A stretch of 64,000 nucleotides of DNA from Elusimicrobia bacterium UBA5214. GTDB taxonomy: Bacteria > Elusimicrobiota > UBA5214. This document shows, one piece after another, positions 1-64,000 of this stretch (positions within the stretch are counted from its first letter, which is position 1; every line of letters starts with the position of its first letter). The stretch is from contig DHVG01000002.1 in assembly GCA_002412545.1 (NCBI GenBank), positions 241,872 to 305,871 on the forward strand, given 5' to 3'. A program made the translations under genes and the position numbers. The notes beneath the pieces are model-generated. The model was not told the DNA's origin, ran no database searches, and worked only from the letters and a program-made list of their open reading frames with translations.

Positions 1-1244
1 GGGATAAAGTTCTTGTCCAGTTATTTGAAGGGACTACCGGATTAAATACTACCGAAAGCCGGGTACGTTTTTTAGGACGAGGAATTGAACTGCCGGTATC
101 TGCGGATATGCTCGGCAGAATTTTTGACGGACTGGGACGGCCGATTGATAAAGGCCCGGCAATTATCCCGGAAAAGAAACTGGATATTAACGGCAGCCCG
201 ATAAATCCCTACTCGCGCGATTTTCCTGAAGAGTTTATTCAAACTGGTGTTTCGGCAATTGACGGGATGAACACTTTAGTCCGTGGACAGAAATTACCGA
301 TTATGTCCGGCAGTGGTTTACCCCATAACCTTCTTGCGGCACAGATTGCTCGGCAAGCAAAAGTTTTGGGTAAAGAAGAGAAGTTTGCTGTCGTCTTCGC
401 CGCTATGGGTATAACTTTTGAAGAAGCAAATTTTTTCATTTCCGATTTCCGGCGTACTGGTGCAATTGAACGCACTGTCCTTTTTATTAATCTCGCTGAT
501 GACCCGGCAATTGAACGCATCTCTACCCCGCGGATGGCACTTACCTGTGCCGAATATTTCGCTTTTGAAAAAGATATGCATGTCTTAGTGATTCTTACCG
601 ATATGACCAACTACTGCGATGCTTTAAGAGAAATTTCGGCAGCGAGAAAAGAAGTGCCTGGACGAAGGGGTTATCCCGGATATATGTATACTGATTTAGC
701 GACCAATTACGAACGTGCCGGAAGAATCAAAGGCAAGAAAGGTTCAATTACCCAAATTCCGATTTTAACCATGCCCGAAGACGATAAAACCCACCCGATT
801 CCCGACTTGACCGGCTACATTACTGAAGGACAACTGATTCTTTCCCGCGAACTGCATCGCCAGGGCATCTATCCGCCGATTGATGTTCTACCTTCGCTTT
901 CCCGGTTGAAACAGAAAGGTATCGGTCCGGAAAGAACACGCGATGACCATGCTAATATTAGCAGTCAACTTTTTGCCGCTTATGCTCGTGGTCGTGATTT
1001 GAAAGAGTTAGCCCTCATTCTCGGTGAAGCAGCACTTTCTGAAACCGATAAAATGTTTATTAAATTTGCTGACCAATATGAGAATAAATTCGTCCAGCAG
1101 GGTGAAAACGAAAACCGGAGCATTGAGGAGACACTGGATTTAGGTTGGAATCTTTTGACCTTACTCCCGAAAACCGAACTCAAACGGGTCAAAGAAGAAG
1201 AAATAGAAAAATATCTTCCGAAAGAAATTAAGTCCGAATTATGA
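1..1244 (+). CDS. atpB: V-type (A/V) ATP synthase subunit B, 5' end outside the window
   Basis: The frame is open from nt 3 ([35 protein letters not shown] precedes the first Met at 108). The body matches V/A-ATPase B blocks ([67 protein letters not shown]). Confidence 0.93.
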
Positions 1245-1300
1245 ATGATGAATTATGAATCAAAATCATAACTCATACTTCATAACTCATAATTCATAAT
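1241..1300. repeat. Heptamer dyad array (ATGAATN x3, then TAANTCA x5) between atpB and atpD
   Basis: Period-7 words read directly. ATGAATTATGA is complementary to TCATAATTCAT in the second half. Confidence 0.8.
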
Positions 1301-1315
1301 TTGAGCGGAGCGTAT

Positions 1316-1936
1316 ATGCGTTTAGCCGTTGGTTCTACCCGGATGGAATTGTTGAAACTGAAAAGACGGATTGCCATTGCCCGCCGGGGACATCGTCTGC
1401 TTAAAGATAAACAGGATGAATTAGTCCGCCGATTCCTTCCTTTGATTGAGCAAGTGGTAAACCTGCGTAAAGAAGTTGAAGAAAAAATTGAACAAGCACA
1501 AAAAAGTTTTTTTCTCGCCCGGGCACTGATGCCCGAAGAAAACCTTGGTGAAGCGCTGAACTCTTCCCAGATGAAGACAAAAATTAATCTCCTTTATACC
1601 CAACTGCTTAATTTGCGCGTACCGAAAGTGTCAGTAGAATTTACCGGCAGTCCGCATACTTACGGGATGGTTTACACTTCCGCTGAACTTGACCTTGCCT
1701 TAATGCGTTACCATGAAGTTTTACCTTTAATGCTTGAACTTGCCGCTTTAGAAAAAACCGTAGAACTGCTCGCTTTAGAAATTGAAAAAACCCGACGCCG
1801 GGTTAATGCTTTAGAATACACCCTTATCCCCAACCTGTTGGAGACAATCAAATATATCACCGCAAAACTTACCGAGACCGAACGCGATAATCTTACCCGT
1901 CTGATGAAAATAAAAGAAATCGTGAGAGCACATTGA
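1316..1936 (+). CDS. atpD: V-type ATP synthase subunit D
   Basis: MRLAVGSTRMELLKLKRRIAIARRGHRLLKDKQDELVRRF is the canonical subunit D N-terminus, and there is an RRRVNALE block near the C-terminus. The gene directly follows subunit B. ATG 1316 is preferred over the TTG 1301 of the ORF track. Confidence 0.9.
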   Translation: MRLAVGSTRMELLKLKRRIAIARRGHRLLKDKQDELVRRFLPLIEQVVNLRKEVEEKIEQAQKSFFLARALMPEENLGEALNSSQMKTKINLLYTQLLNLRVPKVSVEFTGSPHTYGMVYTSAELDLALMRYHEVLPLMLELAALEKTVELLALEIEKTRRRVNALEYTLIPNLLETIKYITAKLTETERDNLTRLMKIKEIVRAH

Positions 1937-1943
1937 TAAAATC

Positions 1944-2012
1944 GGTGATTGGGTGATTGGGTTATTAGGTTATTGGGTCAATGAGTGGTTAAGTGGATAT
2001 GTGGTTAGGTAG
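1944..2012. repeat. Octamer array (GGTGATTG/GGTTATTG/AGTGGTTA words)
   Basis: Nine consecutive 8-nt degenerate words after the atpD stop. Confidence 0.75.
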
Positions 2013-2108
2013 AGGAAATTGCTGGGGAGAAACAGCAATGAAGTTGTTCAAAAACATCTTTGATTACCGCTGAAACAATTGGTAAAAATGTAGGAACATA
2101 CTAAAACC

Positions 2109-2855
2109 ATGGGGATGCTTATTATGAAAAAGGATTATTATAACAAGGCAGTGGAAGATTCTACGGAAGCAAAACAGACAAACACAAGAGAAGCAGAAGC
2201 ATACTGCAACCATGGGGTTGCTTGTTATAGAAAAGGATTACATGATAAGGCAATAGAATGCTACACAAGAGCAATACAGATAAACCCAAAATTAGAAGAC
2301 GCATATTACAACCGCGGGTTTGTTTATGCTGAAAAAGGATTATATGGTAAGGCAATAAAAGATTACACAAAAGCAATATGGATAAACCCAAAATCTAATG
2401 ATGCATATTACAACCGTGCGAATGTTTATATTGCTAAAAAACTATATGATAAGGCAATAGAAGATTATACAATGGCAATACAAATAAATCGAGAAGATAC
2501 ATTTGCATACTATAAGCGCGGGATTGCCTATTCTGGAAAAGGATTATATGACAAAGCAATAGAAAATTATACAAAAGTAATACAGATAAACCCGAAATTA
2601 GAAGGTGCATACTACGAGCGCGCACTTGCTTATAGTAAGAAGGGATTACTTGATGAAACAATCGAAGATTGCACAAATGCGATAAAAGCAAATCCAAAAT
2701 ATAGAAATGCATACCTTACCCGCGGTGCTGCTTATCATAGTAAAAGTTTAGATAAATTATGTATTTCTGATTGGGAAAAAGCCGCAGATTTAGGTGACGA
2801 AGAAGCAATACAAAAATTAGGAGAAATTTTTAATATTGACTATTTGGTCACCTAG
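2109..2855 (+). CDS. Tetratricopeptide (TPR) repeat protein
   Basis: About seven consecutive 34-residue repeats of the form AYYNRG..Y...G.YDKAIEDYTKAIQINP. Confidence 0.85.
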   Translation: MGMLIMKKDYYNKAVEDSTEAKQTNTREAEAYCNHGVACYRKGLHDKAIECYTRAIQINPKLEDAYYNRGFVYAEKGLYGKAIKDYTKAIWINPKSNDAYYNRANVYIAKKLYDKAIEDYTMAIQINREDTFAYYKRGIAYSGKGLYDKAIENYTKVIQINPKLEGAYYERALAYSKKGLLDETIEDCTNAIKANPKYRNAYLTRGAAYHSKSLDKLCISDWEKAADLGDEEAIQKLGEIFNIDYLVT

Positions 2856-2926
2856 AAATGGGTGTAGAAAAATCGGACAGAGGTAATTTCTAAAGTGATT
2901 AGTGATCTAAAAAGGGGGAGTTTAAA

Positions 2927-4099
2927 ATGGTTCCTTTTTTCGTAGACAACAGGGGAAAAACACTAATTTCTGTTTTCGATAAGTTGCTTCCTGAATCCGA
3001 AAAATGTTTAGTTGCAGTTGCCTATTTGACAAGTGATGGTCTAACGGCGCTCGGGAAAGTTTTAGGAAGAGTCAGAAATAACGTTAGAATGATTATCGGG
3101 ACAGGTTTTGGACTTTCTGATCCGAAGGCAATTAAGAAACTTAGGAGAATGCCAAAGATTACCTGTAAGATAATGGTAAGCGAATCAAAAGGATTGGATA
3201 GTTCATTCCATCCCAAACTTTACATTTTCTATCTCAAAAACAATGTTGTTCTCTCGGTTGGGTCGTCTAACTTAACCCATGGGGGGTTAGAAAGAAATGA
3301 GGAGGCGAATATAGTCTTGCAATTACCACAGGAGGCTCCATTGGTCAAACAAGCCGAAAAGAGCTTCGAAAGTTGGTGGGCGAAGGCTTTAATTCCTTCT
3401 GATGAACTTCTCAGAAAACTGCAACAAGCACATAGAAAGAGGCAAGAATGGGAAAGAAAAGTCACGAGAGAAGAGGAAAAACTACTCTCAGAATCGGAAG
3501 AAACGATACCAGTAAAATTTGGGGAGAATATGAAGAAGGAGATTAAACAGATATGCAAAGATGTGGGCCCCAAAAGAATACAAATCCGCCGGAGAAGTGA
3601 GAATGAAGCGATTAAAATTCTAAGAAAAAGCAGGAACAACTTCAATAAAAATCTCCTTGAAAAGTTCTTAGAAAAGGCCGATACGGATTACTCGGAGAGA
3701 GGGTCCTCTCAAGGACGATTTGTTTCCACAATTCTAGGTCGAAACAAGAATTTGATTCTCGGGGATAGCATAAAGAAAATACAGTTACTAATTCGTGAGA
3801 TTTTCTTTGAAGAAAGAATAGATAAGGTAGAAGAACTCGTCGGAGACCTAAAAGGAATTAAATACGGATTTGTTTCACTTTTATTATATTTAAAGGACCG
3901 AAACCGTTTTAACTTTTATACTCCACATAAGATAGAACGAGGATTAAGAAATATACGCAAGATAAAAGACAAATTCAGAGGAAATTTCCAAAAAAGATAC
4001 GAACAGTTCAATCACCTTGCCAACAAAATAAAATCAGACTGTAACTGTGAACCACAAGCCATGGATATTATATTTGCTGTTAAGGGAGAGGAAAAGTAA
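2927..4099 (+). CDS. PLD-family (HKD) nuclease-like protein with an uncharacterised C-terminal domain
   Basis: Single HKD-type motif FHPKLYIFYLKNNVVLSVGSSNLTHGGL at about residues 93-120, as in Nuc/BfiI/NgoFVII-type PLD nucleases. Strong RBS GGGGGAG 8 nt upstream. The C-terminal ~200 aa have no motif I recognise. Confidence 0.7.
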   Translation: MVPFFVDNRGKTLISVFDKLLPESEKCLVAVAYLTSDGLTALGKVLGRVRNNVRMIIGTGFGLSDPKAIKKLRRMPKITCKIMVSESKGLDSSFHPKLYIFYLKNNVVLSVGSSNLTHGGLERNEEANIVLQLPQEAPLVKQAEKSFESWWAKALIPSDELLRKLQQAHRKRQEWERKVTREEEKLLSESEETIPVKFGENMKKEIKQICKDVGPKRIQIRRRSENEAIKILRKSRNNFNKNLLEKFLEKADTDYSERGSSQGRFVSTILGRNKNLILGDSIKKIQLLIREIFFEERIDKVEELVGDLKGIKYGFVSLLLYLKDRNRFNFYTPHKIERGLRNIRKIKDKFRGNFQKRYEQFNHLANKIKSDCNCEPQAMDIIFAVKGEEK

Positions 4100-4112
4100 G
4101 AAAACTAGAATG

Positions 4113-4184
4113 TAGAAAATATAGGAATTAGAGGAACTAGGGGCGTTTCCTAATTAAATTAAAGATGGAGAAAGAATTTAAAAT
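4113..4184 (+). repeat. Left copy of an imperfect direct repeat bracketing the AIPR gene
   Basis: The core GGGGCGTTTCCTAATTAAATTAAAGATGGAGAAAGAATTTAAAAT (4140-4184) aligns with 6374-6419 at about 40 of 46 positions by hand. It includes a duplicated ATGGAGAAAGAA start. Confidence 0.7.
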
Positions 4185-4304
4185 AAAGGGACCGTTTCTG
4201 TTTTTTTTCTTATGACTTGAATCGTACAGGGCTTGGAGTGAAAATTTTAAAAGAAGTATAGTCTAAATTTGATTAAATAACACCTTTAATCTGGGAGGTT
4301 TAAA

Positions 4305-6035
4305 ATGAACAGAAAAGAATTGTTTGATTTTACGTTACGAAGCATTAAAGAAAAATCTAAAAAATTCCGGCTTGCAGAACCACAAGGTTTTATTAAATGG
4401 TTTATTGAGCTTTATTTTCTTAATCCGCAAGAAGTGTTTGTTTCTGATGGAAGTAAAGATGGTAAAATCGACTGCTTTTTTAACACCAATAATGGGCGAA
4501 ACGTTAAACATTATCTGGTAAATGCTAAATACACTTCCGAATATGATAATAAGGCTCCAGTTAAGTTTTATGAAGAGATTTCTTATTTTTGTCATGTTGT
4601 TCAAAATAAAGATGCTAGAGGAGAGTATTTGCAAAAAGCGGTTAAGCCAGAATTAGCCCAAAGATATAAAAAATTATTTGATTACTATGATGCTGGCACA
4701 GCCAATTTAGTTTTCGTAACTAATCATACGAAAAATGATCCCCATTATAAAGAAGTTAAAGAATTATCCATAAAGATATTTCATTTGGATGATCTCATCC
4801 AGTTTATTGTTGATGATATAGATATTGCGATGCCGAGAACAGACGACTTAGTACTTAATGATATTCATAATGTGTTATCGCCTGATAAAAAAGACACAGA
4901 AGTCTCTACTTCAATTGTTTTTGCTAAGTTATATGATTTTGTGAAATATATGGAAGATGATCCTTACGATTTACTTTTTGCGAGAAATGTAAGATTGGAT
5001 TTGGGGAATACTCAAGTCAATAAAGAAATAAAAAAAACATTTGAATCAAAGCCTACTGAATTCGCTTTTAGCAATAATGGAATTACGATGCTTTGCGAAC
5101 GTCACATACATAATCCCGGCACAAAAGAACTAACGATTGTAAATCCTCGCGTAGTAAATGGTTCTCAAACCTTGCATAGTATACGTACTATTCAAACTCC
5201 ACCATTAAATGCGAGAGTAATGTTGAGAATTATTGAAATACCGCCTCTGTATGGCGATGATTTACCTGAAAAAATATCTAAAAAGAAAGATATAATGAAT
5301 AAAATTGCAATAAGAAGCAATCAACAAAATCAAATAAAACTGTGGAATTTAGTCGCCAATGATGATTTCCAATTGGAGTTGTATAGATTTTTCAGGGGGA
5401 AGGGTTTTTTCTATGAACGCAGAGAAAAAGAGTATAAAACGAGAAGTAGAGAATTAAGGAGCGTCCAAATTTATCAAGGCCCATCATTAACAAGCATGTG
5501 TCAGCTTATTTGTTGTTACAAATGGCATGACAAAAAATTAGGACCTGCTGTTGCGAGGAATTTAGCGAAGTTATTCGATGGTGCCACGTATGATATTATC
5601 AAAGCAACCAATCCCGAACTTGCTTATCAGCTGTTTCTTTTGGATAAGATAATTTATAAATACTGGGGATTGTTAGCTAACAAAAAATATATCAGCAATC
5701 TAAAAAACTACCCGCATCAATCATTATTTTCTTTAATAATAAAAGTTACAGAATTATCAAATGTTAAGTGGGGGAATCCAGATTTAACTCCGATTTTGGA
5801 AGATTACTGTAATAATGATTCAGAATACAAGAATCTGCGCAACTTTGTTAAGTCTTGTATAGATTTTATATATCAACACTACAAAAAAACTAAACAAGCA
5901 TATCTGAAGAAAGAGAAAGATGCTCTTTCAATTGCTAATTATTTTAAGTCAAATTTATATATGTCGTCGCTATTGAAACAGAACATATATTTTCCGTATA
6001 AGAAATTTACCAAAAAATTATTTCTGAAAATATGA
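4305..6035 (+). CDS. AIPR-family abortive infection (phage resistance) protein
   Basis: N-terminal SDGSKDGKIDCFF...YLVNAKYT (DG.D.GID ... K pattern). Central FSNNGITMLCE...LTIVNPRVVNGSQTLHSI matches the AIPR NGITI / IVNG.QT blocks. RBS GGGAGG. Visibly more AT-rich than the flanking core genes. Confidence 0.75.
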   Translation: MNRKELFDFTLRSIKEKSKKFRLAEPQGFIKWFIELYFLNPQEVFVSDGSKDGKIDCFFNTNNGRNVKHYLVNAKYTSEYDNKAPVKFYEEISYFCHVVQNKDARGEYLQKAVKPELAQRYKKLFDYYDAGTANLVFVTNHTKNDPHYKEVKELSIKIFHLDDLIQFIVDDIDIAMPRTDDLVLNDIHNVLSPDKKDTEVSTSIVFAKLYDFVKYMEDDPYDLLFARNVRLDLGNTQVNKEIKKTFESKPTEFAFSNNGITMLCERHIHNPGTKELTIVNPRVVNGSQTLHSIRTIQTPPLNARVMLRIIEIPPLYGDDLPEKISKKKDIMNKIAIRSNQQNQIKLWNLVANDDFQLELYRFFRGKGFFYERREKEYKTRSRELRSVQIYQGPSLTSMCQLICCYKWHDKKLGPAVARNLAKLFDGATYDIIKATNPELAYQLFLLDKIIYKYWGLLANKKYISNLKNYPHQSLFSLIIKVTELSNVKWGNPDLTPILEDYCNNDSEYKNLRNFVKSCIDFIYQHYKKTKQAYLKKEKDALSIANYFKSNLYMSSLLKQNIYFPYKKFTKKLFLKI

Positions 6036-6361
6036 CCCGCTTATAAAGCTTATAAATCTGTAAATCTATATGACGTTTCTATCTTCTAAATGATTAACGG
6101 CGACCTTATTAAAACTAGGGACAGTTACCGTTATTTCGTAATAAAATAGTCGCTGTCCCATTTTATGTTTTCTCACAATAAAATAAGCGTTGCTTCCCAT
6201 TCCTATTTTGACTTGTTGTGCGCATAGATTATGAATAACTTATAAAAATGGGGACGCTTTTAATTATTTTATCGGATAAGAATAGAAAAATCGGAACATC
6301 CTTACTTTCGCATGGATGAATTACCCTTTCGGTCATCCCGTCGCCTCGCATAAAAAATATT

Positions 6362-6419
6362 TAGAAAGGAATTGGGGACGGTTCCTAATTGAATTAAAAA
6401 TGGAGAAAGAACTTAATAT
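6362..6419 (+). repeat. Right copy of the direct repeat (upstream region plus the first six codons of the DUF1805 gene)
   Basis: GGGGACGGTTCCTAATTGAATTAAAAATGGAGAAAGAACTTAATAT. See the left copy. Confidence 0.7.
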
Positions 6420-6687
6420 TGCCGGAAAAAAATTTCAGGGATACGAAATAAAGATTGGGGAGAAAACTTTAGTCTTGATTGTTGGCGAGAAGGGTTATCT
6501 TGCCTGCGGGTATTGGAATTTAGAAGCAGCGGATAAATTCAATGACTGCTGTGCAATTATTACCGGGGTGAAGATGGTTGAAGAAATGTTAGAAAAGAAA
6601 GTGGTCGCGGTAAGTAAAAAAGCGCTGGAATTAGGAATACATACCGAGATGACCGGAAAAGAAGTCCTTGAGAAAATTCCTGCCTGA
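6400..6687 (+). CDS. DUF1805 (YunC-like) small protein
   Basis: MEKELNIAGKKFQGYEIKIGEKTLVLIVGEKGYLACGYWNLEAADKF...ITGVKMVEEML has the length and pattern of B. subtilis YunC-type proteins. Internal ATG 6400 is preferred over the ORF-track start 6316. Confidence 0.7.
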   Translation: MEKELNIAGKKFQGYEIKIGEKTLVLIVGEKGYLACGYWNLEAADKFNDCCAIITGVKMVEEMLEKKVVAVSKKALELGIHTEMTGKEVLEKIPA

Positions 6688-6696
6688 AAACTTGAG

Positions 6697-7449
6697 TTAC
6701 TGGCGCAGGGAAGCTTTGGAAAAAATATGTTCGGGTATTTCCACATCAAAATCAATTGACTCAATTACCAGTTCGGTGCCGTCACCTTCCTTAAGCACAT
6801 CCTTAAAAACCATCCTTTTCGGGTACCAGCGTTCCCCAACCTTAAATACTTCATTGATTTGGAAAGTTTTCAGCAGTTTACCGCCCCGGGCAAAGAGGTC
6901 TTCCCGTAAAGGAAGGAATCTTTCCTTATCCACCCAGAGTTTACGAGAATAGTAAGCGGTATCTTTGGTGGCGTTCAGTTCAAGCAGGTAACATTGACGT
7001 TCACCGATTTTTTCTTCTCCGCTAACTTTTGCCTCGTAACTATTGCTTAAGACCGGGTCTTCCATAAAATCCTCATAGGAAATATCCGAACCGGACATTG
7101 ACTGCCGGAGCATATGCCCGGCAATCTTGATTATCCGGTCAGTAGAAGGTGACCACATCCAGAGTTCATCTTTCAGCTTAAGCATTTTCGTGCCTTTTTC
7201 CCGTGCCGGCTCAAGATATTCGGTGAACGCTTTTTCCTGTCCTTGAGCCCAGGTCTTGGTTTTAATCGTGCGGGTGCCCCGCCGTCCTTTGATTACCATT
7301 TGACCTACGGAGATATGGTTCGTTGCCGCATAATTCTTGTCCACTCTTTTCAGAATTTCTTTACCGGAAAGTTCCTCCGCATAAACCGAACTGTCTATTA
7401 AAAAGAATATTAAACTGAATGACAACAAAAACAAAATTAATTTCTTCAC
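6697..7449 (-). CDS. LolA-like outer-membrane lipoprotein-sorting family protein (secreted)
   Basis: Signal peptide MKKLILFLLSFSLIFFLIDSSVYA. The family is typically encoded next to paired FtsX-type permeases. It is the last gene of the ABC cluster. Confidence 0.6.
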   Translation of the reverse strand: MKKLILFLLSFSLIFFLIDSSVYAEELSGKEILKRVDKNYAATNHISVGQMVIKGRRGTRTIKTKTWAQGQEKAFTEYLEPAREKGTKMLKLKDELWMWSPSTDRIIKIAGHMLRQSMSGSDISYEDFMEDPVLSNSYEAKVSGEEKIGERQCYLLELNATKDTAYYSRKLWVDKERFLPLREDLFARGGKLLKTFQINEVFKVGERWYPKRMVFKDVLKEGDGTELVIESIDFDVEIPEHIFSKASLRQ

Positions 7450-7470
7450 TTCTTTACCCGCTCCTAATTC

Positions 7471-7705
7471 CTAGTGTAGTGTTCCTAACAGTTCTTTACA
7501 TTTGGTTGTCATTGCGAGGAGCGTTAGCGACGAAGCAATCTGACGCTAAAGGCGTCATTCTGAACAGAGTGAAAAATCTCCCATAAGACCCTTCGCTATG
7601 CTCAGGGTGACACTTCGTGTCAGATTGCCACGCTCCCTTCGGTCACTCGCAATGACAATTCAATGAATATTCAAATGTCAAGAGATTTATGGGACACTAC
7701 ACTAG
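7471..7705. repeat. About 235-bp nested imperfect palindrome (REP/MITE-like) filling an intergenic gap
   Basis: Arm pairs: CTAGTGTAGTGT (7471-7482) / ACACTACACTAG (7694-7705); ACATTTG / CAAATGT; TTGTCATTGCGAG (7505-7517) / CTCGCAATGACAA (7645-7657); GCAATCTGAC / GTCAGATTGC. There are also small internal hairpins. Confidence 0.75.
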
Positions 7706-8976
7706 ACTTCTAATTCTTTAAACAATTGTGAGGTTTGTCTTTTATAAACCCCGATTCCGGCAAACATCGTCCCGAGCACCGAAGCGAAAAGTCCCGGTAA
7801 AAAACCGATATAATAACTGGTTTCAGTCACCCTTGCACGGATAACTGAAGGAATAAGAATATTCGATTTCTGCAACATTTTGCTAATATCCAGTCCTACA
7901 TACTGTAACCAGTAAGATGCAACCAATCCGATTGCCGTGCCGAGTAGAGAACCGGCAATCCCGATACCTACCGATTCAAGGATTAACGAACGGTAGATGT
8001 CGCCTTTCGGTTCACCCATCGCTAAGCGCACTCCAATCTCACCGTAACGCCGGATACCGTTCATCAGTCCGGCATTCCAGAGGACAACCGACATCACAAA
8101 AATAAAAATAGTCACGATGATACTTCCCAAGGTAGAAGCCATCTGGAGGATATCTCTTAATCCACCCTGTTCACCCAAACTCAACATCAGTGGTGCGAAT
8201 TCATCGTTTTGGTTGGAATATTTCTGGTTAAATTCCCGGGCTACTTTAATCATTGAAGCATCGTCATAAACCATGTCTTTAGTAAATCCGAGAATCTCGC
8301 TTGCCCCGTCAGCCATATCCAGAGCAAGTCGGACATCATTGATATCCGCAAAAATCGTGCTCCGGTCAATTATAAGCATTCCGAATCTCACTGTACCGGC
8401 AATTTTGAAATTATACATCGCCATACTGCCATACATGGTTGAACCAAGCAGAGTAGCGGTTTCTCCGATATTTACACCGAGTTTTTCGGCAAACGCTTCA
8501 CTAATCAGTATTTCGTCTTTATTCTCGGGTAGTTTTCCCCGGACTAAAGATTTTTTCAGGTTCAAAAGTTTTATTTCCGGAGAATCCGGGTCACGCAGAT
8601 TTATCCCTAATCCGAATACCGGGCCCTGGGAACGGCTCTCACCCTTTTTATCCGGGATATCCAGTAAACCGCCGAATTTTATCCGCGGTAACCAGAGCAT
8701 CGCCGGTTTATTTTTCTTTAGTTGTGCCAATAAATCATTAACCCCGAGTAAAGCAAGGTCGTTAGGTAATTGGTCGGCCAGTTCTTTGTAGGCACGGGTC
8801 ATAATTTTGACCTGACCGGTATCAAAGCGGGCACTGACATCAACCATATCTCCCAAGATACCACGCATATAACTGTAAAGGAATACGGTTAAAAATACTC
8901 CGGCACTTACCATCAATATCGGGAACAAACTTCTTGAACGGTCTCGGAGTAATCCTTTAAGTAAAAATTTTATCAT
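7702..8976 (-). CDS. ABC transporter permease, FtsX/MacB-like
   Basis: An N-terminal TM segment, a large periplasmic domain and a C-terminal 3-TM FtsX domain. It has a 4-nt overlap with the upstream permease gene. Confidence 0.85.
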   Translation of the reverse strand: MIKFLLKGLLRDRSRSLFPILMVSAGVFLTVFLYSYMRGILGDMVDVSARFDTGQVKIMTRAYKELADQLPNDLALLGVNDLLAQLKKNKPAMLWLPRIKFGGLLDIPDKKGESRSQGPVFGLGINLRDPDSPEIKLLNLKKSLVRGKLPENKDEILISEAFAEKLGVNIGETATLLGSTMYGSMAMYNFKIAGTVRFGMLIIDRSTIFADINDVRLALDMADGASEILGFTKDMVYDDASMIKVAREFNQKYSNQNDEFAPLMLSLGEQGGLRDILQMASTLGSIIVTIFIFVMSVVLWNAGLMNGIRRYGEIGVRLAMGEPKGDIYRSLILESVGIGIAGSLLGTAIGLVASYWLQYVGLDISKMLQKSNILIPSVIRARVTETSYYIGFLPGLFASVLGTMFAGIGVYKRQTSQLFKELEV

Positions 8977-10142
8977 CCAATCTTTCCTTTCAAAGCTTCG
9001 GTTGGTTTTAATCCGGAAATACGGCGACTTGGTAAATAACTTACAATGGTCACGGTGAGCATCACAATCAATACGGTGCCGGTAATCAGCCAGGCAGAAT
9101 ATACCGGGAACATTCTTACTTTGAGTGCGAATCCGTATTCTTCCATCGCCTGGGGCAAAGGGATACCGGTATTGGCAGTATAAATCAGAACCGGGGTCCC
9201 GTAAATTGCCGCTACTCCGATACCAAGAATACCGTTCAATGTTCCTTCAATGGTAAAAAGCAAGATTACTTTCAGTCGGGTCATTCCCAAAGCCATCAGC
9301 GTGCCGATTTCCTTCCGGCGTCTGAAGATAGAAAGGACCTGGGTATCAAAAATTGCCAGCATAATCAGGAAAAGCAAGACCAGATACATAATTGCACTCG
9401 CAGTCCGTTTAGATTTTACCACATCACTGACATCTTTTAAAAGAAAATCTTGGTTCCGGAATTGCCAATCAGAAAGGTCTTTCTCTCCTACTACCTCTTT
9501 ACCGACCACGATTATCGTCGCCTGATTAGTCAGACCGGTCATTTTCCGTAATCTCTCCAGCGGTAGCCATATTTGTCCGTTATCAATCGTCGGCACATTG
9601 GTATTCATTATTTCCACAATTTCACCTTCCACGGCATCAAAAGTGCCATAAGCATCTCTCCAGCGAATCGTCACTGAATCACCGAGTTTAAGCGAATTTT
9701 TTCTGGCCATAATTTTTCCGACCATAACCGGCAGGATATCTTTCCCTGAATCAAGTTTAGCCGTAGGAATATCCAGTATTTTCTGCCCGGGGTCAATCCC
9801 TTTGATTAATACCGACTGAACCCTGCCTTTAGAATAGAGATTAGCCTGCCGAATTAAGATTGGCAGAGCTTTCTTCTTCGCAATTAAAGGTTTTAATTCC
9901 TGGGGAACCGAACCATGCCCTTCATCTAAAGAAAGGACATCGTAAGGGTCATAATTCTTATGCCAGTATTGCCCGCCAGCAATTTCGTCTTTAATTACAT
10001 CTCTGGTCGCCTGACGGTACATCCCGCTGAAAAGACCCTGGTGCCAGATAATCAGGACATAGGTCAAGGAAAGGACACCGACATTAAGAACAGTGCGTAA
10101 TTTTGCCCCGATAAGGTTCCGATAAGCCAATTTCAATAACAT
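8973..10142 (-). CDS. ABC transporter permease, FtsX/MacB-like
   Basis: Same architecture as its neighbour. C-terminal block RRKEIGTLMALGMTR is typical of FtsX-family permeases. Confidence 0.85.
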   Translation of the reverse strand: MLLKLAYRNLIGAKLRTVLNVGVLSLTYVLIIWHQGLFSGMYRQATRDVIKDEIAGGQYWHKNYDPYDVLSLDEGHGSVPQELKPLIAKKKALPILIRQANLYSKGRVQSVLIKGIDPGQKILDIPTAKLDSGKDILPVMVGKIMARKNSLKLGDSVTIRWRDAYGTFDAVEGEIVEIMNTNVPTIDNGQIWLPLERLRKMTGLTNQATIIVVGKEVVGEKDLSDWQFRNQDFLLKDVSDVVKSKRTASAIMYLVLLFLIMLAIFDTQVLSIFRRRKEIGTLMALGMTRLKVILLFTIEGTLNGILGIGVAAIYGTPVLIYTANTGIPLPQAMEEYGFALKVRMFPVYSAWLITGTVLIVMLTVTIVSYLPSRRISGLKPTEALKGKIG

Positions 10143-10160
10143 TTTTCTCTCCTTGTGCTA

Positions 10161-10238
10161 CTAACCACTACCCACTCACCACTCACCACTAACCACCAAC
10201 CACTAACCACTCTCTACTGTCTACTGACTACTCACTAC
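10161..10238. repeat. Heptamer array (CTNACCA x7, then CTNNCTA x4), running into the last codons of the ABC ATPase
   Basis: Read directly. The reverse complement of the second half (AGTAGNG words) is the same word family found inside hypF. Confidence 0.8.
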
Positions 10239-10913
10239 TTCGTCTTTTACCACTTTCCCGTCCACCAGATGCACTTTCCGTTTGAGATAACGGATTACTT
10301 TATCATCATGAGTAGCGAAAATAAAAGTGGTCTTCAATTCCTTATTCAGGTTGACCATGGTATCAAGAATATGATAAGAGTTTTCGGCATCGAGGTTAGC
10401 GGTAGGTTCATCGGCAAGCACCAGTTCCGGTTGTTTAACGATTGCCCGGGCAACCGCTACTCGCTGACATTCACCACCGGAAAGTTGACTCGGTCGGGAA
10501 TTGATTTTATCGGTCAAGTGCACCCATTCCAGTGCGGCTAAGACTTTTTTCCTTATTTCTTCCTCGGACATTTTCAAAATCAGTAACGGGAATTCCACAT
10601 TTTCGTAGACGGTATAAACCGGCAAGAGATTATAGGTCTGGAAAATAAAACCCATATACTTGCTTCTCAGTTTTGCTGCCTGTTTCTCGGTAAGTTTTTC
10701 TACCGGCTCACCAAGCACAACTGCACTGCCTTCCGAAGGCGTATCCAGTGAACCGATAATATTCAGGAGTGTGGTTTTCCCGGAGCCGCTCGGACCGATA
10801 ATTCCCGAGAATTCACCTTTTTCAAAACCGAGATTAATATCTTTCAAGGCGGTAAAATTACCTCCGCCAATCGGGAAATGTTTAAATACTTTTTCTAATT
10901 TTACCAAAGGCAT
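10221..10913 (-). CDS. ABC transporter ATP-binding protein (LolD/MacB-type)
   Basis: Walker A GPSGSGKTT, signature LSGGECQR, Walker B LVLADEPT. Confidence 0.93.
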   Translation of the reverse strand: MPLVKLEKVFKHFPIGGGNFTALKDINLGFEKGEFSGIIGPSGSGKTTLLNIIGSLDTPSEGSAVVLGEPVEKLTEKQAAKLRSKYMGFIFQTYNLLPVYTVYENVEFPLLILKMSEEEIRKKVLAALEWVHLTDKINSRPSQLSGGECQRVAVARAIVKQPELVLADEPTANLDAENSYHILDTMVNLNKELKTTFIFATHDDKVIRYLKRKVHLVDGKVVKDEVVSSQ

Positions 10914-10934
10914 CGTTTCCTCCTAATTTCTGAG

Positions 10935-11090
10935 TAATTCCATAATCAAATTCCAAATTCCAAATAATTTTAAAATTCAAATGTTCTAAATTCCGAATTG
11001 TTTTGTTTATTTGAATTTTGATTATTGAAATTTGTTTGGTATTTGTGATTTGAAATTTGGTATTTGGGATTTATAACCATAATCATTATG
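10935..11090. repeat. ORF-less palindromic AATTCCA/TTTGGTA-word element (same family as the four-helix-bundle element flanks)
   Basis: The left half AAATTCCAAATAATTTTAAAATTCAAATGTTCTAAATTCCGAA is close to 26333-26385. The right half is its approximate complement (GAAATTTGGTATTTGGGATTT). Confidence 0.65.
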
Positions 11091-11106
11091 CCAAAAAAAT
11101 AGGTTA

Positions 11107-12225
11107 TTAGTGGTTATAAGTGACCGTCAATTGCATTCCTTTACCGCTGAATGTAGCCGAACTATCTTCCTGGTTGGAAAAACCAATCAGATTAATCTGC
11201 CAGTTATCGTATGTCCTCTGCCAGCCGAGATAGGCATAGATATTTTCATTCTTCCAATCATAATAACCAATTATATTAATACTGTCAATTACCCCGATTT
11301 TATAATCCAGAGATAAAGCGGAAAGTTTACTTATTTCGTCCATTTTATCTATTTTTTCTCCGCTTGAATGGAGAAAATGTTCAACTAAGAGATGTATCCC
11401 CGACTGAAAAGTATAATCCGCACCGAGAGTAAAAAAATGTCGCCATTCTTGTTGTGTGGTATCAATTTTCGTTTCTCCGAGCGCCGATTCAAACCAGAGA
11501 CCGATTCCGATATCGGCGAAACCGTCCAGAGCGTAACGGTTTTCCTGCCCGTTTTTCAGCGTAGAACTCATTTTCTTATTCCAATCTTCAGTATCAAGAT
11601 ATCTTTGATGGTAACTAAATGCCAGTTCACTTTTATAGAGAGGAAAAGGTATTTGCACTCGCCCGCCGAATTCAGCCCGGTTCTTATCGGCTTTCACTAA
11701 TTCCAGTCCTTTGAGTTTATCGTTCCCGGATAATCCCCAGAACCAGAGATTAGTATTATTCAAGAAATAATAACGCAACAGTAAACCATATACGCCCTCG
11801 GTCAATTTGAACGGGTCCTGCGGGTCAAGCTGGTCAAACCACATCAGGGAACGGATAATTTTTGCCGGACCAAAATTTATTTTCTGTAAACCGAGCCGGG
11901 TTTCAAACTGGGGAACCGAGTAACGCAGCCAGAGACGGTAGAGTTTAATCTCGCTATTATCCTCAATCTCGGCTAAAGAATTAAGTGGAAAGGAAGTATA
12001 AGAATTAACTGCGAGTTCCAGGTCAAGGTTTTTTTTCTCGCTGATTTTTTTTACTGCTCGCAGTTCAGGGAGATAACGGAAACCGATTTTTGTCTTATCC
12101 GCTCCGGAATTACGGTAATTCAGCCATCCGGATAACTGTCCCTGGAAGGAGAAAGGTTGAGCGAAGATTGTATCCGCAAGAAAAAAAGGGGGAATAAGCA
12201 AAAAAACTTTCACCATTTTGTTCAT
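11107..12225 (-). CDS. Putative outer-membrane beta-barrel protein
   Basis: Signal peptide ending in AQ. Alternating aromatic/hydrophilic strand pattern throughout. It is the first gene of the ABC/LolA-like cluster. The function is not recognised. Confidence 0.5.
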   Translation of the reverse strand: MNKMVKVFLLIPPFFLADTIFAQPFSFQGQLSGWLNYRNSGADKTKIGFRYLPELRAVKKISEKKNLDLELAVNSYTSFPLNSLAEIEDNSEIKLYRLWLRYSVPQFETRLGLQKINFGPAKIIRSLMWFDQLDPQDPFKLTEGVYGLLLRYYFLNNTNLWFWGLSGNDKLKGLELVKADKNRAEFGGRVQIPFPLYKSELAFSYHQRYLDTEDWNKKMSSTLKNGQENRYALDGFADIGIGLWFESALGETKIDTTQQEWRHFFTLGADYTFQSGIHLLVEHFLHSSGEKIDKMDEISKLSALSLDYKIGVIDSINIIGYYDWKNENIYAYLGWQRTYDNWQINLIGFSNQEDSSATFSGKGMQLTVTYNH

Positions 12226-12320
12226 CAGCTTATGAAAAACAGAGAAGTTTTTCTGCTTTAAGTATACTATTTGTTTATTGTTTTGACAAGATGTGTTCTA
12301 AGATTAGAGAATGGATTATA

Positions 12321-13040
12321 TCAATAAATTGAGGGTAAATAGGATACCGGAGCTAACCCTTTTTGCGTTTCTTTATCCAGTAGTCCGTAATAAATATCCA
12401 TCAGGTGTTTAGGTTTGTATTCGCCGGATACTACCTTTTTTATTCTTTTAGTCCTCTCGGCATTTGCTGCTGGTTTGGTAAGAATATTGAAATTATTCGG
12501 AGCGATAATCATTGCCACTATTGAGAGGTATTCGTTTTCGGTTAATCGGCGAAATTTTTTGTGATAATAGAGTTCAGCGGCATTTTCCAAACCATAAACT
12601 TGTTTATCTCTCGCTTTTCCTAAATAAACATTATTGATAAATAATTTGAGTTGGTCATTTTTTGATACCAGTGGGTCAAGTGCAAAACGGGCGATTAATG
12701 TTTGTTTCAATTTTGCAAAAAAACCAGGTTTAAATTTATCAAAATAATATATTTTTACCAATGCCTGGGTTATAGTAGTTATCCCTGCTCCCGGTGTTTT
12801 CAGGTCAACCCCTTGATGTTTATAGAAATTTGGGTCTTCAACTGCAAGTAAAGCATTTAATTGCCACTGGCTGAGATTCTCAACTTTAAGGGTAATATTT
12901 TCTTTATTTAGCGCTTTCTTGATTATCGCCGGTGTCTCAGTCCGAGCTTTAACTACAATTACTATGTAGTAACCGGATATTAATAAGACAATTCCAATAA
13001 AAATTAAAAACATTTTACTAATTACTGCTAATATTTTCAT
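12321..13040 (-). CDS. Monofunctional peptidoglycan glycosyltransferase (GT51) domain protein
   Basis: N-terminal TM anchor, then GT51 motifs AVEDPNFYKHQGVD and GAGITTITQALVK. Confidence 0.8.
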   Translation of the reverse strand: MKILAVISKMFLIFIGIVLLISGYYIVIVVKARTETPAIIKKALNKENITLKVENLSQWQLNALLAVEDPNFYKHQGVDLKTPGAGITTITQALVKIYYFDKFKPGFFAKLKQTLIARFALDPLVSKNDQLKLFINNVYLGKARDKQVYGLENAAELYYHKKFRRLTENEYLSIVAMIIAPNNFNILTKPAANAERTKRIKKVVSGEYKPKHLMDIYYGLLDKETQKGLAPVSYLPSIY

Positions 13041-13116
13041 TTAATTTTTTTAGATAAATAAAAACGTCCGCATTTATTCTTCCAAGTTTCAGTTAAAATT
13101 ACTTTACATTTTTTTC

Positions 13117-13144
13117 TTGACTTTTAGAAATTAATTACTATAAT
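13117..13144 (+). promoter_or_regulatory. Sigma70-like promoter upstream of the methyltransferase
   Basis: TTGACT - 16 nt - TATAAT, about 30 nt upstream of ATG 13176. Confidence 0.5.
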
Positions 13145-13175
13145 ATAGTAAAAGACAACCAAATTGTAGATTATT

Positions 13176-15905
13176 ATGAATCAATTATTTAAAACTGTAT
13201 CTTTCCCCAAGGAAAAAAGCGAAACAAATAAAACTGAAATTGTTCGCCTAGCTTTCAACAAATCGACAGATTTAGATCTTTACAATATTCTTAATCCTCT
13301 TAGAAGCTCGGATATTAGGGCCCTCCTACCAGATACAAGCTTCAAGAAGTTAACCGAACAAGCGGAACTGGAACGACGTTCATTAAATCAATTGTGCTTG
13401 TTTTTGCTTTCAAAGAAAATAGAAGAAATCAAAAAATCATACGGCGAAAATGTATCTATCCCCCATATTCTAAGTAAAAATTTAGTATATACGGATATTA
13501 ATAAAAAATCAGCAACATTTCAAGACAATAAGATTAACAAAATTCATCGGTGGTATCCATACATTGAAGGTTTTTCATGCACATTTGTCCATGAAATAAT
13601 AGACAATCTACCTTACAAACCAAAATTAATATACGATCCTCTCGCCGGAACTGGTACTACTCAACTTGCCGCAAGTCATAAAAATATTCCTTCCGCATAT
13701 TCTGAAATAAATCCTTTTATGAGCTTCATTGGAGAGTGCAAAGTAAATAAAGTTATACACTTTATCAATGATTTCTACGTGAATCATAGAATGATTGAAA
13801 ATTTCATTAATTTTTTACCAAAGAAATTTAGAAAGCCAACTTCAAATTATATCCAATATGATCAATATTTGGAAAGATTAGGCACGTCAGCATATTTTGA
13901 AAAAGAAGTACTTGAAAGTTTATTAAAAATAAAATCTCTAATAAAAGATTTTTTCGAACCGAAATCTATATTAAAAGATTTTTGTTTATTTGCGTTATCT
14001 ACAATTATAGTTACTGTTTCAAATACAATTAGAAGGGCTGATTTACGGTATAAAAGAAAAGGTGAGAGAAAATATTCCGTAAATGATACTTTACCTTTAT
14101 TCATAAACAAATTGCAAGAAATCTTGTCTGATATTGATTCCATAAAAAATTTATCTTTGTGTGAAACCACACTTGTTTCTAATGATGCGAAAAACATACC
14201 AAAAAATCATGATAAGAAATTTGACTTAGTTATTACATCACCTCCATATGTAAATGGAACTAATTATTTTCGTAACACAAAACTCGAATTAGTTTTGCTA
14301 GATTTCGTTCATAATGTTCAAGAAATTAACTCATTAAAAAAAGAGTCTGTATCTTCGGGAATTAGTAATGTCATTTTGAAAAATAAGGTAAACAACATCA
14401 GAATTCCAGAACTTGAACCAATCGTTAATGAACTTACAAAGTGTGCATACGATAAAAGGATACCAGTTTTGATAGAAAGCTACTTCAGTGATATGCATAA
14501 AGTTTTATCAAATATATCTGAATATTTAGAATCGGAATCGCATTTTTATCTTGATATTGGAGACTCCCAATTTGCAGGTGTCCACATTCCAACAGATAAA
14601 ATATTAGTAACTATAGCTGAACGAAATAATTTTGAATTGATTGATACCAAATTTATTAGAGAGCGTTTTTCAAAAAATGGCATGCCTTTAAAACAAGTGC
14701 TATTATTATTTAAAAAAACCAGGAGTGCTAAAAAGATCTTATTTGGACACGTCGCCACGTGTAATACTGCAAAAGACCTTCTTTTGAAAAATTATCAATT
14801 TTTTAAAGAAACACTCCCGTATAAAGAACCTCCTTATAATAGTCGCAATTGGGGTCATGCTTTACACAATCTTTGTTCATATCAAGGGAAGATAAAACCT
14901 TCATTAGCTCATTTTTTAGTTAAGCTTTTTAGCAAGGAGGGCATGAGGGTTTTAGATCCTCTCTGTGGTGTCGGAACAATACCTCTAGAAGCATGCTTGC
15001 AAGGGCGCATTGGTCTAGGAAATGATCTAAGTTTATTAGCATATGTGAATACTTTTACTAAAGTCGGCAAACCCAATAGTAACAAAACCTACGACGAACT
15101 AGATAAATTAGATAAATATATTGAAAAATACTTGGTTTCTAAAGAAGAGGCGGAAAAAATACATTTTGGATATAATAGAAATATCACGGAGTATTATCAC
15201 GTAGACACTCTTAGAGAAATCATAACGGCCAGGAATTATTTTAAACAAATTGATTCATATGATTGTGAAAAGTCGCTATTGCTTTCTGCTATTTTACATA
15301 TTTTGCACGGGAATAGACCATATGCTCTTTCAAGAAGGTCGCATAATGTAACTCCTTTAGCACCTAATGGACCCTATAAATACAAATCATTAATTGAAAA
15401 AACAAGGATAAAAATAGAAAAAACATTAAAATTAGATCGTTATGATAATTTTAAGTTTGGAATGGTTTTTAACGAAGATTTTAGGAATTTAGACAATTAC
15501 ATTGAACCTAATTCTATTGATTTGATAGCCACATCCCCTCCTTTTTTTGATTCAACGCGTTTTTATATGAGTAACTGGATCAGAATGTGGTTTTGTGGTT
15601 GGGATAAAGAAGATTTTGATATAAAGAAAGAATACTACTTAGAAACACAACAAGTAAAAAATATAAAAGTCTATAATCAATTCTTTATAATATGTAAAGA
15701 CTTGCTAAAAAAAGACGGGAGTCTTGTTATGCATCTTGGAAAATCAGAAAAGCACAATATGGGTAAAACGTTAAGTGAAATTGCTGTCAATAATGGTTTT
15801 GAAGTCTTTGGACTTTTTGACGAAAATGTCTTACATTGTGAAAAGTTTGGTATAAAAGATCAAGGTAGTACAAAAGCCCATCAATTTCTTTTCCTTCTTA
15901 AGTAA
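13176..15905 (+). CDS. Tandem-duplicated DNA methyltransferase (two N6-A/N4-C type modules in one polypeptide)
   Basis: Module 1 has the AdoMet motif DPLAGTGTT (nt ~13634-13660) and the catalytic motif ITSPPYVNG (~14230-14258). Module 2 has LDPLCGVGTIP (~14951-14983) and ATSPPFFDS (~15529-15555). The order and spacing are the same in both halves. Confidence 0.8.
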   Translation: MNQLFKTVSFPKEKSETNKTEIVRLAFNKSTDLDLYNILNPLRSSDIRALLPDTSFKKLTEQAELERRSLNQLCLFLLSKKIEEIKKSYGENVSIPHILSKNLVYTDINKKSATFQDNKINKIHRWYPYIEGFSCTFVHEIIDNLPYKPKLIYDPLAGTGTTQLAASHKNIPSAYSEINPFMSFIGECKVNKVIHFINDFYVNHRMIENFINFLPKKFRKPTSNYIQYDQYLERLGTSAYFEKEVLESLLKIKSLIKDFFEPKSILKDFCLFALSTIIVTVSNTIRRADLRYKRKGERKYSVNDTLPLFINKLQEILSDIDSIKNLSLCETTLVSNDAKNIPKNHDKKFDLVITSPPYVNGTNYFRNTKLELVLLDFVHNVQEINSLKKESVSSGISNVILKNKVNNIRIPELEPIVNELTKCAYDKRIPVLIESYFSDMHKVLSNISEYLESESHFYLDIGDSQFAGVHIPTDKILVTIAERNNFELIDTKFIRERFSKNGMPLKQVLLLFKKTRSAKKILFGHVATCNTAKDLLLKNYQFFKETLPYKEPPYNSRNWGHALHNLCSYQGKIKPSLAHFLVKLFSKEGMRVLDPLCGVGTIPLEACLQGRIGLGNDLSLLAYVNTFTKVGKPNSNKTYDELDKLDKYIEKYLVSKEEAEKIHFGYNRNITEYYHVDTLREIITARNYFKQIDSYDCEKSLLLSAILHILHGNRPYALSRRSHNVTPLAPNGPYKYKSLIEKTRIKIEKTLKLDRYDNFKFGMVFNEDFRNLDNYIEPNSIDLIATSPPFFDSTRFYMSNWIRMWFCGWDKEDFDIKKEYYLETQQVKNIKVYNQFFIICKDLLKKDGSLVMHLGKSEKHNMGKTLSEIAVNNGFEVFGLFDENVLHCEKFGIKDQGSTKAHQFLFLLK

Positions 15906-15923
15906 CAAATACTGTCTTTTTAT

Positions 15924-16913
15924 TCATACATAACCTAATAGTTTTTTATTTTTTAAAGACAATTTATCAATTAACGCATAATCTTTAATCAATTTCTTCA
16001 ACTCCTTAATTCGTTTATTCAAATTTGATCGTTCACGTACCTGTAGATACCTAGTTACACACCTATCAACATTGACATTTGAGTTAACTGTAGGATCTTT
16101 CCGAGATAATAACGCTAAATCAGCACCTGTTATTCTTGCCAATCTTATTAATTCATTGTTAGTATAAAAATGACTGGGCCATTTATTTCTCTTGTTATTG
16201 TTTGCTTTTTTTGAAAGCAATGCTGCATTTTCTTTTGATAAAGGATATAACCAACTTGATGGTAATATGTGGTCTATTTCCCATGAGTCGCGATCATTTT
16301 TATTTAGCTTTTTGGCTGTCTTAAAACACGTGCTATTAAACCTTCTAAATAAATCATCTATAAAGTTTTTGTCTACTGCTTGATTTTCACTCTCAAGCAA
16401 CAAATCTCCCACTCTTCTTTTAATATTCGACTCATATAATTGTTGTTTTGTCCTTTTTGGATTCAAGTATGCATTAATAGCCCCTTTGCAGCTTCTACAT
16501 TCCATTTGTTTTTCCAATGGTCCCCATCCTGTATGTCTGTCAAAAGCATTTGATGGTAAAATTCGTCCACACGCATTACATTGCTTCCAATAAGATTCTT
16601 TGTTTTCTGTTATAATTCTAAAAAAAGCTTGCCAGAACCTTCGACATTTAATTGAAGTTGGGTCAGTAAATTCAGAAGGCCACTCACTAAATGGCAAAGG
16701 TGAGTCTTTACTATGTAAGTAATTACATTCTTTACATTTCCAAGCCGCAGTAGAGTATGCATCGTTGGGATTCAACAAAGTATCTCCTATAGAAAATAAA
16801 TTCAAAGCATCACAACAGATGCAAATATAACCAACCCATGCATTATGTACTTTCTTTCCAATTCCTTTGATTCTTGGTAGTCCCGTTCTATGTTTTGTTT
16901 TTCTCCTACTCAT
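15924..16913 (-). CDS. HNH endonuclease with multiple CxxC zinc-finger motifs (candidate restriction partner)
   Basis: CxxC pairs (CICC, CKEC, CNAC, CRSC) in the N-terminal half. HNH core WEIDHILPSSW...NNNKRNKWP. Convergent with the methyltransferase, with an 18-nt gap. Confidence 0.7.
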   Translation of the reverse strand: MSRRKTKHRTGLPRIKGIGKKVHNAWVGYICICCDALNLFSIGDTLLNPNDAYSTAAWKCKECNYLHSKDSPLPFSEWPSEFTDPTSIKCRRFWQAFFRIITENKESYWKQCNACGRILPSNAFDRHTGWGPLEKQMECRSCKGAINAYLNPKRTKQQLYESNIKRRVGDLLLESENQAVDKNFIDDLFRRFNSTCFKTAKKLNKNDRDSWEIDHILPSSWLYPLSKENAALLSKKANNNKRNKWPSHFYTNNELIRLARITGADLALLSRKDPTVNSNVNVDRCVTRYLQVRERSNLNKRIKELKKLIKDYALIDKLSLKNKKLLGYV

Positions 16914-17184
16914 TTCTATTTAATTTTTACCTTGATAATAGATTGTTATTACTATATTTACGAACAATACATTGTACATTATACAAAAATGCCTGGCAAA
17001 TTCCTACTAAGAAAGCAGAGAGTCATACCTTCTCTGAAAATTGACAATTTTATCTCTGATTTGTCCATTGTATAAGTATACCGAAATTTAGTAAAAATTA
17101 TGAACTTTTCAACGGATACTATTTATATAAAAGCAGAATTGTGACCTTCTAATTTTGGAGACAAGATAAGAACCATCTACTCCA

Positions 17185-17352
17185 TCATTTTGAGTATTTC
17201 TTTTCCTCAAGTTCTTTTTCCTTTTTCCTCTCCTTAAGAATCGCCTTAGTTAATTTTCCTTTTGTCTTCAAGATTCCGGCAATCTTTTCAAAATGTTCAT
17301 CGGCAGATGACTGAAAAACAATGCGGTGATGTTTGCGAATTTTAGCAGGCAT
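17185..17352 (-). CDS. Small Lys-rich hypothetical protein (55 aa) downstream of fic
   Basis: ORF below the track cutoff: MPAKIRKHHRIVFQSSADEHFEKIAGILKTKGKLTKAILKERKKEKELEEKKYSK. AAGGA lies ~10 nt upstream and the ORF starts 41 nt after the fic stop. No recognisable family. Confidence 0.3.
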   Translation of the reverse strand: MPAKIRKHHRIVFQSSADEHFEKIAGILKTKGKLTKAILKERKKEKELEEKKYSK

Positions 17353-17393
17353 TGTGATTCATCCTTTCAGCATTTATATTCCTATTCCTTGTT

Positions 17394-18416
17394 TTATCTT
17401 GCAAGTCCAAATTTACCGGTCTTTCTGCCCCCGTATCTTTTAACAATTTTTCCTTTGATTAAAGGATTGAGAAGAAAATGTGCTCCTTGAACGGTTACTT
17501 TTAACACTGACGATATCTCTTTTGCAGTTAGGTTTCCGGACTCGCGCAAAAGTAACAGTAATTTTTCCTGTTTAGGGGTTAAAGATAGTTGCTCAAGTCC
17601 TTTTGTTTTAGGTAAAGAGATAATCCTTTTCCAGGCACGCTCAAGCGAATCGGCAATTATTTCTAAATAAAACTCAAGCCATTGGGTTAAGTTACCTTTT
17701 TCTTCACGGACAGTATTTAAAGCCGAATAGTAACTGTGTCTGTGTTCATAGATGATGTCATCAATAGCAAATATATGCAGGGTGTCAAATTTACGTCTTA
17801 ACAATTCCCAAGTTCCCAGTGTCCGAGCAACTCTCCCGTTACCGTCAACGAAGGGGTGAATTGCGACAAATTGATAATGGGTAATTCCTGATGAAATTAC
17901 CGGTAAATATCTCGCTGATTCATTGTTTATCCATTCCAAAAATTCATTCATCAGTCCGGGAACGTTTTCTGGTGGTGGCGGGGTATAAATTACTCTGCCT
18001 ATTCCATCTACGATATAGTTCTGGATAGTCCGGTAAGTTCCCACGGGTTCGTGTTCAACCGCTCCTTCTCCGATTATTTTATGGAGTCGGCAGATGTCTT
18101 CGTTAGTCAAAAATTCTTTATCCGCATACTTCTGGATATAGCGGAGGACTGCAAGGTAGTTAACTACTGCTCTTTCGGTCATATTCAGTTTTTTGGTAAT
18201 TCTTTTTTCTGAAGCAAGGGCTCTAACTTCGGGTAAACTTAAAATAAACCCTTCAATAGCAGTTGACCCCATTGCATTTCTTATTGCTGTCTCTTTTTGT
18301 AATGTTGGTTTCCAGGCAACCTGAATCGGTGCACTGATGATTCGCTGACGCAGAGAACTTATTTCGTCAATGAGTTTGGTTAAATGTAAGGATATGGAAA
18401 ATTTTGGTTCTAACAT
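17394..18416 (-). CDS. Fic family protein (AMPylase-type) with C-terminal winged-helix domain
   Basis: Fic motif HPFVDGNGRVAR. N-terminal autoinhibitory-type motif STAIEG ([S/T]xxxE[G/N]). C-terminal LTPKQEKLLLLLRESGNLTAKEIS resembles a wHTH. Confidence 0.88.
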   Translation of the reverse strand: MLEPKFSISLHLTKLIDEISSLRQRIISAPIQVAWKPTLQKETAIRNAMGSTAIEGFILSLPEVRALASEKRITKKLNMTERAVVNYLAVLRYIQKYADKEFLTNEDICRLHKIIGEGAVEHEPVGTYRTIQNYIVDGIGRVIYTPPPPENVPGLMNEFLEWINNESARYLPVISSGITHYQFVAIHPFVDGNGRVARTLGTWELLRRKFDTLHIFAIDDIIYEHRHSYYSALNTVREEKGNLTQWLEFYLEIIADSLERAWKRIISLPKTKGLEQLSLTPKQEKLLLLLRESGNLTAKEISSVLKVTVQGAHFLLNPLIKGKIVKRYGGRKTGKFGLAR

Positions 18417-18501
18417 ATAAGTATCTCCACTACTTATATTAAAGCATATTTAAAGTAATATTTCAAGTGGTTAGTTACAAAAAAATTGGTTTCTTCTGGA
18501 T

Positions 18502-19569
18502 TTAGTTTCCGGTTTTTGTCTCAAGAGACGGAGGACGCATCAGAGTAGTGAGAATATCGGCAAGAAAACGGAAAAATACTACCAGAAGATAGGTGGAAAG
18601 AATTAAAAGAATAGCAATGATAAAGGCAAGAATTACATCCTGGATGAGAAAGACGAAGAAAATTACCGGGATAGTAATCACGCCGGTAACTCCGAATAAC
18701 CAGGATAAGAAGACAAAAGAATTGACTACCCGTTCCATACCCCGATAGGGAGTGAGCACCATTTTTTGTCTGGGTGCGGCAGTCGGTAACGGATGTCCGC
18801 AGGAAACACAATACCAGAACTTTAGTTGATTCTGTTTACCACAAGAAGCACAAACCTTTTTCTCCAATTTCGGGTCTTCCCGACGATGAAAAATATATAG
18901 TTTTTCTATAATTCCAATAAAAAACCATAACACTGCTCCGACTAAACCGCCGGAGGCACCTTCTACCAATCGTTTAATTAGCCAGCCCTGGGGATTAAAT
19001 TGAATCAGGATTGAACCATAAAAAACCGACCCAAGAAAACCGCCAATACCGCCGCCAATCAGTCCGAATAAAACACCGGCAAATATTTTTTTCTTATTTC
19101 TTTCAATAATTCCACTGGTTGCACCAATAAAAGTACCACCGATTGCCCAGGTAGCAAAAATAGTTAAAGAAGAGAGAAAATCGCTGCTTTGGAAAATGTC
19201 CTTAAGCGGTAAATTAAGCACTCCGCCCAATGCACCACCAAGTGTCCCGAGGATTCCTCCCAAAAATGCTTTGTATGCCGATTCTTCAATAATTCCACTT
19301 ACTGTCCCCAAAAATACTCCACAAATCATCCCACCGAATAAATCTTTGACGATTGGGTTGATATTTTCTCCGACAATACGCATAATCACAAAAACGATTA
19401 TCCAGCCAATAAACCCGGAAGCAAATCCCGCCCAACTACGGCGCCAGACCCAGGAAAAATTTGTCGCCAGATGCACCAGCAGTTCACTTCTTTTATTGAG
19501 AAACATACCACAATGTCCACAATATTTGGCATCGTCTTCCATTAATCGTTCACAACTCGGACAATACAT
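18502..19569 (-). CDS. Zinc-ribbon membrane protein with Gly-rich TM segments
   Basis: N-terminal CPSC...CGHCG ribbon and a second CASC...CVSCGH ribbon. Several GxxxG-rich TM helices lie between and after them. Confidence 0.6.
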   Translation of the reverse strand: MYCPSCERLMEDDAKYCGHCGMFLNKRSELLVHLATNFSWVWRRSWAGFASGFIGWIIVFVIMRIVGENINPIVKDLFGGMICGVFLGTVSGIIEESAYKAFLGGILGTLGGALGGVLNLPLKDIFQSSDFLSSLTIFATWAIGGTFIGATSGIIERNKKKIFAGVLFGLIGGGIGGFLGSVFYGSILIQFNPQGWLIKRLVEGASGGLVGAVLWFFIGIIEKLYIFHRREDPKLEKKVCASCGKQNQLKFWYCVSCGHPLPTAAPRQKMVLTPYRGMERVVNSFVFLSWLFGVTGVITIPVIFFVFLIQDVILAFIIAILLILSTYLLVVFFRFLADILTTLMRPPSLETKTGN

Positions 19570-19608
19570 GGTTAATCCTCCTTTGAGGACCTTTTTAACG
19601 GTCTTTCT

Positions 19609-20610
19609 TTAACAAATTCGTGGTAGTTGTTCTCCGGTAAGCATATCCACAATCCGGTGCCCGCCAATTAAAGTTTTAAGGATTACTTTTTCCGGTGTTT
19701 CCACAATTTCACCGATAATCCGACTCTCTTTACCTAATTTATCTTTCTTCATTACCCGAAGAACTTTTTCTGCTGCTTCCGGAGAAACCACAATTACCGC
19801 TTTACCTTCGTTAGCGACATAAAGCGGGTCTAAACCAAGCAGTTCAGAAATACCTTTTACTTCATCTTTCACCGGGATATCTTCTTCACGGATTAAAATA
19901 CCTAAATTGGTTCTGGCAACGATTTCGTTTAAGGTAGTGGCTAAACCGCCGCGGGTCGGGTCACGCATAAACTTCGCCCCGTTAGATACCCCTAATATCT
20001 TTTCTACTAAACTCCATAAAGGTGCGCAGTCACTCTTTAAACTGAAAGTGACTTTCAGTTTCATCCGTTCGCTCATTACTGCAATGCCGTGGTCACCGAT
20101 TGAACCGTTGATGATGATTTTATCACCTTTTCTAATTCTATCGGTAGAGAGTACGCGATTATTTTTAATAATCCCGACTCCGGCAGTATTGATAAAAATT
20201 TTATCCGCTGAATTTTTCTCTACAACTTTAGTGTCACCGGTAACGATTTTGACATTGGCATTTTTCCCGGCTGCTTCCATTGAAGCAAGGATTTTATCTA
20301 AAATTTCCGTCTCCAACCCTTCTTCAAGGATTACTCCGCAGGAGAGATATAAAGGTTCTGCACCGACCATACTTAAATCGTTTACCGTACCGTAAATTGC
20401 CAGTTTACCGATATCACCACCCGGGAAAAAGATTGGTTTGACCACATAAGAATCAGTAGTAAAAGCAAACTTTTGTTTCCCGATACTAAATACCGCCGAA
20501 TCAGCGAGGGGGGATAAAAAAGGATTAGCGAACCTTTTCAGGATTTCCTGTTCAATCAGGTTATGCATTAATTTCCCGCCACTGCCGTGAGCTAATAGAA
20601 TTTTAGACAT
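19609..20610 (-). CDS. hypE: Hydrogenase maturation protein HypE
   Basis: AIR-synthase-like fold blocks and the diagnostic C-terminal PRIC. Confidence 0.93.
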   Translation of the reverse strand: MSKILLAHGSGGKLMHNLIEQEILKRFANPFLSPLADSAVFSIGKQKFAFTTDSYVVKPIFFPGGDIGKLAIYGTVNDLSMVGAEPLYLSCGVILEEGLETEILDKILASMEAAGKNANVKIVTGDTKVVEKNSADKIFINTAGVGIIKNNRVLSTDRIRKGDKIIINGSIGDHGIAVMSERMKLKVTFSLKSDCAPLWSLVEKILGVSNGAKFMRDPTRGGLATTLNEIVARTNLGILIREEDIPVKDEVKGISELLGLDPLYVANEGKAVIVVSPEAAEKVLRVMKKDKLGKESRIIGEIVETPEKVILKTLIGGHRIVDMLTGEQLPRIC

Positions 20611-20627
20611 TGTCGGATATCCTTTGA

Positions 20628-20981
20628 CTACACACTTAGACCAAGTTTTTTAAGTTCGGTTTCGCCTGAAGGAGTAAGATAATACTTAGCGTCTCTGCCT
20701 TTGCCTTCTTGTTTTAGCCATCCCTGTTTGATGCAATAAGCAAGAAAACCGCCACCAATGGCAAACGGGTTAACCGGTCTTTCTTCTGATTTACCGGTCA
20801 AAAAATGCGATATACTATGTTTCCGATGCCATTCCCGGTCTTCGGCTTCATTGATACCCATCTTCTTCATCAATTTCTTATGTTCTTTCGGTGTGATTTT
20901 AATTTTTTTCTTATGCCATTTCCGATGCTCTTTTTCAGTAATCCTCATCCCCCGATGTTTGATTTTCTTAGTCATTTTCAT
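20628..20981 (-). CDS. His/Lys-rich small protein with three EH.KWH.K-like repeats
   Basis: ITEKEHRKWHKKK / TPKEHKKLMKKMG / AEDREWHRKHS repeats, then a globular C-terminal half (NPFAIGGGFLAYCIKQGWL...YYLTPSGETELKKLG). RBS AGGAAG. Lies 17 nt upstream of hypE. Confidence 0.55.
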   Translation of the reverse strand: MKMTKKIKHRGMRITEKEHRKWHKKKIKITPKEHKKLMKKMGINEAEDREWHRKHSISHFLTGKSEERPVNPFAIGGGFLAYCIKQGWLKQEGKGRDAKYYLTPSGETELKKLGLSV

Positions 20982-21194
20982 ATCTTCCTTACAAATTTCC
21001 TAAAATCAACTATTCCCCACCTCTTTCGGAGACAACCGAGGAGGTAGTCGGCAGGTCACCGATGAGGCGACAATTTATCCCTTAACTTCCTGCCGGTTTT
21101 TACCTAACGTTCTTGAGCTTTATGAAGTGGTACTTTGGCACCATTTAAAGGAGCTTTAATTCTTCATGAAGCCTTTGTTATGCGAAGGGCGAAT

Positions 21195-21932
21195 CTATAC
21201 AATTTTTTTGAATATTTCCTCCTCTCCAAAAGTATATATATTTTCTGTTTTTAATCGATGCAGCACATCTTCTTTTTTTACTTCTTTAAAAGTAACAATT
21301 TTTATTTTTAAGACAAAAATATTTATCATTTCTTTATTAAAATGTAATATTTTTATAGAGTTTCCTAATTTCTTTATAAATTCTTCCATAGCATCGGATG
21401 TATTATCATCATAGAAAATTTGGTAGATTACAAATGCAAACCTAGGTTTATCATAACAAGCGGATGCAATTCTATGTAGTAACTGATACGGAAAAGTATT
21501 TAGTTTTTCAAGATAAACAGGTTCTTTGGGTTCTAAAAAAGGGGTAATTATGTCAATCCAATGGGTAATTACATTCTTTTTATTTTCTGTTGAATCATTC
21601 CATTCTTCTATTGTTTCGTATTTATGCTCAACCTCTGTGTATTTACCTTCAATAGCTATTTTAAAATTATTTCCAATAATCATAATATCAGTCATTGAGC
21701 ATTTATTTGATTTATATGATCTCGTAGGATATTCATAACAAATTTTAATTTTGTCAGAGGTTAACCCTAATTTTTCAAAAAGATAATTTATACATTTGTC
21801 GGTATTTTTCCAATATTGCAAAAGAGGTATTGTCGATGTCTGGATAGAGTTTATTCCTGACAATGAATATTGATCAATTATTTCGGAGAATTCTTGAGAC
21901 TTTGGATTACCATAAAATTGTTCAATTACCAT
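21195..21932 (-). CDS. PD-(D/E)xK nuclease-like hypothetical protein
   Basis: YEYP...SMTDIMIIGNNFKIAIEGKYTE gives an E ... D ... E.K arrangement typical of restriction-endonuclease-fold proteins. Markedly AT-rich. It interrupts the hypD-hypE interval. Confidence 0.45.
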   Translation of the reverse strand: MVIEQFYGNPKSQEFSEIIDQYSLSGINSIQTSTIPLLQYWKNTDKCINYLFEKLGLTSDKIKICYEYPTRSYKSNKCSMTDIMIIGNNFKIAIEGKYTEVEHKYETIEEWNDSTENKKNVITHWIDIITPFLEPKEPVYLEKLNTFPYQLLHRIASACYDKPRFAFVIYQIFYDDNTSDAMEEFIKKLGNSIKILHFNKEMINIFVLKIKIVTFKEVKKEDVLHRLKTENIYTFGEEEIFKKIV

Positions 21933-22024
21933 TTTTTCTATTCGCCTTTCACATAACTACCAATAACCGTATTATTGCGATTATCCTTCCAATTGGTGTC
22001 ATATCCGCAATACCGTGTCTATTT

Positions 22025-23113
22025 TTATGTTCTTCCATATTTGTAATATGCCGCACAGGTGCCTTCGGAGGAGACCATGCAGGCACCGACCGGTTTTTCC
22101 GGGGTGCAGACCTTAGCAAAAAGCGGACATTCAAAAGGTGTCTTCAGTCCTTGCAAGACCTTACCACAGAGACAGCCGGGATTTTCTTTTGTTCTTTCCG
22201 CTTCTACCGGTAAATTTTCTTCAATATCAAATTCGCGATATTTGTCACTTAGTTGGTAACCGCTTTTCGGAATTACTCCAATCCCGCGCCAGTCCGAATC
22301 GGTTACCGCAAAAACTTCATTCAATAAAGAAACGGCTTTAGGGTTGCCTTCCGGTTGGACTGAACGGGTATATTGAATCTCAATCTTTGCTTCCTCATTA
22401 GTGACTTGTTTAACTAACATATAGATTCCTTGGAGAATGTCTAAAGGTTCAAAACCAACGATTACACCGGGAACCTTGTATTTCTTGGCAATAAATTCGT
22501 AAGGTCGTGAACCGATAATCGTGCTTACATGCCCGGGCAAAAGGAATCCTTCCACTTTTAACTCTTTAGTATTGACCAACGCTTCCAATGCCGGGGGAAC
22601 AATCTTGTGTCCACAAAGCACATAAAAATTTTTTATATTTTTCTTTTTTGCCTGGACAATAGCTGCGGCAATCGTCGGCGAGGTGGTCTCAAAACCGACG
22701 GCTAAGAAAACAATTTTTTTCTTCGGATTATTCTCGGCAATTTCTAATGCTTCTAAAGTGGAATAAACTACCCGGATATCCGCACCGTCAGCTTTTTCTT
22801 TCTCTAAACTGGAACTTGAACCGGGAACACGGAGCATATCACCGAAAGTAACGATAATCACATCTTTGAGTCGTGCGTAGGCAATTGCTTTATCCAGATA
22901 ATAATTTGGTGTAACACAGACTGGACATCCCGGACCGGAAAGGAGATGTAAATTTTCCGGTAGCAAAGATTTTATCCCGGAACGAAAAATTGCTACGGTA
23001 TGGGTTCCACAGACCTCCATCAGAACAATTTTTCTTTTGCCAACTGTTCGGTCAATCTTTTTTGCTAAATTTTGAGCTAACTGGTTATTCCGAAATTCGT
23101 CAATATATTTCAT
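22025..23113 (-). CDS. hypD: Hydrogenase maturation protein HypD
   Basis: MKYIDEFR N-terminus plus the CGTHT and GPGCPVCV motifs. Confidence 0.95.
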   Translation of the reverse strand: MKYIDEFRNNQLAQNLAKKIDRTVGKRKIVLMEVCGTHTVAIFRSGIKSLLPENLHLLSGPGCPVCVTPNYYLDKAIAYARLKDVIIVTFGDMLRVPGSSSSLEKEKADGADIRVVYSTLEALEIAENNPKKKIVFLAVGFETTSPTIAAAIVQAKKKNIKNFYVLCGHKIVPPALEALVNTKELKVEGFLLPGHVSTIIGSRPYEFIAKKYKVPGVIVGFEPLDILQGIYMLVKQVTNEEAKIEIQYTRSVQPEGNPKAVSLLNEVFAVTDSDWRGIGVIPKSGYQLSDKYREFDIEENLPVEAERTKENPGCLCGKVLQGLKTPFECPLFAKVCTPEKPVGACMVSSEGTCAAYYKYGRT

Positions 23114-23125
23114 ATTCTATAACAA

Positions 23126-23200
23126 GATTCCAGCGATTTTGAGGGGCGATTCCAGCGATTTATTTATCACCGTAATCGGTGACTTTATCACTGTAATCAA
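23126..23200. repeat. Heptamer dyad array (GATTCCAGCGATT ... ATCACTGTAATC words)
   Basis: Same word family as 45988-46079 and 48218-48340. Confidence 0.7.
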
Positions 23201-23208
23201 ACGTAAAT

Positions 23209-23430
23209 TTACGTAAGAGTTTCACCCCATTGGCGCATTAGTTGTAAGGTTTCTTCCGCTTGTTTTTTGTCTAATTTCTGGATTGCATAGCCAGCGTGGA
23301 CGATGACATAATCACCGACTTTGATGCCACTGACTAAAGTTAAACCGACTTGCCTTTTCGCTCCACCGACTTCAGCGACTGCAAGGTCATCTTTAATTTT
23401 CAAAATTTTCATTGGGATACCGAGACACAT
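23209..23430 (-). CDS. hypC: Hydrogenase maturation chaperone HypC
   Basis: The canonical N-terminus MCLGIPMKI starts at ATG 23430. The 14 extra residues in the ORF track translate the upstream repeat element. Confidence 0.9.
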   Translation of the reverse strand: MCLGIPMKILKIKDDLAVAEVGGAKRQVGLTLVSGIKVGDYVIVHAGYAIQKLDKKQAEETLQLMRQWGETLT

Positions 23431-23930
23431 CTTAATACCTCCTAGTACCAAGCACCAAATTCCAAGTTCCAAATAGCAAACAATAGTTAAATATCAAATA
23501 CAAAATGTCAAACTTATTTTGTTTTCTCAAGAATTTTACTAAATATTTTTATAAACTCACTTGCTTCTTTAATTAGTAATTCTCTCTCTGTTTCATCATT
23601 GTTATCCTTTATCTCCACCAATTTTAACCAGTATCTGCTTTCCTTAGATTCTTTTCGACATATCTTTATTCGCAAGGCAAAATCTTTTTTGCTTAATGCT
23701 TCATTTGCTTCAATATAATTTGCACCAACTGAACCAGATGCTATTTCAATATTAGCCATTGTTTTAGGCAGTTTCTTTGTAAATTCTATTACTCGTTTTG
23801 CGAACTCAAATGTTCTTTCTTCAAGGTCATAATGTTTTGAATTTGCAATTTGAACATTAGATATTGTTTGGGATTTGGAGTTTGGAGCTTGCAATTTACT
23901 GTTGTTAATTATATTCACAGTTGTATTTTT
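23431..23930 (-). mobile_element. Palindromic repeat element carrying the four-helix-bundle gene as cargo (candidate)
   Basis: Flank 23440-23513 (CCAAATTCCAAGTTCCAAATAGCAAACAAT...) and flank 23835-23925 (GTTTTGAATTTGCAATTTGA...TTGGGATTTGGAGTTTGGAG) are mutually complementary in word content. Both flanks recur without the ORF at 33690-33876. Confidence 0.45.
23514..23918 (-). CDS. Four-helix-bundle protein (23S rRNA intervening-sequence protein / Avd-like family)
   Basis: YDLEERTFEFAKRVIEFTKKLP...SGSVGANYIEANEALSKKDFALRIKICRKESKESRYWLKLV matches the family pattern. The first ~30 codons translate low-complexity repeat DNA. Confidence 0.8.
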   Translation of the reverse strand: MNIINNSKLQAPNSKSQTISNVQIANSKHYDLEERTFEFAKRVIEFTKKLPKTMANIEIASGSVGANYIEANEALSKKDFALRIKICRKESKESRYWLKLVEIKDNNDETERELLIKEASEFIKIFSKILEKTK

Positions 23931-26312
23931 TCATCGCTGATATCGCTTTATATTGAAGTGGGCGATGATTGCTTGGCCGAGAGAGACACCCCCGTCATTA
24001 CAAGGAACTTTTTTCTGGTAGTAAACCTTGAAATTATTTTTCTCTAAAAGAGCAACTGTTCTTTTCATTAAGTATAAATTCTGGAATACCCCACCGCTTA
24101 AGCAAACAGTATTTATTCCTCTATTTTGCAATATTTTTTTACAAAGTTCAAGAATAACCTGAGCAATGGTATTATGGAATCTTGCGGAAATTATTCCTTT
24201 ACTTGTTCCTCTCTTGAGGTGATTACCTCTCAAGTCATCTAAGACACAGGCAAAAATTGATAATTGGTCAAGAATGTATTTGCCATCAATAGATTTTATT
24301 TCAAATGGGTAACTACCCTCTTCTTTTTCATCAGTAACCATTTCTAATTCCATTGCTGCTTGGGCATCATAGTTTACTTCTTTTCTTATCCCTAAAAGAG
24401 CCGAGACCGCATCAAAAAATCGTCCACAACTGGATGTAAGCGGGGAATTAAAACCGCTTTTTAATTGAGCAATGGTTGCTTGGATTTCGTTTTCTTTTAA
24501 CCCTTTGCCTAGTGTTTCGGGTAAAGGTTCATTCAAACTATGCAGATAAGCAATGGCTATGCGGTAAGGTTTTTTGATTGCCAGTTCACCACCGGGCAGA
24601 GGTAGATAGGAAAAATGTCCTACGCGTTCAAAATCTTCGTAGTCGGCGAGAAGGAATTCGCCACCCCAGATTTTACCATCAGTTCCGTAACCGGTGCCGT
24701 CAAAAGCAACTCCGATGACTTTGGAATTAGGTAATTCATTTTCCAGCATACAACTGGCGATATGAGCGTGATGGTGCTGGACAGCAACAGTAGCGAGTAG
24801 CGAGTAGAGAGTAGAGAGTTCTAAAGCGTATTTGGTGGAGAAGTAGTCCGGATGGAGGTCGTAGGCGATAATTTTTGGGTTGACCCGAAAAAGTTTTTTG
24901 TAAAGTTTTAAAGTATTCTCAAAATGTTCCAGTGTTTCTAAATTTTCCATATCCCCGATATGTTGGCTGATGAAGGCATATTTTTCTTTGGTCAGACAGA
25001 AAGTATTTTTCAAGTCCGGACCAGTAGCAAGAATTTCTTCTACTTTAAAAGGCAGGCGTATGGGGTAAGGAGCATAACTTCTTGCCCGACGCAGAATTTG
25101 TGCCCCGTGATTAAAGACTCGGGTTACTGAATCATCGTATCTTGAATAAATATCACGGTTATGAAGCAGAAAATAGTCGGCAATGTTTTTTAACCGTCTT
25201 AATGCTTCTTCGTTTTCCATGGCGATTGGTTCTTCGCTGAGATTACCGCTGGTCATTACTAAACAATTGGTAATTGGTGATTGGTAATTGGTAATTGGGT
25301 GAAACAACAGATGGTGGAGGGGAGTGTAGGGGAGCATTACTCCTTGATATTTCTGGTAAGGAGCGACAAATCTGGAAATAGAAGAACCAGCTTTTTCTCC
25401 GAGTAAAACAATTGGTCGTTGGGGAGAAAGCAGTAATTTTGTTTCTTCCGCGGAAAGAAAACAATATTTTTTTATCGTTTCCAAGTCCGGCATCATTAAA
25501 GCGAATGGTTTATCCCGGCGCAGTTTTCTTTTCCGTAATTCTTTTACTGCCCGGTCATTAAGGGCATCACAAGCAAGATGGAATCCGCCTAATCCTTTAA
25601 GTGCAACAATTTTTCCCTCTTTAAGTAATTTGATTGTTTTCTCAATTGCCTTCTCACCTTTTATTGGCTCAATAAATTGAGCCGCTACATTATTTTTTTC
25701 ACCTTTTCCTAAACTCTTAGCCCTTAGCTCTAAGTTCTGAACTAATTCTACTTCCGGTCCACATTGCGGGCAAGCGTTAGGTTGGGCATGAAAACGCCGA
25801 TTTGCCGGGTCATCATATTCTTCTTGACATTCCGGACACATTTTAAAAGAACGCATTGTCGTTTTCGGTCGGTCGTAAGGTATATCTTCAATAATTGTGA
25901 ACCGTGGACCACAATTGGTACAATTGATGAAAGGGTAACGGTAGCGCCGGTCTTTTGGGTCAAAAAGTTCTTTTAAACAGTCATTACAGGTAGCAATATC
26001 CGGTGAGACGGGCTGGAATTCTTTTTCTATAGCGATACTTTCTTTGATTACAAAATTTATGTAGTTTTTCGGTTTAATATTTTCAACTGCTATGGAATCA
26101 ATTTTTGCTGCCGGTGGGGGAGATGTCTTTAATTCCTTAAGAAATGATTCCAGCGATTTTTTTTCTCCCACGATTTCAAAGATTACCCCTTGAGAAGTGT
26201 TACATACCCAACCTTTAAGATTATTTTTTTTCGCAATTCGGTAAACGAAGGGACGGAATCCGACACCCTGAACAATACCTTTTACCGTTATTCTCTGATA
26301 CTTCCTATTCAT
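23931..26312 (-). CDS. hypF: Carbamoyltransferase HypF
   Basis: Acylphosphatase-like N-terminus (VKGIVQGVGFRPFVY), two CxxC...CxxC zinc-finger pairs, YrdC-like and Kae1-like domains, and VQHHHAHIAS. Confidence 0.95.
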   Translation of the reverse strand: MNRKYQRITVKGIVQGVGFRPFVYRIAKKNNLKGWVCNTSQGVIFEIVGEKKSLESFLKELKTSPPPAAKIDSIAVENIKPKNYINFVIKESIAIEKEFQPVSPDIATCNDCLKELFDPKDRRYRYPFINCTNCGPRFTIIEDIPYDRPKTTMRSFKMCPECQEEYDDPANRRFHAQPNACPQCGPEVELVQNLELRAKSLGKGEKNNVAAQFIEPIKGEKAIEKTIKLLKEGKIVALKGLGGFHLACDALNDRAVKELRKRKLRRDKPFALMMPDLETIKKYCFLSAEETKLLLSPQRPIVLLGEKAGSSISRFVAPYQKYQGVMLPYTPLHHLLFHPITNYQSPITNCLVMTSGNLSEEPIAMENEEALRRLKNIADYFLLHNRDIYSRYDDSVTRVFNHGAQILRRARSYAPYPIRLPFKVEEILATGPDLKNTFCLTKEKYAFISQHIGDMENLETLEHFENTLKLYKKLFRVNPKIIAYDLHPDYFSTKYALELSTLYSLLATVAVQHHHAHIASCMLENELPNSKVIGVAFDGTGYGTDGKIWGGEFLLADYEDFERVGHFSYLPLPGGELAIKKPYRIAIAYLHSLNEPLPETLGKGLKENEIQATIAQLKSGFNSPLTSSCGRFFDAVSALLGIRKEVNYDAQAAMELEMVTDEKEEGSYPFEIKSIDGKYILDQLSIFACVLDDLRGNHLKRGTSKGIISARFHNTIAQVILELCKKILQNRGINTVCLSGGVFQNLYLMKRTVALLEKNNFKVYYQKKVPCNDGGVSLGQAIIAHFNIKRYQR
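24789..24818. repeat. In-frame heptamer array AGTAGCG x2, AGTAGAG x2 inside hypF
   Basis: Encodes LSTLYSLLAT just before the conserved VQHHHAH. Same word family as the reverse complement of 10208-10238. Confidence 0.7.
25267..25301. repeat. In-frame heptamer array TTGGTAA/TTGGTGA x5 inside hypF
   Basis: Encodes PITNYQSPITN. A 33-nt stretch is identical except for one base to 32325-32357 in an unrelated gene. Confidence 0.8.
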
Positions 26313-26457
26313 CTAATTTTAAAATTACAAATCCCAAATTCCAAACAATTTCTAAATTCAAATGTTCAAGATCCCAAACTATTTTGATCATTTAAGTTTA
26401 AACTACTCAAATTTATTTGGAATTTGGTGCTTGAGATTTAGGATTTGCTTTCGCGGG
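26313..26457. repeat. ORF-less palindromic AATTCCAAA/TTTGGAATT element between hypF and hypA
   Basis: Shares CAAATTCCAAACAATTTCTAAATTCAAATGTTC with 10948-10990 and ATTTGGTGCTTG with 33850-33862. Confidence 0.65.
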
Positions 26458-26802
26458 TTAATCTTCACCTTCAAGATGGTCAATATATATTTCGGTGCCA
26501 GCAATAATTTCTAAATTTTCATTTCCGCAGGAATTACATTTTGCTACGGTAATATTTTCATATTCTTGGTTACATTTTGGACAACGGAAACGGACTTTTT
26601 CTTGAACGATTTCCAATTCCGCCCCTTCAGCTAATGTTCCCGGGAAACGATGGTCAATTAAACTATGTTCAAGCAGTTCTTCTTCTACACCTGCTTGTTC
26701 ACCAACCTTTATTCTAATTTTGGTAATTTTCTTCAGGTTATTTTTCTTCGCCAGTTCTTCAATATTTTTAAATATTTCTTCGGCAAGACCTAATTCGTGC
26801 AT
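26458..26802 (-). CDS. hypA: Hydrogenase nickel-insertion protein HypA
   Basis: MHE N-terminus and CPKC...CNSCG zinc site. Starts 30 nt after the nuoN stop. Confidence 0.92.
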   Translation of the reverse strand: MHELGLAEEIFKNIEELAKKNNLKKITKIRIKVGEQAGVEEELLEHSLIDHRFPGTLAEGAELEIVQEKVRFRCPKCNQEYENITVAKCNSCGNENLEIIAGTEIYIDHLEGED

Positions 26803-26832
26803 TGGAGATTTTTACCTTTTGTAATGATATTT

Positions 26833-28353
26833 TTATTTAAGAAAAGTAATTGCTTCTTGTGCTAAGTTAGCGAAAGGTGAAGGATACAAACCGATAAAAA
26901 TTATTACCAGAAGGACGATAACTACCGCGGTGGTCAAGAAGGGGGAAAAGTAACTTTTCTTTACCGTGGGATTTACTTCTCGTAAACCCCGTAAAGAATT
27001 ATACGGGGCACGAGACTTTTCGTCTAAAGTAAGATTTGCTGTTTCCGTCTTTACTGAATACATTTGTTGGATAATTTTGAAATAATAAGAAAGAGAAAAA
27101 ACGCTATTCAACACACCGACTACTGCTAACCAGGTGTAACCACTGCGTACCGCTGCACTGAATAAATAGAGTTTACCCATAAATCCGGCTAACGGTGGTA
27201 CACCGGCTAAAGAAAGTAAAAAGAAAACCATAGTTACAGCAAAGAAAGGAAACCTTTGGTTGAATCCAGCAAAATCTTCTATCAATTCACCTTCTTTAGA
27301 GTTAGCGATGACAATCGCAAAAACACCAAGATTAGCGAAAAGATAAACAAAAAGGTAAAAAAGCATACTTGAAAGTGCTAACCTATCCGCAACTGCTAAA
27401 CCAACTAAAAGATAGCCAGTATGAGCAATACTTGAGTAAGCAAGCATCCGTTTAACATTCTGCTGCATTAAAGCCAAGAGATTACCTACGGTCATACTTG
27501 CTACTGAAAGGAGAGCAAAGATGGTCATCCATTGTAATTTAAACGGAGAAAAAATGGTAAGAAATATTCTTAGAATAATAGCAAAACCAGCAATTTTTGG
27601 TCCGACCGAAAGATAAGCAGTAACCGGTGTTGGTGCACCTTCATAAGCATCAGGTAGACGGAAATGGAATGGCACAGCAGCAATTTTTATTCCCAAACCA
27701 AAAATAACGAAACTCATGGAGAGAAAAATAAGTGGTTGCTCAAGAAGGAATAATTTCTTTGCCATTTCTTGAAGATTTGTTGTTCCGGTAAGACCGTAAA
27801 GGAAAGAAAAACCATAGAGCATCGTTACCGAACCTAAAATACCTAAAAGAAAATACTTTACTGCTCCTTCGGTTGATTTAGGATTATTCCTATCTAACCC
27901 AGCTAAAATATAAGTAGGGATAGAGCATAATTCCAAAGCAATGTAAATGCTGACGAGGTCGTTAGCACTGATAACAAAAAATGTCCCGATAAGAGATAAA
28001 AAGAGTAAAATATAATATTCATTTTGATACCTACTCTGCTGGAAGAAGTCAGCAGAAATCAGAACAACTAATAATCCAGTAAACAGAATTGGTAAGCGTA
28101 AAAAAAGAGTCAATTCATCAATACTAAATATTCTTTGGAGGGAAACAAATCCCAGATTAATGAATTGTAAAGAAATGACTAAAGAAACGATAAGTCCAAT
28201 TAGTCCCAAATATATAGAGGTGGTAATTCCTTGAAATGATTCTTCTTCTTTGGAGAAGAATACCATCCGTAAGAGTAGATACAAGGTTGTAATGACTACA
28301 GTTATTTCCGGAAGATAGACAAAAGAATCCAAATCAAATATTCCAATTTTCAT
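26833..28353 (-). CDS. nuoN: NADH-quinone oxidoreductase subunit N-like antiporter subunit
   Basis: Proton-antiporter M-family fold (KRMLAYSSIAHTGY). Terminal position after the L and M homologs. Confidence 0.8.
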   Translation of the reverse strand: MKIGIFDLDSFVYLPEITVVITTLYLLLRMVFFSKEEESFQGITTSIYLGLIGLIVSLVISLQFINLGFVSLQRIFSIDELTLFLRLPILFTGLLVVLISADFFQQSRYQNEYYILLFLSLIGTFFVISANDLVSIYIALELCSIPTYILAGLDRNNPKSTEGAVKYFLLGILGSVTMLYGFSFLYGLTGTTNLQEMAKKLFLLEQPLIFLSMSFVIFGLGIKIAAVPFHFRLPDAYEGAPTPVTAYLSVGPKIAGFAIILRIFLTIFSPFKLQWMTIFALLSVASMTVGNLLALMQQNVKRMLAYSSIAHTGYLLVGLAVADRLALSSMLFYLFVYLFANLGVFAIVIANSKEGELIEDFAGFNQRFPFFAVTMVFFLLSLAGVPPLAGFMGKLYLFSAAVRSGYTWLAVVGVLNSVFSLSYYFKIIQQMYSVKTETANLTLDEKSRAPYNSLRGLREVNPTVKKSYFSPFLTTAVVIVLLVIIFIGLYPSPFANLAQEAITFLK

Positions 28354-28368
28354 ATTACTATTTTTTCA

Positions 28369-29907
28369 TCATTTAACGACGATTTCCAATAAAGATGTAA
28401 CCGCTGGATTGATAAAATTCAAAATTGGTGCCGGGTAAAGTCCAAGAATCAGAACAATCACCATCAAAGGGATGAAAACAATCCATTCTCTTAGAGTTAA
28501 TCCACCAGGACCTTTATAATTTCCTTGACCCAGTTGGAGAAGGTTAATCCGAATAATCAGACGCAGAAAATAAATTATCGTTAGAATCATACCCGGGATG
28601 ACTAGAATGATAAGAATTTTGCTTAGCCAAGTAGATTGAAAAACTCCTAACAAAACCATAAATTCGTTAATGAAATTACTTAATCCGGGTAAGCCCAGTG
28701 CGGTTAGGGCGGCAAAAGTCAATATCCCGCTTAGAGAAGGTAACCAGAAAGATGTTCCCTCAAGTTCTTTTATTTCCCAGGTTTGTCTTCTTTCACTGAT
28801 TACACTACTTGAGAGAAAGAGCAGACCAATAATTATCCCGTGATTAAACATTCCTAAGACGGCACCGTTTAGACCACTTACCGTACCTGCAGCAATACCC
28901 AAAATGATATACCCCATATGACTTAAACTTGAATAAGCAATTAACCTTTTTAAATCTTTTTGAGCCATTGCTACTATTGCGCCATAGACGATGTTTACTA
29001 TTCCCAGAATTGCCAAAGGGGTGGCAAATAGTCGTAAAGCATCAGGTAATATTGGTAAGACAATCCGGATAAATCCGTAAGTCCCCATCTTTGCTAGTAT
29101 TCCTGCGAGAAATACGCTTCCGGCAATTGGTGCTTCAGTATAAGCATCGGGTAACCAGGTATGAAAAGGGAATAGTGGCACCTTAAAGGCAAAGCCAATA
29201 AATAAAGCAAGAAAAAATAAAGCTTGAAGATTAAGAGGGAACTTACATCTTGCGATATCCAAAATACTGAAAGTATTCAATCTCGCTGAAAAATACATTC
29301 CAAGAATTCCAATGAGCATAATTACACTACCAAAAAGTGTATAAAGAAGAAACTTTAACGCTGCATATTCTTTTCTTGGTCCACCCCAGATACTAATCAG
29401 GAAATACATTGGTACAAGAACCCATTCCCAAAAAATATAGAAGAGGATAAAGTCAAGAGCAAGAAATAAACCGAGTGCACCGGTTTCAAGGAGAAGCAAA
29501 AGGATAAAAAATGCTTTTACCCGATACGCAAGATTCCAGGAGAAAACTACTACCAATAAGCCGAGGAGCGAACCTAAAAATAACAAAGGAAGACTTATGC
29601 CATCAACCCCTAAGTGATATTCAATCCCCACATTCTTAATCCAAGTATACCTTTCTACGAATTGCATACTTGTATTGCTGTCGGTCAGCACCGACTTGCT
29701 GTCGGTCAGCACCGACTTGCTGTCGGTCAGTACCGACTTGCGGTAATCAAAATTTGTCACCACAAAAAGAGTAAGAAGAAATACTGCACAAGTAATAGAA
29801 AGAGAAACGAATTTGATTTCCTTTTCTTTCCTTCCGGAAATTAAGAGGATAAGAATTACACCGAAAATAGGTAAAAGAATGATTGAAGATAAAATAGGTA
29901 AATTCAT
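28369..29907 (-). CDS. nuoM: NADH-quinone oxidoreductase subunit M-like antiporter subunit
   Basis: HTWLPDAYTEAP and KRLIAYSSLSHMGY blocks. Carries an in-frame 3 x 7-aa tandem repeat near the N-terminus. Confidence 0.8.
   Translation of the reverse strand: MNLPILSSIILLPIFGVILILLISGRKEKEIKFVSLSITCAVFLLTLFVVTNFDYRKSVLTDSKSVLTDSKSVLTDSNTSMQFVERYTWIKNVGIEYHLGVDGISLPLLFLGSLLGLLVVVFSWNLAYRVKAFFILLLLLETGALGLFLALDFILFYIFWEWVLVPMYFLISIWGGPRKEYAALKFLLYTLFGSVIMLIGILGMYFSARLNTFSILDIARCKFPLNLQALFFLALFIGFAFKVPLFPFHTWLPDAYTEAPIAGSVFLAGILAKMGTYGFIRIVLPILPDALRLFATPLAILGIVNIVYGAIVAMAQKDLKRLIAYSSLSHMGYIILGIAAGTVSGLNGAVLGMFNHGIIIGLLFLSSSVISERRQTWEIKELEGTSFWLPSLSGILTFAALTALGLPGLSNFINEFMVLLGVFQSTWLSKILIILVIPGMILTIIYFLRLIIRINLLQLGQGNYKGPGGLTLREWIVFIPLMVIVLILGLYPAPILNFINPAVTSLLEIVVK
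29677..29739. repeat. In-frame 21-nt x 3 tandem repeat inside the nuoM-like gene
   Basis: GCTGTCGGTCAGCACCGACTT x3 (one C-to-T change in the last copy) encodes SVLTDSK x3. Each unit contains the inverted pair GTCGGT/ACCGAC. Confidence 0.9.
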
Positions 29908-29910
29908 TTC

Positions 29911-31830
29911 TTACCAGATTAATAAAAGTATAAGAATTACTACCAGTAAACCAACAAAGATTGCTCCCGCGTAGTTTTGCACATAACCGGTCTGTATCTT
30001 TCTTAGTTTTTTGCTTAAGTTGACTATAGAAGAACCAATTCTATTCGCCGCTCCATCAATAACTTCTTTATCAAAAAGATTAACTCTTTCGCTTGTTTCC
30101 ACGATTATCCCGCCACCATTTTTAATCATTTTTTCCACCCGTCCTTCTTCAGCAGTTATCCCCCACGATTCACGGGCGTAAGGGATAAGTTTCTCTATTG
30201 CTAAAGTGTAAGCAGTATCAACTTTAGCGATTAAACTTCGGCATAACCAGATGGAAAAATAAGCAATCTTCCTATAGAAATAGTCAAAATCCAAAGTAAA
30301 GAGTTCATGAGGGGCGAAATATTCCCGGGAAAGGAAGAAAATCAGTAAAGTAACAAGGTAAATTTGTGCCGCACCAACGAGGTTGTGCCCAGAATAAAAG
30401 TGCAGTTCTTCTAAAGGATAAGGAAGAATACTGATTACAAATTTGGGATATATTCCCGTGAGCAAACAGAGAAACGCAACAACAAGCATTGGAATTTGCA
30501 TATTCCAGGGTACTTCTCTAATTTGTGAATAGGTGGATAAGTGGTTAAGTGATTTGTTCTGTCGGAGGAAACCAAAATAGGTAAATTTTAAGAAAGAGAG
30601 CCAGGTACCGACACTGGCAAGTTTAAGAAGCAAATAGACCGTATAATTATGATTATGATGTGCCGCTTCACTGATAATCGTCTTACTGATAAAACCGTTA
30701 AATAGAGGAATCCCGGCAATAGATAGTGAAGCGACTACCGCAGTAATTGTTGTAACCGGCATTCTTTTTGCTAACTGTCCAAGATTACTTAACCTCTCCT
30801 CACCAAGACGATAAATTACTGCCCCGGCAGACATAAAGAGCAGTCCTTTATAAAGAATGTGGTGTAAAGCATGGGCAAGTCCGGCGTTTACACCGAGGTC
30901 GCTACCGAGACCAATTGCGGCAACCATATAACCAACCTGACTGATAATATGGTAGGAAAGAAGTTTACGCATACTGTTTTGCATCAAGGCGAAAGTTACA
31001 CCATAGATTGCCATCAGTGCACCCATATAAGCAACAAAGTTGACCCCGGGGAATAACCGCGCTAAAGCATAGACCGCAGTTTTTGTCGTGTAGACCGACA
31101 TCAAGACACTTGCCGTAAAAGGTGCTTTCGGATAAGCATCTGGTAGCCAGGTATGTAAAAGTATAAAAGCGGCATTTACACCAACCCCGAGCAGAATGAG
31201 AATAAAAGATAATTTTGTTGTCGGTGTAATAAGTAAAAATGAAGCGGGGTCACCAAAAGAGAAAGGCTTCGCCCCGAGGCTCAGCCCGAGGGGACGGTAA
31301 GTAAACTCAATAATTATTCCCGCAAGCAAAAGAAGTCCACCAATGAGGTGAAATATTAAGTAGCGATAACCGGCTTTTAATGATTCCTCTTCACGCTTCA
31401 GCCAGATAAGGAATGTCGGGGCAAGTGCCATTATTTCCCAGAAGATGAAGAAGGTCAAATAATCACCAGCAAATAATACACCTAAGGATGAACCGATATA
31501 AAGAAATGAAAAGACAAAAAATAAATCATCTTCTATTTTGAAAGCATAAATTATGATGAGAAAACCAATCAAAACAAAAATGTAACCCATAAACAAATTC
31601 ATTTTGTCAACATAAAAGAAGATTAATGGTAAATCAAATAGACGAGAAAATTTTACTGTTTGTGGTTTAAGAAGGAAAGTTATAAATAAAGCAAGTAGAG
31701 GTGTAAGAATAATGAAAACCTTACTCAAGGTTTGCTTCCGAGTATGACTTAAGTCCAATGTTTCTCGTTGGCAAACTTTTAAGAATACTAAAATTACTGC
31801 ACCAAAAAGATAAATCAACCCGGGATGCAT
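29911..31830 (-). CDS. nuoL: NADH-quinone oxidoreductase subunit L-like subunit (with C-terminal lateral-helix/anchor region)
   Basis: Antiporter core (HTWLPDAYPKAP, LLSYHIISQVGYM) plus the C-terminal FDKEVIDGAANRIG...LRKIQTGYVQNYAGAIFVGLLVV and a final TM helix. Confidence 0.8.
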   Translation of the reverse strand: MHPGLIYLFGAVILVFLKVCQRETLDLSHTRKQTLSKVFIILTPLLALFITFLLKPQTVKFSRLFDLPLIFFYVDKMNLFMGYIFVLIGFLIIIYAFKIEDDLFFVFSFLYIGSSLGVLFAGDYLTFFIFWEIMALAPTFLIWLKREEESLKAGYRYLIFHLIGGLLLLAGIIIEFTYRPLGLSLGAKPFSFGDPASFLLITPTTKLSFILILLGVGVNAAFILLHTWLPDAYPKAPFTASVLMSVYTTKTAVYALARLFPGVNFVAYMGALMAIYGVTFALMQNSMRKLLSYHIISQVGYMVAAIGLGSDLGVNAGLAHALHHILYKGLLFMSAGAVIYRLGEERLSNLGQLAKRMPVTTITAVVASLSIAGIPLFNGFISKTIISEAAHHNHNYTVYLLLKLASVGTWLSFLKFTYFGFLRQNKSLNHLSTYSQIREVPWNMQIPMLVVAFLCLLTGIYPKFVISILPYPLEELHFYSGHNLVGAAQIYLVTLLIFFLSREYFAPHELFTLDFDYFYRKIAYFSIWLCRSLIAKVDTAYTLAIEKLIPYARESWGITAEEGRVEKMIKNGGGIIVETSERVNLFDKEVIDGAANRIGSSIVNLSKKLRKIQTGYVQNYAGAIFVGLLVVILILLLIW

Positions 31831-31843
31831 CTTTTTCTCCTAT

Positions 31844-32146
31844 TTATGACTTTTGGTCCGAGGTTACATCGGACTTGATAGAATGTTTTTGTTCTTCAAT
31901 AAAATGAGACAAAACCTGAATTACAAAAATAAAATATAAACAACCAAAAATTGCAAGAAATATTTGGTAACCAGGTAGAATTTGCCACCATGGTTCAATT
32001 TGAAGGTTCACCTCTTCAGCAATTTTTTCTATTGCATAAACCCGGTTAGAATTTAACCCAATAAATAATATCAACTTCCAGAGGAAACTTAAAATCCTAA
32101 AAGGTACATACTTTCGTAACATTCTGACCGGGTAAAGATTAAGCAT
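31844..32146 (-). CDS. Small two-TM membrane protein, unknown function
   Basis: ORF embedded co-directionally between antiporter genes with short gaps. Two hydrophobic segments. No recognised family. Confidence 0.4.
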   Translation of the reverse strand: MLNLYPVRMLRKYVPFRILSFLWKLILFIGLNSNRVYAIEKIAEEVNLQIEPWWQILPGYQIFLAIFGCLYFIFVIQVLSHFIEEQKHSIKSDVTSDQKS

Positions 32147-32182
32147 TTGTTTTTCCTTTAAAATATTTTATGTTTACGGCGA

Positions 32183-33679
32183 TTACCTAAAAAAAGTTTC
32201 ACTAATCTGCCGAGTTAAATTCAATAACAATTTTGGATAAATTCCAAAAAATATAGTACACGCTGCAAGCAGAATTAAGGGTATTGCCATAAAGAAATTA
32301 GGGTCAACATTCTTTTGGTAATTGGTGGTTGGTAATTGGTAATTGGTAATCGGAGCAAACCAACCATTGTAAACGATTGGACCATAGTAAATCAAGTTCA
32401 TCAGGCTGCTTAAGAGAAGTATCCCTAAAGCAATTAAACCAGCGGTAGAACTGTAGTAGCCGATTTTTTCTGCTTCAAGAGTACCTAAAGCTAAGTACCA
32501 CTTACTAACGAAACCGTTTAAAGAAGGGAAACCAATCATTGAAAAAGCAAAAAGAGTGAAACAGAGTGTGACAAGGGGCATTCGTTTTCCGATACCACTG
32601 AGGTCTTTAATTTCGCGTAAACCAGTTTGATGAATAAATGTTCCTGCACAGAGAAATAAGCCACCTTTTATAATCGCATGGTTAAAGATATGAATTATTC
32701 CACCAGTTAAACTTAAAGGAGTAATTAAAACTAATCCAAGAATTATATAACCCATCTGGGAAATACTTGAGTACGCAAGCATTTTTTTTATTTCTGTCTG
32801 GGCAATTGCTACCGCTGAACCAAGAAGAATAGTAATTAAAGAAATAACAAACAAACTCGTCAATAACCAAGAATGTGTATAAAAAGATTCCCAGCCAAAA
32901 ACATTATAAATTGTCCTTAAAATTCCATAGCCACCAGCTTTAATCATAATTCCTGAAAGCAAAGCGCTTGCTGGTGAAGGAGCAATTGGATGTGCTTTCG
33001 GTAACCAGACATGTAGAGGAAAGAGACCGGCTTTTATTCCAAAACCAATAATATACCCCCAGAAGATATAAGGCATTAAAGGATGTTCTTTCAAACCCAT
33101 TCCGATGAGGTGAAGTTCTCCGGTATTAGTAATGGCGTAAGTAGCGATTACCGAGAGGAGGAGAATCAATCCCCCGGCGATACCAAGAAAAAGATAGAGG
33201 GTGCCAGCTCGAATTGCTTCTAAAGATTCCTCGTGGATAACTAAAACATAAGCGGCAATCGTAAGAAATTCAAAGAAAATGTATAAAGTCAAAAGGTTAC
33301 CACTAAAAGCCACACCAAGCATTCCCGTAAGTGAAAGTAAAGAAAAAAGGTTATAGCGACCCAGTTCCAAAGTTTCCCGACCCATATATTCAATACTGTA
33401 AATACTTGCTAACATCCAGAGGAATGCACTGATTAAACCAATAAGGAAACTGAGTGCATCCACACGTAGATAAAGATTTATTCCGATTCCCGGGTTCCAC
33501 ATTCCCGAGGTAACAACTTCATTTGCTCTAATCTTTGGATAAAGTGAAACCGTAGCAAAAAAACAGAGAAGACAAACTAATGCTACGAAGAAACTGCTTT
33601 TTCCTCGTTTTGTTTTTTCTATCTGAGGAACGAGAAAAGCAGAAAAAAAAGGTAAAAAAACAATCAATACTGGTAACAT
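32183..33679 (-). CDS. MrpD/NuoM-like antiporter subunit (extra copy, paralog of 44409-45959)
   Basis: HVWLPKAHPIAPSPASALLSG and KKMLAYSSISQMGY. Long stretches are shared with the 516-aa Mrp-cluster gene. Confidence 0.85.
   Translation of the reverse strand: MLPVLIVFLPFFSAFLVPQIEKTKRGKSSFFVALVCLLCFFATVSLYPKIRANEVVTSGMWNPGIGINLYLRVDALSFLIGLISAFLWMLASIYSIEYMGRETLELGRYNLFSLLSLTGMLGVAFSGNLLTLYIFFEFLTIAAYVLVIHEESLEAIRAGTLYLFLGIAGGLILLLSVIATYAITNTGELHLIGMGLKEHPLMPYIFWGYIIGFGIKAGLFPLHVWLPKAHPIAPSPASALLSGIMIKAGGYGILRTIYNVFGWESFYTHSWLLTSLFVISLITILLGSAVAIAQTEIKKMLAYSSISQMGYIILGLVLITPLSLTGGIIHIFNHAIIKGGLFLCAGTFIHQTGLREIKDLSGIGKRMPLVTLCFTLFAFSMIGFPSLNGFVSKWYLALGTLEAEKIGYYSSTAGLIALGILLLSSLMNLIYYGPIVYNGWFAPITNYQLPTTNYQKNVDPNFFMAIPLILLAACTIFFGIYPKLLLNLTRQISETFFR
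32325..32359. repeat. In-frame heptamer array TTGGTAA/TTGGTGG x5 inside an MrpD-like gene
   Basis: Encodes PITNYQLPTTNYQ in the loop before the last TM helix. See 25267-25301. Confidence 0.8.
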
Positions 33680-33689
33680 CCCAATTTCT

Positions 33690-33876
33690 CCCTAAAATAC
33701 CAAATCTCAAATTCCAAATAACAAACAATATTTAAGTTTTAAACTCCAAATTTCAAACATTAAGGTTCTCTCTTCTAAGTCATAGTGTTTTGAATTTGGA
33801 ATTTGAGTATTAGATATTGTTTGTAATTTGTGGTTTGGAGATTGTGATTTGGTGCTTGGAACTTGTAATTTATCCA
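33690..33876. repeat. Deletion derivative of the four-helix-bundle element between two MrpD-like genes
   Basis: 33775-33860 aligns with 23826-23900 (GTCATAnTGTTTTGAATTTGnAATTTGAnnATTAGATATTGTTTG...). 33700-33760 aligns with 23450-23513. About 375 bp of ORF are missing. Confidence 0.7.
33707..33876 (-). pseudogene. Remnant of a four-helix-bundle gene (N-terminal ~36 codons only) inside a repeat element
   Basis: Translates to ...LQVPSTKSQSPNHKLQTISNTQIPNSKHYDLEERT, which parallels NSKLQAPNSKSQTISNVQIANSKHYDLEERT of the intact gene at 23514-23918. It then breaks off. Confidence 0.6.
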
Positions 33877-35376
33877 TTATTTGAAGAACTCCGCTACTAT
33901 TGCTTTCGCTAAAATATGTGGTGCTCCTCCCCAAATACCAAAAATCAATGAAATAAATGCTACCGTTAAAATTGGAATAAGCATACTTAATCGTAATTCC
34001 AATTTCAGATTGCCGATTTCAGATTGCAGATTTTTGGAATTAGGAATTAGAAATTTGGAATTTGCAATCTCCGATTTAAAATAGGCGTAAACGATTGGGG
34101 GAAGAAAAAAACCCAACTCAATGAAACTACTTAAAAGATAGATAAAAACAAAACCGAATTGTCCGAGAGTAAAATATGTCTTTACTAAATAGAATTTACT
34201 TACCCAGCCAGCTACCGGTGGTAAGCCAACAATTCCCCAGGCACCGATAGCAAAAGCAAAACAGGTTAAAGGCATAAATTTTGCTAACCCAGCCATTTCT
34301 TTAATCATACTTTTACCAGTTTGTTTAATAATTGCTCCTGCAGTATAAAACAAAGTTATTTTCATAAATGAATGATAAACAAAATGGAGCAATGCGGCAA
34401 ATAAACCTAATGGATTAGCCGAAGCGGCACCAAGAATAACAAAACTTAACTGGTTTATTGTTGAATAGGCAAGCATTCTTTTTATTTTTGTCTGCCGTAG
34501 GGCGGTAAATGCGGCGATGAGGATAGTAATTGATGCCCAAATACCTAAGACCAAATTTAAATTTAACTGACGGAATAAATCTGCACCGAAAACGCAGTAA
34601 ATTGTGCGAATAATCCCAAAGAGTCCCACTTTAACTACGGCAACCGCATGAAGTAACGCACTAATTGGTGTAGGTGCAATCATCGCTCGTGGCAACCACG
34701 AATGTAAAGGCATTAATGTTGACTTAAATCCAAAGCCGAGCATAAACAAAATAAACAGTAGATAAAGTGTATTTCTATTTTGACCACCTAATTCAGAAAT
34801 ACCAGTGGGAGTAAAACTAATATTGCCACCGGTTAGTTTATAGGTTAAAAATATAGCGAAAAGGAGCGTCAACCCACCAGTGAGAAGATAAACAAAATAG
34901 ATTACTCCGGCACGGAATGCTTCTTCAGTTTCTTCATGAATTACCAGTGGATAGACGACATAAGTTAAAAGTTCATAAAAAATAAACAAAGTTAATAAAT
35001 TAGCGGCAAAGACTATTCCTAATGTAGCAGTAAGTGCAAAAGTTAGACAGGCAAAATAGCGTGTCTGCTGATGTTCTCCGGACATATAACCAAATGAATA
35101 AAGTTCAGTGAAAATCCATAAGAAACTTACTAATAAACCCATAAAGAGACCAAATTTGTCAACTTGAAATTGTAATACAAAAAGTGGTGTTTCTACAAGA
35201 GTGAAAGATGGATAAATACCAGCAAGGACTCCCTTGGTAATCCTTAAAACAAGAATAAAATCAAATAAACAGGTAAGAATAATAATACCGTTCCGCAAAG
35301 ATTTATTTCTTTCTCCAATAAGAATAATAAAAATTGTTGCTAAAACAGGAGTAAGTAGAGAAAATAGTATTAACAT
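33877..35376 (-). CDS. MrpD/NuoN-like antiporter subunit (extra copy, paralog of 46709-48205)
   Basis: HSWLPRAMIAPTPISALLHA and KRMLAYSTINQLSF. About 90 of 139 residues are identical to the 498-aa Mrp-cluster gene in a hand-compared N-terminal stretch. Confidence 0.85.
   Translation of the reverse strand: MLILFSLLTPVLATIFIILIGERNKSLRNGIIILTCLFDFILVLRITKGVLAGIYPSFTLVETPLFVLQFQVDKFGLFMGLLVSFLWIFTELYSFGYMSGEHQQTRYFACLTFALTATLGIVFAANLLTLFIFYELLTYVVYPLVIHEETEEAFRAGVIYFVYLLTGGLTLLFAIFLTYKLTGGNISFTPTGISELGGQNRNTLYLLFILFMLGFGFKSTLMPLHSWLPRAMIAPTPISALLHAVAVVKVGLFGIIRTIYCVFGADLFRQLNLNLVLGIWASITILIAAFTALRQTKIKRMLAYSTINQLSFVILGAASANPLGLFAALLHFVYHSFMKITLFYTAGAIIKQTGKSMIKEMAGLAKFMPLTCFAFAIGAWGIVGLPPVAGWVSKFYLVKTYFTLGQFGFVFIYLLSSFIELGFFLPPIVYAYFKSEIANSKFLIPNSKNLQSEIGNLKLELRLSMLIPILTVAFISLIFGIWGGAPHILAKAIVAEFFK
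33995..34077. repeat. In-frame heptamer arrays (NNNGATT x4, then TTNGNAA x5) inside an MrpD-like gene
   Basis: Encodes SEIANSKFLIPNSKNLQSEIGNLKLE in the loop before the last TM helix. AATTCCAAA word family. Confidence 0.75.
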
Positions 35377-35377
35377 A

Positions 35378-35686
35378 TTATCCTTTTAATAAATTTACTT
35401 TATCAATATATAAAGTGCCAAAATTACGGACAAGAACAAAAATCAAAGCGAAACCTATTGCCGCTTCGGTAGCTGCTAAAGTAATGATAAATAAAGCAAA
35501 CATCTGTCCAGAAAGATTTAAAGGTTCAAATAATTGAGAAAAAGCAACCAGGTTTATATTTACCGAGTTAAGCATCAGTTCAATTGACATTAATATACCG
35601 ATGGCATTACGCCGGGTTAAAACACCATAAATACCAATTACAAAAAGTAATGCACTCAAAATTAAATAATGATATACAGTAATCAA
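35378..35686 (-). CDS. nuoK: NADH-quinone oxidoreductase subunit K
   Basis: About 100 aa and 3 TM, with the GVLTRRNAIGILMSIELMLNSVNINLVAF block. 4-nt overlap with nuoJ. Confidence 0.9.
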   Translation of the reverse strand: MITVYHYLILSALLFVIGIYGVLTRRNAIGILMSIELMLNSVNINLVAFSQLFEPLNLSGQMFALFIITLAATEAAIGFALIFVLVRNFGTLYIDKVNLLKG

Positions 35687-36192
35687 TTCTTCTCCTCCCG
35701 AGTTAAAATTGCTACTCCTACGATAGTGGAGAGAAAAATTAATGATAGTAATTCAATTACGATTAAATAATTGCCAAAAATTAGTTTAGCAAAAGAAATA
35801 ATTTCTCTTGGTTGAGGAAAGATAAATTTAGTGCTCAGCACAAGAAAAGTTACCATAAAGACAAAAAGTAAAAGCCCACCTAAAGAGAAAACAATTAATA
35901 AAGCCGGTATTTTCTGTTCGCTACTTTGTTTTTCTTGTGGGTCAGCAATATTTGGTGTAAGCATTATTCCAAAAAGAACCAGCACAACCACTCCGCCAAC
36001 ATAAAGAAGGATTTGACTTGCAGCAACAAAATGTGCGTTAAGATGGAAATATAATCCCCCGATAGTGAAAAAAAACAATCCTAAAGCAAGCACATTACGG
36101 AAAAGATTTTTACCACTTACTACAACTAAAGCACTAATTACTGTAATGAGAGCAAAAAAATAAAAACTAACTGCATGAATTATTTTAGCCAT
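35683..36192 (-). CDS. nuoJ: NADH-quinone oxidoreductase subunit J
   Basis: Size, TM pattern and position between I and K. The VAASQILLYVGGVVVLVLF block is typical. Confidence 0.85.
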   Translation of the reverse strand: MAKIIHAVSFYFFALITVISALVVVSGKNLFRNVLALGLFFFTIGGLYFHLNAHFVAASQILLYVGGVVVLVLFGIMLTPNIADPQEKQSSEQKIPALLIVFSLGGLLLFVFMVTFLVLSTKFIFPQPREIISFAKLIFGNYLIVIELLSLIFLSTIVGVAILTREEKN

Positions 36193-38116
36193 CTGATTTT
36201 CTAAGCATTTTTTCTATCTGGTAAAAGATTTTTTCACGACTGTATTCGCCTAATTCATATTCTTTACTCATCACTAAAGTCTTGGTTGGACATTGTTCGG
36301 CACACAATCCACAGAACATACATTTGCTGATATCAAAATCATAAATGGTAACTTTCCTTTCCGGACTGCCTGCCGGTGTTCGTTCTACATGGATTGCATA
36401 GACCGGGCAGGTGCGTTCACAGAAACGACAACCAACACAAATCCAAGAATGACAACGCAAACATCTTTCCGCTTCTAATAGGGCTGATTCAGGAGGTAAA
36501 GTTTTTTCAATTTCCGTAAAATTAGTTTTTCTTATTTCTGGAGATAAAAGTGGTATTTTTTTTCTTAATCTTTCCTCTTCAATATTAACAAGGTCAACTG
36601 GTGGGTATTGGTATTTAAGTGCTACCGGTGGGAGGCGGTTTGCTTTCAAATCTTCACCACTTAAATAACGGTCAATAGATACTGCCGCCTGATGTCCAGA
36701 AGCAATTGAACCAACCGCTGAACCCGGACCAGTAACAATTTCACCTGAGACAAAAACACCTGAGACACTTGTTTCTTGAGTAATTTTATCAAAAACAATC
36801 TGCCCACGTTCGGTTAACTCTACACCACTGTCTTTCAGGAGAGATAAATCCGCTGCTTGTCCAATTGCAACAATTACCGTATCCCCTTCAATAGTGGTTG
36901 TTACCTCTTTATTAAACTTAGGATTAAATCTTCCGGCATCATCAAAAACACGGACGCATTCTTCTACTTCTAAACCGTTGACTCGTCCATTTTTACCTTC
37001 GAGAAATCTTTTTGGACCCCAAGAACAATGGATTTTTATTCCTTCTTCTAATGCTTCTTCAATTTCCCAACAGTATGCAGGCATTTCTTTTTTTGCTTCC
37101 AAGCAGACCATAATTACTTCCTTTGCACCAAGTCGTAAAGCACAACGTGCCACATCAACTGCTACATTCCCGCCCCCGATAACAATTACTCTTTTCCCAA
37201 GGTCAGTTTTTTCACCAAAATTTGCCGCATAAAGAAAAGGTAAAGCAAGCAATATACCTTTAAATTCTGCTCCTGGGATTGGCAAACTGCGACTTACTTG
37301 TAAACCAGCGGCAATAAGTAAAGCATCATATTTCCTTCTTAGTTCATTAAAAGATATATCTTTACCAATTTCTATTCCAGTTTTAATTTCAAAACCACTT
37401 TTTGCTAATTCATTTGTCTCTTCAGCAAGTATTTCCCGTGGGAGACGATATTTGGGAATCGTACTATAAAGTTGTCCACCCGGTGCTTGGCGTTTTTCAA
37501 AGATAGTTACTTGGTAACCAGATTTTGTTAAATCGTAAGCAGCGGCTACCCCCGATGGTCCGGAACCAATAATGCCGACTTTCCCATATTTTGTTACCCG
37601 TTTTCCGTTTTCCGTTTTCCGTTTTTTATTTTTGAAATATGCTTCCGCAATTACCCGATGGAGGACGCGTATTGAAATACTTTCGTCATAATAATTTCTC
37701 TTGCAGGCAGTTTCACAAGGATGATGACAAATTCTGCCTAATACTGCGGGGTAAATATTCCTTTCTCGGACTAGTAAATATGCTTCTTCGTAATTTCCTT
37801 CCGCAATAAGTGCATTTTGTCCACGGGCATCAACATTTGCTGGACAGGAACTTGTGCAAGGTGCTAATTTATCCGCATTCAATTTTTCGTTGACTAAGAA
37901 ATCGTAACTTGAAAATTCTGGATTTAAGTATTCAAGTTCAGTTTCACCCATTACATTTTTTAATTTCAATGCTCCCCGGTAGCGTTCCGGTAATTCCCAG
38001 CGCTCGTCAGGATACTGCATCGTTACCGCTCGACGGAAGAGATATTTCATACTGATACTCATCCCGGTAAAAATACTTTTGAAAGCATTGAAAAAATTAG
38101 TTATTTTCTCAGTCAT
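36185..38116 (-). CDS. nuoI: NuoI (2x[4Fe-4S] subunit) interrupted by a GltD/SudA-like NAD(P)H-FAD oxidoreductase module
   Basis: N-terminus KYLFRRAVTMQYPDERWELPERYRGALKL and C-terminus CLRCHSWICVGCRFCERTCP...CMFCGLCAEQCPTKTL are the NuoI parts. The residues between (~60-530) carry CTSSCPANVD, CHHPCETACKR, GIIGSGPSGVAAAYDL, VIVIGGGNVAVDVARCA and VFVSGEIVTG. Confidence 0.85.
   Translation of the reverse strand: MTEKITNFFNAFKSIFTGMSISMKYLFRRAVTMQYPDERWELPERYRGALKLKNVMGETELEYLNPEFSSYDFLVNEKLNADKLAPCTSSCPANVDARGQNALIAEGNYEEAYLLVRERNIYPAVLGRICHHPCETACKRNYYDESISIRVLHRVIAEAYFKNKKRKTENGKRVTKYGKVGIIGSGPSGVAAAYDLTKSGYQVTIFEKRQAPGGQLYSTIPKYRLPREILAEETNELAKSGFEIKTGIEIGKDISFNELRRKYDALLIAAGLQVSRSLPIPGAEFKGILLALPFLYAANFGEKTDLGKRVIVIGGGNVAVDVARCALRLGAKEVIMVCLEAKKEMPAYCWEIEEALEEGIKIHCSWGPKRFLEGKNGRVNGLEVEECVRVFDDAGRFNPKFNKEVTTTIEGDTVIVAIGQAADLSLLKDSGVELTERGQIVFDKITQETSVSGVFVSGEIVTGPGSAVGSIASGHQAAVSIDRYLSGEDLKANRLPPVALKYQYPPVDLVNIEEERLRKKIPLLSPEIRKTNFTEIEKTLPPESALLEAERCLRCHSWICVGCRFCERTCPVYAIHVERTPAGSPERKVTIYDFDISKCMFCGLCAEQCPTKTLVMSKEYELGEYSREKIFYQIEKMLRKSDG
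37608..37635. repeat. In-frame CCGTTTT x4 array inside nuoI-gltD
   Basis: Encodes KRKTENGKRV immediately before the FAD-binding GIIGSGPSG fold. Confidence 0.8.
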
Positions 38117-38120
38117 TTTT

Positions 38121-38170
38121 GCTGTCAGCCATCAGCCTATAGCCGTTAACCGAGGGCTGTGGGCTAATTG
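38121..38170. repeat. Heptamer dyad array (NNNAGCC x3, then NNGGGCT)
   Basis: AGCC/GGCT word family, also at 40297, 50461 and 57088. Confidence 0.7.
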
Positions 38171-38185
38171 TTAAAGGCGAAGTTT

Positions 38186-39139
38186 TCAAAATAAAAGTAT
38201 CCCCAATCCAGTAATTATCAGATTAAATAGAGATAAAGGCAAGAGAATATACCAGTTTAGATACATATGTTGGTCCATCCGAAATCTTGGCAATGTCCAG
38301 CGTAACAAAAGCACAATAAAAACTAAAAAAGATGTCTTCAAGAGAAACCAGAAAAATGGTGGTAAAAATACACCGCGCCAACCACCAAGGAAAAGGATTG
38401 TTGCCATTGCACAACCAGCAATTACATGAGTATATTCAGCCATAAAAAATAGACCAAAGCGCATACCACTATATTCAGTATGATACCCGGAAACTAACTC
38501 TGATTCCGCTTCAGGTAAATCAAAGGGTGTACGGTTGCATTCGGCTAAAGTAGAAATAAAATAAATAAGAAACCCTAAAGGTTGCAAAAAAATATACCAT
38601 ACTTTCTCCTGCGCATTAACAATAGACACAGTACTTAAAGAACCGGTTAACATTATTACCGGGAGTATAGAAAGTAAATGTGGTATTTCATAACTAATCA
38701 CCTGTGCGGTTGAACGCAAACCACCGATTAAAGAATATTTATTGTAAGAACTCCAGCCAGCCATAATAATTCCAATTGCACCAACTGAAGATATAGCTAA
38801 GAAATAAAGAATACCGATATTTAAATCTTTTACGATTAACCCCGGTCCGAGAGGAATTGCGATAAAAGAAAGAAAAACAGGTAGAAAAGCCACATACGGA
38901 GCAATTAAAAAAATAAGTTTATCAATTTTTCCTGGTAAAATTTCTTCTTTCAGTAATAATTTTATCATATCCGCAATACCTTGTAATGAACCATGCCAGC
39001 CGGTACGCATATAACCTAATTTTGATTGAACATGGGAAGCAACTTTTATTTCCGAATAAAGGGTAACTGCTACCGCCGCACCAACAATTGCAAATACAAT
39101 TAACGCTTGAATTATAATAAAAATTAAACTTAGTAACAT
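38186..39139 (-). CDS. nuoH: NADH-quinone oxidoreductase subunit H
   Basis: Blocks GLLQ-type (GSLQGIADMIKLL), NRTPFDLPEAESELVSGYHTEYSG and RWTLPRFRMDQ. Confidence 0.93.
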   Translation of the reverse strand: MLLSLIFIIIQALIVFAIVGAAVAVTLYSEIKVASHVQSKLGYMRTGWHGSLQGIADMIKLLLKEEILPGKIDKLIFLIAPYVAFLPVFLSFIAIPLGPGLIVKDLNIGILYFLAISSVGAIGIIMAGWSSYNKYSLIGGLRSTAQVISYEIPHLLSILPVIMLTGSLSTVSIVNAQEKVWYIFLQPLGFLIYFISTLAECNRTPFDLPEAESELVSGYHTEYSGMRFGLFFMAEYTHVIAGCAMATILFLGGWRGVFLPPFFWFLLKTSFLVFIVLLLRWTLPRFRMDQHMYLNWYILLPLSLFNLIITGLGILLF

Positions 39140-39144
39140 TTTAT

Positions 39145-39190
39145 CTAATTACCTAATTACCCAATCACCCAATTAACCAATTCACTAACT
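39145..39190. repeat. Octamer array (CTAATTAC/CCAATCAC/CCAATTAA)
   Basis: Reverse-complement word family of the GGTAATTGG arrays at 1944, 25267 and 32325. Confidence 0.7.
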
Positions 39191-40289
39191 ACCGGTCTAT
39201 TTCGCCGAAACAAGGGTCTAAACTACCAATAATTATTATTAAGTCAGCAATCAATAATCCCGGTGAAATTAACGGGATGATACTGAGATTACTAAATGCT
39301 GGACTACGAGCCTTAATCCGATAAGGACGAGAAGAACCGTCGCTGACAATATAAAATCCAAGTTCACCACGAGGTGATTCTATATGATGGTAAACATCAC
39401 CCACTGGTGGTTTAAGTAATCTTGGCACCTGGGAATTAAGATACTCACCATCGGGTATGGTTTCTAACGCTTGTTCAATGATTCTTACACTTTGACGCAT
39501 TTCTTCTAATCTCACTTTCGCTCGGTCCCAGCAGTCACCATTTTTACCAACTGGTATATCAAAATCAAATTCGTTATACACAGAATAGGGTTCATCTTTA
39601 CGCAAGTCGTATTTCACACCACAAGCACGGAGAACCGGTCCACTTGCACCATAACTTAATGCATTTTCTTTTTTTAAGATACCGACATTTTTTGCCCTTT
39701 GTGAATAAATGTAATTATTGAGGAGGAAATCTTCGTATTCGTCAATTTTTGGTTTGAAATAGTTACAAAATTCTTTTGTCTTCTCAATAAATCCTTCTGG
39801 TAAATCTTGACTTACGCCACCGAAACGTAAATAGTTGTAGGTCAACCTTGCTCCGCAAAGCATTTCAAAGAGGTCAACAATAAATTCTCTTTCCCGGAAA
39901 CAATAAAGAAAAATTGTAAATGCACCGGCATCCATTCCACTCGCACCGAAAGAAAGAAGGTGGCTGGCAATCCGGTTAAGTTCAGCAACAATGACACGAA
40001 TATACTCTGCTCTTTTTGGCACAGTTATGCCAGCGAGTTTTTCTACGGTCATAGAGTAGGCTAAATTGTTCACCATAGAACTGGGATAATCTAACCGGTC
40101 AGTAAAAGGAATAACTTGTGTGTAGGTACGTGATTCGCATATTTTTTCAAAATTACGATGTAAATATCCGATGTCCGGTTTTGCCTCAACAATTCTTTCT
40201 CCATCAAGTTTAACTATAACTCTTAAAACACCGTGTGTACTCGGATGTTGAGGTCCAACATTTAAATAAAGTTCTTCGGTTTTAATCAT
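39189..40289 (-). CDS. nuoD: NADH-quinone oxidoreductase subunit D
   Basis: GPQHPSTHGVLR and GYLHRNFEKI...TDRLDY. The C-terminus is DPCFGEIDR. There is no hydrogenase-type CxxC nickel ligand pair. Confidence 0.92.
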   Translation of the reverse strand: MIKTEELYLNVGPQHPSTHGVLRVIVKLDGERIVEAKPDIGYLHRNFEKICESRTYTQVIPFTDRLDYPSSMVNNLAYSMTVEKLAGITVPKRAEYIRVIVAELNRIASHLLSFGASGMDAGAFTIFLYCFREREFIVDLFEMLCGARLTYNYLRFGGVSQDLPEGFIEKTKEFCNYFKPKIDEYEDFLLNNYIYSQRAKNVGILKKENALSYGASGPVLRACGVKYDLRKDEPYSVYNEFDFDIPVGKNGDCWDRAKVRLEEMRQSVRIIEQALETIPDGEYLNSQVPRLLKPPVGDVYHHIESPRGELGFYIVSDGSSRPYRIKARSPAFSNLSIIPLISPGLLIADLIIIIGSLDPCFGEIDR

Positions 40290-40296
40290 TGAATTC

Positions 40297-40332
40297 GCCT
40301 TTGGCTATTAGCCATTAGCTATTGGCTAAGAG
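40297..40332. repeat. Heptamer array (GCTATTA/GCCATTA/GCTATTG)
   Basis: Read directly between nuoD and nuoC. Confidence 0.65.
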
Positions 40333-40344
40333 CAGAATTTTAAA

Positions 40345-40740
40345 TCAGTAAAAGTCTGGTCTTTTGGTAATTCTTTCGTCTTGATAATCTTTCCTTAACG
40401 GATGGCCTTCCCAGTATTCCGGTAACAATATTCTTCGTAAATCAGGATGTCCTTCAAAAATTATACCAAACAAATCATAAACTTCACGTTCCTGCCAGTT
40501 TGCTCCTGCCCAAAGTGAAGTCAGGGAATCAATAACCGGATTATCTCGTGGTATTTTAACTTTAATCGTTATACTATTTTTATTTTCTAAAGAGGAAAGA
40601 CGATAGCATAACGAAAATTTTTCCTTTTCATCAACCGCAGTCATAAAAGAAAAATAAGTATATCCCTTGTTCTTAAATTCTTCAGCAATTTTCAGTAATT
40701 CTTCAGTTTTAATTTCAACTATTCTTTCTTCTCCCATCAT
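40345..40740 (-). CDS. nuoC: NADH-quinone oxidoreductase subunit C
   Basis: [27 protein letters not shown] block. Start placed at the ATG forming an ATGA overlap with the nuoB stop, rather than the ORF-track start 40809. Confidence 0.88.
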
Positions 40741-41198
40741 TTTCCTTTTCTCACTTTTTCTTGGAGTTCCATAAATCCGTGAATTATTGCTTCTGGTCGC
40801 GGTGGACAACCGGGAATATATACATCCACTTGAATAATTTTATCCACACCTTTAACTACCGAATAAGTATCATAATGGTAAGGTCCACCGGAAATAGCAC
40901 AACTGCCAATTGCAATTACATATTTGGGTGTAGCCATCTGTTCGTATAAACGTTTAACTAACGGTGCCATCTTTTCCGTAATTGTCCCCGCAACCGTCAT
41001 TAAATCTGCCTGCCGGGGAGTTGAACGAGGAATTACACCAAACCGCATCAAGTCATACCGAGCAGCATTAACGGCAATCAATTCCATTCCACAACAGGCT
41101 GTGCCAAAGGGGAACATATAAATTGAATGGCTTAATGCCCAACGGAAAAAAGGTTCTAATTTAGTTAGAATGATATTATTAGGCAGTTCTATATCCAT
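40737..41198 (-). CDS. nuoB: NADH-quinone oxidoreductase subunit B
   Basis: N2-cluster ligand motifs [16 protein letters not shown] and GCPPRPE. Confidence 0.95.
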
Positions 41199-41560
41199 TT
41201 TAATATTCCTTTACGGGTGAGATAAATCAGTCCTATTACTGGTATACAAACAAAAATTATTCCGGCAAGAAATACTCTTGTTCCCAATTCTTTAAATACA
41301 ATCGCCCAGGGAAATAAAAATATGAATACTGCATCAAAAACAACAAAAATTAAAGCAAAAATATAATAGTGTATACGGAACTGTATCCAAGGTTTACCGG
41401 TGGGTATATTCCCACATTCGTAAGGGAGGAGTTTATCCGGAGTAGATTTGGAGGAAGGACGAATTAAACTTGAGATAAATAAAATTATTCCCAAGATACT
41501 ACTACCAGTGAGAATAAAAATTATTAAAATTAAGTAGTCAAATGTAAAAGAATAGTCCAT
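41189..41560 (-). CDS. nuoA: NADH-quinone oxidoreductase subunit A
   Basis: About 120 aa and 3 TM, with YECG (PYECGNIP) and FLFPWA blocks. First gene after a consensus promoter. Confidence 0.9.
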
Positions 41561-41600
41561 TGTTCTTTACTTAAATATATTTTTTTACAAAATTGTAAGA

Positions 41601-41629
41601 ATTTTAACAAAAAGATTATCTTTTGTCAA
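41601..41629 (-). promoter_or_regulatory. Sigma70-like promoter of the nuo operon
   Basis: On the minus strand, TTGACA - 17 nt - TAAAAT, about 40 nt upstream of the nuoA ATG. Confidence 0.6.
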
Positions 41630-41680
41630 GGAAAAAATTTAAAAATTTGGTGAGTAATATTGAGTTGACCCTTATGTCGT

Positions 41681-44401
41681 TTAATTTTTCGTGGTTCCTT
41701 TTCTTGATTTGGTTAAAAAAAGAGAAAAAATCGTAAAAAGGATTATTATTGACAAAATAATGATTATCGTCTCAAAAGAACGAATATAAAGTGTTCCCAC
41801 CAATACGGCTAAAGAGATTGTCAAAATGAAAACAATTGAGATTACATATCGGCTTAAGTCGCCGGTATGTTGTAAGTTGCTTAAATTTCTACATAAATGT
41901 ACAAACCAAGGTGCAATTTCTTCACCCGTAATCCGTCTTTCTTTTTCCGGAAGAATTTCCCATTCTTCTTTAGCCGCAGGAAGAACTTTTTCTGCTGCAT
42001 GTTCATATTTCTTATCTAACTTACTTAATGCACGCCAGGCAGCAAATTCTTTTCCCGCACCAGAAATTGCATTATGCGCAGTGGCTTCGTAACCAAAATC
42101 TAATTTGCTTAATCCTCGGCAAATTTTAAATACTGCGCCAGGTGTGGGAGTTGTTTTACTCACAATTGTTTCATAATCTAAGTCCAACTTACCTAACCCT
42201 TGACAAGCTTTGAATACTACACCAGGGGTGGGAATTAGTTCACCGGCGGTTGTTTCATATTCCAATTCTTTCTTGGCTAAGTATCCCCAAGTGATAATTT
42301 TTGGATTCCAAATTCCAATTACTATAGTTGAAATAATTTTATCTACGAATTTAGCAAAGATAACGAAATTCCGTTGGCAAAAATTCTTAAATCCATTGAA
42401 TATTTTTAAATAATAATATTCAACTTGTAAATACTGAGAAACGGTAAGGTGAAACCATCCGAACCTAAATCCGAGAATGTACATTATTCCACCAATTAGT
42501 ATCGCGCTACTTACCGCAAGAAGATTATGCATAACCTGTGGGTTGGTAATAAAAGTTTTCTCAATTGGGTGATACAAAATTTCAATAGTTGAACGGATTG
42601 CTTCTTCAGGATGAATATTGTAGAGTAAATGATAAGAATGTGAACTAGGATTGAAATTAAAATATGCTAATGCTGGACCAATAATTTTTTCCAAGAGCCA
42701 GTTTGGAAATAAACCAATAAAAACTATTATTGCAATAAGAATTAAAATCGGTATTTGCATTGACCAAGGTGCCGATTTTACTTGGTTATACTTTTCCGGT
42801 CTTTTCCGTAAAAAAGTTAAAATGAATAATTTTGTATTGGAAGCAAAAGTTCCTGCACAAGTTATAATAAAAATTATTTCCGCAATTCTTAACCCAAAAT
42901 CAGGTGTATAAGTTTTTGAGAAATGTAGCGAATGCTGGTACGCTTCTACAATCGCATGATGAAGTAAGCATTTACTGGCAAAACCATTAAACCCAGGAAT
43001 TCCCGAAATCCCGCAGACAGCAATAAACATACCGATTGCTACCAGAGGCATATTTCGCCAAAGACCACCTAATTTATACATATCTAATTCATCCGTTTTT
43101 AAATATACTGCACCAACGGTAAGAAATAGACACGCCTTGAAAAGTGAGTGGTTAACCATATGATAGAGCGCACCGGCTAAACCCATTGCTCCTTCGGTGC
43201 CCAGATAGGCAGCACAACCGATACCCATAACGATGAACCCCATCTGACTGATACTGTGGTAAGCAAGCATTCTTTTGGAATTGCTTGAAATAAGTGCACT
43301 CAAAACAGCAAGAAACATTGTAATTACACCAATCCAAATTACAATGTAACCGATATTACTTAAAGTTAGCCATTCGTTAATAAGGGCTACATTCTCGGGC
43401 ACAAAGAGCATATTTACGGTTCGGAAAATACCGTAAGCGCCGGCTTTAATCATTGCTCCGGAAGATAATGCTGCGGTAGGTTCAGGTGATTCCGGATATG
43501 CTGCCGGTAACCAGAGATGTTCAAGAAATATTCCGGCTTTACCTCCAAAACCAATAATCATTAGTCCAGCTAGAATATATTTAAATATACCGGGCATAAC
43601 TGTATTTATTTTTTCGGCCATTGGTTTTATTTCCAAATTCCCAGTAAAAGTATAAAGCAAGAAAATACCCGCTAATAAACAGAGTCCAGAAATTATACCA
43701 ATATAAAGAGCAATATTTGCTCCTCGGAGTGCTCTTTTAGTTGCCCGATGAGCAAATAAAGCGTAAGGTAAAAATACCATCCCTTCAAAAAAGATATACA
43801 GAGTAAACAAATCACCAGCAAAGAGAACACCAAGATTTGCTGCGTAGGTAGTCAGAGAAAAAAACTGGTAACGAAGGAAATGTTTCTCTTGTTTGAATGA
43901 AGAAAAAGAAAATAGTGTTCCGACAAACCAAATTAACCCGGAAATTAAAGCAATCAATAGTCCCGCCGGGTCAACTTTGAAGGTTAAATTAAAAAAGGGA
44001 AAGAAAGGGAGAGAATAAAAAGTACCTTTATATTGGTGCTCATTGACTATAATACCCTGAACAACCGGTTTGAAAAGACTTAAAAGTAAAAGAAGAATAA
44101 ATAGAGTTGACAAAAAAAGGATAACCTTTTGCAGTTTTTCATTTTTGCCGACTAAAAGGATAAATCCTGCACTAACTAAAGGGATTAAAATTATCCAGAA
44201 AGGTAATTTTGCATAAGGACTTATTTCTTCGGTTAAAAGCGAAGGGACTTCTTTCTTTAAGGTAATCACCTCATGAGTTTGGGTTAACGTTTCCTCAGCA
44301 TGCTGGATTTCCTTTTCGCTCCCAAGGAGAGTTGCGGAAAATAAAATAGTTAAACTTAAAACATAAAGAAGAATTTTTTTCTTAGTAAACATCGTTTTCA
44401 A
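41681..44401 (-). CDS. MrpA/NuoL-like antiporter subunit (906 aa) with signal-like N-terminus and repeat-containing C-terminal extension
   Basis: Antiporter core (HLWLPAAYPESPEPTAALSSG, KRMLAYHSISQMGF). The C-terminus has three ~28-aa repeats, then LQHTGDLSRYV and a final TM helix (NuoL-like anchor). Confidence 0.8.
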   Translation of the reverse strand: MKTMFTKKKILLYVLSLTILFSATLLGSEKEIQHAEETLTQTHEVITLKKEVPSLLTEEISPYAKLPFWIILIPLVSAGFILLVGKNEKLQKVILFLSTLFILLLLLSLFKPVVQGIIVNEHQYKGTFYSLPFFPFFNLTFKVDPAGLLIALISGLIWFVGTLFSFSSFKQEKHFLRYQFFSLTTYAANLGVLFAGDLFTLYIFFEGMVFLPYALFAHRATKRALRGANIALYIGIISGLCLLAGIFLLYTFTGNLEIKPMAEKINTVMPGIFKYILAGLMIIGFGGKAGIFLEHLWLPAAYPESPEPTAALSSGAMIKAGAYGIFRTVNMLFVPENVALINEWLTLSNIGYIVIWIGVITMFLAVLSALISSNSKRMLAYHSISQMGFIVMGIGCAAYLGTEGAMGLAGALYHMVNHSLFKACLFLTVGAVYLKTDELDMYKLGGLWRNMPLVAIGMFIAVCGISGIPGFNGFASKCLLHHAIVEAYQHSLHFSKTYTPDFGLRIAEIIFIITCAGTFASNTKLFILTFLRKRPEKYNQVKSAPWSMQIPILILIAIIVFIGLFPNWLLEKIIGPALAYFNFNPSSHSYHLLYNIHPEEAIRSTIEILYHPIEKTFITNPQVMHNLLAVSSAILIGGIMYILGFRFGWFHLTVSQYLQVEYYYLKIFNGFKNFCQRNFVIFAKFVDKIISTIVIGIWNPKIITWGYLAKKELEYETTAGELIPTPGVVFKACQGLGKLDLDYETIVSKTTPTPGAVFKICRGLSKLDFGYEATAHNAISGAGKEFAAWRALSKLDKKYEHAAEKVLPAAKEEWEILPEKERRITGEEIAPWFVHLCRNLSNLQHTGDLSRYVISIVFILTISLAVLVGTLYIRSFETIIIILSIIILFTIFSLFLTKSRKGTTKN

Positions 44402-44408
44402 AAATTAG

Positions 44409-45959
44409 CTACCTTGGAAAAAAAGTATGACTGAATGCGCGCACTAATTCTAAAGGTAAATGGGGAAAAATACCCAAAATTACTGTTCCCAGAGCTAAAA
44501 GAATCATCGGGATGAGCATCACCAAATTGGGGTCATCCTTTTTTACTTTTTCTCCAGGATTGTGGTATTCTGCAGTGCTTACTTCTGGAGTGGCAACACT
44601 TGTTTTTTCTTCCTCTTCACCGAACCAAGCACCATATACCACTGGACCATAGTAGATTAAATTCATAAAACTGCTTAATAAAAGCATACCTAAACAAATC
44701 ATTCCGACCAGCGGTCCGTAGGAACCAGTTTTGCTTACTTCAAGCGCACCGAGTGCTAAGTACCATTTACTGACAAAACCGTTAAATGGAGGAAATCCAA
44801 TCATAGATAGTGCACCTAAAGTAAAACATAAAGCAGTAATTGGCATACGCTTTCCGATTCCTTTAAGGTCTTCAATCATGCGTAACCCAGTTTGGTGAAT
44901 AAACGCGCCGGCACATAAGAACAAACCACCTTTGATAATTGCATGATTGAAGATATGTACCACTCCACCAGTTAATCCTAATGGTGACATTAAGGCGGCA
45001 CCTAAGACTACATAACCAATCTGTGAAATACTGGAATAGGCGAGCATCCTTTTTATTTCCATCTGAGCGATTGCTACCGCTGAACCAAGAAAAATACTGA
45101 TTAAAGCCAAAATTAACAAACCACCAACCATAATTACCCGCCCAGGAAGAAGGGCTTCTAATCCACCAATACTATAGATTGTTCTAATAATTCCGTAGGC
45201 ACCCGCTTTAATCATTACTCCGGAAAGTAAAGCACTTGCTGGAGAAGGAGCAATCGGATGTGCGCTGGGTAACCAGATATGCACCGGGAAAATGCCTGCT
45301 TTTACTCCGAATCCAAGAATAAATCCCCAAAAAATAAATGGTAAAAGCGGTTCACCTTTTAAACCTATTCCAATAAGTGAAAGTTCACCAGTCCCGGTGA
45401 TTACATAAGTAGCAATAATTGAAAATAATAAAATCAGTCCCCCAGCAATACCCATAAACAAGTAAAGTAAGCCCGCACTCATTGCTTCTGGTGATTCTTC
45501 GTGAATAACTAACACATAGGAAGCAATACTGAGCACTTCAAAACAGATATATAGACTCAATAAGTTACCAGTAAAAAAAGTGCCCATTAAACCAAAAAGT
45601 GAAAGTAAAGAAAAAATATTGTATCTCGTCTGTGCATGTTCTTTACGCATATACTCAATTGCATAAATACTGGAAAGTGTCCAAAGAATTATGCCAATCA
45701 ACCCAGCTAAAAAACCTAATTCATCTACTCGTAAAGAAAAATCTGCCCCTAATCCAGTCTGCCAGACTGGACAGATGATTTTTACTCCCGCACTTATTTG
45801 GGGGTACATAAATAGGACAGCAAAGAAAACAACTACACAGGTTAAAGCGGTGAAAATGTTACCTGTCCCTTTACGCATTTTTTCTACTACCGGAACAATA
45901 AATACAGCTAACAAAGGAAAAAATACAGCAATTACCGGTAAGTAACTAATTGTTTCCAT
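44409..45959 (-). CDS. MrpD/NuoM-like antiporter subunit
   Basis: HIWLPSAHPIAPSPASALLSG and KRMLAYSSISQIGY. Paralog of 32183-33679. Confidence 0.85.
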   Translation of the reverse strand: METISYLPVIAVFFPLLAVFIVPVVEKMRKGTGNIFTALTCVVVFFAVLFMYPQISAGVKIICPVWQTGLGADFSLRVDELGFLAGLIGIILWTLSSIYAIEYMRKEHAQTRYNIFSLLSLFGLMGTFFTGNLLSLYICFEVLSIASYVLVIHEESPEAMSAGLLYLFMGIAGGLILLFSIIATYVITGTGELSLIGIGLKGEPLLPFIFWGFILGFGVKAGIFPVHIWLPSAHPIAPSPASALLSGVMIKAGAYGIIRTIYSIGGLEALLPGRVIMVGGLLILALISIFLGSAVAIAQMEIKRMLAYSSISQIGYVVLGAALMSPLGLTGGVVHIFNHAIIKGGLFLCAGAFIHQTGLRMIEDLKGIGKRMPITALCFTLGALSMIGFPPFNGFVSKWYLALGALEVSKTGSYGPLVGMICLGMLLLSSFMNLIYYGPVVYGAWFGEEEEKTSVATPEVSTAEYHNPGEKVKKDDPNLVMLIPMILLALGTVILGIFPHLPLELVRAFSHTFFPR

Positions 45960-45987
45960 TTGTTTTTTCTCCTTTCTTGCATAATAT

Positions 45988-46079
45988 GATTACAGCGATT
46001 ATTGAAGGCGATTACAGTGATTAATAACTTTGATTTTATCTCCGTAATCGATGTTTCTATCACCGTAATCATAGATTAC
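45988..46079. repeat. Dyad array (GATTACAGCGATT ... ATCACCGTAATC)
   Basis: The first half has GATTACAG(C/T)GATT twice. The second half has ATC(T/A)CCGTAATC twice. Confidence 0.75.
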
Positions 46080-46574
46080 TTATTTATGTTCTTCGTGTAT
46101 ACCTAAAAAAGCATAAACTACTAAGAGTATACCTAAAACTGTTTTATAGATAAGTCTTAAAGAACTTGTAACTACTGATTCGTGATAACCTTCAACAAAA
46201 ATTTTTTTCTCAGTATCAAAATACCCGGCTAAAGAAGGCATCTGTTCGATAATATACAAGACTAACCCAAGAATAATTAGTAGTTTTGCTAAAGCCAATG
46301 TCTCGCGCTTGGGTAATTCACCGTGGGTCCGATAAAAATATGCTACTACAATCAATAAAGTCAGCAGTAGAACTATCCAATAGAAGTAATATACCTTTGG
46401 TACCGGCGCAACTGCATGAGGTTCAGGATGCATTTCTTCGTGGGTTTCTTCGGTGATTTTCTGTTCGGTTACTTGATGTTGTTCACTGGTTTCTTCACCA
46501 GTTAATACAATAAGATTTGTATTTAATAAAACGAACACTAAGCACAGAAACATTATCATCAATCTTTTTTTCAT
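46080..46574 (-). CDS. Membrane protein with acidic/His-rich exoplasmic N-terminal region, unknown function
   Basis: Signal/TM segment, then EETSEQHQVTEQKITEETHEEMHPEPH, then three TM segments. Embedded between antiporter genes. Confidence 0.5.
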   Translation of the reverse strand: MKKRLMIMFLCLVFVLLNTNLIVLTGEETSEQHQVTEQKITEETHEEMHPEPHAVAPVPKVYYFYWIVLLLTLLIVVAYFYRTHGELPKRETLALAKLLIILGLVLYIIEQMPSLAGYFDTEKKIFVEGYHESVVTSSLRLIYKTVLGILLVVYAFLGIHEEHK

Positions 46575-46582
46575 ATCTTTTT

Positions 46583-46700
46583 TTGGCGTTTTTTTAACGC
46601 CAAATCACCAAAAAATGCCGTTGATTTTTTAGCCTTCTTTATTTTTGCGTTCTCGCTTTTCTCTTAGCGTTTTTGCGGAGATTCATCTTTTGCGTTTTAG
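46583..46700. repeat. TTGGCGTTTTTGCG-word array with a perfect hairpin TTGGCGTT-TTTTT-AACGCCAA
   Basis: Word family shared with 49941-50056 and 54387-54500. Confidence 0.7.
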
Positions 46701-46708
46701 TGGTCTCT

Positions 46709-48205
46709 TTATGGAAAAAATTCTTTTACCGTCGCTTGAGATAACACATAAGGTGCACCACCAATCAAACCAAAGGCTAAAGATAATACTGCAGTGATAA
46801 TAATTGGTATCAACATACTTAATGGTACTTCAAGAAAATATTTTTCTTTAGAGGTGGTTACCTCAAATTCTAACCCTGTCAGTGGAATAAGATTCTCTCC
46901 CTTTTTGAAATAAGCATAAATAAGTGGACGCATCAGAAAACCTAATTCCAGTATTGAACTGATTAAGAAAACTATCGCAAAATATGGCTGTCGCAAATTT
47001 AGATATCCTTGAATCAGATAAACCTTACTTACCCAACCGGCTACTGGTGGAATACCAACTATCCCCCAGGCAGCAATCGCGAAAGCCCCCCAGCTTAGAG
47101 GCATCTGCCGAGCTAGACCCGACATTTCTTTAATTAATGTTTTGCCAGTTTGTTTGATTACTGCACCTACTGCGTAGAACATTGTAATTTTCATTATTGA
47201 ATGAAATAAAAGATGGAGTAGAGCACCCATTAAAGCGATGGGATGAGCGGCTGCCGCACCTAAAATTACAAAACTTAACTGGTTAGCTGTAGAGTAGGCA
47301 AGAAGACGTTTTATCTGTCGTTGCCGTAAAGCAAAAATTGCCGAAAGAATAGTAGTTATTGTTGCCAGAATACCCAATCCATAAGTAAGATATAATTGAT
47401 GAAATAATCCAGGTCCTAAAACACTATAGATAACTCTGATTAATCCATATACACCGGCATTCACTACTGCTACTGCATGAAGTAAAGCACTAATTGGAGT
47501 AGGTGCAACCATTGCTTGAGGTAGCCAGGCATGAAAAGGCATCAGACAACCTTTCACTCCAAAACCAAAAATAAAAAGTAGAGAAAGCAAATACAAAATA
47601 AACCTACTCTTGTTTATTAATTCAGGAATGCCTCCTGCAGTAAAGGTGATATTCCCGCCAGTGGTAAGATAAGTCAAAAGAATAGCAAAAAGAACCATTA
47701 TTCCGCCACCTAAAAGATAAACCAAATAAACTATTCCCGCATGGTATGCTTCAGTTGATTGTTCGTGAATCACTAAAGGGTAAACAACAATGGTCAGAAA
47801 TTCATAAAAAATGTATAAACTCAAAAGATTAGCACTGAAGATTATGCCCATCTCTGCACTTAAAGCAAGGGTTAAACAAAAATAGTATCTTGTTTGCGCA
47901 TGTTCACCGGACATATAGCCGAAAGAATAGATTTCAGTAAATATCCAGAGGAAAGTAACCAATATTCCCATCAATAAACTAAGATTATCTACACGGAACT
48001 GTAAAGCGAAAAGGTTCAGGTCAACCAGAGTAAAAGAAGGGAAATTCCCACCGAGAACTGATGGCGCAATCCAAAGAACAATAACAAAATTAGTAAGACA
48101 GGTGATTAGAATCACTAAATTACGCAGAGGACGATTTCTTTCACCAATCAAACCAATCAGAATTGCTCCCACAATCGGTATAATTACCGTTGAAAAAATT
48201 AACAT
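46709..48205 (-). CDS. MrpD/NuoN-like antiporter subunit
   Basis: HAWLPQAMVAPTPISALLHA and KRLLAYSTANQLSF. Paralog of 33877-35376. Confidence 0.85.
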   Translation of the reverse strand: MLIFSTVIIPIVGAILIGLIGERNRPLRNLVILITCLTNFVIVLWIAPSVLGGNFPSFTLVDLNLFALQFRVDNLSLLMGILVTFLWIFTEIYSFGYMSGEHAQTRYYFCLTLALSAEMGIIFSANLLSLYIFYEFLTIVVYPLVIHEQSTEAYHAGIVYLVYLLGGGIMVLFAILLTYLTTGGNITFTAGGIPELINKSRFILYLLSLLFIFGFGVKGCLMPFHAWLPQAMVAPTPISALLHAVAVVNAGVYGLIRVIYSVLGPGLFHQLYLTYGLGILATITTILSAIFALRQRQIKRLLAYSTANQLSFVILGAAAAHPIALMGALLHLLFHSIMKITMFYAVGAVIKQTGKTLIKEMSGLARQMPLSWGAFAIAAWGIVGIPPVAGWVSKVYLIQGYLNLRQPYFAIVFLISSILELGFLMRPLIYAYFKKGENLIPLTGLEFEVTTSKEKYFLEVPLSMLIPIIITAVLSLAFGLIGGAPYVLSQATVKEFFP

Positions 48206-48217
48206 TTCCTATATATT

Positions 48218-48340
48218 AATTACAGCGATTATTGTCGGCGATTACAGCGATACAATTCTCTCTCATTATCGCTGGCATCGTCTGTTTATCCCGTTTGGAA
48301 ATCGCTCCATTTCTAACGGGATTTATCGTCGTAATCGTAG
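48218..48340. repeat. Dyad array (GATTACAGCGAT ... ATCGTCGTAATC; inner ATCCCGTT/AACGGGAT)
   Basis: Read directly between two antiporter genes. Confidence 0.75.
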
Positions 48341-48345
48341 TAAAG

Positions 48346-49932
48346 TTACTTGAGTAAAATTTCTGCCGCCCGACTTACCACTTTTAAAGGTATACGCACG
48401 AATATGCCCATAAAGATGACTGCTAAAGTAAGACAAATTAACGGAATTAACATTGAAATCGGTGCTTCTTCAATCCGATGTTCAACTTCTTGAATTTGAC
48501 CTCCGTTCGTCTTATTAATGTTGTTATGTCTGGCTGGCGGAACAAAAAATGCTATCCCGACTACCCGCAGATAATAAATTGCTGCTAAAAGACTACTGGT
48601 TAGCAGAACGACTATCAATATTGGATACCCGGCTTTTGCCGAAGCAGTCAAGAGATACCATTTACTCATAAACCCACAAAGTGGCGGGATGCCCATCATG
48701 GCTAAAGCACCAATTGTAAAACATCCCATCGTTACTGGCATTTTGTAACCAATTCCGCGTAAGTCACTGATGTTCCGTATGCCAGTTTTGTAAATAATTG
48801 CACCGGCACAAAGGAAGAGTAATCCTTTCATTAAAGCATGATTAAAAATATGTAAAATTGAGCCGGTTAAACCATCTTTACTGATTAAGGCAATACCGGC
48901 GAGAATATAACCCATCTGGGCAATCGTAGAGAAAGCAAGCATTCTTTTTAAATTAGTTTGGGCAATCGCAAAGACCGAACCACCAATAGCGGTGAGTATA
49001 GTTACAACGATAAAAAAAGGAGGTAAAAAGAAACCGTAGTAACCTTTATGTGCACCAAAAATGGTAAACAGAAATCGGATTAAATAGAAAAGTCCACTTA
49101 TCTTTACAAATATACCGGAAAGGAGAGCACTCACCGGTGACGGTGCCGCTGGGTGTGCATCAGCTAACCAGGCATGTACCGGGAAAAATGCCGATTTTAT
49201 ACTAAACCCAGCAATCAAAAGTCCTAAAGCAGCATAGATATGGTAACGGAAATGGGTTAAATACAGCGGTGCATCCGGTGCAAAAATTTTGTCAATTTGT
49301 GTAGCGGCATAAAACATATTCAAAGTGCCAGTAGAGGCATAAAGTAAAAGGATACCAAAGAGTAAAAAAATGGAACCCATTGTGCCAATAACTGCATATT
49401 TAAAAGCTGCTTCGGTTGATTCTTTATTAGTAGAAATTGCTACCAAAGCATAGGAACTAATTCCAGATAACTCCAGAAAAATATAAAAATTGAAGAAGTC
49501 GCCAGTTATGGATAAGCCAGACATTCCGGCAGTGAATAAAAGTAACAAAGTGTAGTAAAATCCAATTTTCTCTTCAGGAATAAGATGGGGGACATACCTT
49601 TTTGAGTAGAGAGTAGCCAGAAAACATAATCCGCTAATTTGGATTAGCATAAACGCACCGAGTAAATCAGTCCGCATCACTATTCCAATTGGTTCGCCAG
49701 TAGGTAAATATCTTAGACCACTCCAGGAATATCCTAAAAAGTATTGAATTGTTCCTTCGGAAGAACTTATAACTCTCAAGAAAATCAACCAGGAAAAAAT
49801 CAAACTTAATAAACTGGCGGCGATTGCTACTGGTTCAGACAATTTTCTTCGCCAACGAAAAATTACCGGCATAAAAAATGCACTGACAATTAGACCAACC
49901 GGTAGCAAAACTTGTAAATGTGTTCCTTCCAT
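48346..49932 (-). CDS. mrpD: MrpD/MbhH-like antiporter subunit
   Basis: HAWLADAHPAAPSPVSALLSG and KRMLAFSTIAQMGY. Follows mrpC, as in Mrp/Mbh operons. Confidence 0.85.
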   Translation of the reverse strand: MEGTHLQVLLPVGLIVSAFFMPVIFRWRRKLSEPVAIAASLLSLIFSWLIFLRVISSSEGTIQYFLGYSWSGLRYLPTGEPIGIVMRTDLLGAFMLIQISGLCFLATLYSKRYVPHLIPEEKIGFYYTLLLLFTAGMSGLSITGDFFNFYIFLELSGISSYALVAISTNKESTEAAFKYAVIGTMGSIFLLFGILLLYASTGTLNMFYAATQIDKIFAPDAPLYLTHFRYHIYAALGLLIAGFSIKSAFFPVHAWLADAHPAAPSPVSALLSGIFVKISGLFYLIRFLFTIFGAHKGYYGFFLPPFFIVVTILTAIGGSVFAIAQTNLKRMLAFSTIAQMGYILAGIALISKDGLTGSILHIFNHALMKGLLFLCAGAIIYKTGIRNISDLRGIGYKMPVTMGCFTIGALAMMGIPPLCGFMSKWYLLTASAKAGYPILIVVLLTSSLLAAIYYLRVVGIAFFVPPARHNNINKTNGGQIQEVEHRIEEAPISMLIPLICLTLAVIFMGIFVRIPLKVVSRAAEILLK

Positions 49933-49940
49933 TTCTTTTT

Positions 49941-50056
49941 CGCTAAAGCGCTAAATGCCGATAAATCGCCTCCGCCATTGAGTCAGTGGCGGATTGTATT
50001 TTTGCGGATTCTTTTCTTTTTGGCGTTTTTGCGTTTAATTTAGCGTTTTTGGCGTC
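49941..50056. repeat. GCGCTAAA/GGCGTTTTTGCG-word array with hairpin CCGCCA...TGGCGG
   Basis: Read directly between mrpC and mrpD. Confidence 0.65.
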
Positions 50057-50446
50057 TTAACCTTTAAGTGCCGTTATTTTTCTTGTATCCAGAGTCCCAA
50101 AATATTGGTAAAGTTTCACTACTAAACTTAAACTAAATGCAGTGATACAAACACAGACGACAATCGCGGTAAGAATTAGTCCAGTTGGGATGGGGTTAAC
50201 CATTATCTCTTTACCGGTCCAAGCAGCAATTGCATCTTTTAAATAGGGTGATTTCGCCCAGGAGGTGGTAATTTTACCTAATCGGACATCACCCAAAGCA
50301 ATATAAGATAAATAAACTGATGTTTCCAAAATGTTTAGGGCAAGAAGTTTCTTGAAAACATTATGTTTAAAAACCAGACCATATAAACCAATCGTGAATA
50401 AAATTACTGAGACGACATAATCAATATTGCTGAGTATTGTTTTCAT
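50057..50446 (-). CDS. mrpC: Na+/H+ antiporter subunit C (MrpC/MbhG, NuoK-like)
   Basis: About 130 aa and 3 TM, with a LALNILETSVYLSYIALG block. Position between B and D. Confidence 0.8.
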   Translation of the reverse strand: MKTILSNIDYVVSVILFTIGLYGLVFKHNVFKKLLALNILETSVYLSYIALGDVRLGKITTSWAKSPYLKDAIAAWTGKEIMVNPIPTGLILTAIVVCVCITAFSLSLVVKLYQYFGTLDTRKITALKG

Positions 50447-50460
50447 TTCATCTCCGTAGT

Positions 50461-50510
50461 TGCGCCATTAGCCCATAGCCATTGGCTAACGGCTATAGGC
50501 TGACGGCTAA
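50461..50510. repeat. Heptamer dyad array (AGCCNNN x3, then GGCTNNN x4), centred on CCATTGG
   Basis: CCATTAGCCCATAGCCATTGGCTAACGGCTATAGGCTGACGGCT. Confidence 0.8.
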
Positions 50511-50512
50511 AC

Positions 50513-51313
50513 TTATTTTTGAGTATCTAGCGGTCTTTCAGTAACATATCCGTAAAAAATATGAGTGATAATACTCCCTACGCCAAAACCAATACCAAGT
50601 TCAATAAGTAATAAAGGTAACGAACTGAAAAGCGTGCCTTCAATTCCATGCGGGATTGTTTTGATTACCTTATTTGCTAAAAATGTATAACCAGTAACTA
50701 TTCCGATTAAACCGACAAGAGCATACATAAAAGGTCCAAGGGCATTAACAATTCTTAAAGTATCCGAGGGCATCTTTTTTTCGCCTTCTTCATAACTGAA
50801 AATAAGTGCATAAAGAACAAAACTTGCCCCTAAAATTACTCCTCCCTGGAAACCACCACCTGGTGATACTTCACCATGGAAAATTACATAAAGACCATAC
50901 ATTACCATAAAAGGGACTATTTTTTTTATCACTGTTCCGACAATAGTGTAACGAGTTACTCCTATCCAGGTCTCGGTATCTTCCTCTTTTTTTCTTTTTC
51001 CTACTAAGACCGATAATGCGGCAATCATGGCTAAAAAAATTACTGTGGTTTCATATAAAGTATCATACCCACGATAATCAAGTATCATTGCCGTAATTGC
51101 ACTCGGTGAACCGCAATTTTTAATTGCACCGCGGTTGTAATATAATCCTACCGCATTACTCTGTTTGGTAATTTCTTCAACTGGTACATCAGGGGGAAGA
51201 TAACCTGCATAGGATGGGACATGTGGGTCACCTACTGGAGGAAGTTGCAACACAACAACAATTGTCAAAAGAAGAAAAATGAAAAACATCAGAAACATCA
51301 GAATTTTTCTCAT
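50513..51313 (-). CDS. mrpB: Na+/H+ antiporter subunit B-like (MnhB domain; MbhE/F-like)
   Basis: ITAMILDYRGYDTLYETTVIFLA and HGEVSPGGGFQGGVILGA are the MnhB-domain blocks. Confidence 0.8.
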   Translation of the reverse strand: MRKILMFLMFFIFLLLTIVVVLQLPPVGDPHVPSYAGYLPPDVPVEEITKQSNAVGLYYNRGAIKNCGSPSAITAMILDYRGYDTLYETTVIFLAMIAALSVLVGKRKKEEDTETWIGVTRYTIVGTVIKKIVPFMVMYGLYVIFHGEVSPGGGFQGGVILGASFVLYALIFSYEEGEKKMPSDTLRIVNALGPFMYALVGLIGIVTGYTFLANKVIKTIPHGIEGTLFSSLPLLLIELGIGFGVGSIITHIFYGYVTERPLDTQK

Positions 51314-51389
51314 AGGTCGCTACACTCACCATGACCCTGTCTTCGGTAAACTTAGACCCCAAGCCTGCCGAGGGGAATTTGCTGAAAGG

Positions 51390-51671
51390 TCATCTTTTTT
51401 CCAGCTCATTCTTTTCCTCAAGTTCTTTCTCGTAGCGAGGTATTTTACTTAGTGCCGCAACAAATAGTAATGTACTTATTCCTGCACCAACTGCCGCTTC
51501 AGTCATTGCTACATCGGGACTGCGCAGAATTAAATAAGTTATCGCCATAGAAAAACTATAAACACTAAAAATTATTACCGCATGCAGTAAATCTTTAGTT
51601 ACGATTGTGGCTAATGCCGAAATGATTAGTAAAAGCAAGATTAAAATGTGACTAATAATCAGTAAATCCAT
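51390..51671 (-). CDS. DUF4040 / MbhD-like (MrpA C-terminal-like) membrane subunit
   Basis: 3-TM, 93-aa protein with SPDVAMTEAAVGAGISTLLF, which matches the MrpA C-terminal/MbhD module. Confidence 0.7.
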   Translation of the reverse strand: MDLLIISHILILLLLIISALATIVTKDLLHAVIIFSVYSFSMAITYLILRSPDVAMTEAAVGAGISTLLFVAALSKIPRYEKELEEKNELEKR

Positions 51672-51683
51672 TTTACTTCCATT

Positions 51684-51788
51684 AAATCGTTAATTCCGTT
51701 GTGTCCGTTAATACCGTTTTGACCGTTAGACCGTTCAATGGACATAACTGACTAAACGGACTCAACGGAATTAACGGACTTAACGCCC
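51684..51788. repeat. Dyad array (NNNCCGTT x6, then NNAACGGA x4), overlapping the mrpG stop
   Basis: TCCGTTAAT is complementary to ATTAACGGA. Period 8-9. Confidence 0.75.
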
Positions 51789-52130
51789 TTCTATTTTTTC
51801 TTCAAGGAGATGAAATGTCGTCTCCGGACAAGGTTTAACTCCCGCTTTACGACAATAGCGTAAAAGAATATGAATCACAATTGGATTAACAAAAAGCATA
51901 AAAATTATAATCACTAAAATTTTTATGCTTTCTATCGGGTTTACAGTTAGCCAATATATCCAGAGACCGGCTAATGAAAATAAGAAACCGGGACTATCAC
52001 CTTTACCGGCAACATGTCCACGGGTATAAGGGCAAGGCATTCGGAGAATCCCGACGGTTGCCGCAATGAAAAAAATTATTCCACCGGTCATTAGGATTAT
52101 TGCGATAACATAGGCTAAAGCAAGGGTCAT
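51780..52130 (-). CDS. mrpG: Na+/H+ antiporter subunit G (MrpG/MbhC)
   Basis: GILRMPCPYTRGHVAGKGDSPGF corresponds to the G..R.PD.Y.R.HA family block. Confidence 0.85.
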   Translation of the reverse strand: MTLALAYVIAIILMTGGIIFFIAATVGILRMPCPYTRGHVAGKGDSPGFLFSLAGLWIYWLTVNPIESIKILVIIIFMLFVNPIVIHILLRYCRKAGVKPCPETTFHLLEEKIEGR

Positions 52131-52399
52131 TTATCTAAACTCCTTACTTCCAGATATTTGACAAAAGCTAAAGTTGAAATGAAAAGTAAAAATACATAAA
52201 CCATCGCTAAATCAAAAAAGAAAGGTTCGTTAAATACCGCACCGACATAAGCCATTAGAACGGTTATTTTCGTTCCAATAATGTTCACACTGATTACCCG
52301 GTCAGCCGTAGTTGGACCAATCACTGCACGGTAAAGACATAAAATGATTGTAACTGACAAGATAATCATTAAAATTTTCAAAAATATTAGAAAAACCAT
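52127..52399 (-). CDS. mrpF: Na+/H+ antiporter subunit F (MrpF/MbhB)
   Basis: LYRAVIGPTTADRVISVNIIGTKI block. 90 aa and 3 TM. 4-nt overlap with mrpG. Confidence 0.85.
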   Translation of the reverse strand: MVFLIFLKILMIILSVTIILCLYRAVIGPTTADRVISVNIIGTKITVLMAYVGAVFNEPFFFDLAMVYVFLLFISTLAFVKYLEVRSLDK

Positions 52400-52947
52400 C
52401 TAAAGACCTTCTGTATTCTTTTCACAAAACCAGCATCTTTAAGAATACTTTCTGCATTTTCCTGACTGATACAATGGACAGTAAAGATATACCCTTCAGC
52501 AGTTTTTTCTACATCAATAGTGATTGTTCCCGGAGTTAAAGTTATAGAATTTGCATTAATCGTATTTTGTAAAGCATCAGGGAGTGGTGATTTTACCTGG
52601 ACAATCGCTGGCGAGATACGCATATTTATTCTTAATACGCGGTTGGCGACATCTATCCCCGCAAGAAGAATATCCCAGGTTAGACGGATACTATACAAAA
52701 ATATGCGGAATAGATTGCTTGGCTTGAGGAGATATAATTCTTCCGGTGGAATGATTGATTGGGGGAAGAGTGAACTAACTAAAACGGCTAAAACTAAACC
52801 AACAATAACATGCTGAATTAAGTTGAGAAAACCGATAGGAGTAGCAAAATCCGGGGGGAAACTGATTGCTAACCAAAAGAGAAAAAGAATTATTGTCTGG
52901 ACTAAAAAACTCTGACGCTGAATTTCGCCAGTCCTTGTAGTCCTCAT
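52387..52947 (-). CDS. mrpE: Na+/H+ antiporter subunit E (MrpE/MbhA)
   Basis: NANSITLTPGTITIDV block. Start set at ATG 52947 because the TTG at 52986 used by the ORF track is the first half of a consensus -35 hexamer (TTGACA). Confidence 0.8.
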   Translation of the reverse strand: MRTTRTGEIQRQSFLVQTIILFLFWLAISFPPDFATPIGFLNLIQHVIVGLVLAVLVSSLFPQSIIPPEELYLLKPSNLFRIFLYSIRLTWDILLAGIDVANRVLRINMRISPAIVQVKSPLPDALQNTINANSITLTPGTITIDVEKTAEGYIFTVHCISQENAESILKDAGFVKRIQKVFRWFF

Positions 52948-52957
52948 CAAATATTGA

Positions 52958-52986
52958 ATTTTACTAAAAAAATACAAATTTGTCAA
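52958..52986 (-). promoter_or_regulatory. Sigma70-like promoter of the mrp operon (would give a near-leaderless mrpE mRNA)
   Basis: On the minus strand, TTGACA - 17 nt - TAAAAT, ending 10 nt before ATG 52947. Confidence 0.5.
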
Positions 52987-53134
52987 TACTCCGCAAGAAT
53001 TTCTTTTTTTAGGGAGTTACATTTTTCCAAACAAAAAAACCGCCTGTGTCTATGTCATCAGTGGTCATTACGATTAACCTGCAGTTGGCGGGCGGATATT
53101 TAACCGTATTTGTCAAAGAAAATCAGTGTTGTCT

Positions 53135-53872
53135 CTATTTTGCAATTAGCGTTTTACATTTTGTGATGATATTCTCCCAGAGGGCTACTGTACTTTGGAC
53201 ACTTTCCTTAAGAAAAATACCTAAAGAGATTTGAGTTGGCCAGACTAATTTTAAAACCAGTATTATCACTATCAGATTGGCTATCAGGATAAAGACCAAA
53301 GAAAAAAAGATACCGGTTTTATGAATATCAGATTGCCGCTGGCACAGTGAATCAAAAGTTAATGCTAAATGGAAGGCTAAAGTGAATCCTACCAAAAAAA
53401 GCATCACAATTTCTAACTGAGGTTTTCCAAAAAAAGTGAAATGTTCCGGATATGTTTTAAGCAAAATCCTAAAAAGAGAATATATTGCAAGGGTGAGAAA
53501 AGTATAAATTGGGAAGAAATAGGGTGCCAGGGTTACCAGGATATTAGACTTTGTTAAAAGGACACTTCCTCCACTTTTAGAAACTTTCAATCTCTTGACT
53601 TTACCTCCGAAGATTAACGACCAGAAAGCGTGAGTCAACTCGTGCCCAAAAATGTAAGTTCTTATCGGTTTAAAGAAAACCAACTGCAAGACAAAATAAC
53701 CAGCAAAACCGATTAAGAAATAGAATTGTCTTCCGGAAAATTCTCCTACCGAAGATAATTGTCCGACCAGTGCTTTTGTCAGACCAAAACATAGAGGCAA
53801 AAGAATGAAACCAAGCGAAAATTTTACTAATTGTTTCATCAGGTTAGTCCAAGCACTCCCTTTTTTTAACAT
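53135..53872 (-). CDS. Polytopic membrane protein with HExxH motif (putative zincin peptidase, DUF3267-like)
   Basis: IFGHELTHAFW lies between TM segments, with about six TM helices in total. Confidence 0.5.
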   Translation of the reverse strand: MLKKGSAWTNLMKQLVKFSLGFILLPLCFGLTKALVGQLSSVGEFSGRQFYFLIGFAGYFVLQLVFFKPIRTYIFGHELTHAFWSLIFGGKVKRLKVSKSGGSVLLTKSNILVTLAPYFFPIYTFLTLAIYSLFRILLKTYPEHFTFFGKPQLEIVMLFLVGFTLAFHLALTFDSLCQRQSDIHKTGIFFSLVFILIANLIVIILVLKLVWPTQISLGIFLKESVQSTVALWENIITKCKTLIAK

Positions 53873-53901
53873 CTAAGATACTAAAAAATATCCATTTTCA
53901 C

Positions 53902-53940
53902 AAATAAAAAGAACCGCCCTAAACCAATCTAAGGACGGTT
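53902..53940 (-). terminator. Intrinsic-terminator-like hairpin inside the leader of the 53872 gene (possible attenuator)
   Basis: Minus strand AACCGTCC - 13-nt loop - GGGCGGTT (8 bp, one G-U), followed by CTTTTTATTT. Confidence 0.4.
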
Positions 53941-53994
53941 AAATTTCTGATTTCAGCGTAGACCCTTACCTCAAAAAATTAGAAACATTCCATT

Positions 53995-54046
53995 TAAACA
54001 TAAAAACCGACCCGCCCGGAAGTTACATTGGAACAAAAGTCGGTTT
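53995..54046 (-). terminator. Second terminator-like hairpin in the same leader
   Basis: Minus strand AAACCGAC - 27-nt loop - GTCGGTTT (8 bp perfect), followed by TTATGTTT. Confidence 0.35.
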
Positions 54047-54063
54047 GAAAATTCAACTTTCTA

Positions 54064-54092
54064 ATATTACCAAATTATTCGTAATTCGTCAA
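54064..54092 (-). promoter_or_regulatory. Sigma70-like promoter for the HExxH membrane protein gene (long leader)
   Basis: On the minus strand, TTGACG - 17 nt - TAATAT, about 185 nt upstream of ATG 53872. Confidence 0.4.
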
Positions 54093-54357
54093 GAGAAAGA
54101 AATAAATCCATATCGGTAGATTGTACTCTATAAAATTTCTCATGGGGTTGACCCTGAACCGATTACTGGTTCAGGATTGACCCCGTAGATGATAATCTTT
54201 ACGGGATTGTCCCCGCACCTATCAGTCATAATTGGTTTTGAATATGCCATTTACTTATAATCTTTTTTCCAAAACTACCTAAAATTTATCAGTTAGATAA
54301 TTTCTTTCTTTACTCTAATTGGAGAATAAACGGCATGGATGACTAATAGGTGCGGGG

Positions 54358-54386
54358 TTGACAGAAATATTTTTTTGTGGTATTCT
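54358..54386 (+). promoter_or_regulatory. Sigma70-like promoter for the HAD-like gene
   Basis: TTGACA - 17 nt - TATTCT, about 120 nt upstream of ATG 54506. Confidence 0.45.
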
Positions 54387-54500
54387 GTAATCGCTAAATC
54401 GCCAAATACCACCAAAGTGCTAAATACTTCTTTTGGCGATTTAGCGGAATCTTTGCGATTTTGCGATTGGCGTTTTTGCGGATTTTAGCGGGTTAGCATT
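54387..54500. repeat. GCGATTT/GGCGTTTTTGCG-word array in the leader of the HAD-like gene
   Basis: ATCGCTAAATCGCCAAA (54389-54405) pairs with TTTGGCGATTTAGCGGA (54432-54448) at 15 of 17 positions. Confidence 0.7.
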
Positions 54501-54505
54501 AAAAA

Positions 54506-55507
54506 ATGAAATATTTTTTTACTGACTGTGAAGGTCCCTTAACGAAAAATGATAATGCTTATGAATTGACGGCTTGTTTTCTTCCTTGGGGAGAAAAACT
54601 TTTTCGTCAGTTAAGTGTTTACGATGATATCCTTGCCTACTTGGTAAAGAAACCGGGCTACAATGCCGGGGGAACACTGAAACTGATTCTTCCCTTTTTT
54701 AAAGCATACGATTTGAATAATCAGGAAATTGAGAAATTTTCCCAAAAGAATTTTCTTTTTGTGCCGCACATTATTGAAACTTTAAATTTTTTACAGAAAA
54801 TAATGCCCTGTTTTATTGTCAGCACCAGTTACCGTCCTTATATTCATGCTTTATGTAAGACAATCAATTTTCCCGAAAAGAATACTTATGCTACCGAGAT
54901 TGATTTGGATAAGTTAAAAATAGGGGTAAAAGAAAAAATAAAATTGAAAAATTATGCCCAGGAGATTATTAACCTGCCTGAATTAGAACTGTCGGCAGGA
55001 GTGAAAAAATTTTCTCAACTTCCGGATAGAGTTAAAAAGAGTGTCCAACGATTGAATAAAATTTTCTGGGAAGAAATGAATAATTTAAGAAGTAATAAAT
55101 TCTTTGAAATAATCAGACCGGTGGGGGGGGAAGAAAAAGCCGAGGCAATTCTTTCCCAGTTGGGTGGAAGAAAAGAATTGCTCGAAAATGTAGTTTATGT
55201 CGGTGACAGTATTACTGACCGGCAGGCATTCCAGGTAGTGCGGAAAAATGGTGGATTGACCATTTCTTTTAATGGTAACCGTTATGCGATAGAATCAGCA
55301 GAGATTGCCGTAATTAGCCGGAGTGCTTATATTTTAGGTCTTCTTAGTGCACTTTTTGTTCATTTCGGTAAGGAAAAAGTTTTAGAATTATCTAAAAAAT
55401 TTGCACTGGCACAAGTAGTTAATCAGACAAACCGTAAAGAAATTATCCAAAAAAGTGAAATATTTAGAAAAAGATTTCGTGGAGAAAGAATTGGACAATT
55501 GGGTTAG
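54506..55507 (+). CDS. HAD-like hydrolase family protein (resembles the family annotated EhaR, energy-converting hydrogenase A subunit R)
   Basis: N-terminal FFTDCEGPLTKNDNAYEL (variant HAD motif I) and C-terminal VVYVGDSITDRQAF (HAD motif IV). The family assignment is from memory of the N-terminal pattern. Confidence 0.5.
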   Translation: MKYFFTDCEGPLTKNDNAYELTACFLPWGEKLFRQLSVYDDILAYLVKKPGYNAGGTLKLILPFFKAYDLNNQEIEKFSQKNFLFVPHIIETLNFLQKIMPCFIVSTSYRPYIHALCKTINFPEKNTYATEIDLDKLKIGVKEKIKLKNYAQEIINLPELELSAGVKKFSQLPDRVKKSVQRLNKIFWEEMNNLRSNKFFEIIRPVGGEEKAEAILSQLGGRKELLENVVYVGDSITDRQAFQVVRKNGGLTISFNGNRYAIESAEIAVISRSAYILGLLSALFVHFGKEKVLELSKKFALAQVVNQTNRKEIIQKSEIFRKRFRGERIGQLG

Positions 55508-55722
55508 TCTCGGAACCTTTTTCTTGCTCAGTAATTCTTTGAAAAGAAAGAGAAGAGAGTTTCGGGAATCCTTTCTTCACTCTATGATTTTTTGACCAGA
55601 AACAGGAAGCGCTCGCCTTGCTTCGTTCGGCGAAGCGGGTCAAAAACTCTGATGTCGTTCAGAAATGTCCCCGAAACTCTAAATGATGAGTGAATGCTTG
55701 AAAATAATCACTCTACTAACCC
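55501..55722. repeat. About 220-bp nested imperfect palindrome between the HAD-like gene and purB
   Basis: Arm pairs: GGGTTAGT / ACTAACCC; AGAGTTTCGGG (55556-55566) / CCCGAAACTCT (55670-55680); TTTTTGACC / GGTCAAAAA. Central hairpin CTTCG-TTCGG-CGAAG. Confidence 0.7.
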
Positions 55723-55784
55723 AAGTTGTAAGGAGAACAGAGATGAATATGGTTGTCTACAGTTAACCTAAAAGGAGAGAAAGA

Positions 55785-57074
55785 ATGATTGAGAGATACA
55801 GTTTATCCGAGATGAAGAAGATTTGGTCAGAAGAAAATAAATTTAGCAAAATGCTGGAAGTAGAACTTGCGGTGTGTGAGGGATTAATGCATCTGAGAAT
55901 TATTCCAAAAAACGATTATGCGAAAATTATAAAAGGAGCAAGACTTAACCTGAAACGAGTAAAAGAAATTGAAAAGATTACCAAGCATGACCTTGCGGCT
56001 TTTGTTGACCAAATCAGCGAGAATTTAGGTAAGGAGGCACGCTGGATACATTATGGATTAACTTCCTCCGATGTATTGGACACAGTGACTGCCTTACAAC
56101 TAAAAGAATCTTCTCTTTTACTGATAAAAAAATTAAATAAATTTGCTCAGACATTAAAGAACCTTGCACTTAAATACAAGAATACAGTTATGCTCGGACG
56201 GACTCATGGAATCCAGGCAGAACCAATCACTTTTGGTTGGAAACTTCTTACTTTTTACAGTGAAATAAAACGGCATCTGCAGATGCTGGGGTCAGTAAAA
56301 GAAGTTGTCAGGTATGGTAAAATTTCCTGTGCGGTAGGGACTTATGCTCATCTTGACCCGAAAGTGGAAGAACAGGTAATGAAAAAAATTGGACTAAGAA
56401 ACGAGCCGGTATCTACCCAGATTATTCCCCGCGACCGGTATGCAGTATATCTCTCTTCTTTAGCGATAATTGCCTCTTCATTAGAAAAATTTGCTACCGA
56501 AATCAGGAACTTGCAAAGAAGCGAAATTGCCGAAGTAGAGGAATATTTTTCAGCCGGGCAGAAAGGTTCTTCGGCAATGCCGCATAAACGAAATCCGATT
56601 CTTTCCGAGAATCTTTGCGGGTTAGCCCGCCTGATGCGTTCTTACTGCTTGGTTGGTTTAGAAAACATTCCGCTCTGGCATGAACGCGATATTTCGCATT
56701 CTTCCGCTGAACGGATTGTTTTACCTGATGCGAGTATCCTTTTAGATTTTATGCTCACCCGGATTGAAAACATTTTTAAAAATCTTGTGGTCTATCCAGA
56801 AAATATGCAAAAAAATTTAGAGAAATCATATCGCACCTATTTTTCACAAAAAATACTTTTGAAACTGATTGAGAAAGGTCTTAAACGGGACGATGTTTAT
56901 CGGATTGTGCAGGAATTAGCTCATCAGGCGTTAGAAGAGAAAAAAGATTTTGTTTCTTTAGTAGAAGAAGATAAAGAAATAAAAAGATATCTTACCGGGA
57001 AAGAAATTAAAGAATGTCTGGAGGAAAAATCTTTTCTGAAGAATATTGACCAGATATTTGCAAGATTTAGATAA
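55785..57074 (+). CDS. purB: Adenylosuccinate lyase
   Basis: MIERYS N-terminus, fumarate-lyase signature GSSAMPHKRNP, strong RBS. Confidence 0.95.
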   Translation: MIERYSLSEMKKIWSEENKFSKMLEVELAVCEGLMHLRIIPKNDYAKIIKGARLNLKRVKEIEKITKHDLAAFVDQISENLGKEARWIHYGLTSSDVLDTVTALQLKESSLLLIKKLNKFAQTLKNLALKYKNTVMLGRTHGIQAEPITFGWKLLTFYSEIKRHLQMLGSVKEVVRYGKISCAVGTYAHLDPKVEEQVMKKIGLRNEPVSTQIIPRDRYAVYLSSLAIIASSLEKFATEIRNLQRSEIAEVEEYFSAGQKGSSAMPHKRNPILSENLCGLARLMRSYCLVGLENIPLWHERDISHSSAERIVLPDASILLDFMLTRIENIFKNLVVYPENMQKNLEKSYRTYFSQKILLKLIEKGLKRDDVYRIVQELAHQALEEKKDFVSLVEEDKEIKRYLTGKEIKECLEEKSFLKNIDQIFARFR

Positions 57075-57087
57075 GAAAGTTTTTTGC

Positions 57088-57217
57088 TCTTAGCCAATAG
57101 CCAATGGCTGAAGGCTGATGGCTGTTTCTTAATATTTGCCCGCTTTAAGTAAGAAAGCCTTTAGCTTTTAGCCAATAGCCAATGACTCAGGCTAACGGCT
57201 AATTGCTGATGGCTGTT
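57088..57217. repeat. Two AGCCAATAGCCAATGGCTGAAGGCTGATGGCT-type heptamer dyad arrays between purB and purA
   Basis: AGCCAAT x2 followed by GGCTNNN x3, present twice (57088-57125 and 57157-57217). Confidence 0.8.
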
Positions 57218-57222
57218 GATGA

Positions 57223-58536
<1,314 letters not shown>

Positions 58537-58652
58537 AATGAATATCTCAAGGCTCGGAGACACTTTTTTCACTCGGTAATTTATTTCCAAAAATCAAAAA
58601 ATGGAAATAAATTTGAAGTCGTTCAAAAAGGTCTCCTTGCCTTGCATTCATT
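58537..58652. repeat. About 115-bp nested imperfect palindrome between purA and acyP
   Basis: Outer arms AATGAAT..CAAGG..GGAGAC / GTCTCC..CCTTG..ATTCATT. Inner perfect 9-bp arms TTATTTCCA / TGGAAATAA. Confidence 0.65.
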
Positions 58653-58681
58653 TTTGTTGGAGGCGACGGGCTTAATAAAAA

Positions 58682-58960
58682 ATGAAGACAAGGATACACG
58701 TCTATATTAGCGGTAGAGTGCAGGGTGTATTTTTTCGTGATTTTACCTCTACGGAAGCAACATTTCTTGGGCTTGCTGGTTGGGTAAAAAATCTTTTTGA
58801 TGGACGAGTGGAAGTTCTTGCTGAAGGTGAAAAAGAAGATTTAGAAAAATTACTTACTAAATTGAAACAAGGTCCACCGGGGGCAAGAGTTAAAAATGTA
58901 GAAGTAATTTGGGAAGATTATCTTGGTGAATTTCACGAATTTAGAATTACTTGGTATTAG
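58682..58960 (+). CDS. acyP: Acylphosphatase
   Basis: VSGRVQGVFFR and GWVKNLFDGRVEV motifs. 92 aa. Confidence 0.9.
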   Translation: MKTRIHVYISGRVQGVFFRDFTSTEATFLGLAGWVKNLFDGRVEVLAEGEKEDLEKLLTKLKQGPPGARVKNVEVIWEDYLGEFHEFRITWY

Positions 58961-58998
58961 ATAAAATAGAATTGTAAAAAAAATTACATTTTTTTCTC

Positions 58999-59028
58999 TT
59001 GACTATTAAGAACTTTTTTTAGTAAAAT
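58999..59028 (+). promoter_or_regulatory. Sigma70-like promoter upstream of the FecR-domain gene
   Basis: TTGACT - 18 nt - TAAAAT. A second candidate, TTGACA - 16 nt - TATAAA, lies at about 59066-59093. Confidence 0.4.
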
Positions 59029-59122
59029 ACTTACCAGGTTGTTCCCGTAAAGAAAATCTAACGGGGTTGACAAATTTAAGATAAATATTATAAACTTAAT
59101 CCTAAAGGAGGTAAAGAAAGAA

Positions 59123-61303
59123 ATGATAAAAAGATTTTGTGTTTTTATTCTTTCTTGTTCAATTTTGTTTAGCACAGTAGTGCTCAATGCTCAAGAGAAA
59201 AAAGCAGCACCGGTTGTTGAAGAAAAGAAATTACCACCGGTAGTTGAAGAAAAAAAACAACCAGTAACTGAGGAGAAAAAACCTGTACCGATAGTTGAGG
59301 AAAAGAAATTAGCACCGGTTACTGAAGAGAAAAAAGCAGCACCTACAGTTGAAGAAAAGAAACCCACCCCAGTAGTTGAAGAACAAAAAACAGTACCCGC
59401 AGTTGAAGAGAAGAAACCAACTCCTCCGGTTGAAGAAAAACAGCCAGCACCAGCAGTTGAAGAAAAGAAACCAACTATTGAAGAGAAAAAAATAGTTGTT
59501 ACTGTAGAATCAGTAGAAGGAACAGCGAGATTACAATTAGCTGGAACTAACCAGTTTGAAATTCTCAAACTCGGGATGACTTTATCTCCGGGTGATATAA
59601 TTATGGCTTTCGCAAAATCTAAAGTAATTTTGAAATTTGAAGATGAAAGCACAATTGAACTGCAGGAAAATTCAATCTTCACGGTCAAAGAATTGAAAAA
59701 AACGGTTATTGTTGAGACAAAAGAAGAAAGGAGAGAGTCGCATCTTGTCTTATCCCTTGGGAAAGCAAATGCAAAAACAAAGAAATTAGGACCTAAAGAT
59801 AAATTCGAAATATATACACCAGCAGCAGTTTGCTCAGTAAGAGGAACGAATTTTACGGTTGAAGTGGATGAAAAGAAAGAAACAAAAGTTAAAGTTTGGG
59901 AAGGGATGGTTGGAGTAAAAGAAATCAGTGGTCTTATTGGTGGAGAAATGTTAGTTAAACAAAACCAGCAAAGTATTGTCCAACCGGGAACTGCACCAAG
60001 TATCCCCGAGGCAATACCACCGGAGAAAACTGAAGCACCTAAGGAAGAGAAAAAAGAAGAAAAGGCAACTGAACCTGAAGAAGAAGCGAAACCAGCTCCT
60101 AAAGAAGAAAAACCAGCGGAAGCAGGAAAAGCAAAACCATTTGGTATGGGTGGCAATTTTGGTGCGGTAACTTTAACTGACCCGAAAACCGGACAACAAA
60201 AAACATACTCGCAGATAAGTTTACAACCGGAATTCAATCTTGGAAAATTTGGCATTGGGTTAGATTTATATCTTTATTTTGATGAGAGTAACAATCTGCG
60301 TAAAGAAGATTGGGATGGACCGGAGGACATTCTGACCAAGATAATGTATGTTCGTTACGGGAAAAAGAGAGAACCAATTTATGTTTATTTAGGTGTATTC
60401 CCAAGTATAACTCTTGGTCATGGGTTAATTATGAACCGTTATTCAAATATGTTAAAATATCCGGACGAAAGAAAAATCGGTTTTGAACTTGACCTTGATT
60501 TAGGGCTGATTGGTTTTGAATCTTTGGTTACTGACCTTCAATACCCTGAAATATTTGGGGGAAGAGCATACATTCGTCCTTTCTGGCGTTCCGGGATGCC
60601 CTTATTGAAGAAATTAGCAATTGGTGGTTCAGGAGTGCATGATATTGACCCGAGTGTTCCGGATACAAAAGGGAATACGAAAGATGATGGGGTGAGCATT
60701 ATTGGTGTAGATTTGGATTTACCGCTTTCGGAAAAACCCGCATTCTCTTTACTTGCCTATGCTGATGCTGCCCGGATGGAAATCGGAAAAATATACAAAG
60801 ATGCTGGTCATAAGAGTGGAGGTATGGGCTATGCTTTCGGTTTTATGGGAAATATAGTTAAGTTTATCGGTTACCGACTGGAATATCGTGGTTCACAGAG
60901 GAATTTTATTTCCCAGTATTTTGATTCCTATTATGAAAACACAAGGACAAGGAAACCATCGGATATAGCGAAAACTGACGACTTGGATATTAATCAGACA
61001 AAGCAAGGTCCTTATCTGGAGATTGGATTTAATCTCTTAGGTAAGATTAGTTTCATCACTACTTACGAGAATATGGATGAACCTTACCTTTACTCCGAGT
61101 TTAATGTTGACCCCGCATTATTGATGAACAAGTGTAGTTTTTCTATTGCCTACGCAAAGAAAGGTGACGAACCGATAATGACGACGAGATTGGGTTACCA
61201 GGTTTCCAGTGGTGTTTTCCTAATTCTTACACGGAAAAAGACATTTGACCCTGCTGGTAAATCGATTGAAACGACTTATATTGAAACCAAGATGAAATTA
61301 TAA
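59123..61303 (+). CDS. Secreted FecR-domain protein with N-terminal EEKK..P.V tandem repeats and C-terminal beta-rich domain
   Basis: Signal peptide. About 10 degenerate 11-aa repeats (nt ~59189-59492). FecR-like block PGDIIMAFAKSKVILKFEDESTIELQENS...VRGTNFTVEV. A second Lys/Glu/Pro-rich linker. A C-terminal ~380 aa aromatic-rich domain. Confidence 0.7.
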   Translation: MIKRFCVFILSCSILFSTVVLNAQEKKAAPVVEEKKLPPVVEEKKQPVTEEKKPVPIVEEKKLAPVTEEKKAAPTVEEKKPTPVVEEQKTVPAVEEKKPTPPVEEKQPAPAVEEKKPTIEEKKIVVTVESVEGTARLQLAGTNQFEILKLGMTLSPGDIIMAFAKSKVILKFEDESTIELQENSIFTVKELKKTVIVETKEERRESHLVLSLGKANAKTKKLGPKDKFEIYTPAAVCSVRGTNFTVEVDEKKETKVKVWEGMVGVKEISGLIGGEMLVKQNQQSIVQPGTAPSIPEAIPPEKTEAPKEEKKEEKATEPEEEAKPAPKEEKPAEAGKAKPFGMGGNFGAVTLTDPKTGQQKTYSQISLQPEFNLGKFGIGLDLYLYFDESNNLRKEDWDGPEDILTKIMYVRYGKKREPIYVYLGVFPSITLGHGLIMNRYSNMLKYPDERKIGFELDLDLGLIGFESLVTDLQYPEIFGGRAYIRPFWRSGMPLLKKLAIGGSGVHDIDPSVPDTKGNTKDDGVSIIGVDLDLPLSEKPAFSLLAYADAARMEIGKIYKDAGHKSGGMGYAFGFMGNIVKFIGYRLEYRGSQRNFISQYFDSYYENTRTRKPSDIAKTDDLDINQTKQGPYLEIGFNLLGKISFITTYENMDEPYLYSEFNVDPALLMNKCSFSIAYAKKGDEPIMTTRLGYQVSSGVFLILTRKKTFDPAGKSIETTYIETKMKL

Positions 61304-61420
61304 AACCTAATTCATCTACTCAAATTTAATCTCCTACCCAAGAATTTTTGTATGTTTCTTTCGTTTTGAAATATTCACCTATTTAAAATTCAGGGATAGA
61401 CAGAAAAGGTACTATTTCCA

Positions 61421-63079
61421 ATGGAAGAGAAATTTCCAATAACTGAGACAATGTCTTCTTTTGACGATTTCGCTCCTAAAGAACTTAATGAAGGTGAAAT
61501 TGTTTACGCACGGGTAGTGGGAATTACCACAAAAGATGTAATTGTTGATTTAGGATTAAAAGCAGAAGGGATTATTCCCCGAGAAGAATTTAATCATCCG
61601 GTCTCCTTAAACGAAGAAATTCCTGTTCTAGTCAAGAAAAAAGAAACCTCTGACGGTCGTCCCCAAGTATCCTACCGGCTTGCCCAGTTAACTAAAATTT
61701 GGGAGGAACTAACCCGAGTATTTCATCAGAATTCTAATCTGGAAGCAAGTATTAGCCGTAAAATTAAGGGTGGTTTCTTGGTTACTCTTAGGTTTAATCC
61801 TTTAGAGATTGAAGCATTCTTGCCCGCTGGAGAAATTATTGGAACTTATAATGAGATAAACCGGATTACTGCTGGGGAAAAAATTAAAGTAAAAATAATT
61901 GAACTAACCCAGAAAAATAAAAATGTGGTTGTTTCAGAAAAGAAATATTTTGATGATTTCCTTAAAAACCTTAAAGAAAATGGCATAATTAAAGGTAAAG
62001 TGATAAAAATTACTAATTTTGGTGCTTTCCTTGATTTAGAAGATGCAACCGGATACAGTGGGATTAGAGGGTTGTTGCATATTTCCGATATTTCTTGGAG
62101 TAAAATAGAAAAGGTTGAGGATATTCTTAAACTTGGTGATGAAATAAAAGTTAAAGTTACTAAAGTTGACCACCAGAAGAAACAAATATCACTAAGTTTA
62201 AAAGAATTGACCGCTCATCCGTGGGAAGATGTTGAAAAAAAATATCCGGTAGGAAGTATTGTCTCAGGTAAAGTTACCTCTCTGACAAAATTTGGTGTTT
62301 TTGTGGAACTCGAACCAGGGGTGGAAGGATTAGTGCACATTTCCGAACTTTCTTGGTTAGGAAATATTAAAGAACCGGGAGAAATTGTTAAATTAGGAGA
62401 AATACTTAGATTACAAGTTTTATTGGTTGACCGAGAGAAGGAAAAAATTTCTTTAAGTCTCAGAAAAACTTTATCTAATCCTTGGGAGGAAGCAAAAATT
62501 AAGTATCCTTCGGGAACGAGAGTATTTGGTGAAGTTACCCATTTAACACCTTTTGGTGCTTTTGTCAAATTACCGATCGGGATTGAAGGGTTGATTCATA
62601 TTTCTGATTTTTCTTGGACAAAAAAAGTTAAACATCCACGTGAATTTGTAAAAGTAGGTGAACAAGTAGAAACGGTAGTCTTAGAAGTAATCCCAGAAAA
62701 AGAAAAAATTGTTCTTAGTTTAAAGTGGTTAACTCCTGACCCTTACGCAAAATATCAACCAGCGATGAATATTCAGGGTAAAGTCAGTGGAATAAATGAT
62801 TTTGGTATTTTTGTTGAACTTGAACCGGGAATTGAAGGGATGATTCATTATTCAGAAATAACTTTGCCGAAAGGAAAAAATCTTAAAGAAATATTTAAAA
62901 TTGGTGAAATAGTTACTGCCAAAATTATTCGGGTGAGCCCTGCAGAAAGAAAAATTTCACTTTCTCTGAAGAGGTATGAAAAAGAAAAAGAATGGCAAGA
63001 AATGAGTAGATACATCGGTGGGGAAAATAATAAAATTACTTTAGGAGAAATTATTCAAGATAAAGAAAACAAAAAATAG
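61421..63079 (+). CDS. rpsA: 30S ribosomal protein S1
   Basis: Six S1 (OB-fold) repeats with the recurring G..V.G.V..i..FGaFV.L..GveGLiHiSe pattern. Confidence 0.93.
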   Translation: MEEKFPITETMSSFDDFAPKELNEGEIVYARVVGITTKDVIVDLGLKAEGIIPREEFNHPVSLNEEIPVLVKKKETSDGRPQVSYRLAQLTKIWEELTRVFHQNSNLEASISRKIKGGFLVTLRFNPLEIEAFLPAGEIIGTYNEINRITAGEKIKVKIIELTQKNKNVVVSEKKYFDDFLKNLKENGIIKGKVIKITNFGAFLDLEDATGYSGIRGLLHISDISWSKIEKVEDILKLGDEIKVKVTKVDHQKKQISLSLKELTAHPWEDVEKKYPVGSIVSGKVTSLTKFGVFVELEPGVEGLVHISELSWLGNIKEPGEIVKLGEILRLQVLLVDREKEKISLSLRKTLSNPWEEAKIKYPSGTRVFGEVTHLTPFGAFVKLPIGIEGLIHISDFSWTKKVKHPREFVKVGEQVETVVLEVIPEKEKIVLSLKWLTPDPYAKYQPAMNIQGKVSGINDFGIFVELEPGIEGMIHYSEITLPKGKNLKEIFKIGEIVTAKIIRVSPAERKISLSLKRYEKEKEWQEMSRYIGGENNKITLGEIIQDKENKK

Positions 63080-63091
63080 TTTCAATCAAAA

Positions 63092-63349
63092 ATGCCAATT
63101 TATGAATATTTCTGTGAAAATTGTCAAAAAAAATATGAAATTCTTGTTTTTTCTCGTGGTATGAACCAGAACGGTTCATACCGTGGGGAAAAAGTTGTGT
63201 GTCCAGTTTGTGGGAATACTAATTTGACTCGTCTTTTTTCCCGATTTGCTTTCTCTAGAGGTATAAAAAATACTGGCAATGAATCTTCAAGCGGAGTTTC
63301 TTCCTGTGCAACTTGTTCCGGTGGTGATTGTTCAACTTGTGCACGATGA
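63092..63349 (+). CDS. FmdB-family zinc-ribbon protein
   Basis: MPIYEYFCENCQKKYE...CPVCG is the family signature. Cys-rich tail. Confidence 0.85.
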   Translation: MPIYEYFCENCQKKYEILVFSRGMNQNGSYRGEKVVCPVCGNTNLTRLFSRFAFSRGIKNTGNESSSGVSSCATCSGGDCSTCAR

Positions 63350-64000
63350 AAATAAAATGGTTCTTAATTTTATCTTTCATAATATATCCCACACTTAACC
63401 CTACTTTTCTCTTAGCAAAGGTTATTGTTGATGATTTCCACTGGCAGATAAGCGAGACCCCACATTTTCAAATCTATCATTATGAAAAATCAAATAATAT
63501 TCTCCCTTTAGTTGCCTACCATTTAGAAAAAGGATATAAAAAAGTTATTCGTGATTTTGATTACAAACCTAAAGAAAAAACACCATTCTTTCTTTATTTA
63601 ACCCATAACCAGTTTGAACAAACAAATATTGTTGATATTGATGAAGGGACCGGCGGTGTTTCAGAAATGCTCAAAAACCGTTTTATTGTTCCGCATACCG
63701 GTTCAGAGAAAGAATTAGAACATGTCCTTACTCATGAATTTACCCATATTTTAACCTTTAATATTCTTTACGGAACCGGTTTTTGGAAATCGTTAAGGTT
63801 ATTGAAAACACCGGTTTATCCTCTATGGGTAATGGAAGGTATTGCTGAATACGAAGGGGGAGAAAATGATGCCACTACAAGGGAAATGTATTTGCGGGAT
63901 GCAACACTGAATAAACAACTCATACCTCTAACCCAATTACATAATTTTAATCATCTTAAACCACATCAGGTGATTCTTGCTTATAAAGAGGGAGAAAGCA
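63346..64000 (+). CDS. Secreted HExxH (zincin-like peptidase) protein, 3' end outside the window
   Basis: ATG 63346 forms an ATGA overlap with the upstream stop. The frame stays open to the window end. Signal-like MKIKWFLILSFIIYP and the LTHEFTHIL motif. Not in the ORF track because it has no stop. Confidence 0.55.
   Translation, partial: MKIKWFLILSFIIYPTLNPTFLLAKVIVDDFHWQISETPHFQIYHYEKSNNILPLVAYHLEKGYKKVIRDFDYKPKEKTPFFLYLTHNQFEQTNIVDIDEGTGGVSEMLKNRFIVPHTGSEKELEHVLTHEFTHILTFNILYGTGFWKSLRLLKTPVYPLWVMEGIAEYEGGENDATTREMYLRDATLNKQLIPLTQLHNFNHLKPHQVILAYKEGES

Follow-up and report, generated by a model that had tools for sequence, protein, structure and literature searches.

Complex I variants with additional antiporter-like subunits are known with four pumps, as in Nitrospira 2M and rhizobial green complex I, and with five, as in Complex_I_3 of Ca. 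Manganitrophaceae, which has been suggested to move ~6 ions per 2 electrons and to be able to run in reverse (PMC9040806). Two mrpD genes likewise occur in known Mrp clusters, among them the Group 3 clusters of 'irregular order', mrpFGBCDDAE in Microbacterium TS-1 and mrpCD1D2EFGAB in cyanobacteria (PMC5703873), so that a preliminary description of the locus reported here overstated the case in calling its pumping module much larger than those of described systems. [quoted passage not shown] A NuoI::GltD fusion is also common elsewhere, in 11-subunit complex I operons of Coriobacteriia, Actinomycetota and other MAGs.

Here we describe a locus of an uncultured Elusimicrobia bacterium, within a stretch of 64,000 nucleotides (the window), whose 26 genes at 26833-52986 all run co-directionally on the minus strand in two neighbouring operons that are best read as separate machines. 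We propose, with a probability of about 0.7, that they encode two separate membrane complexes, an expanded Mrp antiporter and a five-pump variant of complex I, as adjacent co-directional transcription units, because each half is complete for its own family, has its own conserved promoter and has a parent architecture that occurs alone elsewhere. Of the two options first put forward, two expanded complexes or one modular super-assembly, the analysis supports the former and leaves the latter unsupported. Pfam and NCBIfam scans bear out the original count of nine intact NuoL/M/N-MrpA/D-type proteins, divided 4 + 5: the Proton_antipo_M proteins are D1, D2, D3 and A_906 in the mrp half and D4, D5, L', NuoM and NuoN in the nuo half. 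Decay of the extra genes had been contemplated, but none of the nine looks like a decaying pseudogene, since all of their ORFs are uninterrupted and the key charged residues are kept (TM5 Glu and TM12 Lys/Glu in 9/9, TM7 Lys in 8/9). The exception at TM7 is L', which has a family-wide Asn there and, lacking the Lys, may not pump in the usual way.

The mrp half is read in the order E-F-G-MbhD-B-C-D-D-x-D-A:

52958..52986, minus strand: predicted mrp operon promoter, TTGACA-17-TAAAAT, 11/12 consensus match
52387..52947, minus strand: MrpE (MNHE; PF01899, 95 bits)
52127..52399, minus strand: MrpF (PF04066, 58.8 bits)
51780..52130, minus strand: MrpG (PF03334, 66.8 bits)
51390..51671, minus strand: MbhD/DUF4040 (PF13244, 81.8 bits)
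50513..51313, minus strand: MbhE-like N-terminus fused to MnhB (MrpB) (PF04039, 87 bits; weak PF20501)
50057..50446, minus strand: MrpC, NuoK-like (PF00420, 80.9 bits)
48346..49932, minus strand: D1, MrpD-like, class Da, 528 aa (PF00361, 233 bits)
46709..48205, minus strand: D2, MrpD-like, class Db, 498 aa (PF00361, 188 bits)
46080..46574, minus strand: X1, conserved accessory membrane protein, 164 aa (no Pfam family)
44409..45959, minus strand: D3, MrpD-like, class Dc, 516 aa (PF00361, 217 bits)
41681..44401, minus strand: A_906, MrpA-N/NuoL-like, 906 aa (PF00361)

The genes listed for this half in the preliminary description are all present, with the correction that the small membrane gene separates the second MrpD-like gene from the third rather than following both, and the order E-F-G-MbhD-E-B-C-D is, as stated there, that of Mbh and not Bacillus mrpABCDEFG. 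The mrpE gene was also rightly called; its start at TTG 52986, as in the listed ORF, is rejected by N-terminal alignment with four orthologues, which places the true start at ATG 52947 (Met14), 10 nt from the promoter's -10 box, so that the leader is very short. MbhD/DUF4040 is a stand-alone counterpart of part of the MrpA C-terminal domain, and the MbhE-like part and MnhB, fused here and in L006 and L100, are encoded separately in L008 and L009. D1, with its key residues intact, belongs to a class Da clade with 100% bootstrap. X1, which matches no family in a Pfam scan, consists of a signal or TM segment, a His/Glu-rich stretch and a 3-TM domain with YYxYW, IDQxP and GYHE motifs; it has orthologues in the corresponding clusters of L006, L008, L009 and L100, and matches only 40 representative clusters among 1.84 billion representative proteins. 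A_906 is a member of a widespread family, and its best solved-structure relatives are MbhH, MrpD and MrpA. Its tail carries a run of ~185 residues of amphipathic helix with three imperfect ~30-aa repeats, followed by two C-terminal TM helices; in the AF2 model the core is confident, the helices at 660-844 are of low confidence (tail pLDDT <50) and the TM helices span 847-872 and 876-897.

We suggest that this half would form an expanded Mrp-type (CPA3) cation/proton antiporter built of E, F, G, MbhD, MbhE-B and C together with D1, D2, D3 and A_906, with X1 as a family-specific accessory subunit. The long, repeat-containing lateral helix (HL) of A_906 would strap D1, D2 and D3 to the module of small subunits, although in the A family HL length is not tied to the D-gene count (141, 172 and 223 aa where there are three, 196 aa where there are four). 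Extra proton channels would raise the exchange ratio of H+ to Na+ (or K+), and cation expulsion could then be feasible at low proton-motive force. The mrp half resembles the Group 3 clusters in having a complete Mrp set, a non-Bacillus order and more than one mrpD, and differs from them in its three D plus A (four pumps; five in L008), in the additional conserved subunit X1, in the division of MrpA among MbhD, MbhE and an N-domain protein whose lateral helix is very long, and in its Mbh order without an attached hydrogenase or oxidoreductase module.

The nuo half is an 11-subunit-type complex I without NuoEFG, in which a D-D-x-L' cassette of Mrp type stands in for canonical NuoL:

41601..41629, minus strand: predicted nuo operon promoter, TTGACA-17-TAAAAT with extended -10 TG, 11/12 match, within the 120-nt gap between the halves
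41189..41560, minus strand: NuoA (PF00507, 103 bits)
40737..41198, minus strand: NuoB (PF01058), with four N2-cluster cysteines (CCxxE, GSC, CPP)
40345..40740, minus strand: NuoC (PF00329, 146 bits)
39189..40289, minus strand: NuoD, quinone type (PF00346, Complex1_49kDa, 345 bits)
38186..39139, minus strand: NuoH (PF00146, 386 bits)
36185..38116, minus strand: NuoI with inserted NfnB/GltD-like module, 643 aa (domain matches, motifs)
35683..36192, minus strand: NuoJ (PF00499, 95 bits)
35378..35686, minus strand: NuoK (PF00420, 100 bits)
33877..35376, minus strand: D4, MrpD-like, 499 aa, D2 paralogue (PF00361, 215 bits)
32183..33679, minus strand: D5, MrpD-like, 498 aa, D3 paralogue (PF00361, 211 bits)
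31844..32146, minus strand: X2, small single-TM subunit, always immediately upstream of L'
29911..31830, minus strand: L', lateral helix-bearing, 639 aa (NF009310 family, 581 bits against a cut-off of 564)
28369..29907, minus strand: NuoM, 512 aa (TIGR01972, 534 bits against a cut-off of 264)
26833..28353, minus strand: NuoN, 506 aa (TIGR01770, 415 bits against a cut-off of 333)

NuoC probably starts at 40740, giving the 131 aa of the JGI gene call, and not at 40809, where the listed ORF begins. The nuoI gene had been recognised and its fusion nature missed: residues 12-54 correspond to the N-terminus of NuoI (E = 5e-5), residues 81-494 resemble NfnB/GltD-type chains and residues 559-642 resemble NuoI/TYKY, so that the module lies between the N-terminal segment and the 2x[4Fe-4S] domain of NuoI. 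The protein contains both CxxCxxCxxxCP and both GxGxxG/A motifs, and two [4Fe-4S] clusters, an FAD site and an NAD(P)H site are predicted for the insert. The 11-subunit NuoI::GltD enzymes share this fusion (~50% identity over 99% of its length, >120 clusters), the nuoABCDH-I*-JK order and the absence of NuoEFG, but they have canonical NuoL-M-N, three pumps and no adjoining mrp operon. Directly downstream of the nuo half lie hypA/hypF/hypD/hypE, with hypA 30 nt after nuoN, as conserved in L096.

The gene previously labelled nuoL cannot keep that name: L' belongs by its NCBIfam score to the 'Na+/H+ antiporter subunit D' family, and a blastp search of the comparison set gives only A-/D-class proteins, ~27-30% identical, as its top eight hits, with canonical NuoL absent among them. 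X2 matches no family in a Pfam scan, and its conservation is confined to the C-terminal ~45 aa (PWWQILPGY..AIFG); its homologues have 42 aa in L096, 69 aa in an Mrp cluster of Thermodesulfobacteriota (L015) and 84 aa in the rhizobial operon. The closest parallel is this green complex I of Rhizobium lentis (plasmid NZ_CP071455), ordered nuoJ-K-[MrpD]-[84 aa]-[NF009310]-nuoM-N, in which an MrpD-like gene, a small single-TM gene with the X2 motif and an NF009310 subunit (35.7% identical to L' over its full length) likewise replace NuoL. The rhizobial enzyme, however, has one D and four pumps where the window has two and five, has NuoEFG where the window has the GltD-like module in NuoI, and differs in the gene order of its Q-module and P-module; its D is not orthologous to D4 or D5, which derive from the neighbouring A-type Mrp operon. 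Complex_I_3, compared by its published description, shares five antiporter-like subunits, the substitution of Mrp-type proteins for NuoL and an elongated lateral helix (PMC9040806), but combines two MrpD-like subunits with two NuoM and NuoN where the window combines two MrpD-like subunits with L', one NuoM and NuoN; its host belongs to Nitrospirota rather than Elusimicrobia, its electron-input module differs and its origin is independent. Besides this locus, only one route to a five-pump complex I is known.

The same cassette could instead be a passenger or independent module outside complex I, for example one joining the Mrp small subunits encoded upstream, leaving a complex I with NuoM and NuoN only or with an L subunit encoded elsewhere. 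We consider this unlikely. A D-D-x-L' block does terminate a genuine Mrp cluster (that of L015 ends C-D-D-x69-L'), an orphan L' paralogue (56% identical) occurs on another contig of the same metagenome, and an IS200/RAYT-like gene between nuoK and D4 in L006/L096 marks that junction as prone to rearrangement. Yet in three lineages, and likewise in rhizobial green complex I, the cassette fills precisely the place of NuoL, flanked by nuoK and nuoM; it is separated from the adjoining nuo genes by gaps of 1-15 nt and is accompanied by no canonical nuoL in the window. The lateral helix also argues against a passenger: the aligned HL block has 54 aa in E. coli NuoL (spanning two subunits), 72 in rhizobial L' (three) and 95 in window L' (four), suggesting from these three sequences that it lengthens by ~18-23 aa per subunit spanned, a smaller step than the published 26 aa of other expanded complexes (PMC9040806). 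In the AF2 model of L' (pLDDT 84.9), lateral helices at 515-553 and 563-613, with ~99 helical residues, precede TM16 at 617-638.

With the cassette inside a five-pump complex I variant, the membrane arm would consist of NuoA/H/J/K, NuoN and NuoM with D4, D5, X2 and L' replacing NuoL, and L' would supply a lateral helix lengthened to match the extra subunits. Judging from domains and motifs, electrons would enter from NAD(P)H at the flavin module in NuoI and pass through its two [4Fe-4S] clusters and the two NuoI clusters to N2 in NuoB and the quinone site of NuoD/NuoH. Such a complex could move up to ~6 ions per 2 electrons, which with a menaquinone-type acceptor would be feasible only at low proton-motive force; alternatively, it might run in reverse, from quinol to NAD(P)+, or part of its Mrp cassette might exchange Na+ for H+.

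By identity and phylogeny, D4 and D5 are duplicates of D2 and D3 of the adjacent Mrp operon. D2 and D4 are 60% identical, as are D3 and D5; the tree unites each pair (81% bootstrap for D2+D4, 79% for D3+D5) with orthologues from other phyla falling outside, and the D4 clade of the window, L006 and L098 has 100% bootstrap. D5 shares 77% identity with its orthologue in L096. Copies of D2 and D3 would have moved locally from the mrp to the nuo operon, becoming D4 and D5, and the two operons would be adjacent because of this duplication, by which their adjacency in L006/L096 is better explained than by a joint complex.

The two halves are separated by 120 nt (41561-41680). The promoter reported there is supported: 11/12 matches on the coding strand occur only twice in 30 kb, one heading each half. 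The mrp promoter is identical upstream of mrpE in L006, and the 29-nt nuo promoter (TTGACAAAAGATAATCTTTTTGTTAAAAT) recurs verbatim in that relative despite a 343-nt gap. By the best test at hand, this rarity and conservation, we take the predicted nuo promoter to be real. A search of the gap found no terminator-like hairpin, in agreement with the first report, and its length, which had been noted, is ordinary for a locus whose mrp half has intergenic gaps of 66-140 nt; read-through co-transcription across the halves is therefore possible.

A single super-assembly of nine antiporter-like subunits, with the Mrp complex and the complex I variant docked end to end or sharing subunits, in the manner of MBH/MBX/MBS enzymes that join an Mrp module to NuoBCDHI-like subunits, would accord with the co-directional halves and the lack of a terminator, with the D paralogues common to both halves, with the Thermotoga mbx-like operon, which includes an mrp module beside its GltD-like flavoprotein (PMC4758237), and with the adjacency retained in L006/L096. 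We judge it improbable, more so than the passenger cassette. Each half encodes every subunit expected of its family behind a conserved promoter of its own; the nuo half brings its own NuoA/J/K/M/N, absent from MBH/MBX-type enzymes, its redox module having a full complex I membrane arm and its NuoD no [NiFe] site; and each unit occurs without the other. In an Actinomycetota MAG and an unclassified metagenome contig (L008 and L100) the 11-12-gene mrp unit stands without neighbouring nuo genes, its gene order kept and the genes following A unrelated; in a Schekmanbacteria contig (L009) the order holds up to the contig end at A. Conversely, the NuoI::GltD operons of L010, L011 and L012 are plain nuoA-N, with three pumps and no mrp genes beside them. 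Synteny of the halves, which had been proposed as a check, is kept together with the full five-pump nuo set, but only in one other, closely related species (L006/L096).

That the nuo half is instead a group 4 [NiFe] hydrogenase of Mbh/Ech type, which would explain the downstream hyp genes and would accord with a weak NiFeSe_Hases hit in NuoD, is refuted at the sequence level: NuoD keeps only one of the four [NiFe] cysteines, a vestigial Cys in the C-terminal motif (DPCFGEIDR), carries complex I-type HPSTHG and RLDY motifs, scores 345 bits on Complex1_49kDa, and is accompanied by the complex I-specific NuoA, J, K, M and N.

Two separate complexes remain our preferred reading, and further nuo loci accord with it. 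For conservation of the five-pump nuo architecture, L098 adds a third lineage, with NuoI 63% identical and a D4 orthologue directly after nuoK. Among the NuoI::GltD operons that occur alone, L017 and L018 have plain L-M-N, L018 with plain nuo genes only, and L016 has a gene of L length after nuoK, followed by the contig end.

The locus is best described as two neighbors, one a four-pump Mrp antiporter from an expanded family that is widespread but little described, the other a five-pump complex I of the rhizobial "green" type that carries a NuoI::GltD fusion, a pump being an antiporter-like subunit of the NuoL/M/N and MrpA/D type. Our ORF listing and Pfam/NCBIfam scans confirmed the series of mrp and nuo genes with nine antiporter-like genes claimed in the preliminary description: it is an unbroken co-directional run on the minus strand from 52986 to 26833, at about 36% G+C, in which Pfam finds Proton_antipo_M in nine proteins and no family in the small membrane proteins X1 and X2. 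Two details changed: X1, placed earlier after the extra MrpD-like genes, lies between D2 and D3, and the protein labeled NuoL (L') is not canonical, scoring 172 bits on TIGR01974 (cut-off 407.5) and passing the NF009310 cut-off. The true start of MrpE is at 52947.

Genes in order and promoters of the locus
mrp half, minus strand: MrpE, MrpF, MrpG, MbhD/DUF4040, MbhE-like+MnhB, MrpC, D1 (528 aa), D2 (498 aa), X1 (164 aa), D3 (516 aa), A (906 aa)
nuo half, minus strand: NuoA, NuoB, NuoC, NuoD, NuoH, NuoI fusion (643 aa), NuoJ, NuoK, D4 (499 aa), D5 (498 aa), X2, L' (639 aa), NuoM (512 aa), NuoN (506 aa)
52986-52958, minus strand: mrp promoter, directly upstream of the real mrpE ATG
41629-41601, minus strand: nuo promoter, within the 120-nt gap between the halves

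When aligned with E. coli NuoL, NuoM and NuoN, all nine pumps keep the TM5 Glu and the TM12 Lys/Glu, and eight keep the TM7 Lys, the exception being L' with Asn. Decay of several extra antiporter genes would have counted against the preliminary description; with the key charged residues in place, none of the nine pump genes looks like a pseudogene. Asn for the TM7 Lys of the Glu-Lys pair is a feature of the L'/NF009310 family as a whole (L' at 29911-31830; consensus GxGxNAAF), every other antiporter-like subunit having Lys there. At 29675-29744, nuoM contains a 21-nt unit three times in tandem, encoding KSVLTDS three times in an N-terminal loop (residues about 56-77). We rejected a 75-aa ORF at 33707-33934 as a gene (no Pfam hit, low complexity, in a repeat-filled gap, missing from the related locus L096), and an Rfam scan of the window found nothing.

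On the coding strand between 23000 and 53400, a consensus scan returned only two 11/12 promoter matches, both TTGACA-17-TAAAAT and one at the head of each half, which points to two transcription units. Both strings also stand upstream of mrpE and nuoA in L006, from a closely related species (A 70% and NuoI 87% identical to the window), where a 29-nt block at the nuoA promoter is identical although the gap there measures 343 nt; such conservation is the strongest sign available here that the two promoters are genuine, and it bears out the promoter previously placed in the 120-nt gap. As the preliminary description had stated, we found no terminator-like hairpin in that gap, and since gaps of 66-140 nt are usual inside the mrp half, read-through from one half into the other is possible. 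The −10 box of the mrp promoter ends 10 nt before the mrpE ATG, an arrangement identical in L006, and with no Shine-Dalgarno visible (52947-52986) a nearly leaderless mrp transcript is implied.

The mrp half encodes the full Mrp/CPA3 set together (MrpA N- and C-domains, B, C, D, E, F and G), as judged by matches to MNHE, MrpF_PhaF, PhaG_MnhG_YufB, MbhD, MnhB (with a weak MbhE match) and Oxidored_q2 and by four Proton_antipo_M proteins. Relatives of the A protein are numerous, in Schekmanbacteria, Nitrospirota, Firestonebacteria, Actinomycetota, Ca. Oleimmundimicrobium and Methanosarcinales; as a single query against genome contigs, A recovered only canonical antiporter genes at about 29% identity. 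Gene order in three other clusters indicates that the half is a self-contained unit that recurs elsewhere.

Related mrp clusters
L008, unclassified metagenome contig: E-F-G-MbhD-MbhE-MnhB-C-D-D-D-x-D-A, then PHP and histidine-kinase genes, no nuo genes
L100, Actinomycetota: E-F-G-MbhD-MbhE/B-C-D-D-D-x-A, then unrelated genes
L009, Schekmanbacteria: same order, then contig end

By orthology the D genes divide into three classes, Da, Db and Dc, the first two with bootstrap values of 94-100%. X1 is kept in these three mrp-type clusters and is built of a signal (or TM) segment, a stretch rich in His and Glu, and a domain of three TM helices that bears YYxYW, IDQxP and GYHE motifs; the family is rare, as 1.84 billion representative proteins yielded 40 representative clusters. 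In the AF2 model of A, a confident 14-TM core leads into about 185 residues of amphipathic helices, which contain three imperfect copies of a unit of about 30 residues, and two TM helices come last; this tail is modeled at pLDDT below 50. A lateral-helix "ruler" in the A family was discarded, as the variable segment runs from 141 to 223 aa in clusters with three D genes and is 196 aa where there are four, with no clean relation. Irregularly ordered Mrp clusters that have two mrpD genes are classed as Group 3 (PMC5703873), and extra nuoL/M-like genes beside Mrp are mentioned in passing for Nitrospira (PMC12342949); we found no description in the literature of the four- to five-pump form with X1. 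In the mrp half, more proton channels per cation site would mean a higher H+/cation ratio. The Db/D2 class (D2 at 46709-48205, with orthologues in L006, L008 and L009) has Asn at the TM8 Lys position and the nuo paralogue D4 has Lys, a possible sign of functional divergence after duplication.

In the nuo half, NuoA, B, C, D, H, I, J, K, M and N form one cluster, all above the Pfam gathering cut-offs, with NuoM and NuoN also above TIGRFAM cut-offs. The NuoB translation contains the N2-cluster cysteines, and in NuoD the HPSTHG and RLDY motifs are of complex I type and supply the quinone-site His and Tyr, while a single vestigial [NiFe] cysteine is left, the other three of four being gone; positions were assigned from the Nqo4/Nqo6 motifs. 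NuoE, NuoF and NuoG, the N-module, are not encoded within the 64-kb window, which sets the cluster apart from the 14-subunit NADH-dependent complex I. NuoI matches solved chains in three parts, the N-terminal segment of NuoI/TYKY at residues 12-54 (E = 5e-5), NfnB/GltD-type chains at 81-494 (up to 341 bits) and the NuoI two-cluster domain at 559-642. NuoI thus contains an inserted flavin/NAD(P)H module of about 500 residues with two further [4Fe-4S] clusters.

This fusion is widespread: full-length relatives at about 50% identity make up more than 120 clusters, and Coriobacteriia and Actinomycetota contribute many of them. It occurs in plain operons with canonical L-M-N in five of the loci compared (L010-L012, L017 and L018), the first three in full nuoA-N order with no mrp neighbor; in a sixth, L016, an L-length gene follows nuoK before the contig ends. 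Metagenome contigs were scanned with patterns drawn from the GltD part of the fusion alignment alone, and of the 80 loci matched 76 had neither nuo nor mrp neighbors next to the hit and 4 were nuo operons. The Thermotoga mbx-like operon is reported to have a gltD-related flavoprotein at the NuoI position (PMC4758237), and as far as the searchable literature shows, the NuoI flavin input module is widespread but little described. At L010 (GCA_964348135.1, 1-5718) the plain fusion operon of another organism stands, in divergent orientation, next to rnfC/rnfD and to a gene set that, to judge by its Pfam domains, looks like a group 3 [NiFe] hydrogenase.

No canonical NuoL was among the eight best blastp matches of L' in the comparison set, its best solved relatives being MbsH', MbsH and NdhF at low scores, and the half thus lacks the canonical NuoL (TIGR01974/NF005141) of an 11-subunit complex I. 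The L' family closes a Mrp cluster in a Thermodesulfobacteriota MAG (L015; C-D-D-x69-L') and, on a Rhizobium lentis plasmid, stands in the order nuoJ-K-MrpD (487 aa)-84 aa-NF009310 protein (591 aa)-nuoM-N-A-B-C-D-E-F-G, where it is 35.7% identical to L' over full length; this rhizobial cluster type is the green complex I architecture (PMC9040806). The window shares with it a MrpD-like gene, a small gene and a NF009310-type subunit in place of NuoL between nuoK and nuoM, and X2, directly upstream of L', has a single-TM motif (W-x-Q-I/L-P-G...A-I/V-F/Y-G) common to all four contexts. The window differs in having two D genes in the cassette instead of one, neither orthologous to the rhizobial MrpD, and with this extra D gene its antiporter-like subunits number five. 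The aligned lateral-helix block grows from 54 aa in E. coli NuoL, where M and N are spanned, to 72 aa in the rhizobial protein, with D, M and N to span, and 95 aa in the window's L', with D4, D5, M and N. Over three sequences, and with increments below the 26 aa published, this trend fits one arm of five subunits. In the AF2 model of L' (overall pLDDT 84.9, with lower values in the helix), TM15 and TM16 are separated by about 99 helical residues. An orphan 633-aa gene of this family, 56% identical to L', has only chemotaxis and housekeeping genes around it on a second contig from the window's own metagenome (L014; JGI 3300038308, Ga0134309_00004, 10001-11902).

The two D genes of the cassette are conserved. 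In L096, from the same related species as L006, the second half is complete (K, an IS200/RAYT-like gene, D4, D5, x42, L' of 651 aa, M, N, hypA), and in a third lineage, L098 (NuoI 63% identical), a D4 orthologue (69-70% identical to D4 versus 60% to D2) directly follows nuoK, and a D3/D5-like gene fragment comes next. Neighbor-joining (100 bootstraps) places the D4 clade (window, L006, L098; 100%) as sister to the D2 clade (81%) and D5 as sister to D3 (79%); the orthologues from L008, L009 and L100 fall outside both groupings, and the R. lentis D groups with the Db protein of L015 (90%), apart from D4 and D5. This topology indicates that D4 and D5 are lineage-specific duplicates of D2 and D3 of the neighboring operon, set beside an X2-L' pair from a different Mrp lineage, and such a duplication offers an ordinary reason for the two operons to adjoin.

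A five-pump complex I was published in 2022 for Ca. Manganitrophaceae, where it was called unique (PMC9040806), and our targeted literature search found no other. Compared by described composition only, that Complex_I_3 has two MrpD-like subunits, two NuoM and NuoN; the window reaches the same total of five with one NuoM-model protein. Judged by this published description, the window form differs in composition and is probably independent in origin.

A single redox-driven assembly of nine antiporter-like subunits, in which Mrp docks on the distal end of the five-pump complex I or swaps D subunits with it, we regard as very improbable; if true, NAD(P)H:quinone chemistry would be tied in it to the translocation of both H+ and Na+. 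A fusion of MBH/MBX type is ruled out: MBH, MBX and MBS join Mrp and a NuoB/C/D/H/I module in one operon and lack NuoA, J, K, M and N, whereas the halves here have separate conserved promoters and the nuo half has all five, and MBH has [NiFe] cysteines in its large subunit, three of four of which NuoD lacks. The NuoD motifs likewise rule out a hydrogenase, a reading prompted by nearby hyp genes. That hyp set (19609-26802) begins with hypA 30 nt after nuoN, as also in L096, and continues with hypF, a 23S-rRNA-IVP-family gene, hypD, a DUF6946 gene and hypE; the hydrogenase served by it is not in the window.

For two separate complexes, a four-pump Mrp and a five-pump complex I, electrons would pass in the latter from NAD(P)H through FAD and two GltD-like [4Fe-4S] clusters to the two NuoI clusters, N2 and quinone, and one ion per antiporter-like subunit plus one through the E-channel would give about 6 ions per 2 electrons. 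Midpoint potentials are −320 mV for NAD(P)H, −74 mV for menaquinone and about +100 mV for ubiquinone; two electrons thus yield about 0.49 eV with menaquinone or 0.84 eV with ubiquinone, and translocating six ions needs a motive force of at most about 80 mV or 140 mV, respectively. Forward running with all six ions moved is thus plausible only if the motive force is low or the quinone has a high potential. Alternatively, the enzyme may run in reverse and pass electrons from quinol to NAD(P)+, a mode proposed for the variants of Nitrospira and Manganitrophus (PMC9040806, PMC12342949), or Na+ may be exchanged for H+ in part of the Mrp cassette.

The locus would hold a second, independently built five-pump complex I, in another phylum than Ca. 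Manganitrophaceae, reached by duplication of two MrpD genes of a neighboring Mrp operon into a green-complex-type cassette. Together with stand-alone four- and five-pump Mrp clusters in at least four lineages, it suggests that the number of antiporter modules is freely adjustable in this superfamily, with the lateral helix lengthening to match, and the natural series of 2, 3, 4 and 5 modules offers a handle on how ion/electron or ion/ion stoichiometry depends on module number. X1 and X2 are brought to light as two unannotated accessory subunit families.

Repeated elements are common between the genes. A dispersed short repeat made of CCAAAT(T/N) heptamers, often in inverted pairs, has 19 matches in intergenic gaps against 1.55 expected, and the IS200/RAYT-like Y1_Tnp gene between nuoK and D4 in L006/L096 suggests that these may be REP-like elements. 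Other repeated intergenic elements, inside both operons, may explain the unusually long gaps of the mrp half.

Repeats in intergenic gaps
10946-11067, 23455-23885, 26334-26427 and 33707-34065: CCAAAT(T/N) sites, including the 197-nt D4-D5 gap and the hypA-hypF gap
38127-38168 and 50467-50508: 42-nt repeat pair, 88% complementary, in the NuoH-NuoI and MrpB-MrpC gaps
51688-51776: hairpin with 40-nt arms in the MrpG-MbhD gap
45989-46050 and 48219-48280; 46642-46675 and 50018-50051: further repeated elements inside the operons

Defence- or mobile-type genes flank the region at 2927-6035 and 13176-18416, where G+C is lower (30-35%); they encode a PLD-like/NgoFVII-type nuclease, an AIPR protein, a 909-aa Eco57I-like methylase/restriction fusion, an HNH protein and a Fic protein. 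At the window edge (108-1936) lies a V/A-type ATPase B subunit (ATP-synt_ab with a V/A-type C-terminal domain), and the coupling of this ATPase to Na+ or H+ would bear on the role of both pump complexes.

Follow-up and report, generated by a model that had tools for sequence, protein, structure and literature searches.

A NuoI Subunit With an Inserted, Circularly Permuted Flavoprotein Cassette as a Probable NADH Entry Site in an 11-Subunit Complex I of an Elusimicrobiota Genome

Introduction

Cyanobacterial NDH-1 (fed by ferredoxin) and Fpo (fed by F420H2 via FpoF) retain the 11-subunit core of complex I without NuoEFG and take up electrons at or near NuoI, with separate proteins or subunits acting as donors. 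The donor to such NuoEFG-less complexes is a long-standing question, for which genome papers usually write "probably ferredoxin". Ferredoxin has been named as the probable donor for Anaerosomatales, the cultured members of which are reported to lack nuoEFG genome-wide (PMC9686372), and likewise in a preprint on groundwater Elusimicrobia. A further arrangement is reported for the "mbx-like" operons of Thermotoga and some proteobacteria, in which a GltD-like flavoprotein replaces the NuoI homolog (Degli Esposti, 2015, PMC4758237); these complexes are Mbx/hydrogenase-like, are thought to be quinone-independent and have been read as ferredoxin:NAD(P)+ oxidoreductases (PMC4758237).

Flavoprotein cassettes of the GltD type are also embedded in larger soluble Fe-S proteins of ~950-1180 aa, such as StnC of Sporomusa ovata StnABC (8oh5_C) and NfnA of NfnABC, deposited under names that include "molybdopterin oxidoreductase" and "formate dehydrogenase major subunit". 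The stand-alone paralogs closest to the cassette described here (41-46% identity) are the HdrA-GltD fusion of Moorella-type HdrCBA-MvhD-MetVF and the GltD-MvhD fusions encoded beside MetVF, which belong to soluble Hdr/MetFV-type complexes and have neither NuoI parts nor a nuo context.

The present analysis concerns a 64-kb stretch of a contig from Elusimicrobia bacterium UBA5214 (hereafter, the window). A sequence-only reading of this DNA had proposed that a GltD/SudA-like flavoprotein is spliced into the NuoI subunit of a complex I operon. The proposal was confirmed by Pfam, NCBIfam and phmmer searches and by an intact reading frame, and the motifs that it quoted were all found in the sequence.

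Reading Frame and Domain Architecture

The gene, designated nuoI*, occupies positions 36185-38116 of the minus strand (stop codon included) as a single open frame of 643 aa, free of stops and frameshifts. Canonical NuoI/Nqo9/NDUFS8 proteins share with it the N-terminal helix, the YPxE...RFRG motif, two CxxCxxCxxxCP motifs, the C-terminal tail and a gene position between nuoH and nuoJ, but they measure ~130-230 aa, and NuoI* carries a cassette of ~500 residues in place of the loop before the first Cys motif.

The N-terminal NuoI part (residues 1-54; 37955-38116, minus strand) comprises an amphipathic helix and "QYPxE..LPxRYRG", and is kept in all homologs aligned. When residues 1-80 alone were searched against the PDB by phmmer, the matches were NuoI/NDUFS8 chains only, with query residues 13-54 aligned to residues 28-69 of human NDUFS8. 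A connector leading from NuoI to the insert follows (residues 55-84; 37865-37954, minus strand), recognised by its conservation as family-specific; it is modelled with a pLDDT of 90-95 and has scant PDB match, the alignment to 9bov_A beginning at residue 73. The next segment is a Fer4_20-type Fe-S domain (residues 85-163; 37628-37864, minus strand), which matches positions 30-111 of the 113 in PF14691 (E 2e-17, 63 bits against a cutoff of 25.8), the first 29 being missing; its cysteines C87, C91, C130, C134 and C138 are invariant in 73 homologs. The FAD fold (GSGPSG, 184-189) and the NAD(P)H fold (GGGNVA, 314-319) lie within residues 179-474 (36695-37582, minus strand), which match Pyr_redox_2 (PF07992; E 3e-33, 116 bits, cutoff 26.1). 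Thus, the protein has the GltD/NfnB/SudA layout, in which a Fer4_20 domain precedes the dinucleotide folds for FAD and NAD(P).

Following a linker and a displaced N-terminal NfnB/GltD segment, delimited by alignment to NfnB and ending in C552-x2-C555 (residues 489-555; 36452-36652, minus strand), the protein returns to NuoI for residues 556-643 (36185-36451, minus strand), including the NuoI C-terminal tail. Both cluster motifs are found here (C560xxC563xxC566xxxC570P and C599xxC602xxC605xxxC609P), with eight of eight cysteines invariant in the 73 homologs. Residues 559-642 align by phmmer to NDUFS8 77-159 (E 3e-22), and residues 560-612 match Pfam Fer4_7 (E 6e-10). Since the two flanks align to NDUFS8 28-69 and 77-159, ~505 residues stand where NDUFS8 has a loop of ~7. 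The insert also accounts for the score against the NCBIfam NuoI model (TIGR01971), which falls below the curated cutoff (99.6 bits against 113.05) since the match is divided between two stretches, of which residues 559-637 (model positions 43-121) give the better one. Among whole-protein families, the best match is NF009410 (PRK12771), which likewise scores under its cutoff (471.6 bits against 516), over residues 72-619 and model positions 35-565 of 566. Each of the three segments matches its expected family when searched separately. The sequence-only reading had placed the NuoI halves at residues ~1-55 and from ~535 onwards. The former stands (residues 12-54 match NuoI), while the latter really begins at ~556-559; residues 520-555 are not NuoI, and C552 and C555 ("CLRC") belong to the flavoprotein module. 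An AF2 model is confident for the protein as a single body (pLDDT 89.7, pTM 0.86). Taken as a whole, NuoI* can be regarded as a true NuoI subunit bearing an inserted GltD/NfnB-type cassette.

The unusual length of the protein might raise the suspicion of misassembly into a chimera, of two genes joined by a frameshift or of a pseudogene in decay, and one gene caller took a later start, giving 621 aa (P0001). Nevertheless, the frame is uninterrupted; a collinear protein of 43-87% identity occurs in assemblies from JGI, Logan, ENA and NCBI that are independent of one another, with both junctions in frame in the 73 aligned homologs; the cofactor ligands show little or no variation; synteny is conserved; and residues 1-22 are conserved in homologs, favouring the long start. 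Chimera and frameshift are thus refuted as far as sequence data reach, and the probability of any such artefact is negligible.

Circular Permutation and Cofactor Ligands of the Cassette

The sequence-only reading had given the inserted module the layout of GltD/SudA-type flavoproteins; the family assignment holds, with the refinement that the order of parts is not that of plain GltD. Residues 86-488 correspond to T. maritima NfnB 46-462, and residues 528-560 to NfnB 11-43. The match to the N-terminal part of NfnB therefore lies downstream of the remainder, and the module is circularly permuted: the "RCLxC" segment (residues 528-555) follows the flavoprotein instead of standing at the N-terminus as in the canonical linear order. 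The insert opens with the third Cys of its first cluster motif and closes with the second Cys, four residues ahead of NuoI's own first cluster motif; the resulting C555-x4-C560 spacing is indel-free across the 73 homologs. As both ends of the cassette ligate the same region of the Fe-S domain, insertion into the loop would leave the host fold undisturbed.

The best matches in both sequence and fold are StnC (8oh5_C) and NfnA of NfnABC (9bov_A, 9n5u_A), all with the same permuted order; NfnB, GltD and DPD are matched in fold with a probability of 1.00. Along with PRK12771, StnC and NfnA share with NuoI* the series C-x3-CP, CxxxCxxxC, FAD, NAD(P), linker and "RKxNFxE...EAxRCLxC", and in each case the cassette forms part of a larger Fe-S protein, though their hosts are soluble whereas NuoI* belongs to a membrane complex. 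Accordingly, the insert is best classed as a permuted NfnB/GltD module of the StnC/NfnA(NfnABC)/PRK12771 kind rather than as plain GltD. Across the 73 homologs, 14 of the 15 cysteines do not vary, nor do the glycine motifs of the FAD and NAD folds; C552 is conserved in at least 90%. From these ligand motifs, two [4Fe-4S] clusters, FAD and a bound NAD(P)H are predicted for the cassette, and two [4Fe-4S] clusters for the NuoI part. With only seven cysteines in the cassette to hold its two clusters, one of the ligands has to come from a residue other than Cys, presumably as in DPD and NfnB.

Operon Context

The gene order is nuoA-B-C-D-H-I*-J-K, two MrpD-like genes, a 100-aa ORF and nuoL-M-N, with the subunit genes all on the minus strand. 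A sigma-70-like promoter match (TTGACA-17-TAAAAT with TG; 41601-41629, minus strand; a consensus match only) lies 5' of nuoA (41189-41560; Pfam Oxidored_q4). Next come nuoB (40737-41198; Pfam), encoding the tandem-Cys N2 ligands (GTACCGME), nuoC (40345-40809; Pfam) and nuoD (39189-40289), whose product exceeds the equivalog cutoff of the NuoD model NF008974 (546 bits against 522) and carries the quinone-site His (GPQHPSTHG) and Tyr (RLDYPSS), at positions that we take to correspond to those of Thermus Nqo4. Upstream of nuoI* is nuoH (38186-39139; Pfam NADHdh, E 1e-115); nuoJ (35683-36192; Pfam) overlaps its end by 8 nt, and nuoK follows (35378-35686; Pfam). Between nuoK and nuoL stand the genes of the two additional MrpD-like antiporter subunits (499 and 498 aa; 32183-35376); this pair is lineage-specific, being shared with one related locus (L081) and missing in the actinobacterial operons. 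The set is completed by a nuoL-like gene (639 aa), nuoM (512 aa) and nuoN (506 aa) at 26833-31830. A Mrp-like cluster adjoins the operon in the window.

The locus thus holds the 11-subunit set (nuoA, B, C, D, H, I, J, K, L, M and N) without nuoE, F or G, and a Pfam search of ~60 larger ORFs of the 64-kb window found no NuoE, NuoF or NuoG domain, which bears out the earlier description of the operon within these limits. No Rfam matches were obtained for the window. The best explanation of the gene content is an 11-subunit-type, quinone-reducing complex I. Mbx-like operons resemble the locus in having a GltD-type NAD(P)-binding flavoprotein in the NuoI position (a likeness drawn from the published description), as well as in the Mrp-type cluster that adjoins the operon here. 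In contrast to them, the window encodes a true NuoD, in which the quinone-site His and Tyr are kept, together with the whole series of nuoA, J, K, L, M and N.

The composition of the operon also bears on whether the FAD might bifurcate, passing one electron through NuoI to quinone and the other to a ferredoxin-like low-potential acceptor. In favour of this, the cassette has a homolog in NfnB, which bifurcates at its FAD (PMC5861303). However, a NfnA-like [2Fe-2S]/FAD partner or a second branch is found in no conserved operon, and the sole visible Fe-S route out of the flavin goes to NuoI. Furthermore, in structure the cassette stands closest to the permuted modules of StnC and NfnA(NfnABC), which we take to be simple NADP(H) entry sites and not bifurcating centres. 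Bifurcation is therefore considered very improbable.

Distribution of the Architecture

The whole architecture is common to at least 119 protein clusters, and the best 120 database matches are all 599-745 aa in length with a coverage of at least 89%, mostly at least 97%. About 40 species genomes encode NuoI*, most of them Coriobacteriia or other Actinomycetota, including a MAG (L023) of Anaerosomatales, the group whose cultured strains are reported to be devoid of nuoEFG (PMC9686372). Every homolog locus with enough flanking DNA (read within 10-kb flanks) has the order nuoA-B-C-D-H-I*-J-K and no separate nuoI, and the long NuoI homologs sit in the nuoH-nuoJ interval at every such full-length locus. 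A census of long NuoI proteins, with the first 84 residues as query on 1.84 billion representatives clustered at 50% identity (which collapses the family), gave 113 matches, nearly all of them NuoI of normal length or fragments; the only long proteins were P0020, P0161, P0184 and an odd 814-aa protein (P0243). The NuoI* architecture may accordingly be taken as a widespread feature of a clade and not as a peculiarity of the source genome.

A few candidates were rejected. One locus (L042) had seemed to hold a full-length homolog outside a nuo operon, but its product appears to be a stand-alone paralog (702 aa, with the ORF layout of GltD-MvhD fusions), and the N-terminal part of its tblastn match lies upstream of the ORF start and looks spurious. 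Two others (L054 and L079), with matches reaching residue 643, had been considered as carriers of a NuoI-like C-terminus; their ORFs of ~700 aa equal in size a Pfam-confirmed GltD-MvhD fusion (L041) and are probably of that type.

Nucleotide Preference

In the alignment of homologs, the second beta strand of the NAD(P) fold ends in C-L-E (residues 338-340; 37097-37105, minus strand). E340 is invariant in the 73 homologs, while all solved NADP(H)-type relatives, StnC and NfnA among them, carry Y-R-R at the same place; NuoI* of the window lacks the "YRR" that marks the NADPH type at this point of the second Rossmann fold. Because of this substitution, NADH is predicted to be a likelier substrate than NADPH for the CLE form. 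The HdrA-GltD and GltD-MvhD proteins have the same "CLE...EMPAxxWE" NAD site, and the same CLE cassette occurs in HdrA of a Moorella-type hdrCBA-mvhD-metVF cluster (L038); the HdrCBA-MvhD-MetVF complex of Moorella thermoacetica oxidises NADH (PMC5861303). The preference is thus predicted from a single motif and one analogy. A divergent NuoI* branch (P0161) keeps YRR and is predicted to prefer NADPH. Of the NAD(P)H input originally proposed, the nucleotide-binding fold was recovered, and the invariant Glu340 would narrow the nucleotide to NADH.

Proposed Mechanism

From the sequences assembled here, we infer an electron path, a nucleotide preference and a direction of flow. The overall explanation put forward, to which a probability of about three in four is assigned, is that the NuoI* cassette serves as the NADH entry to a quinone-reducing, 11-subunit complex I. 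NADH would transfer hydride to the FAD of the cassette, from which single electrons would pass through the cassette's two [4Fe-4S] clusters to the two NuoI clusters, then to N2 in NuoB and finally to menaquinone at the NuoD/NuoH site, with proton pumping in the membrane arm coupled to this electron transfer. The reaction would be expected to be reversible. The cassette thereby probably replaces the missing three-subunit NADH-oxidising head, a single polypeptide doing the work of NuoE, NuoF and NuoG. As opposed to NDH-1 and Fpo, the donor site would be covalently built into NuoI and bind a predicted pyridine nucleotide.

The same parts might work in the opposite sense, the cassette being an output at which NAD(P)+ is reduced, either by pmf-driven electrons from quinol or by a ferredoxin-type donor docking on NuoI. 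Complex I is reversible, and the window has five antiporter-like genes after nuoK next to the Mrp-like cluster; with more protons moved for each pair of electrons, running in reverse would be favoured. By a rough energetic estimate, five such genes look too costly for forward NADH-to-menaquinone turnover, and they may point to reverse operation or to a different assembly. The GltD-like subunit of Mbx-like operons has, moreover, been read as a site of NAD(P)+ reduction (Degli Esposti, 2015, PMC4758237). Nevertheless, conservation of the quinone-site His and Tyr and of the full NuoA/H/J/K set argues that quinone is a substrate and that the enzyme is not a pure ferredoxin:NAD+ oxidoreductase. Furthermore, the actinobacterial members are anaerobes whose operons have the standard L, M and N only; related cultured strains are reported to have no complex II or III (PMC9686372), and hence a sufficiently strong quinol source for reverse flow is not evident there. 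An output role is thus judged unlikely, and NADH entry remains the preferred reading.

Implications

A literature search found no published account of a GltD-type module inserted into NuoI within an operon of the Nuo type. The expectation that the architecture is undescribed thus holds for Nuo-type complexes, the nearest precedent being the Mbx-like operons, for which a related idea has been published (PMC4758237). More broadly, and only as a tentative proposal, the locus may represent an undescribed class of complex I in which the NuoEFG head was independently replaced by a NuoI-inserted FAD/2x[4Fe-4S] NADH-dehydrogenase cassette. Such a class would be widespread in anaerobic Actinomycetota (Coriobacteriia, Anaerosomatales and Geothermincolia-like members) and in the present Elusimicrobiota-like lineage, the latter adding two MrpD-like subunits and perhaps the adjacent Mrp-like module to give at least five antiporter-like channels, possibly tuned for reverse flow.

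For the NuoI* clade, the predicted donor site lies inside NuoI and would use NADH (NADPH in one branch), which suggests that the electron source of at least some "headless" 11-subunit complexes is a built-in NuoI cassette. If true, this would constitute a second, independent evolutionary route by which the oxidation of pyridine nucleotides came to drive the pump of complex I. The route would be FAD-based, confined to one polypeptide and opened by insertion of a circularly permuted cassette that recurs within HdrA, in fusions with MvhD and in StnC and NfnA, of which structures are solved. Metabolic reconstructions would then have to be revised for these anaerobes, with NADH able to supply the quinone pool directly.

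Architecture of NuoI* and its inserted module

The open reading frame at 36185..38116 (- strand) comprises 643 codons in one unbroken frame and encodes NuoI*, a NuoI subunit carrying a flavoprotein cassette. By Pfam, Fer4_20 spans residues 85-163, Pyr_redox_2 covers residues 179-474 and residues 560-612 form a 4Fe-4S dicluster domain, while alignment to the NCBIfam NuoI model is split in two, with the longer part pairing residues 559-637 with model positions 43-121. Residues 1-80, used as a lone query against all PDB sequences, matched NuoI/NDUFS8 chains only (human NDUFS8 28-69 aligning with residues 13-54), and NDUFS8 77-159 corresponds to residues 559-642 (E about 1e-22). Since these NuoI-matching segments flank the insert, ~505 extra residues replace a NuoI loop of ~7 residues, immediately before the first NuoI CxxCxxCxxxCP motif. 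The layout proposed by the sequence-only reading (NuoI half, flavoprotein middle, NuoI half) is thus matched segment by segment by the expected Pfam, NCBIfam and PDB models, and all the motifs it quoted are found in NuoI*; its assignment of 'CLRC' to NuoI, however, has to be corrected, as alignment to the NfnB N-terminal segment places this motif in the cassette. Overall, the observation is confirmed and its interpretation is supported with refinements.

The best PDB match to the insert, by sequence as well as by fold, is StnC of the Sporomusa StnABC transhydrogenase (8oh5_C), along with NfnA of NfnABC enzymes (9bov_A, 9n5u_A); canonical NfnB, GltD and dihydropyrimidine dehydrogenase follow. 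The fold comparison used an AF2 model of NuoI* (pLDDT 89.7, pTM 0.86). Residues 46-462 of Thermotoga NfnB align with NuoI* residues 86-488, preceding the match of NfnB residues 11-43 to residues 528-560 ('LSPEIRKTNFTEIEKTLPPESALLEAERCLRC'), and the insert is therefore circularly permuted. The new termini fall within the first cluster motif, after its second Cys and before its third; the insert starts with C87-x3-C91-P and finishes with C552-x2-C555, and StnC and NfnA show the identical (permuted) order of elements. As both ends belong to one Fe-S site, such a permuted module would be insertable into the loop of another protein. With seven Cys available for its two predicted clusters, the cassette probably draws one ligand from a residue other than Cys.

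Related permuted cassettes (41-46% identity) that share the 'CLE' motif of NuoI* residues 338-340 occur inside a 1,488-aa HdrA of a Neomoorella hdrCBA-mvhD-metVF cluster (L038 9602-14068) as well as fused to MvhD beside metVF in Syntrophobacteraceae (L041 9956-12076). The module appears to behave like a reusable NADH-input cassette.

Distribution and conservation

A search of 5.8 billion proteins yielded 4,910 matches to NuoI*, the best 120 of which are all 599-745 aa long with 48-87% identity and a query coverage of nearly always at least 97% (lowest 89%). When one genome per species was scanned, ~40 genomes matched across residues 1-643 or nearly so; the carriers are mostly Coriobacteriia or other Actinomycetota MAGs and include an Anaerosomatales MAG and 'Candidatus Geothermocultor'. 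Tblastn with the Nuo proteins of the window recovered the order nuoA-B-C-D-H-I*-J-K wherever a full-length homolog had sufficient flanking sequence, and nuo neighbours were absent at loci matching only from about residue 86 onward. Gene calls on three further contigs are consistent with the same context.

Alignment of 73 sequences shows 14 invariant Cys out of the 15 considered, with the remaining one, C552, at least 90% conserved; the glycine motifs of the two dinucleotide folds and the GE motif of the flavin site do not vary either. The C555-x4-C560 spacing leading from insert to NuoI shows zero indels in these sequences, which answers the concern over a chimeric assembly at the junctions. 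An assembly chimera, a frameshift or a pseudogene was dismissed in view of the conserved length, ligands, junction spacing and synteny. Separately, the NuoI N-terminal segment matches residues 466-518 of an 814-aa protein (P0243) with five matched stretches, and this protein may represent a different type of NuoI fusion.

The host complex

In the window, nuoA, B, C, D and H precede nuoI*, and nuoJ and K come after it; nuoK is followed by two MrpD-like genes, a 100-aa ORF, a nuoL-like gene, nuoM and nuoN. NuoD scores above the NCBI NuoD equivalog cutoff and carries 'GPQHPSTHG' and 'RLDYPSS', which we take, from the Thermus sequence, to hold the quinone-site His and Tyr, respectively. Further, the tandem cysteines of cluster N2 are kept in NuoB. 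On these sequence features (the NuoD score and Q-site motifs, the NuoB cysteines and the presence of NuoA, H, J and K), the host is assigned as a quinone-reducing complex I core and not as an Mbx-type or hydrogenase-type relative. NuoE, NuoF and NuoG domains were not detected by Pfam in the ~60 larger ORFs of the 64-kb window, and the earlier description of a nuo operon devoid of nuoEFG holds within this scope. As a side observation, the NuoD C-terminus (39189-39215, -) reads 'DPCFGEIDR', with one Cys retained at what is presumably a NiFe-hydrogenase ligand position (Val in Thermus).

Antiporter-like genes and wider genomic setting

While actinobacterial NuoI* operons contain the standard three antiporter-like genes, the lineage of the window and its 87% relative (L081) have five after nuoK, which is unusual for a single nuo operon, and in addition an Mrp-like cluster immediately upstream. 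The additional segment (31844-35376, -), lying between nuoK and nuoL, comprises two MrpD-like genes (499 and 498 aa) and the 100-aa ORF, which is Pfam-less and apparently hydrophobic. The extra MrpD-like genes share 60% and 61% identity with two genes (498 and 516 aa) of the upstream Mrp-like cluster and therefore represent a duplicated pair, which is also found in L081 but is absent from actinobacterial NuoI* operons. In the 87% relative (L081 12904-13389; L082 5195-5680), nuoK is separated from the first of the extra MrpD-like genes by a 161-aa gene that weakly matches a Y1 transposase; a counterpart is absent at that site in the window.

The upstream Mrp-type antiporter cluster (41681-52986, -) is located directly before nuoA and is co-directional with it. 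It encodes MnhE, MnhG, MnhB, an MnhC-like and a 528-aa MrpD-like protein, followed by the 498-aa and 516-aa MrpD-like proteins with a Pfam-less, apparently hydrophobic 164-aa protein between them, and a 906-aa antiporter-like protein. No terminator match was found between this cluster and nuoA, and a near-consensus promoter match is present just upstream of nuoA (41601-41629). At its C-terminus, the 906-aa protein has a long extension of ~300 aa (41681-42600, -) that carries three 'PTPG.VFK.C.GL.KLD..YE'-like repeats, ends in a hydrophobic stretch and resembles an over-long lateral helix of the NuoL/MrpA type.

Among named relatives, PurA (57232-58536, +) is closest to Elusimicrobiota MAGs, with about 60-63% identity. 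The occurrence of the NuoI* operon in both this Elusimicrobiota-like lineage and Actinomycetota suggests that it has moved by horizontal transfer. V/A-type ATPase B and D subunits are encoded at the window start (108-1936, +), and a LolA-like protein is also encoded in the window. After the nuo operon, at 19609-26802 (-), come the hydrogenase maturation genes hypA, hypF and hypD and a hypE-like (AIR-synthase-family) gene. Two other genes break up this run, one for a '23S rRNA intervening sequence protein' (23514-23918) and one of the DUF6946 type (21195-21932); hydrogenase structural genes were not found in the window. Two low-GC islands (2927-6035 and 13176-18416; GC 0.30-0.32 vs about 0.37 elsewhere) harbour defence-type genes for a PLD-family nuclease and an AIPR protein, as well as a 909-aa N6/N4 DNA methylase, an HNH endonuclease and a Fic protein.

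Predicted electron input and nucleotide preference

No description of a NuoI-GltD-type insertion in a Nuo-type operon was found in the literature searched. For the first cultured Anaerosomatales, nuoNMLKJIHDCBA was listed, nuoEFG was noted as absent and ferredoxin was suggested as the donor (PMC9686372); ferredoxin was likewise suggested for N-module-less complexes in a study of groundwater Elusimicrobia. The nuoI genes of the two Anaerosomatales isolates fall within loci MCK8114634-44 and MCL4079286-96. For 'mbx-like' operons, which occur in Thermotoga and certain proteobacteria, a gltD-related flavoprotein has been noted to take the place of the NuoI homolog, and this subunit was interpreted as a site of NAD(P)+ reduction (Degli Esposti, 2015; PMC4758237). 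As described, this substitution is the nearest precedent for NuoI*, although the 'mbx-like' complex is hydrogenase-like and thought not to use quinone, unlike the NuoI* host.

In all solved relatives, 'YRR[ST]' comes after strand 2 of the NAD(P) fold, and these relatives are described by their PDB match names as NADP(H)-dependent enzymes; StnC and NfnA are presumably so. NuoI* has 'CLE' at the YRR position, with E340 invariant in the family, and an acidic residue at the end of that strand is a textbook sign of NAD(H) preference. The MetFV-HdrABC-MvhD complex of Moorella thermoacetica, whose Neomoorella ortholog has a CLE cassette in HdrA, oxidises NADH (Buckel and Thauer, 2018; PMC5861303). 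Considering 'CLE' with its invariant E340 along with this analogy, NuoI* appears somewhat likely to prefer NADH. Furthermore, 'YRR' stands in place of 'CLE' in a divergent NuoI* of 43% identity (P0161; L084 629-2623) whose gene neighbourhood reads nuoH-I*-J-K-L, and so an NADPH-type branch of the architecture probably exists.

NuoI* is predicted, with a probability of roughly 0.75, to possess a built-in NAD(P)H dehydrogenase. Electrons would most likely pass from NAD(P)H to the FAD of the cassette, then via its two [4Fe-4S] clusters to the two NuoI clusters, and further through N2 to menaquinone, powering the proton pumps. On this path, the distal cassette cluster (predicted ligands C87/C552/C555) would hand electrons to a NuoI cluster held by C560/563/566/609, and five [4Fe-4S] clusters, N2 among them, would be expected along with FAD instead of FMN. 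The NuoI* complex would then rank as a complex I variant fed by an alternative input module, with the cassette serving as a single-polypeptide stand-in for NuoEFG.
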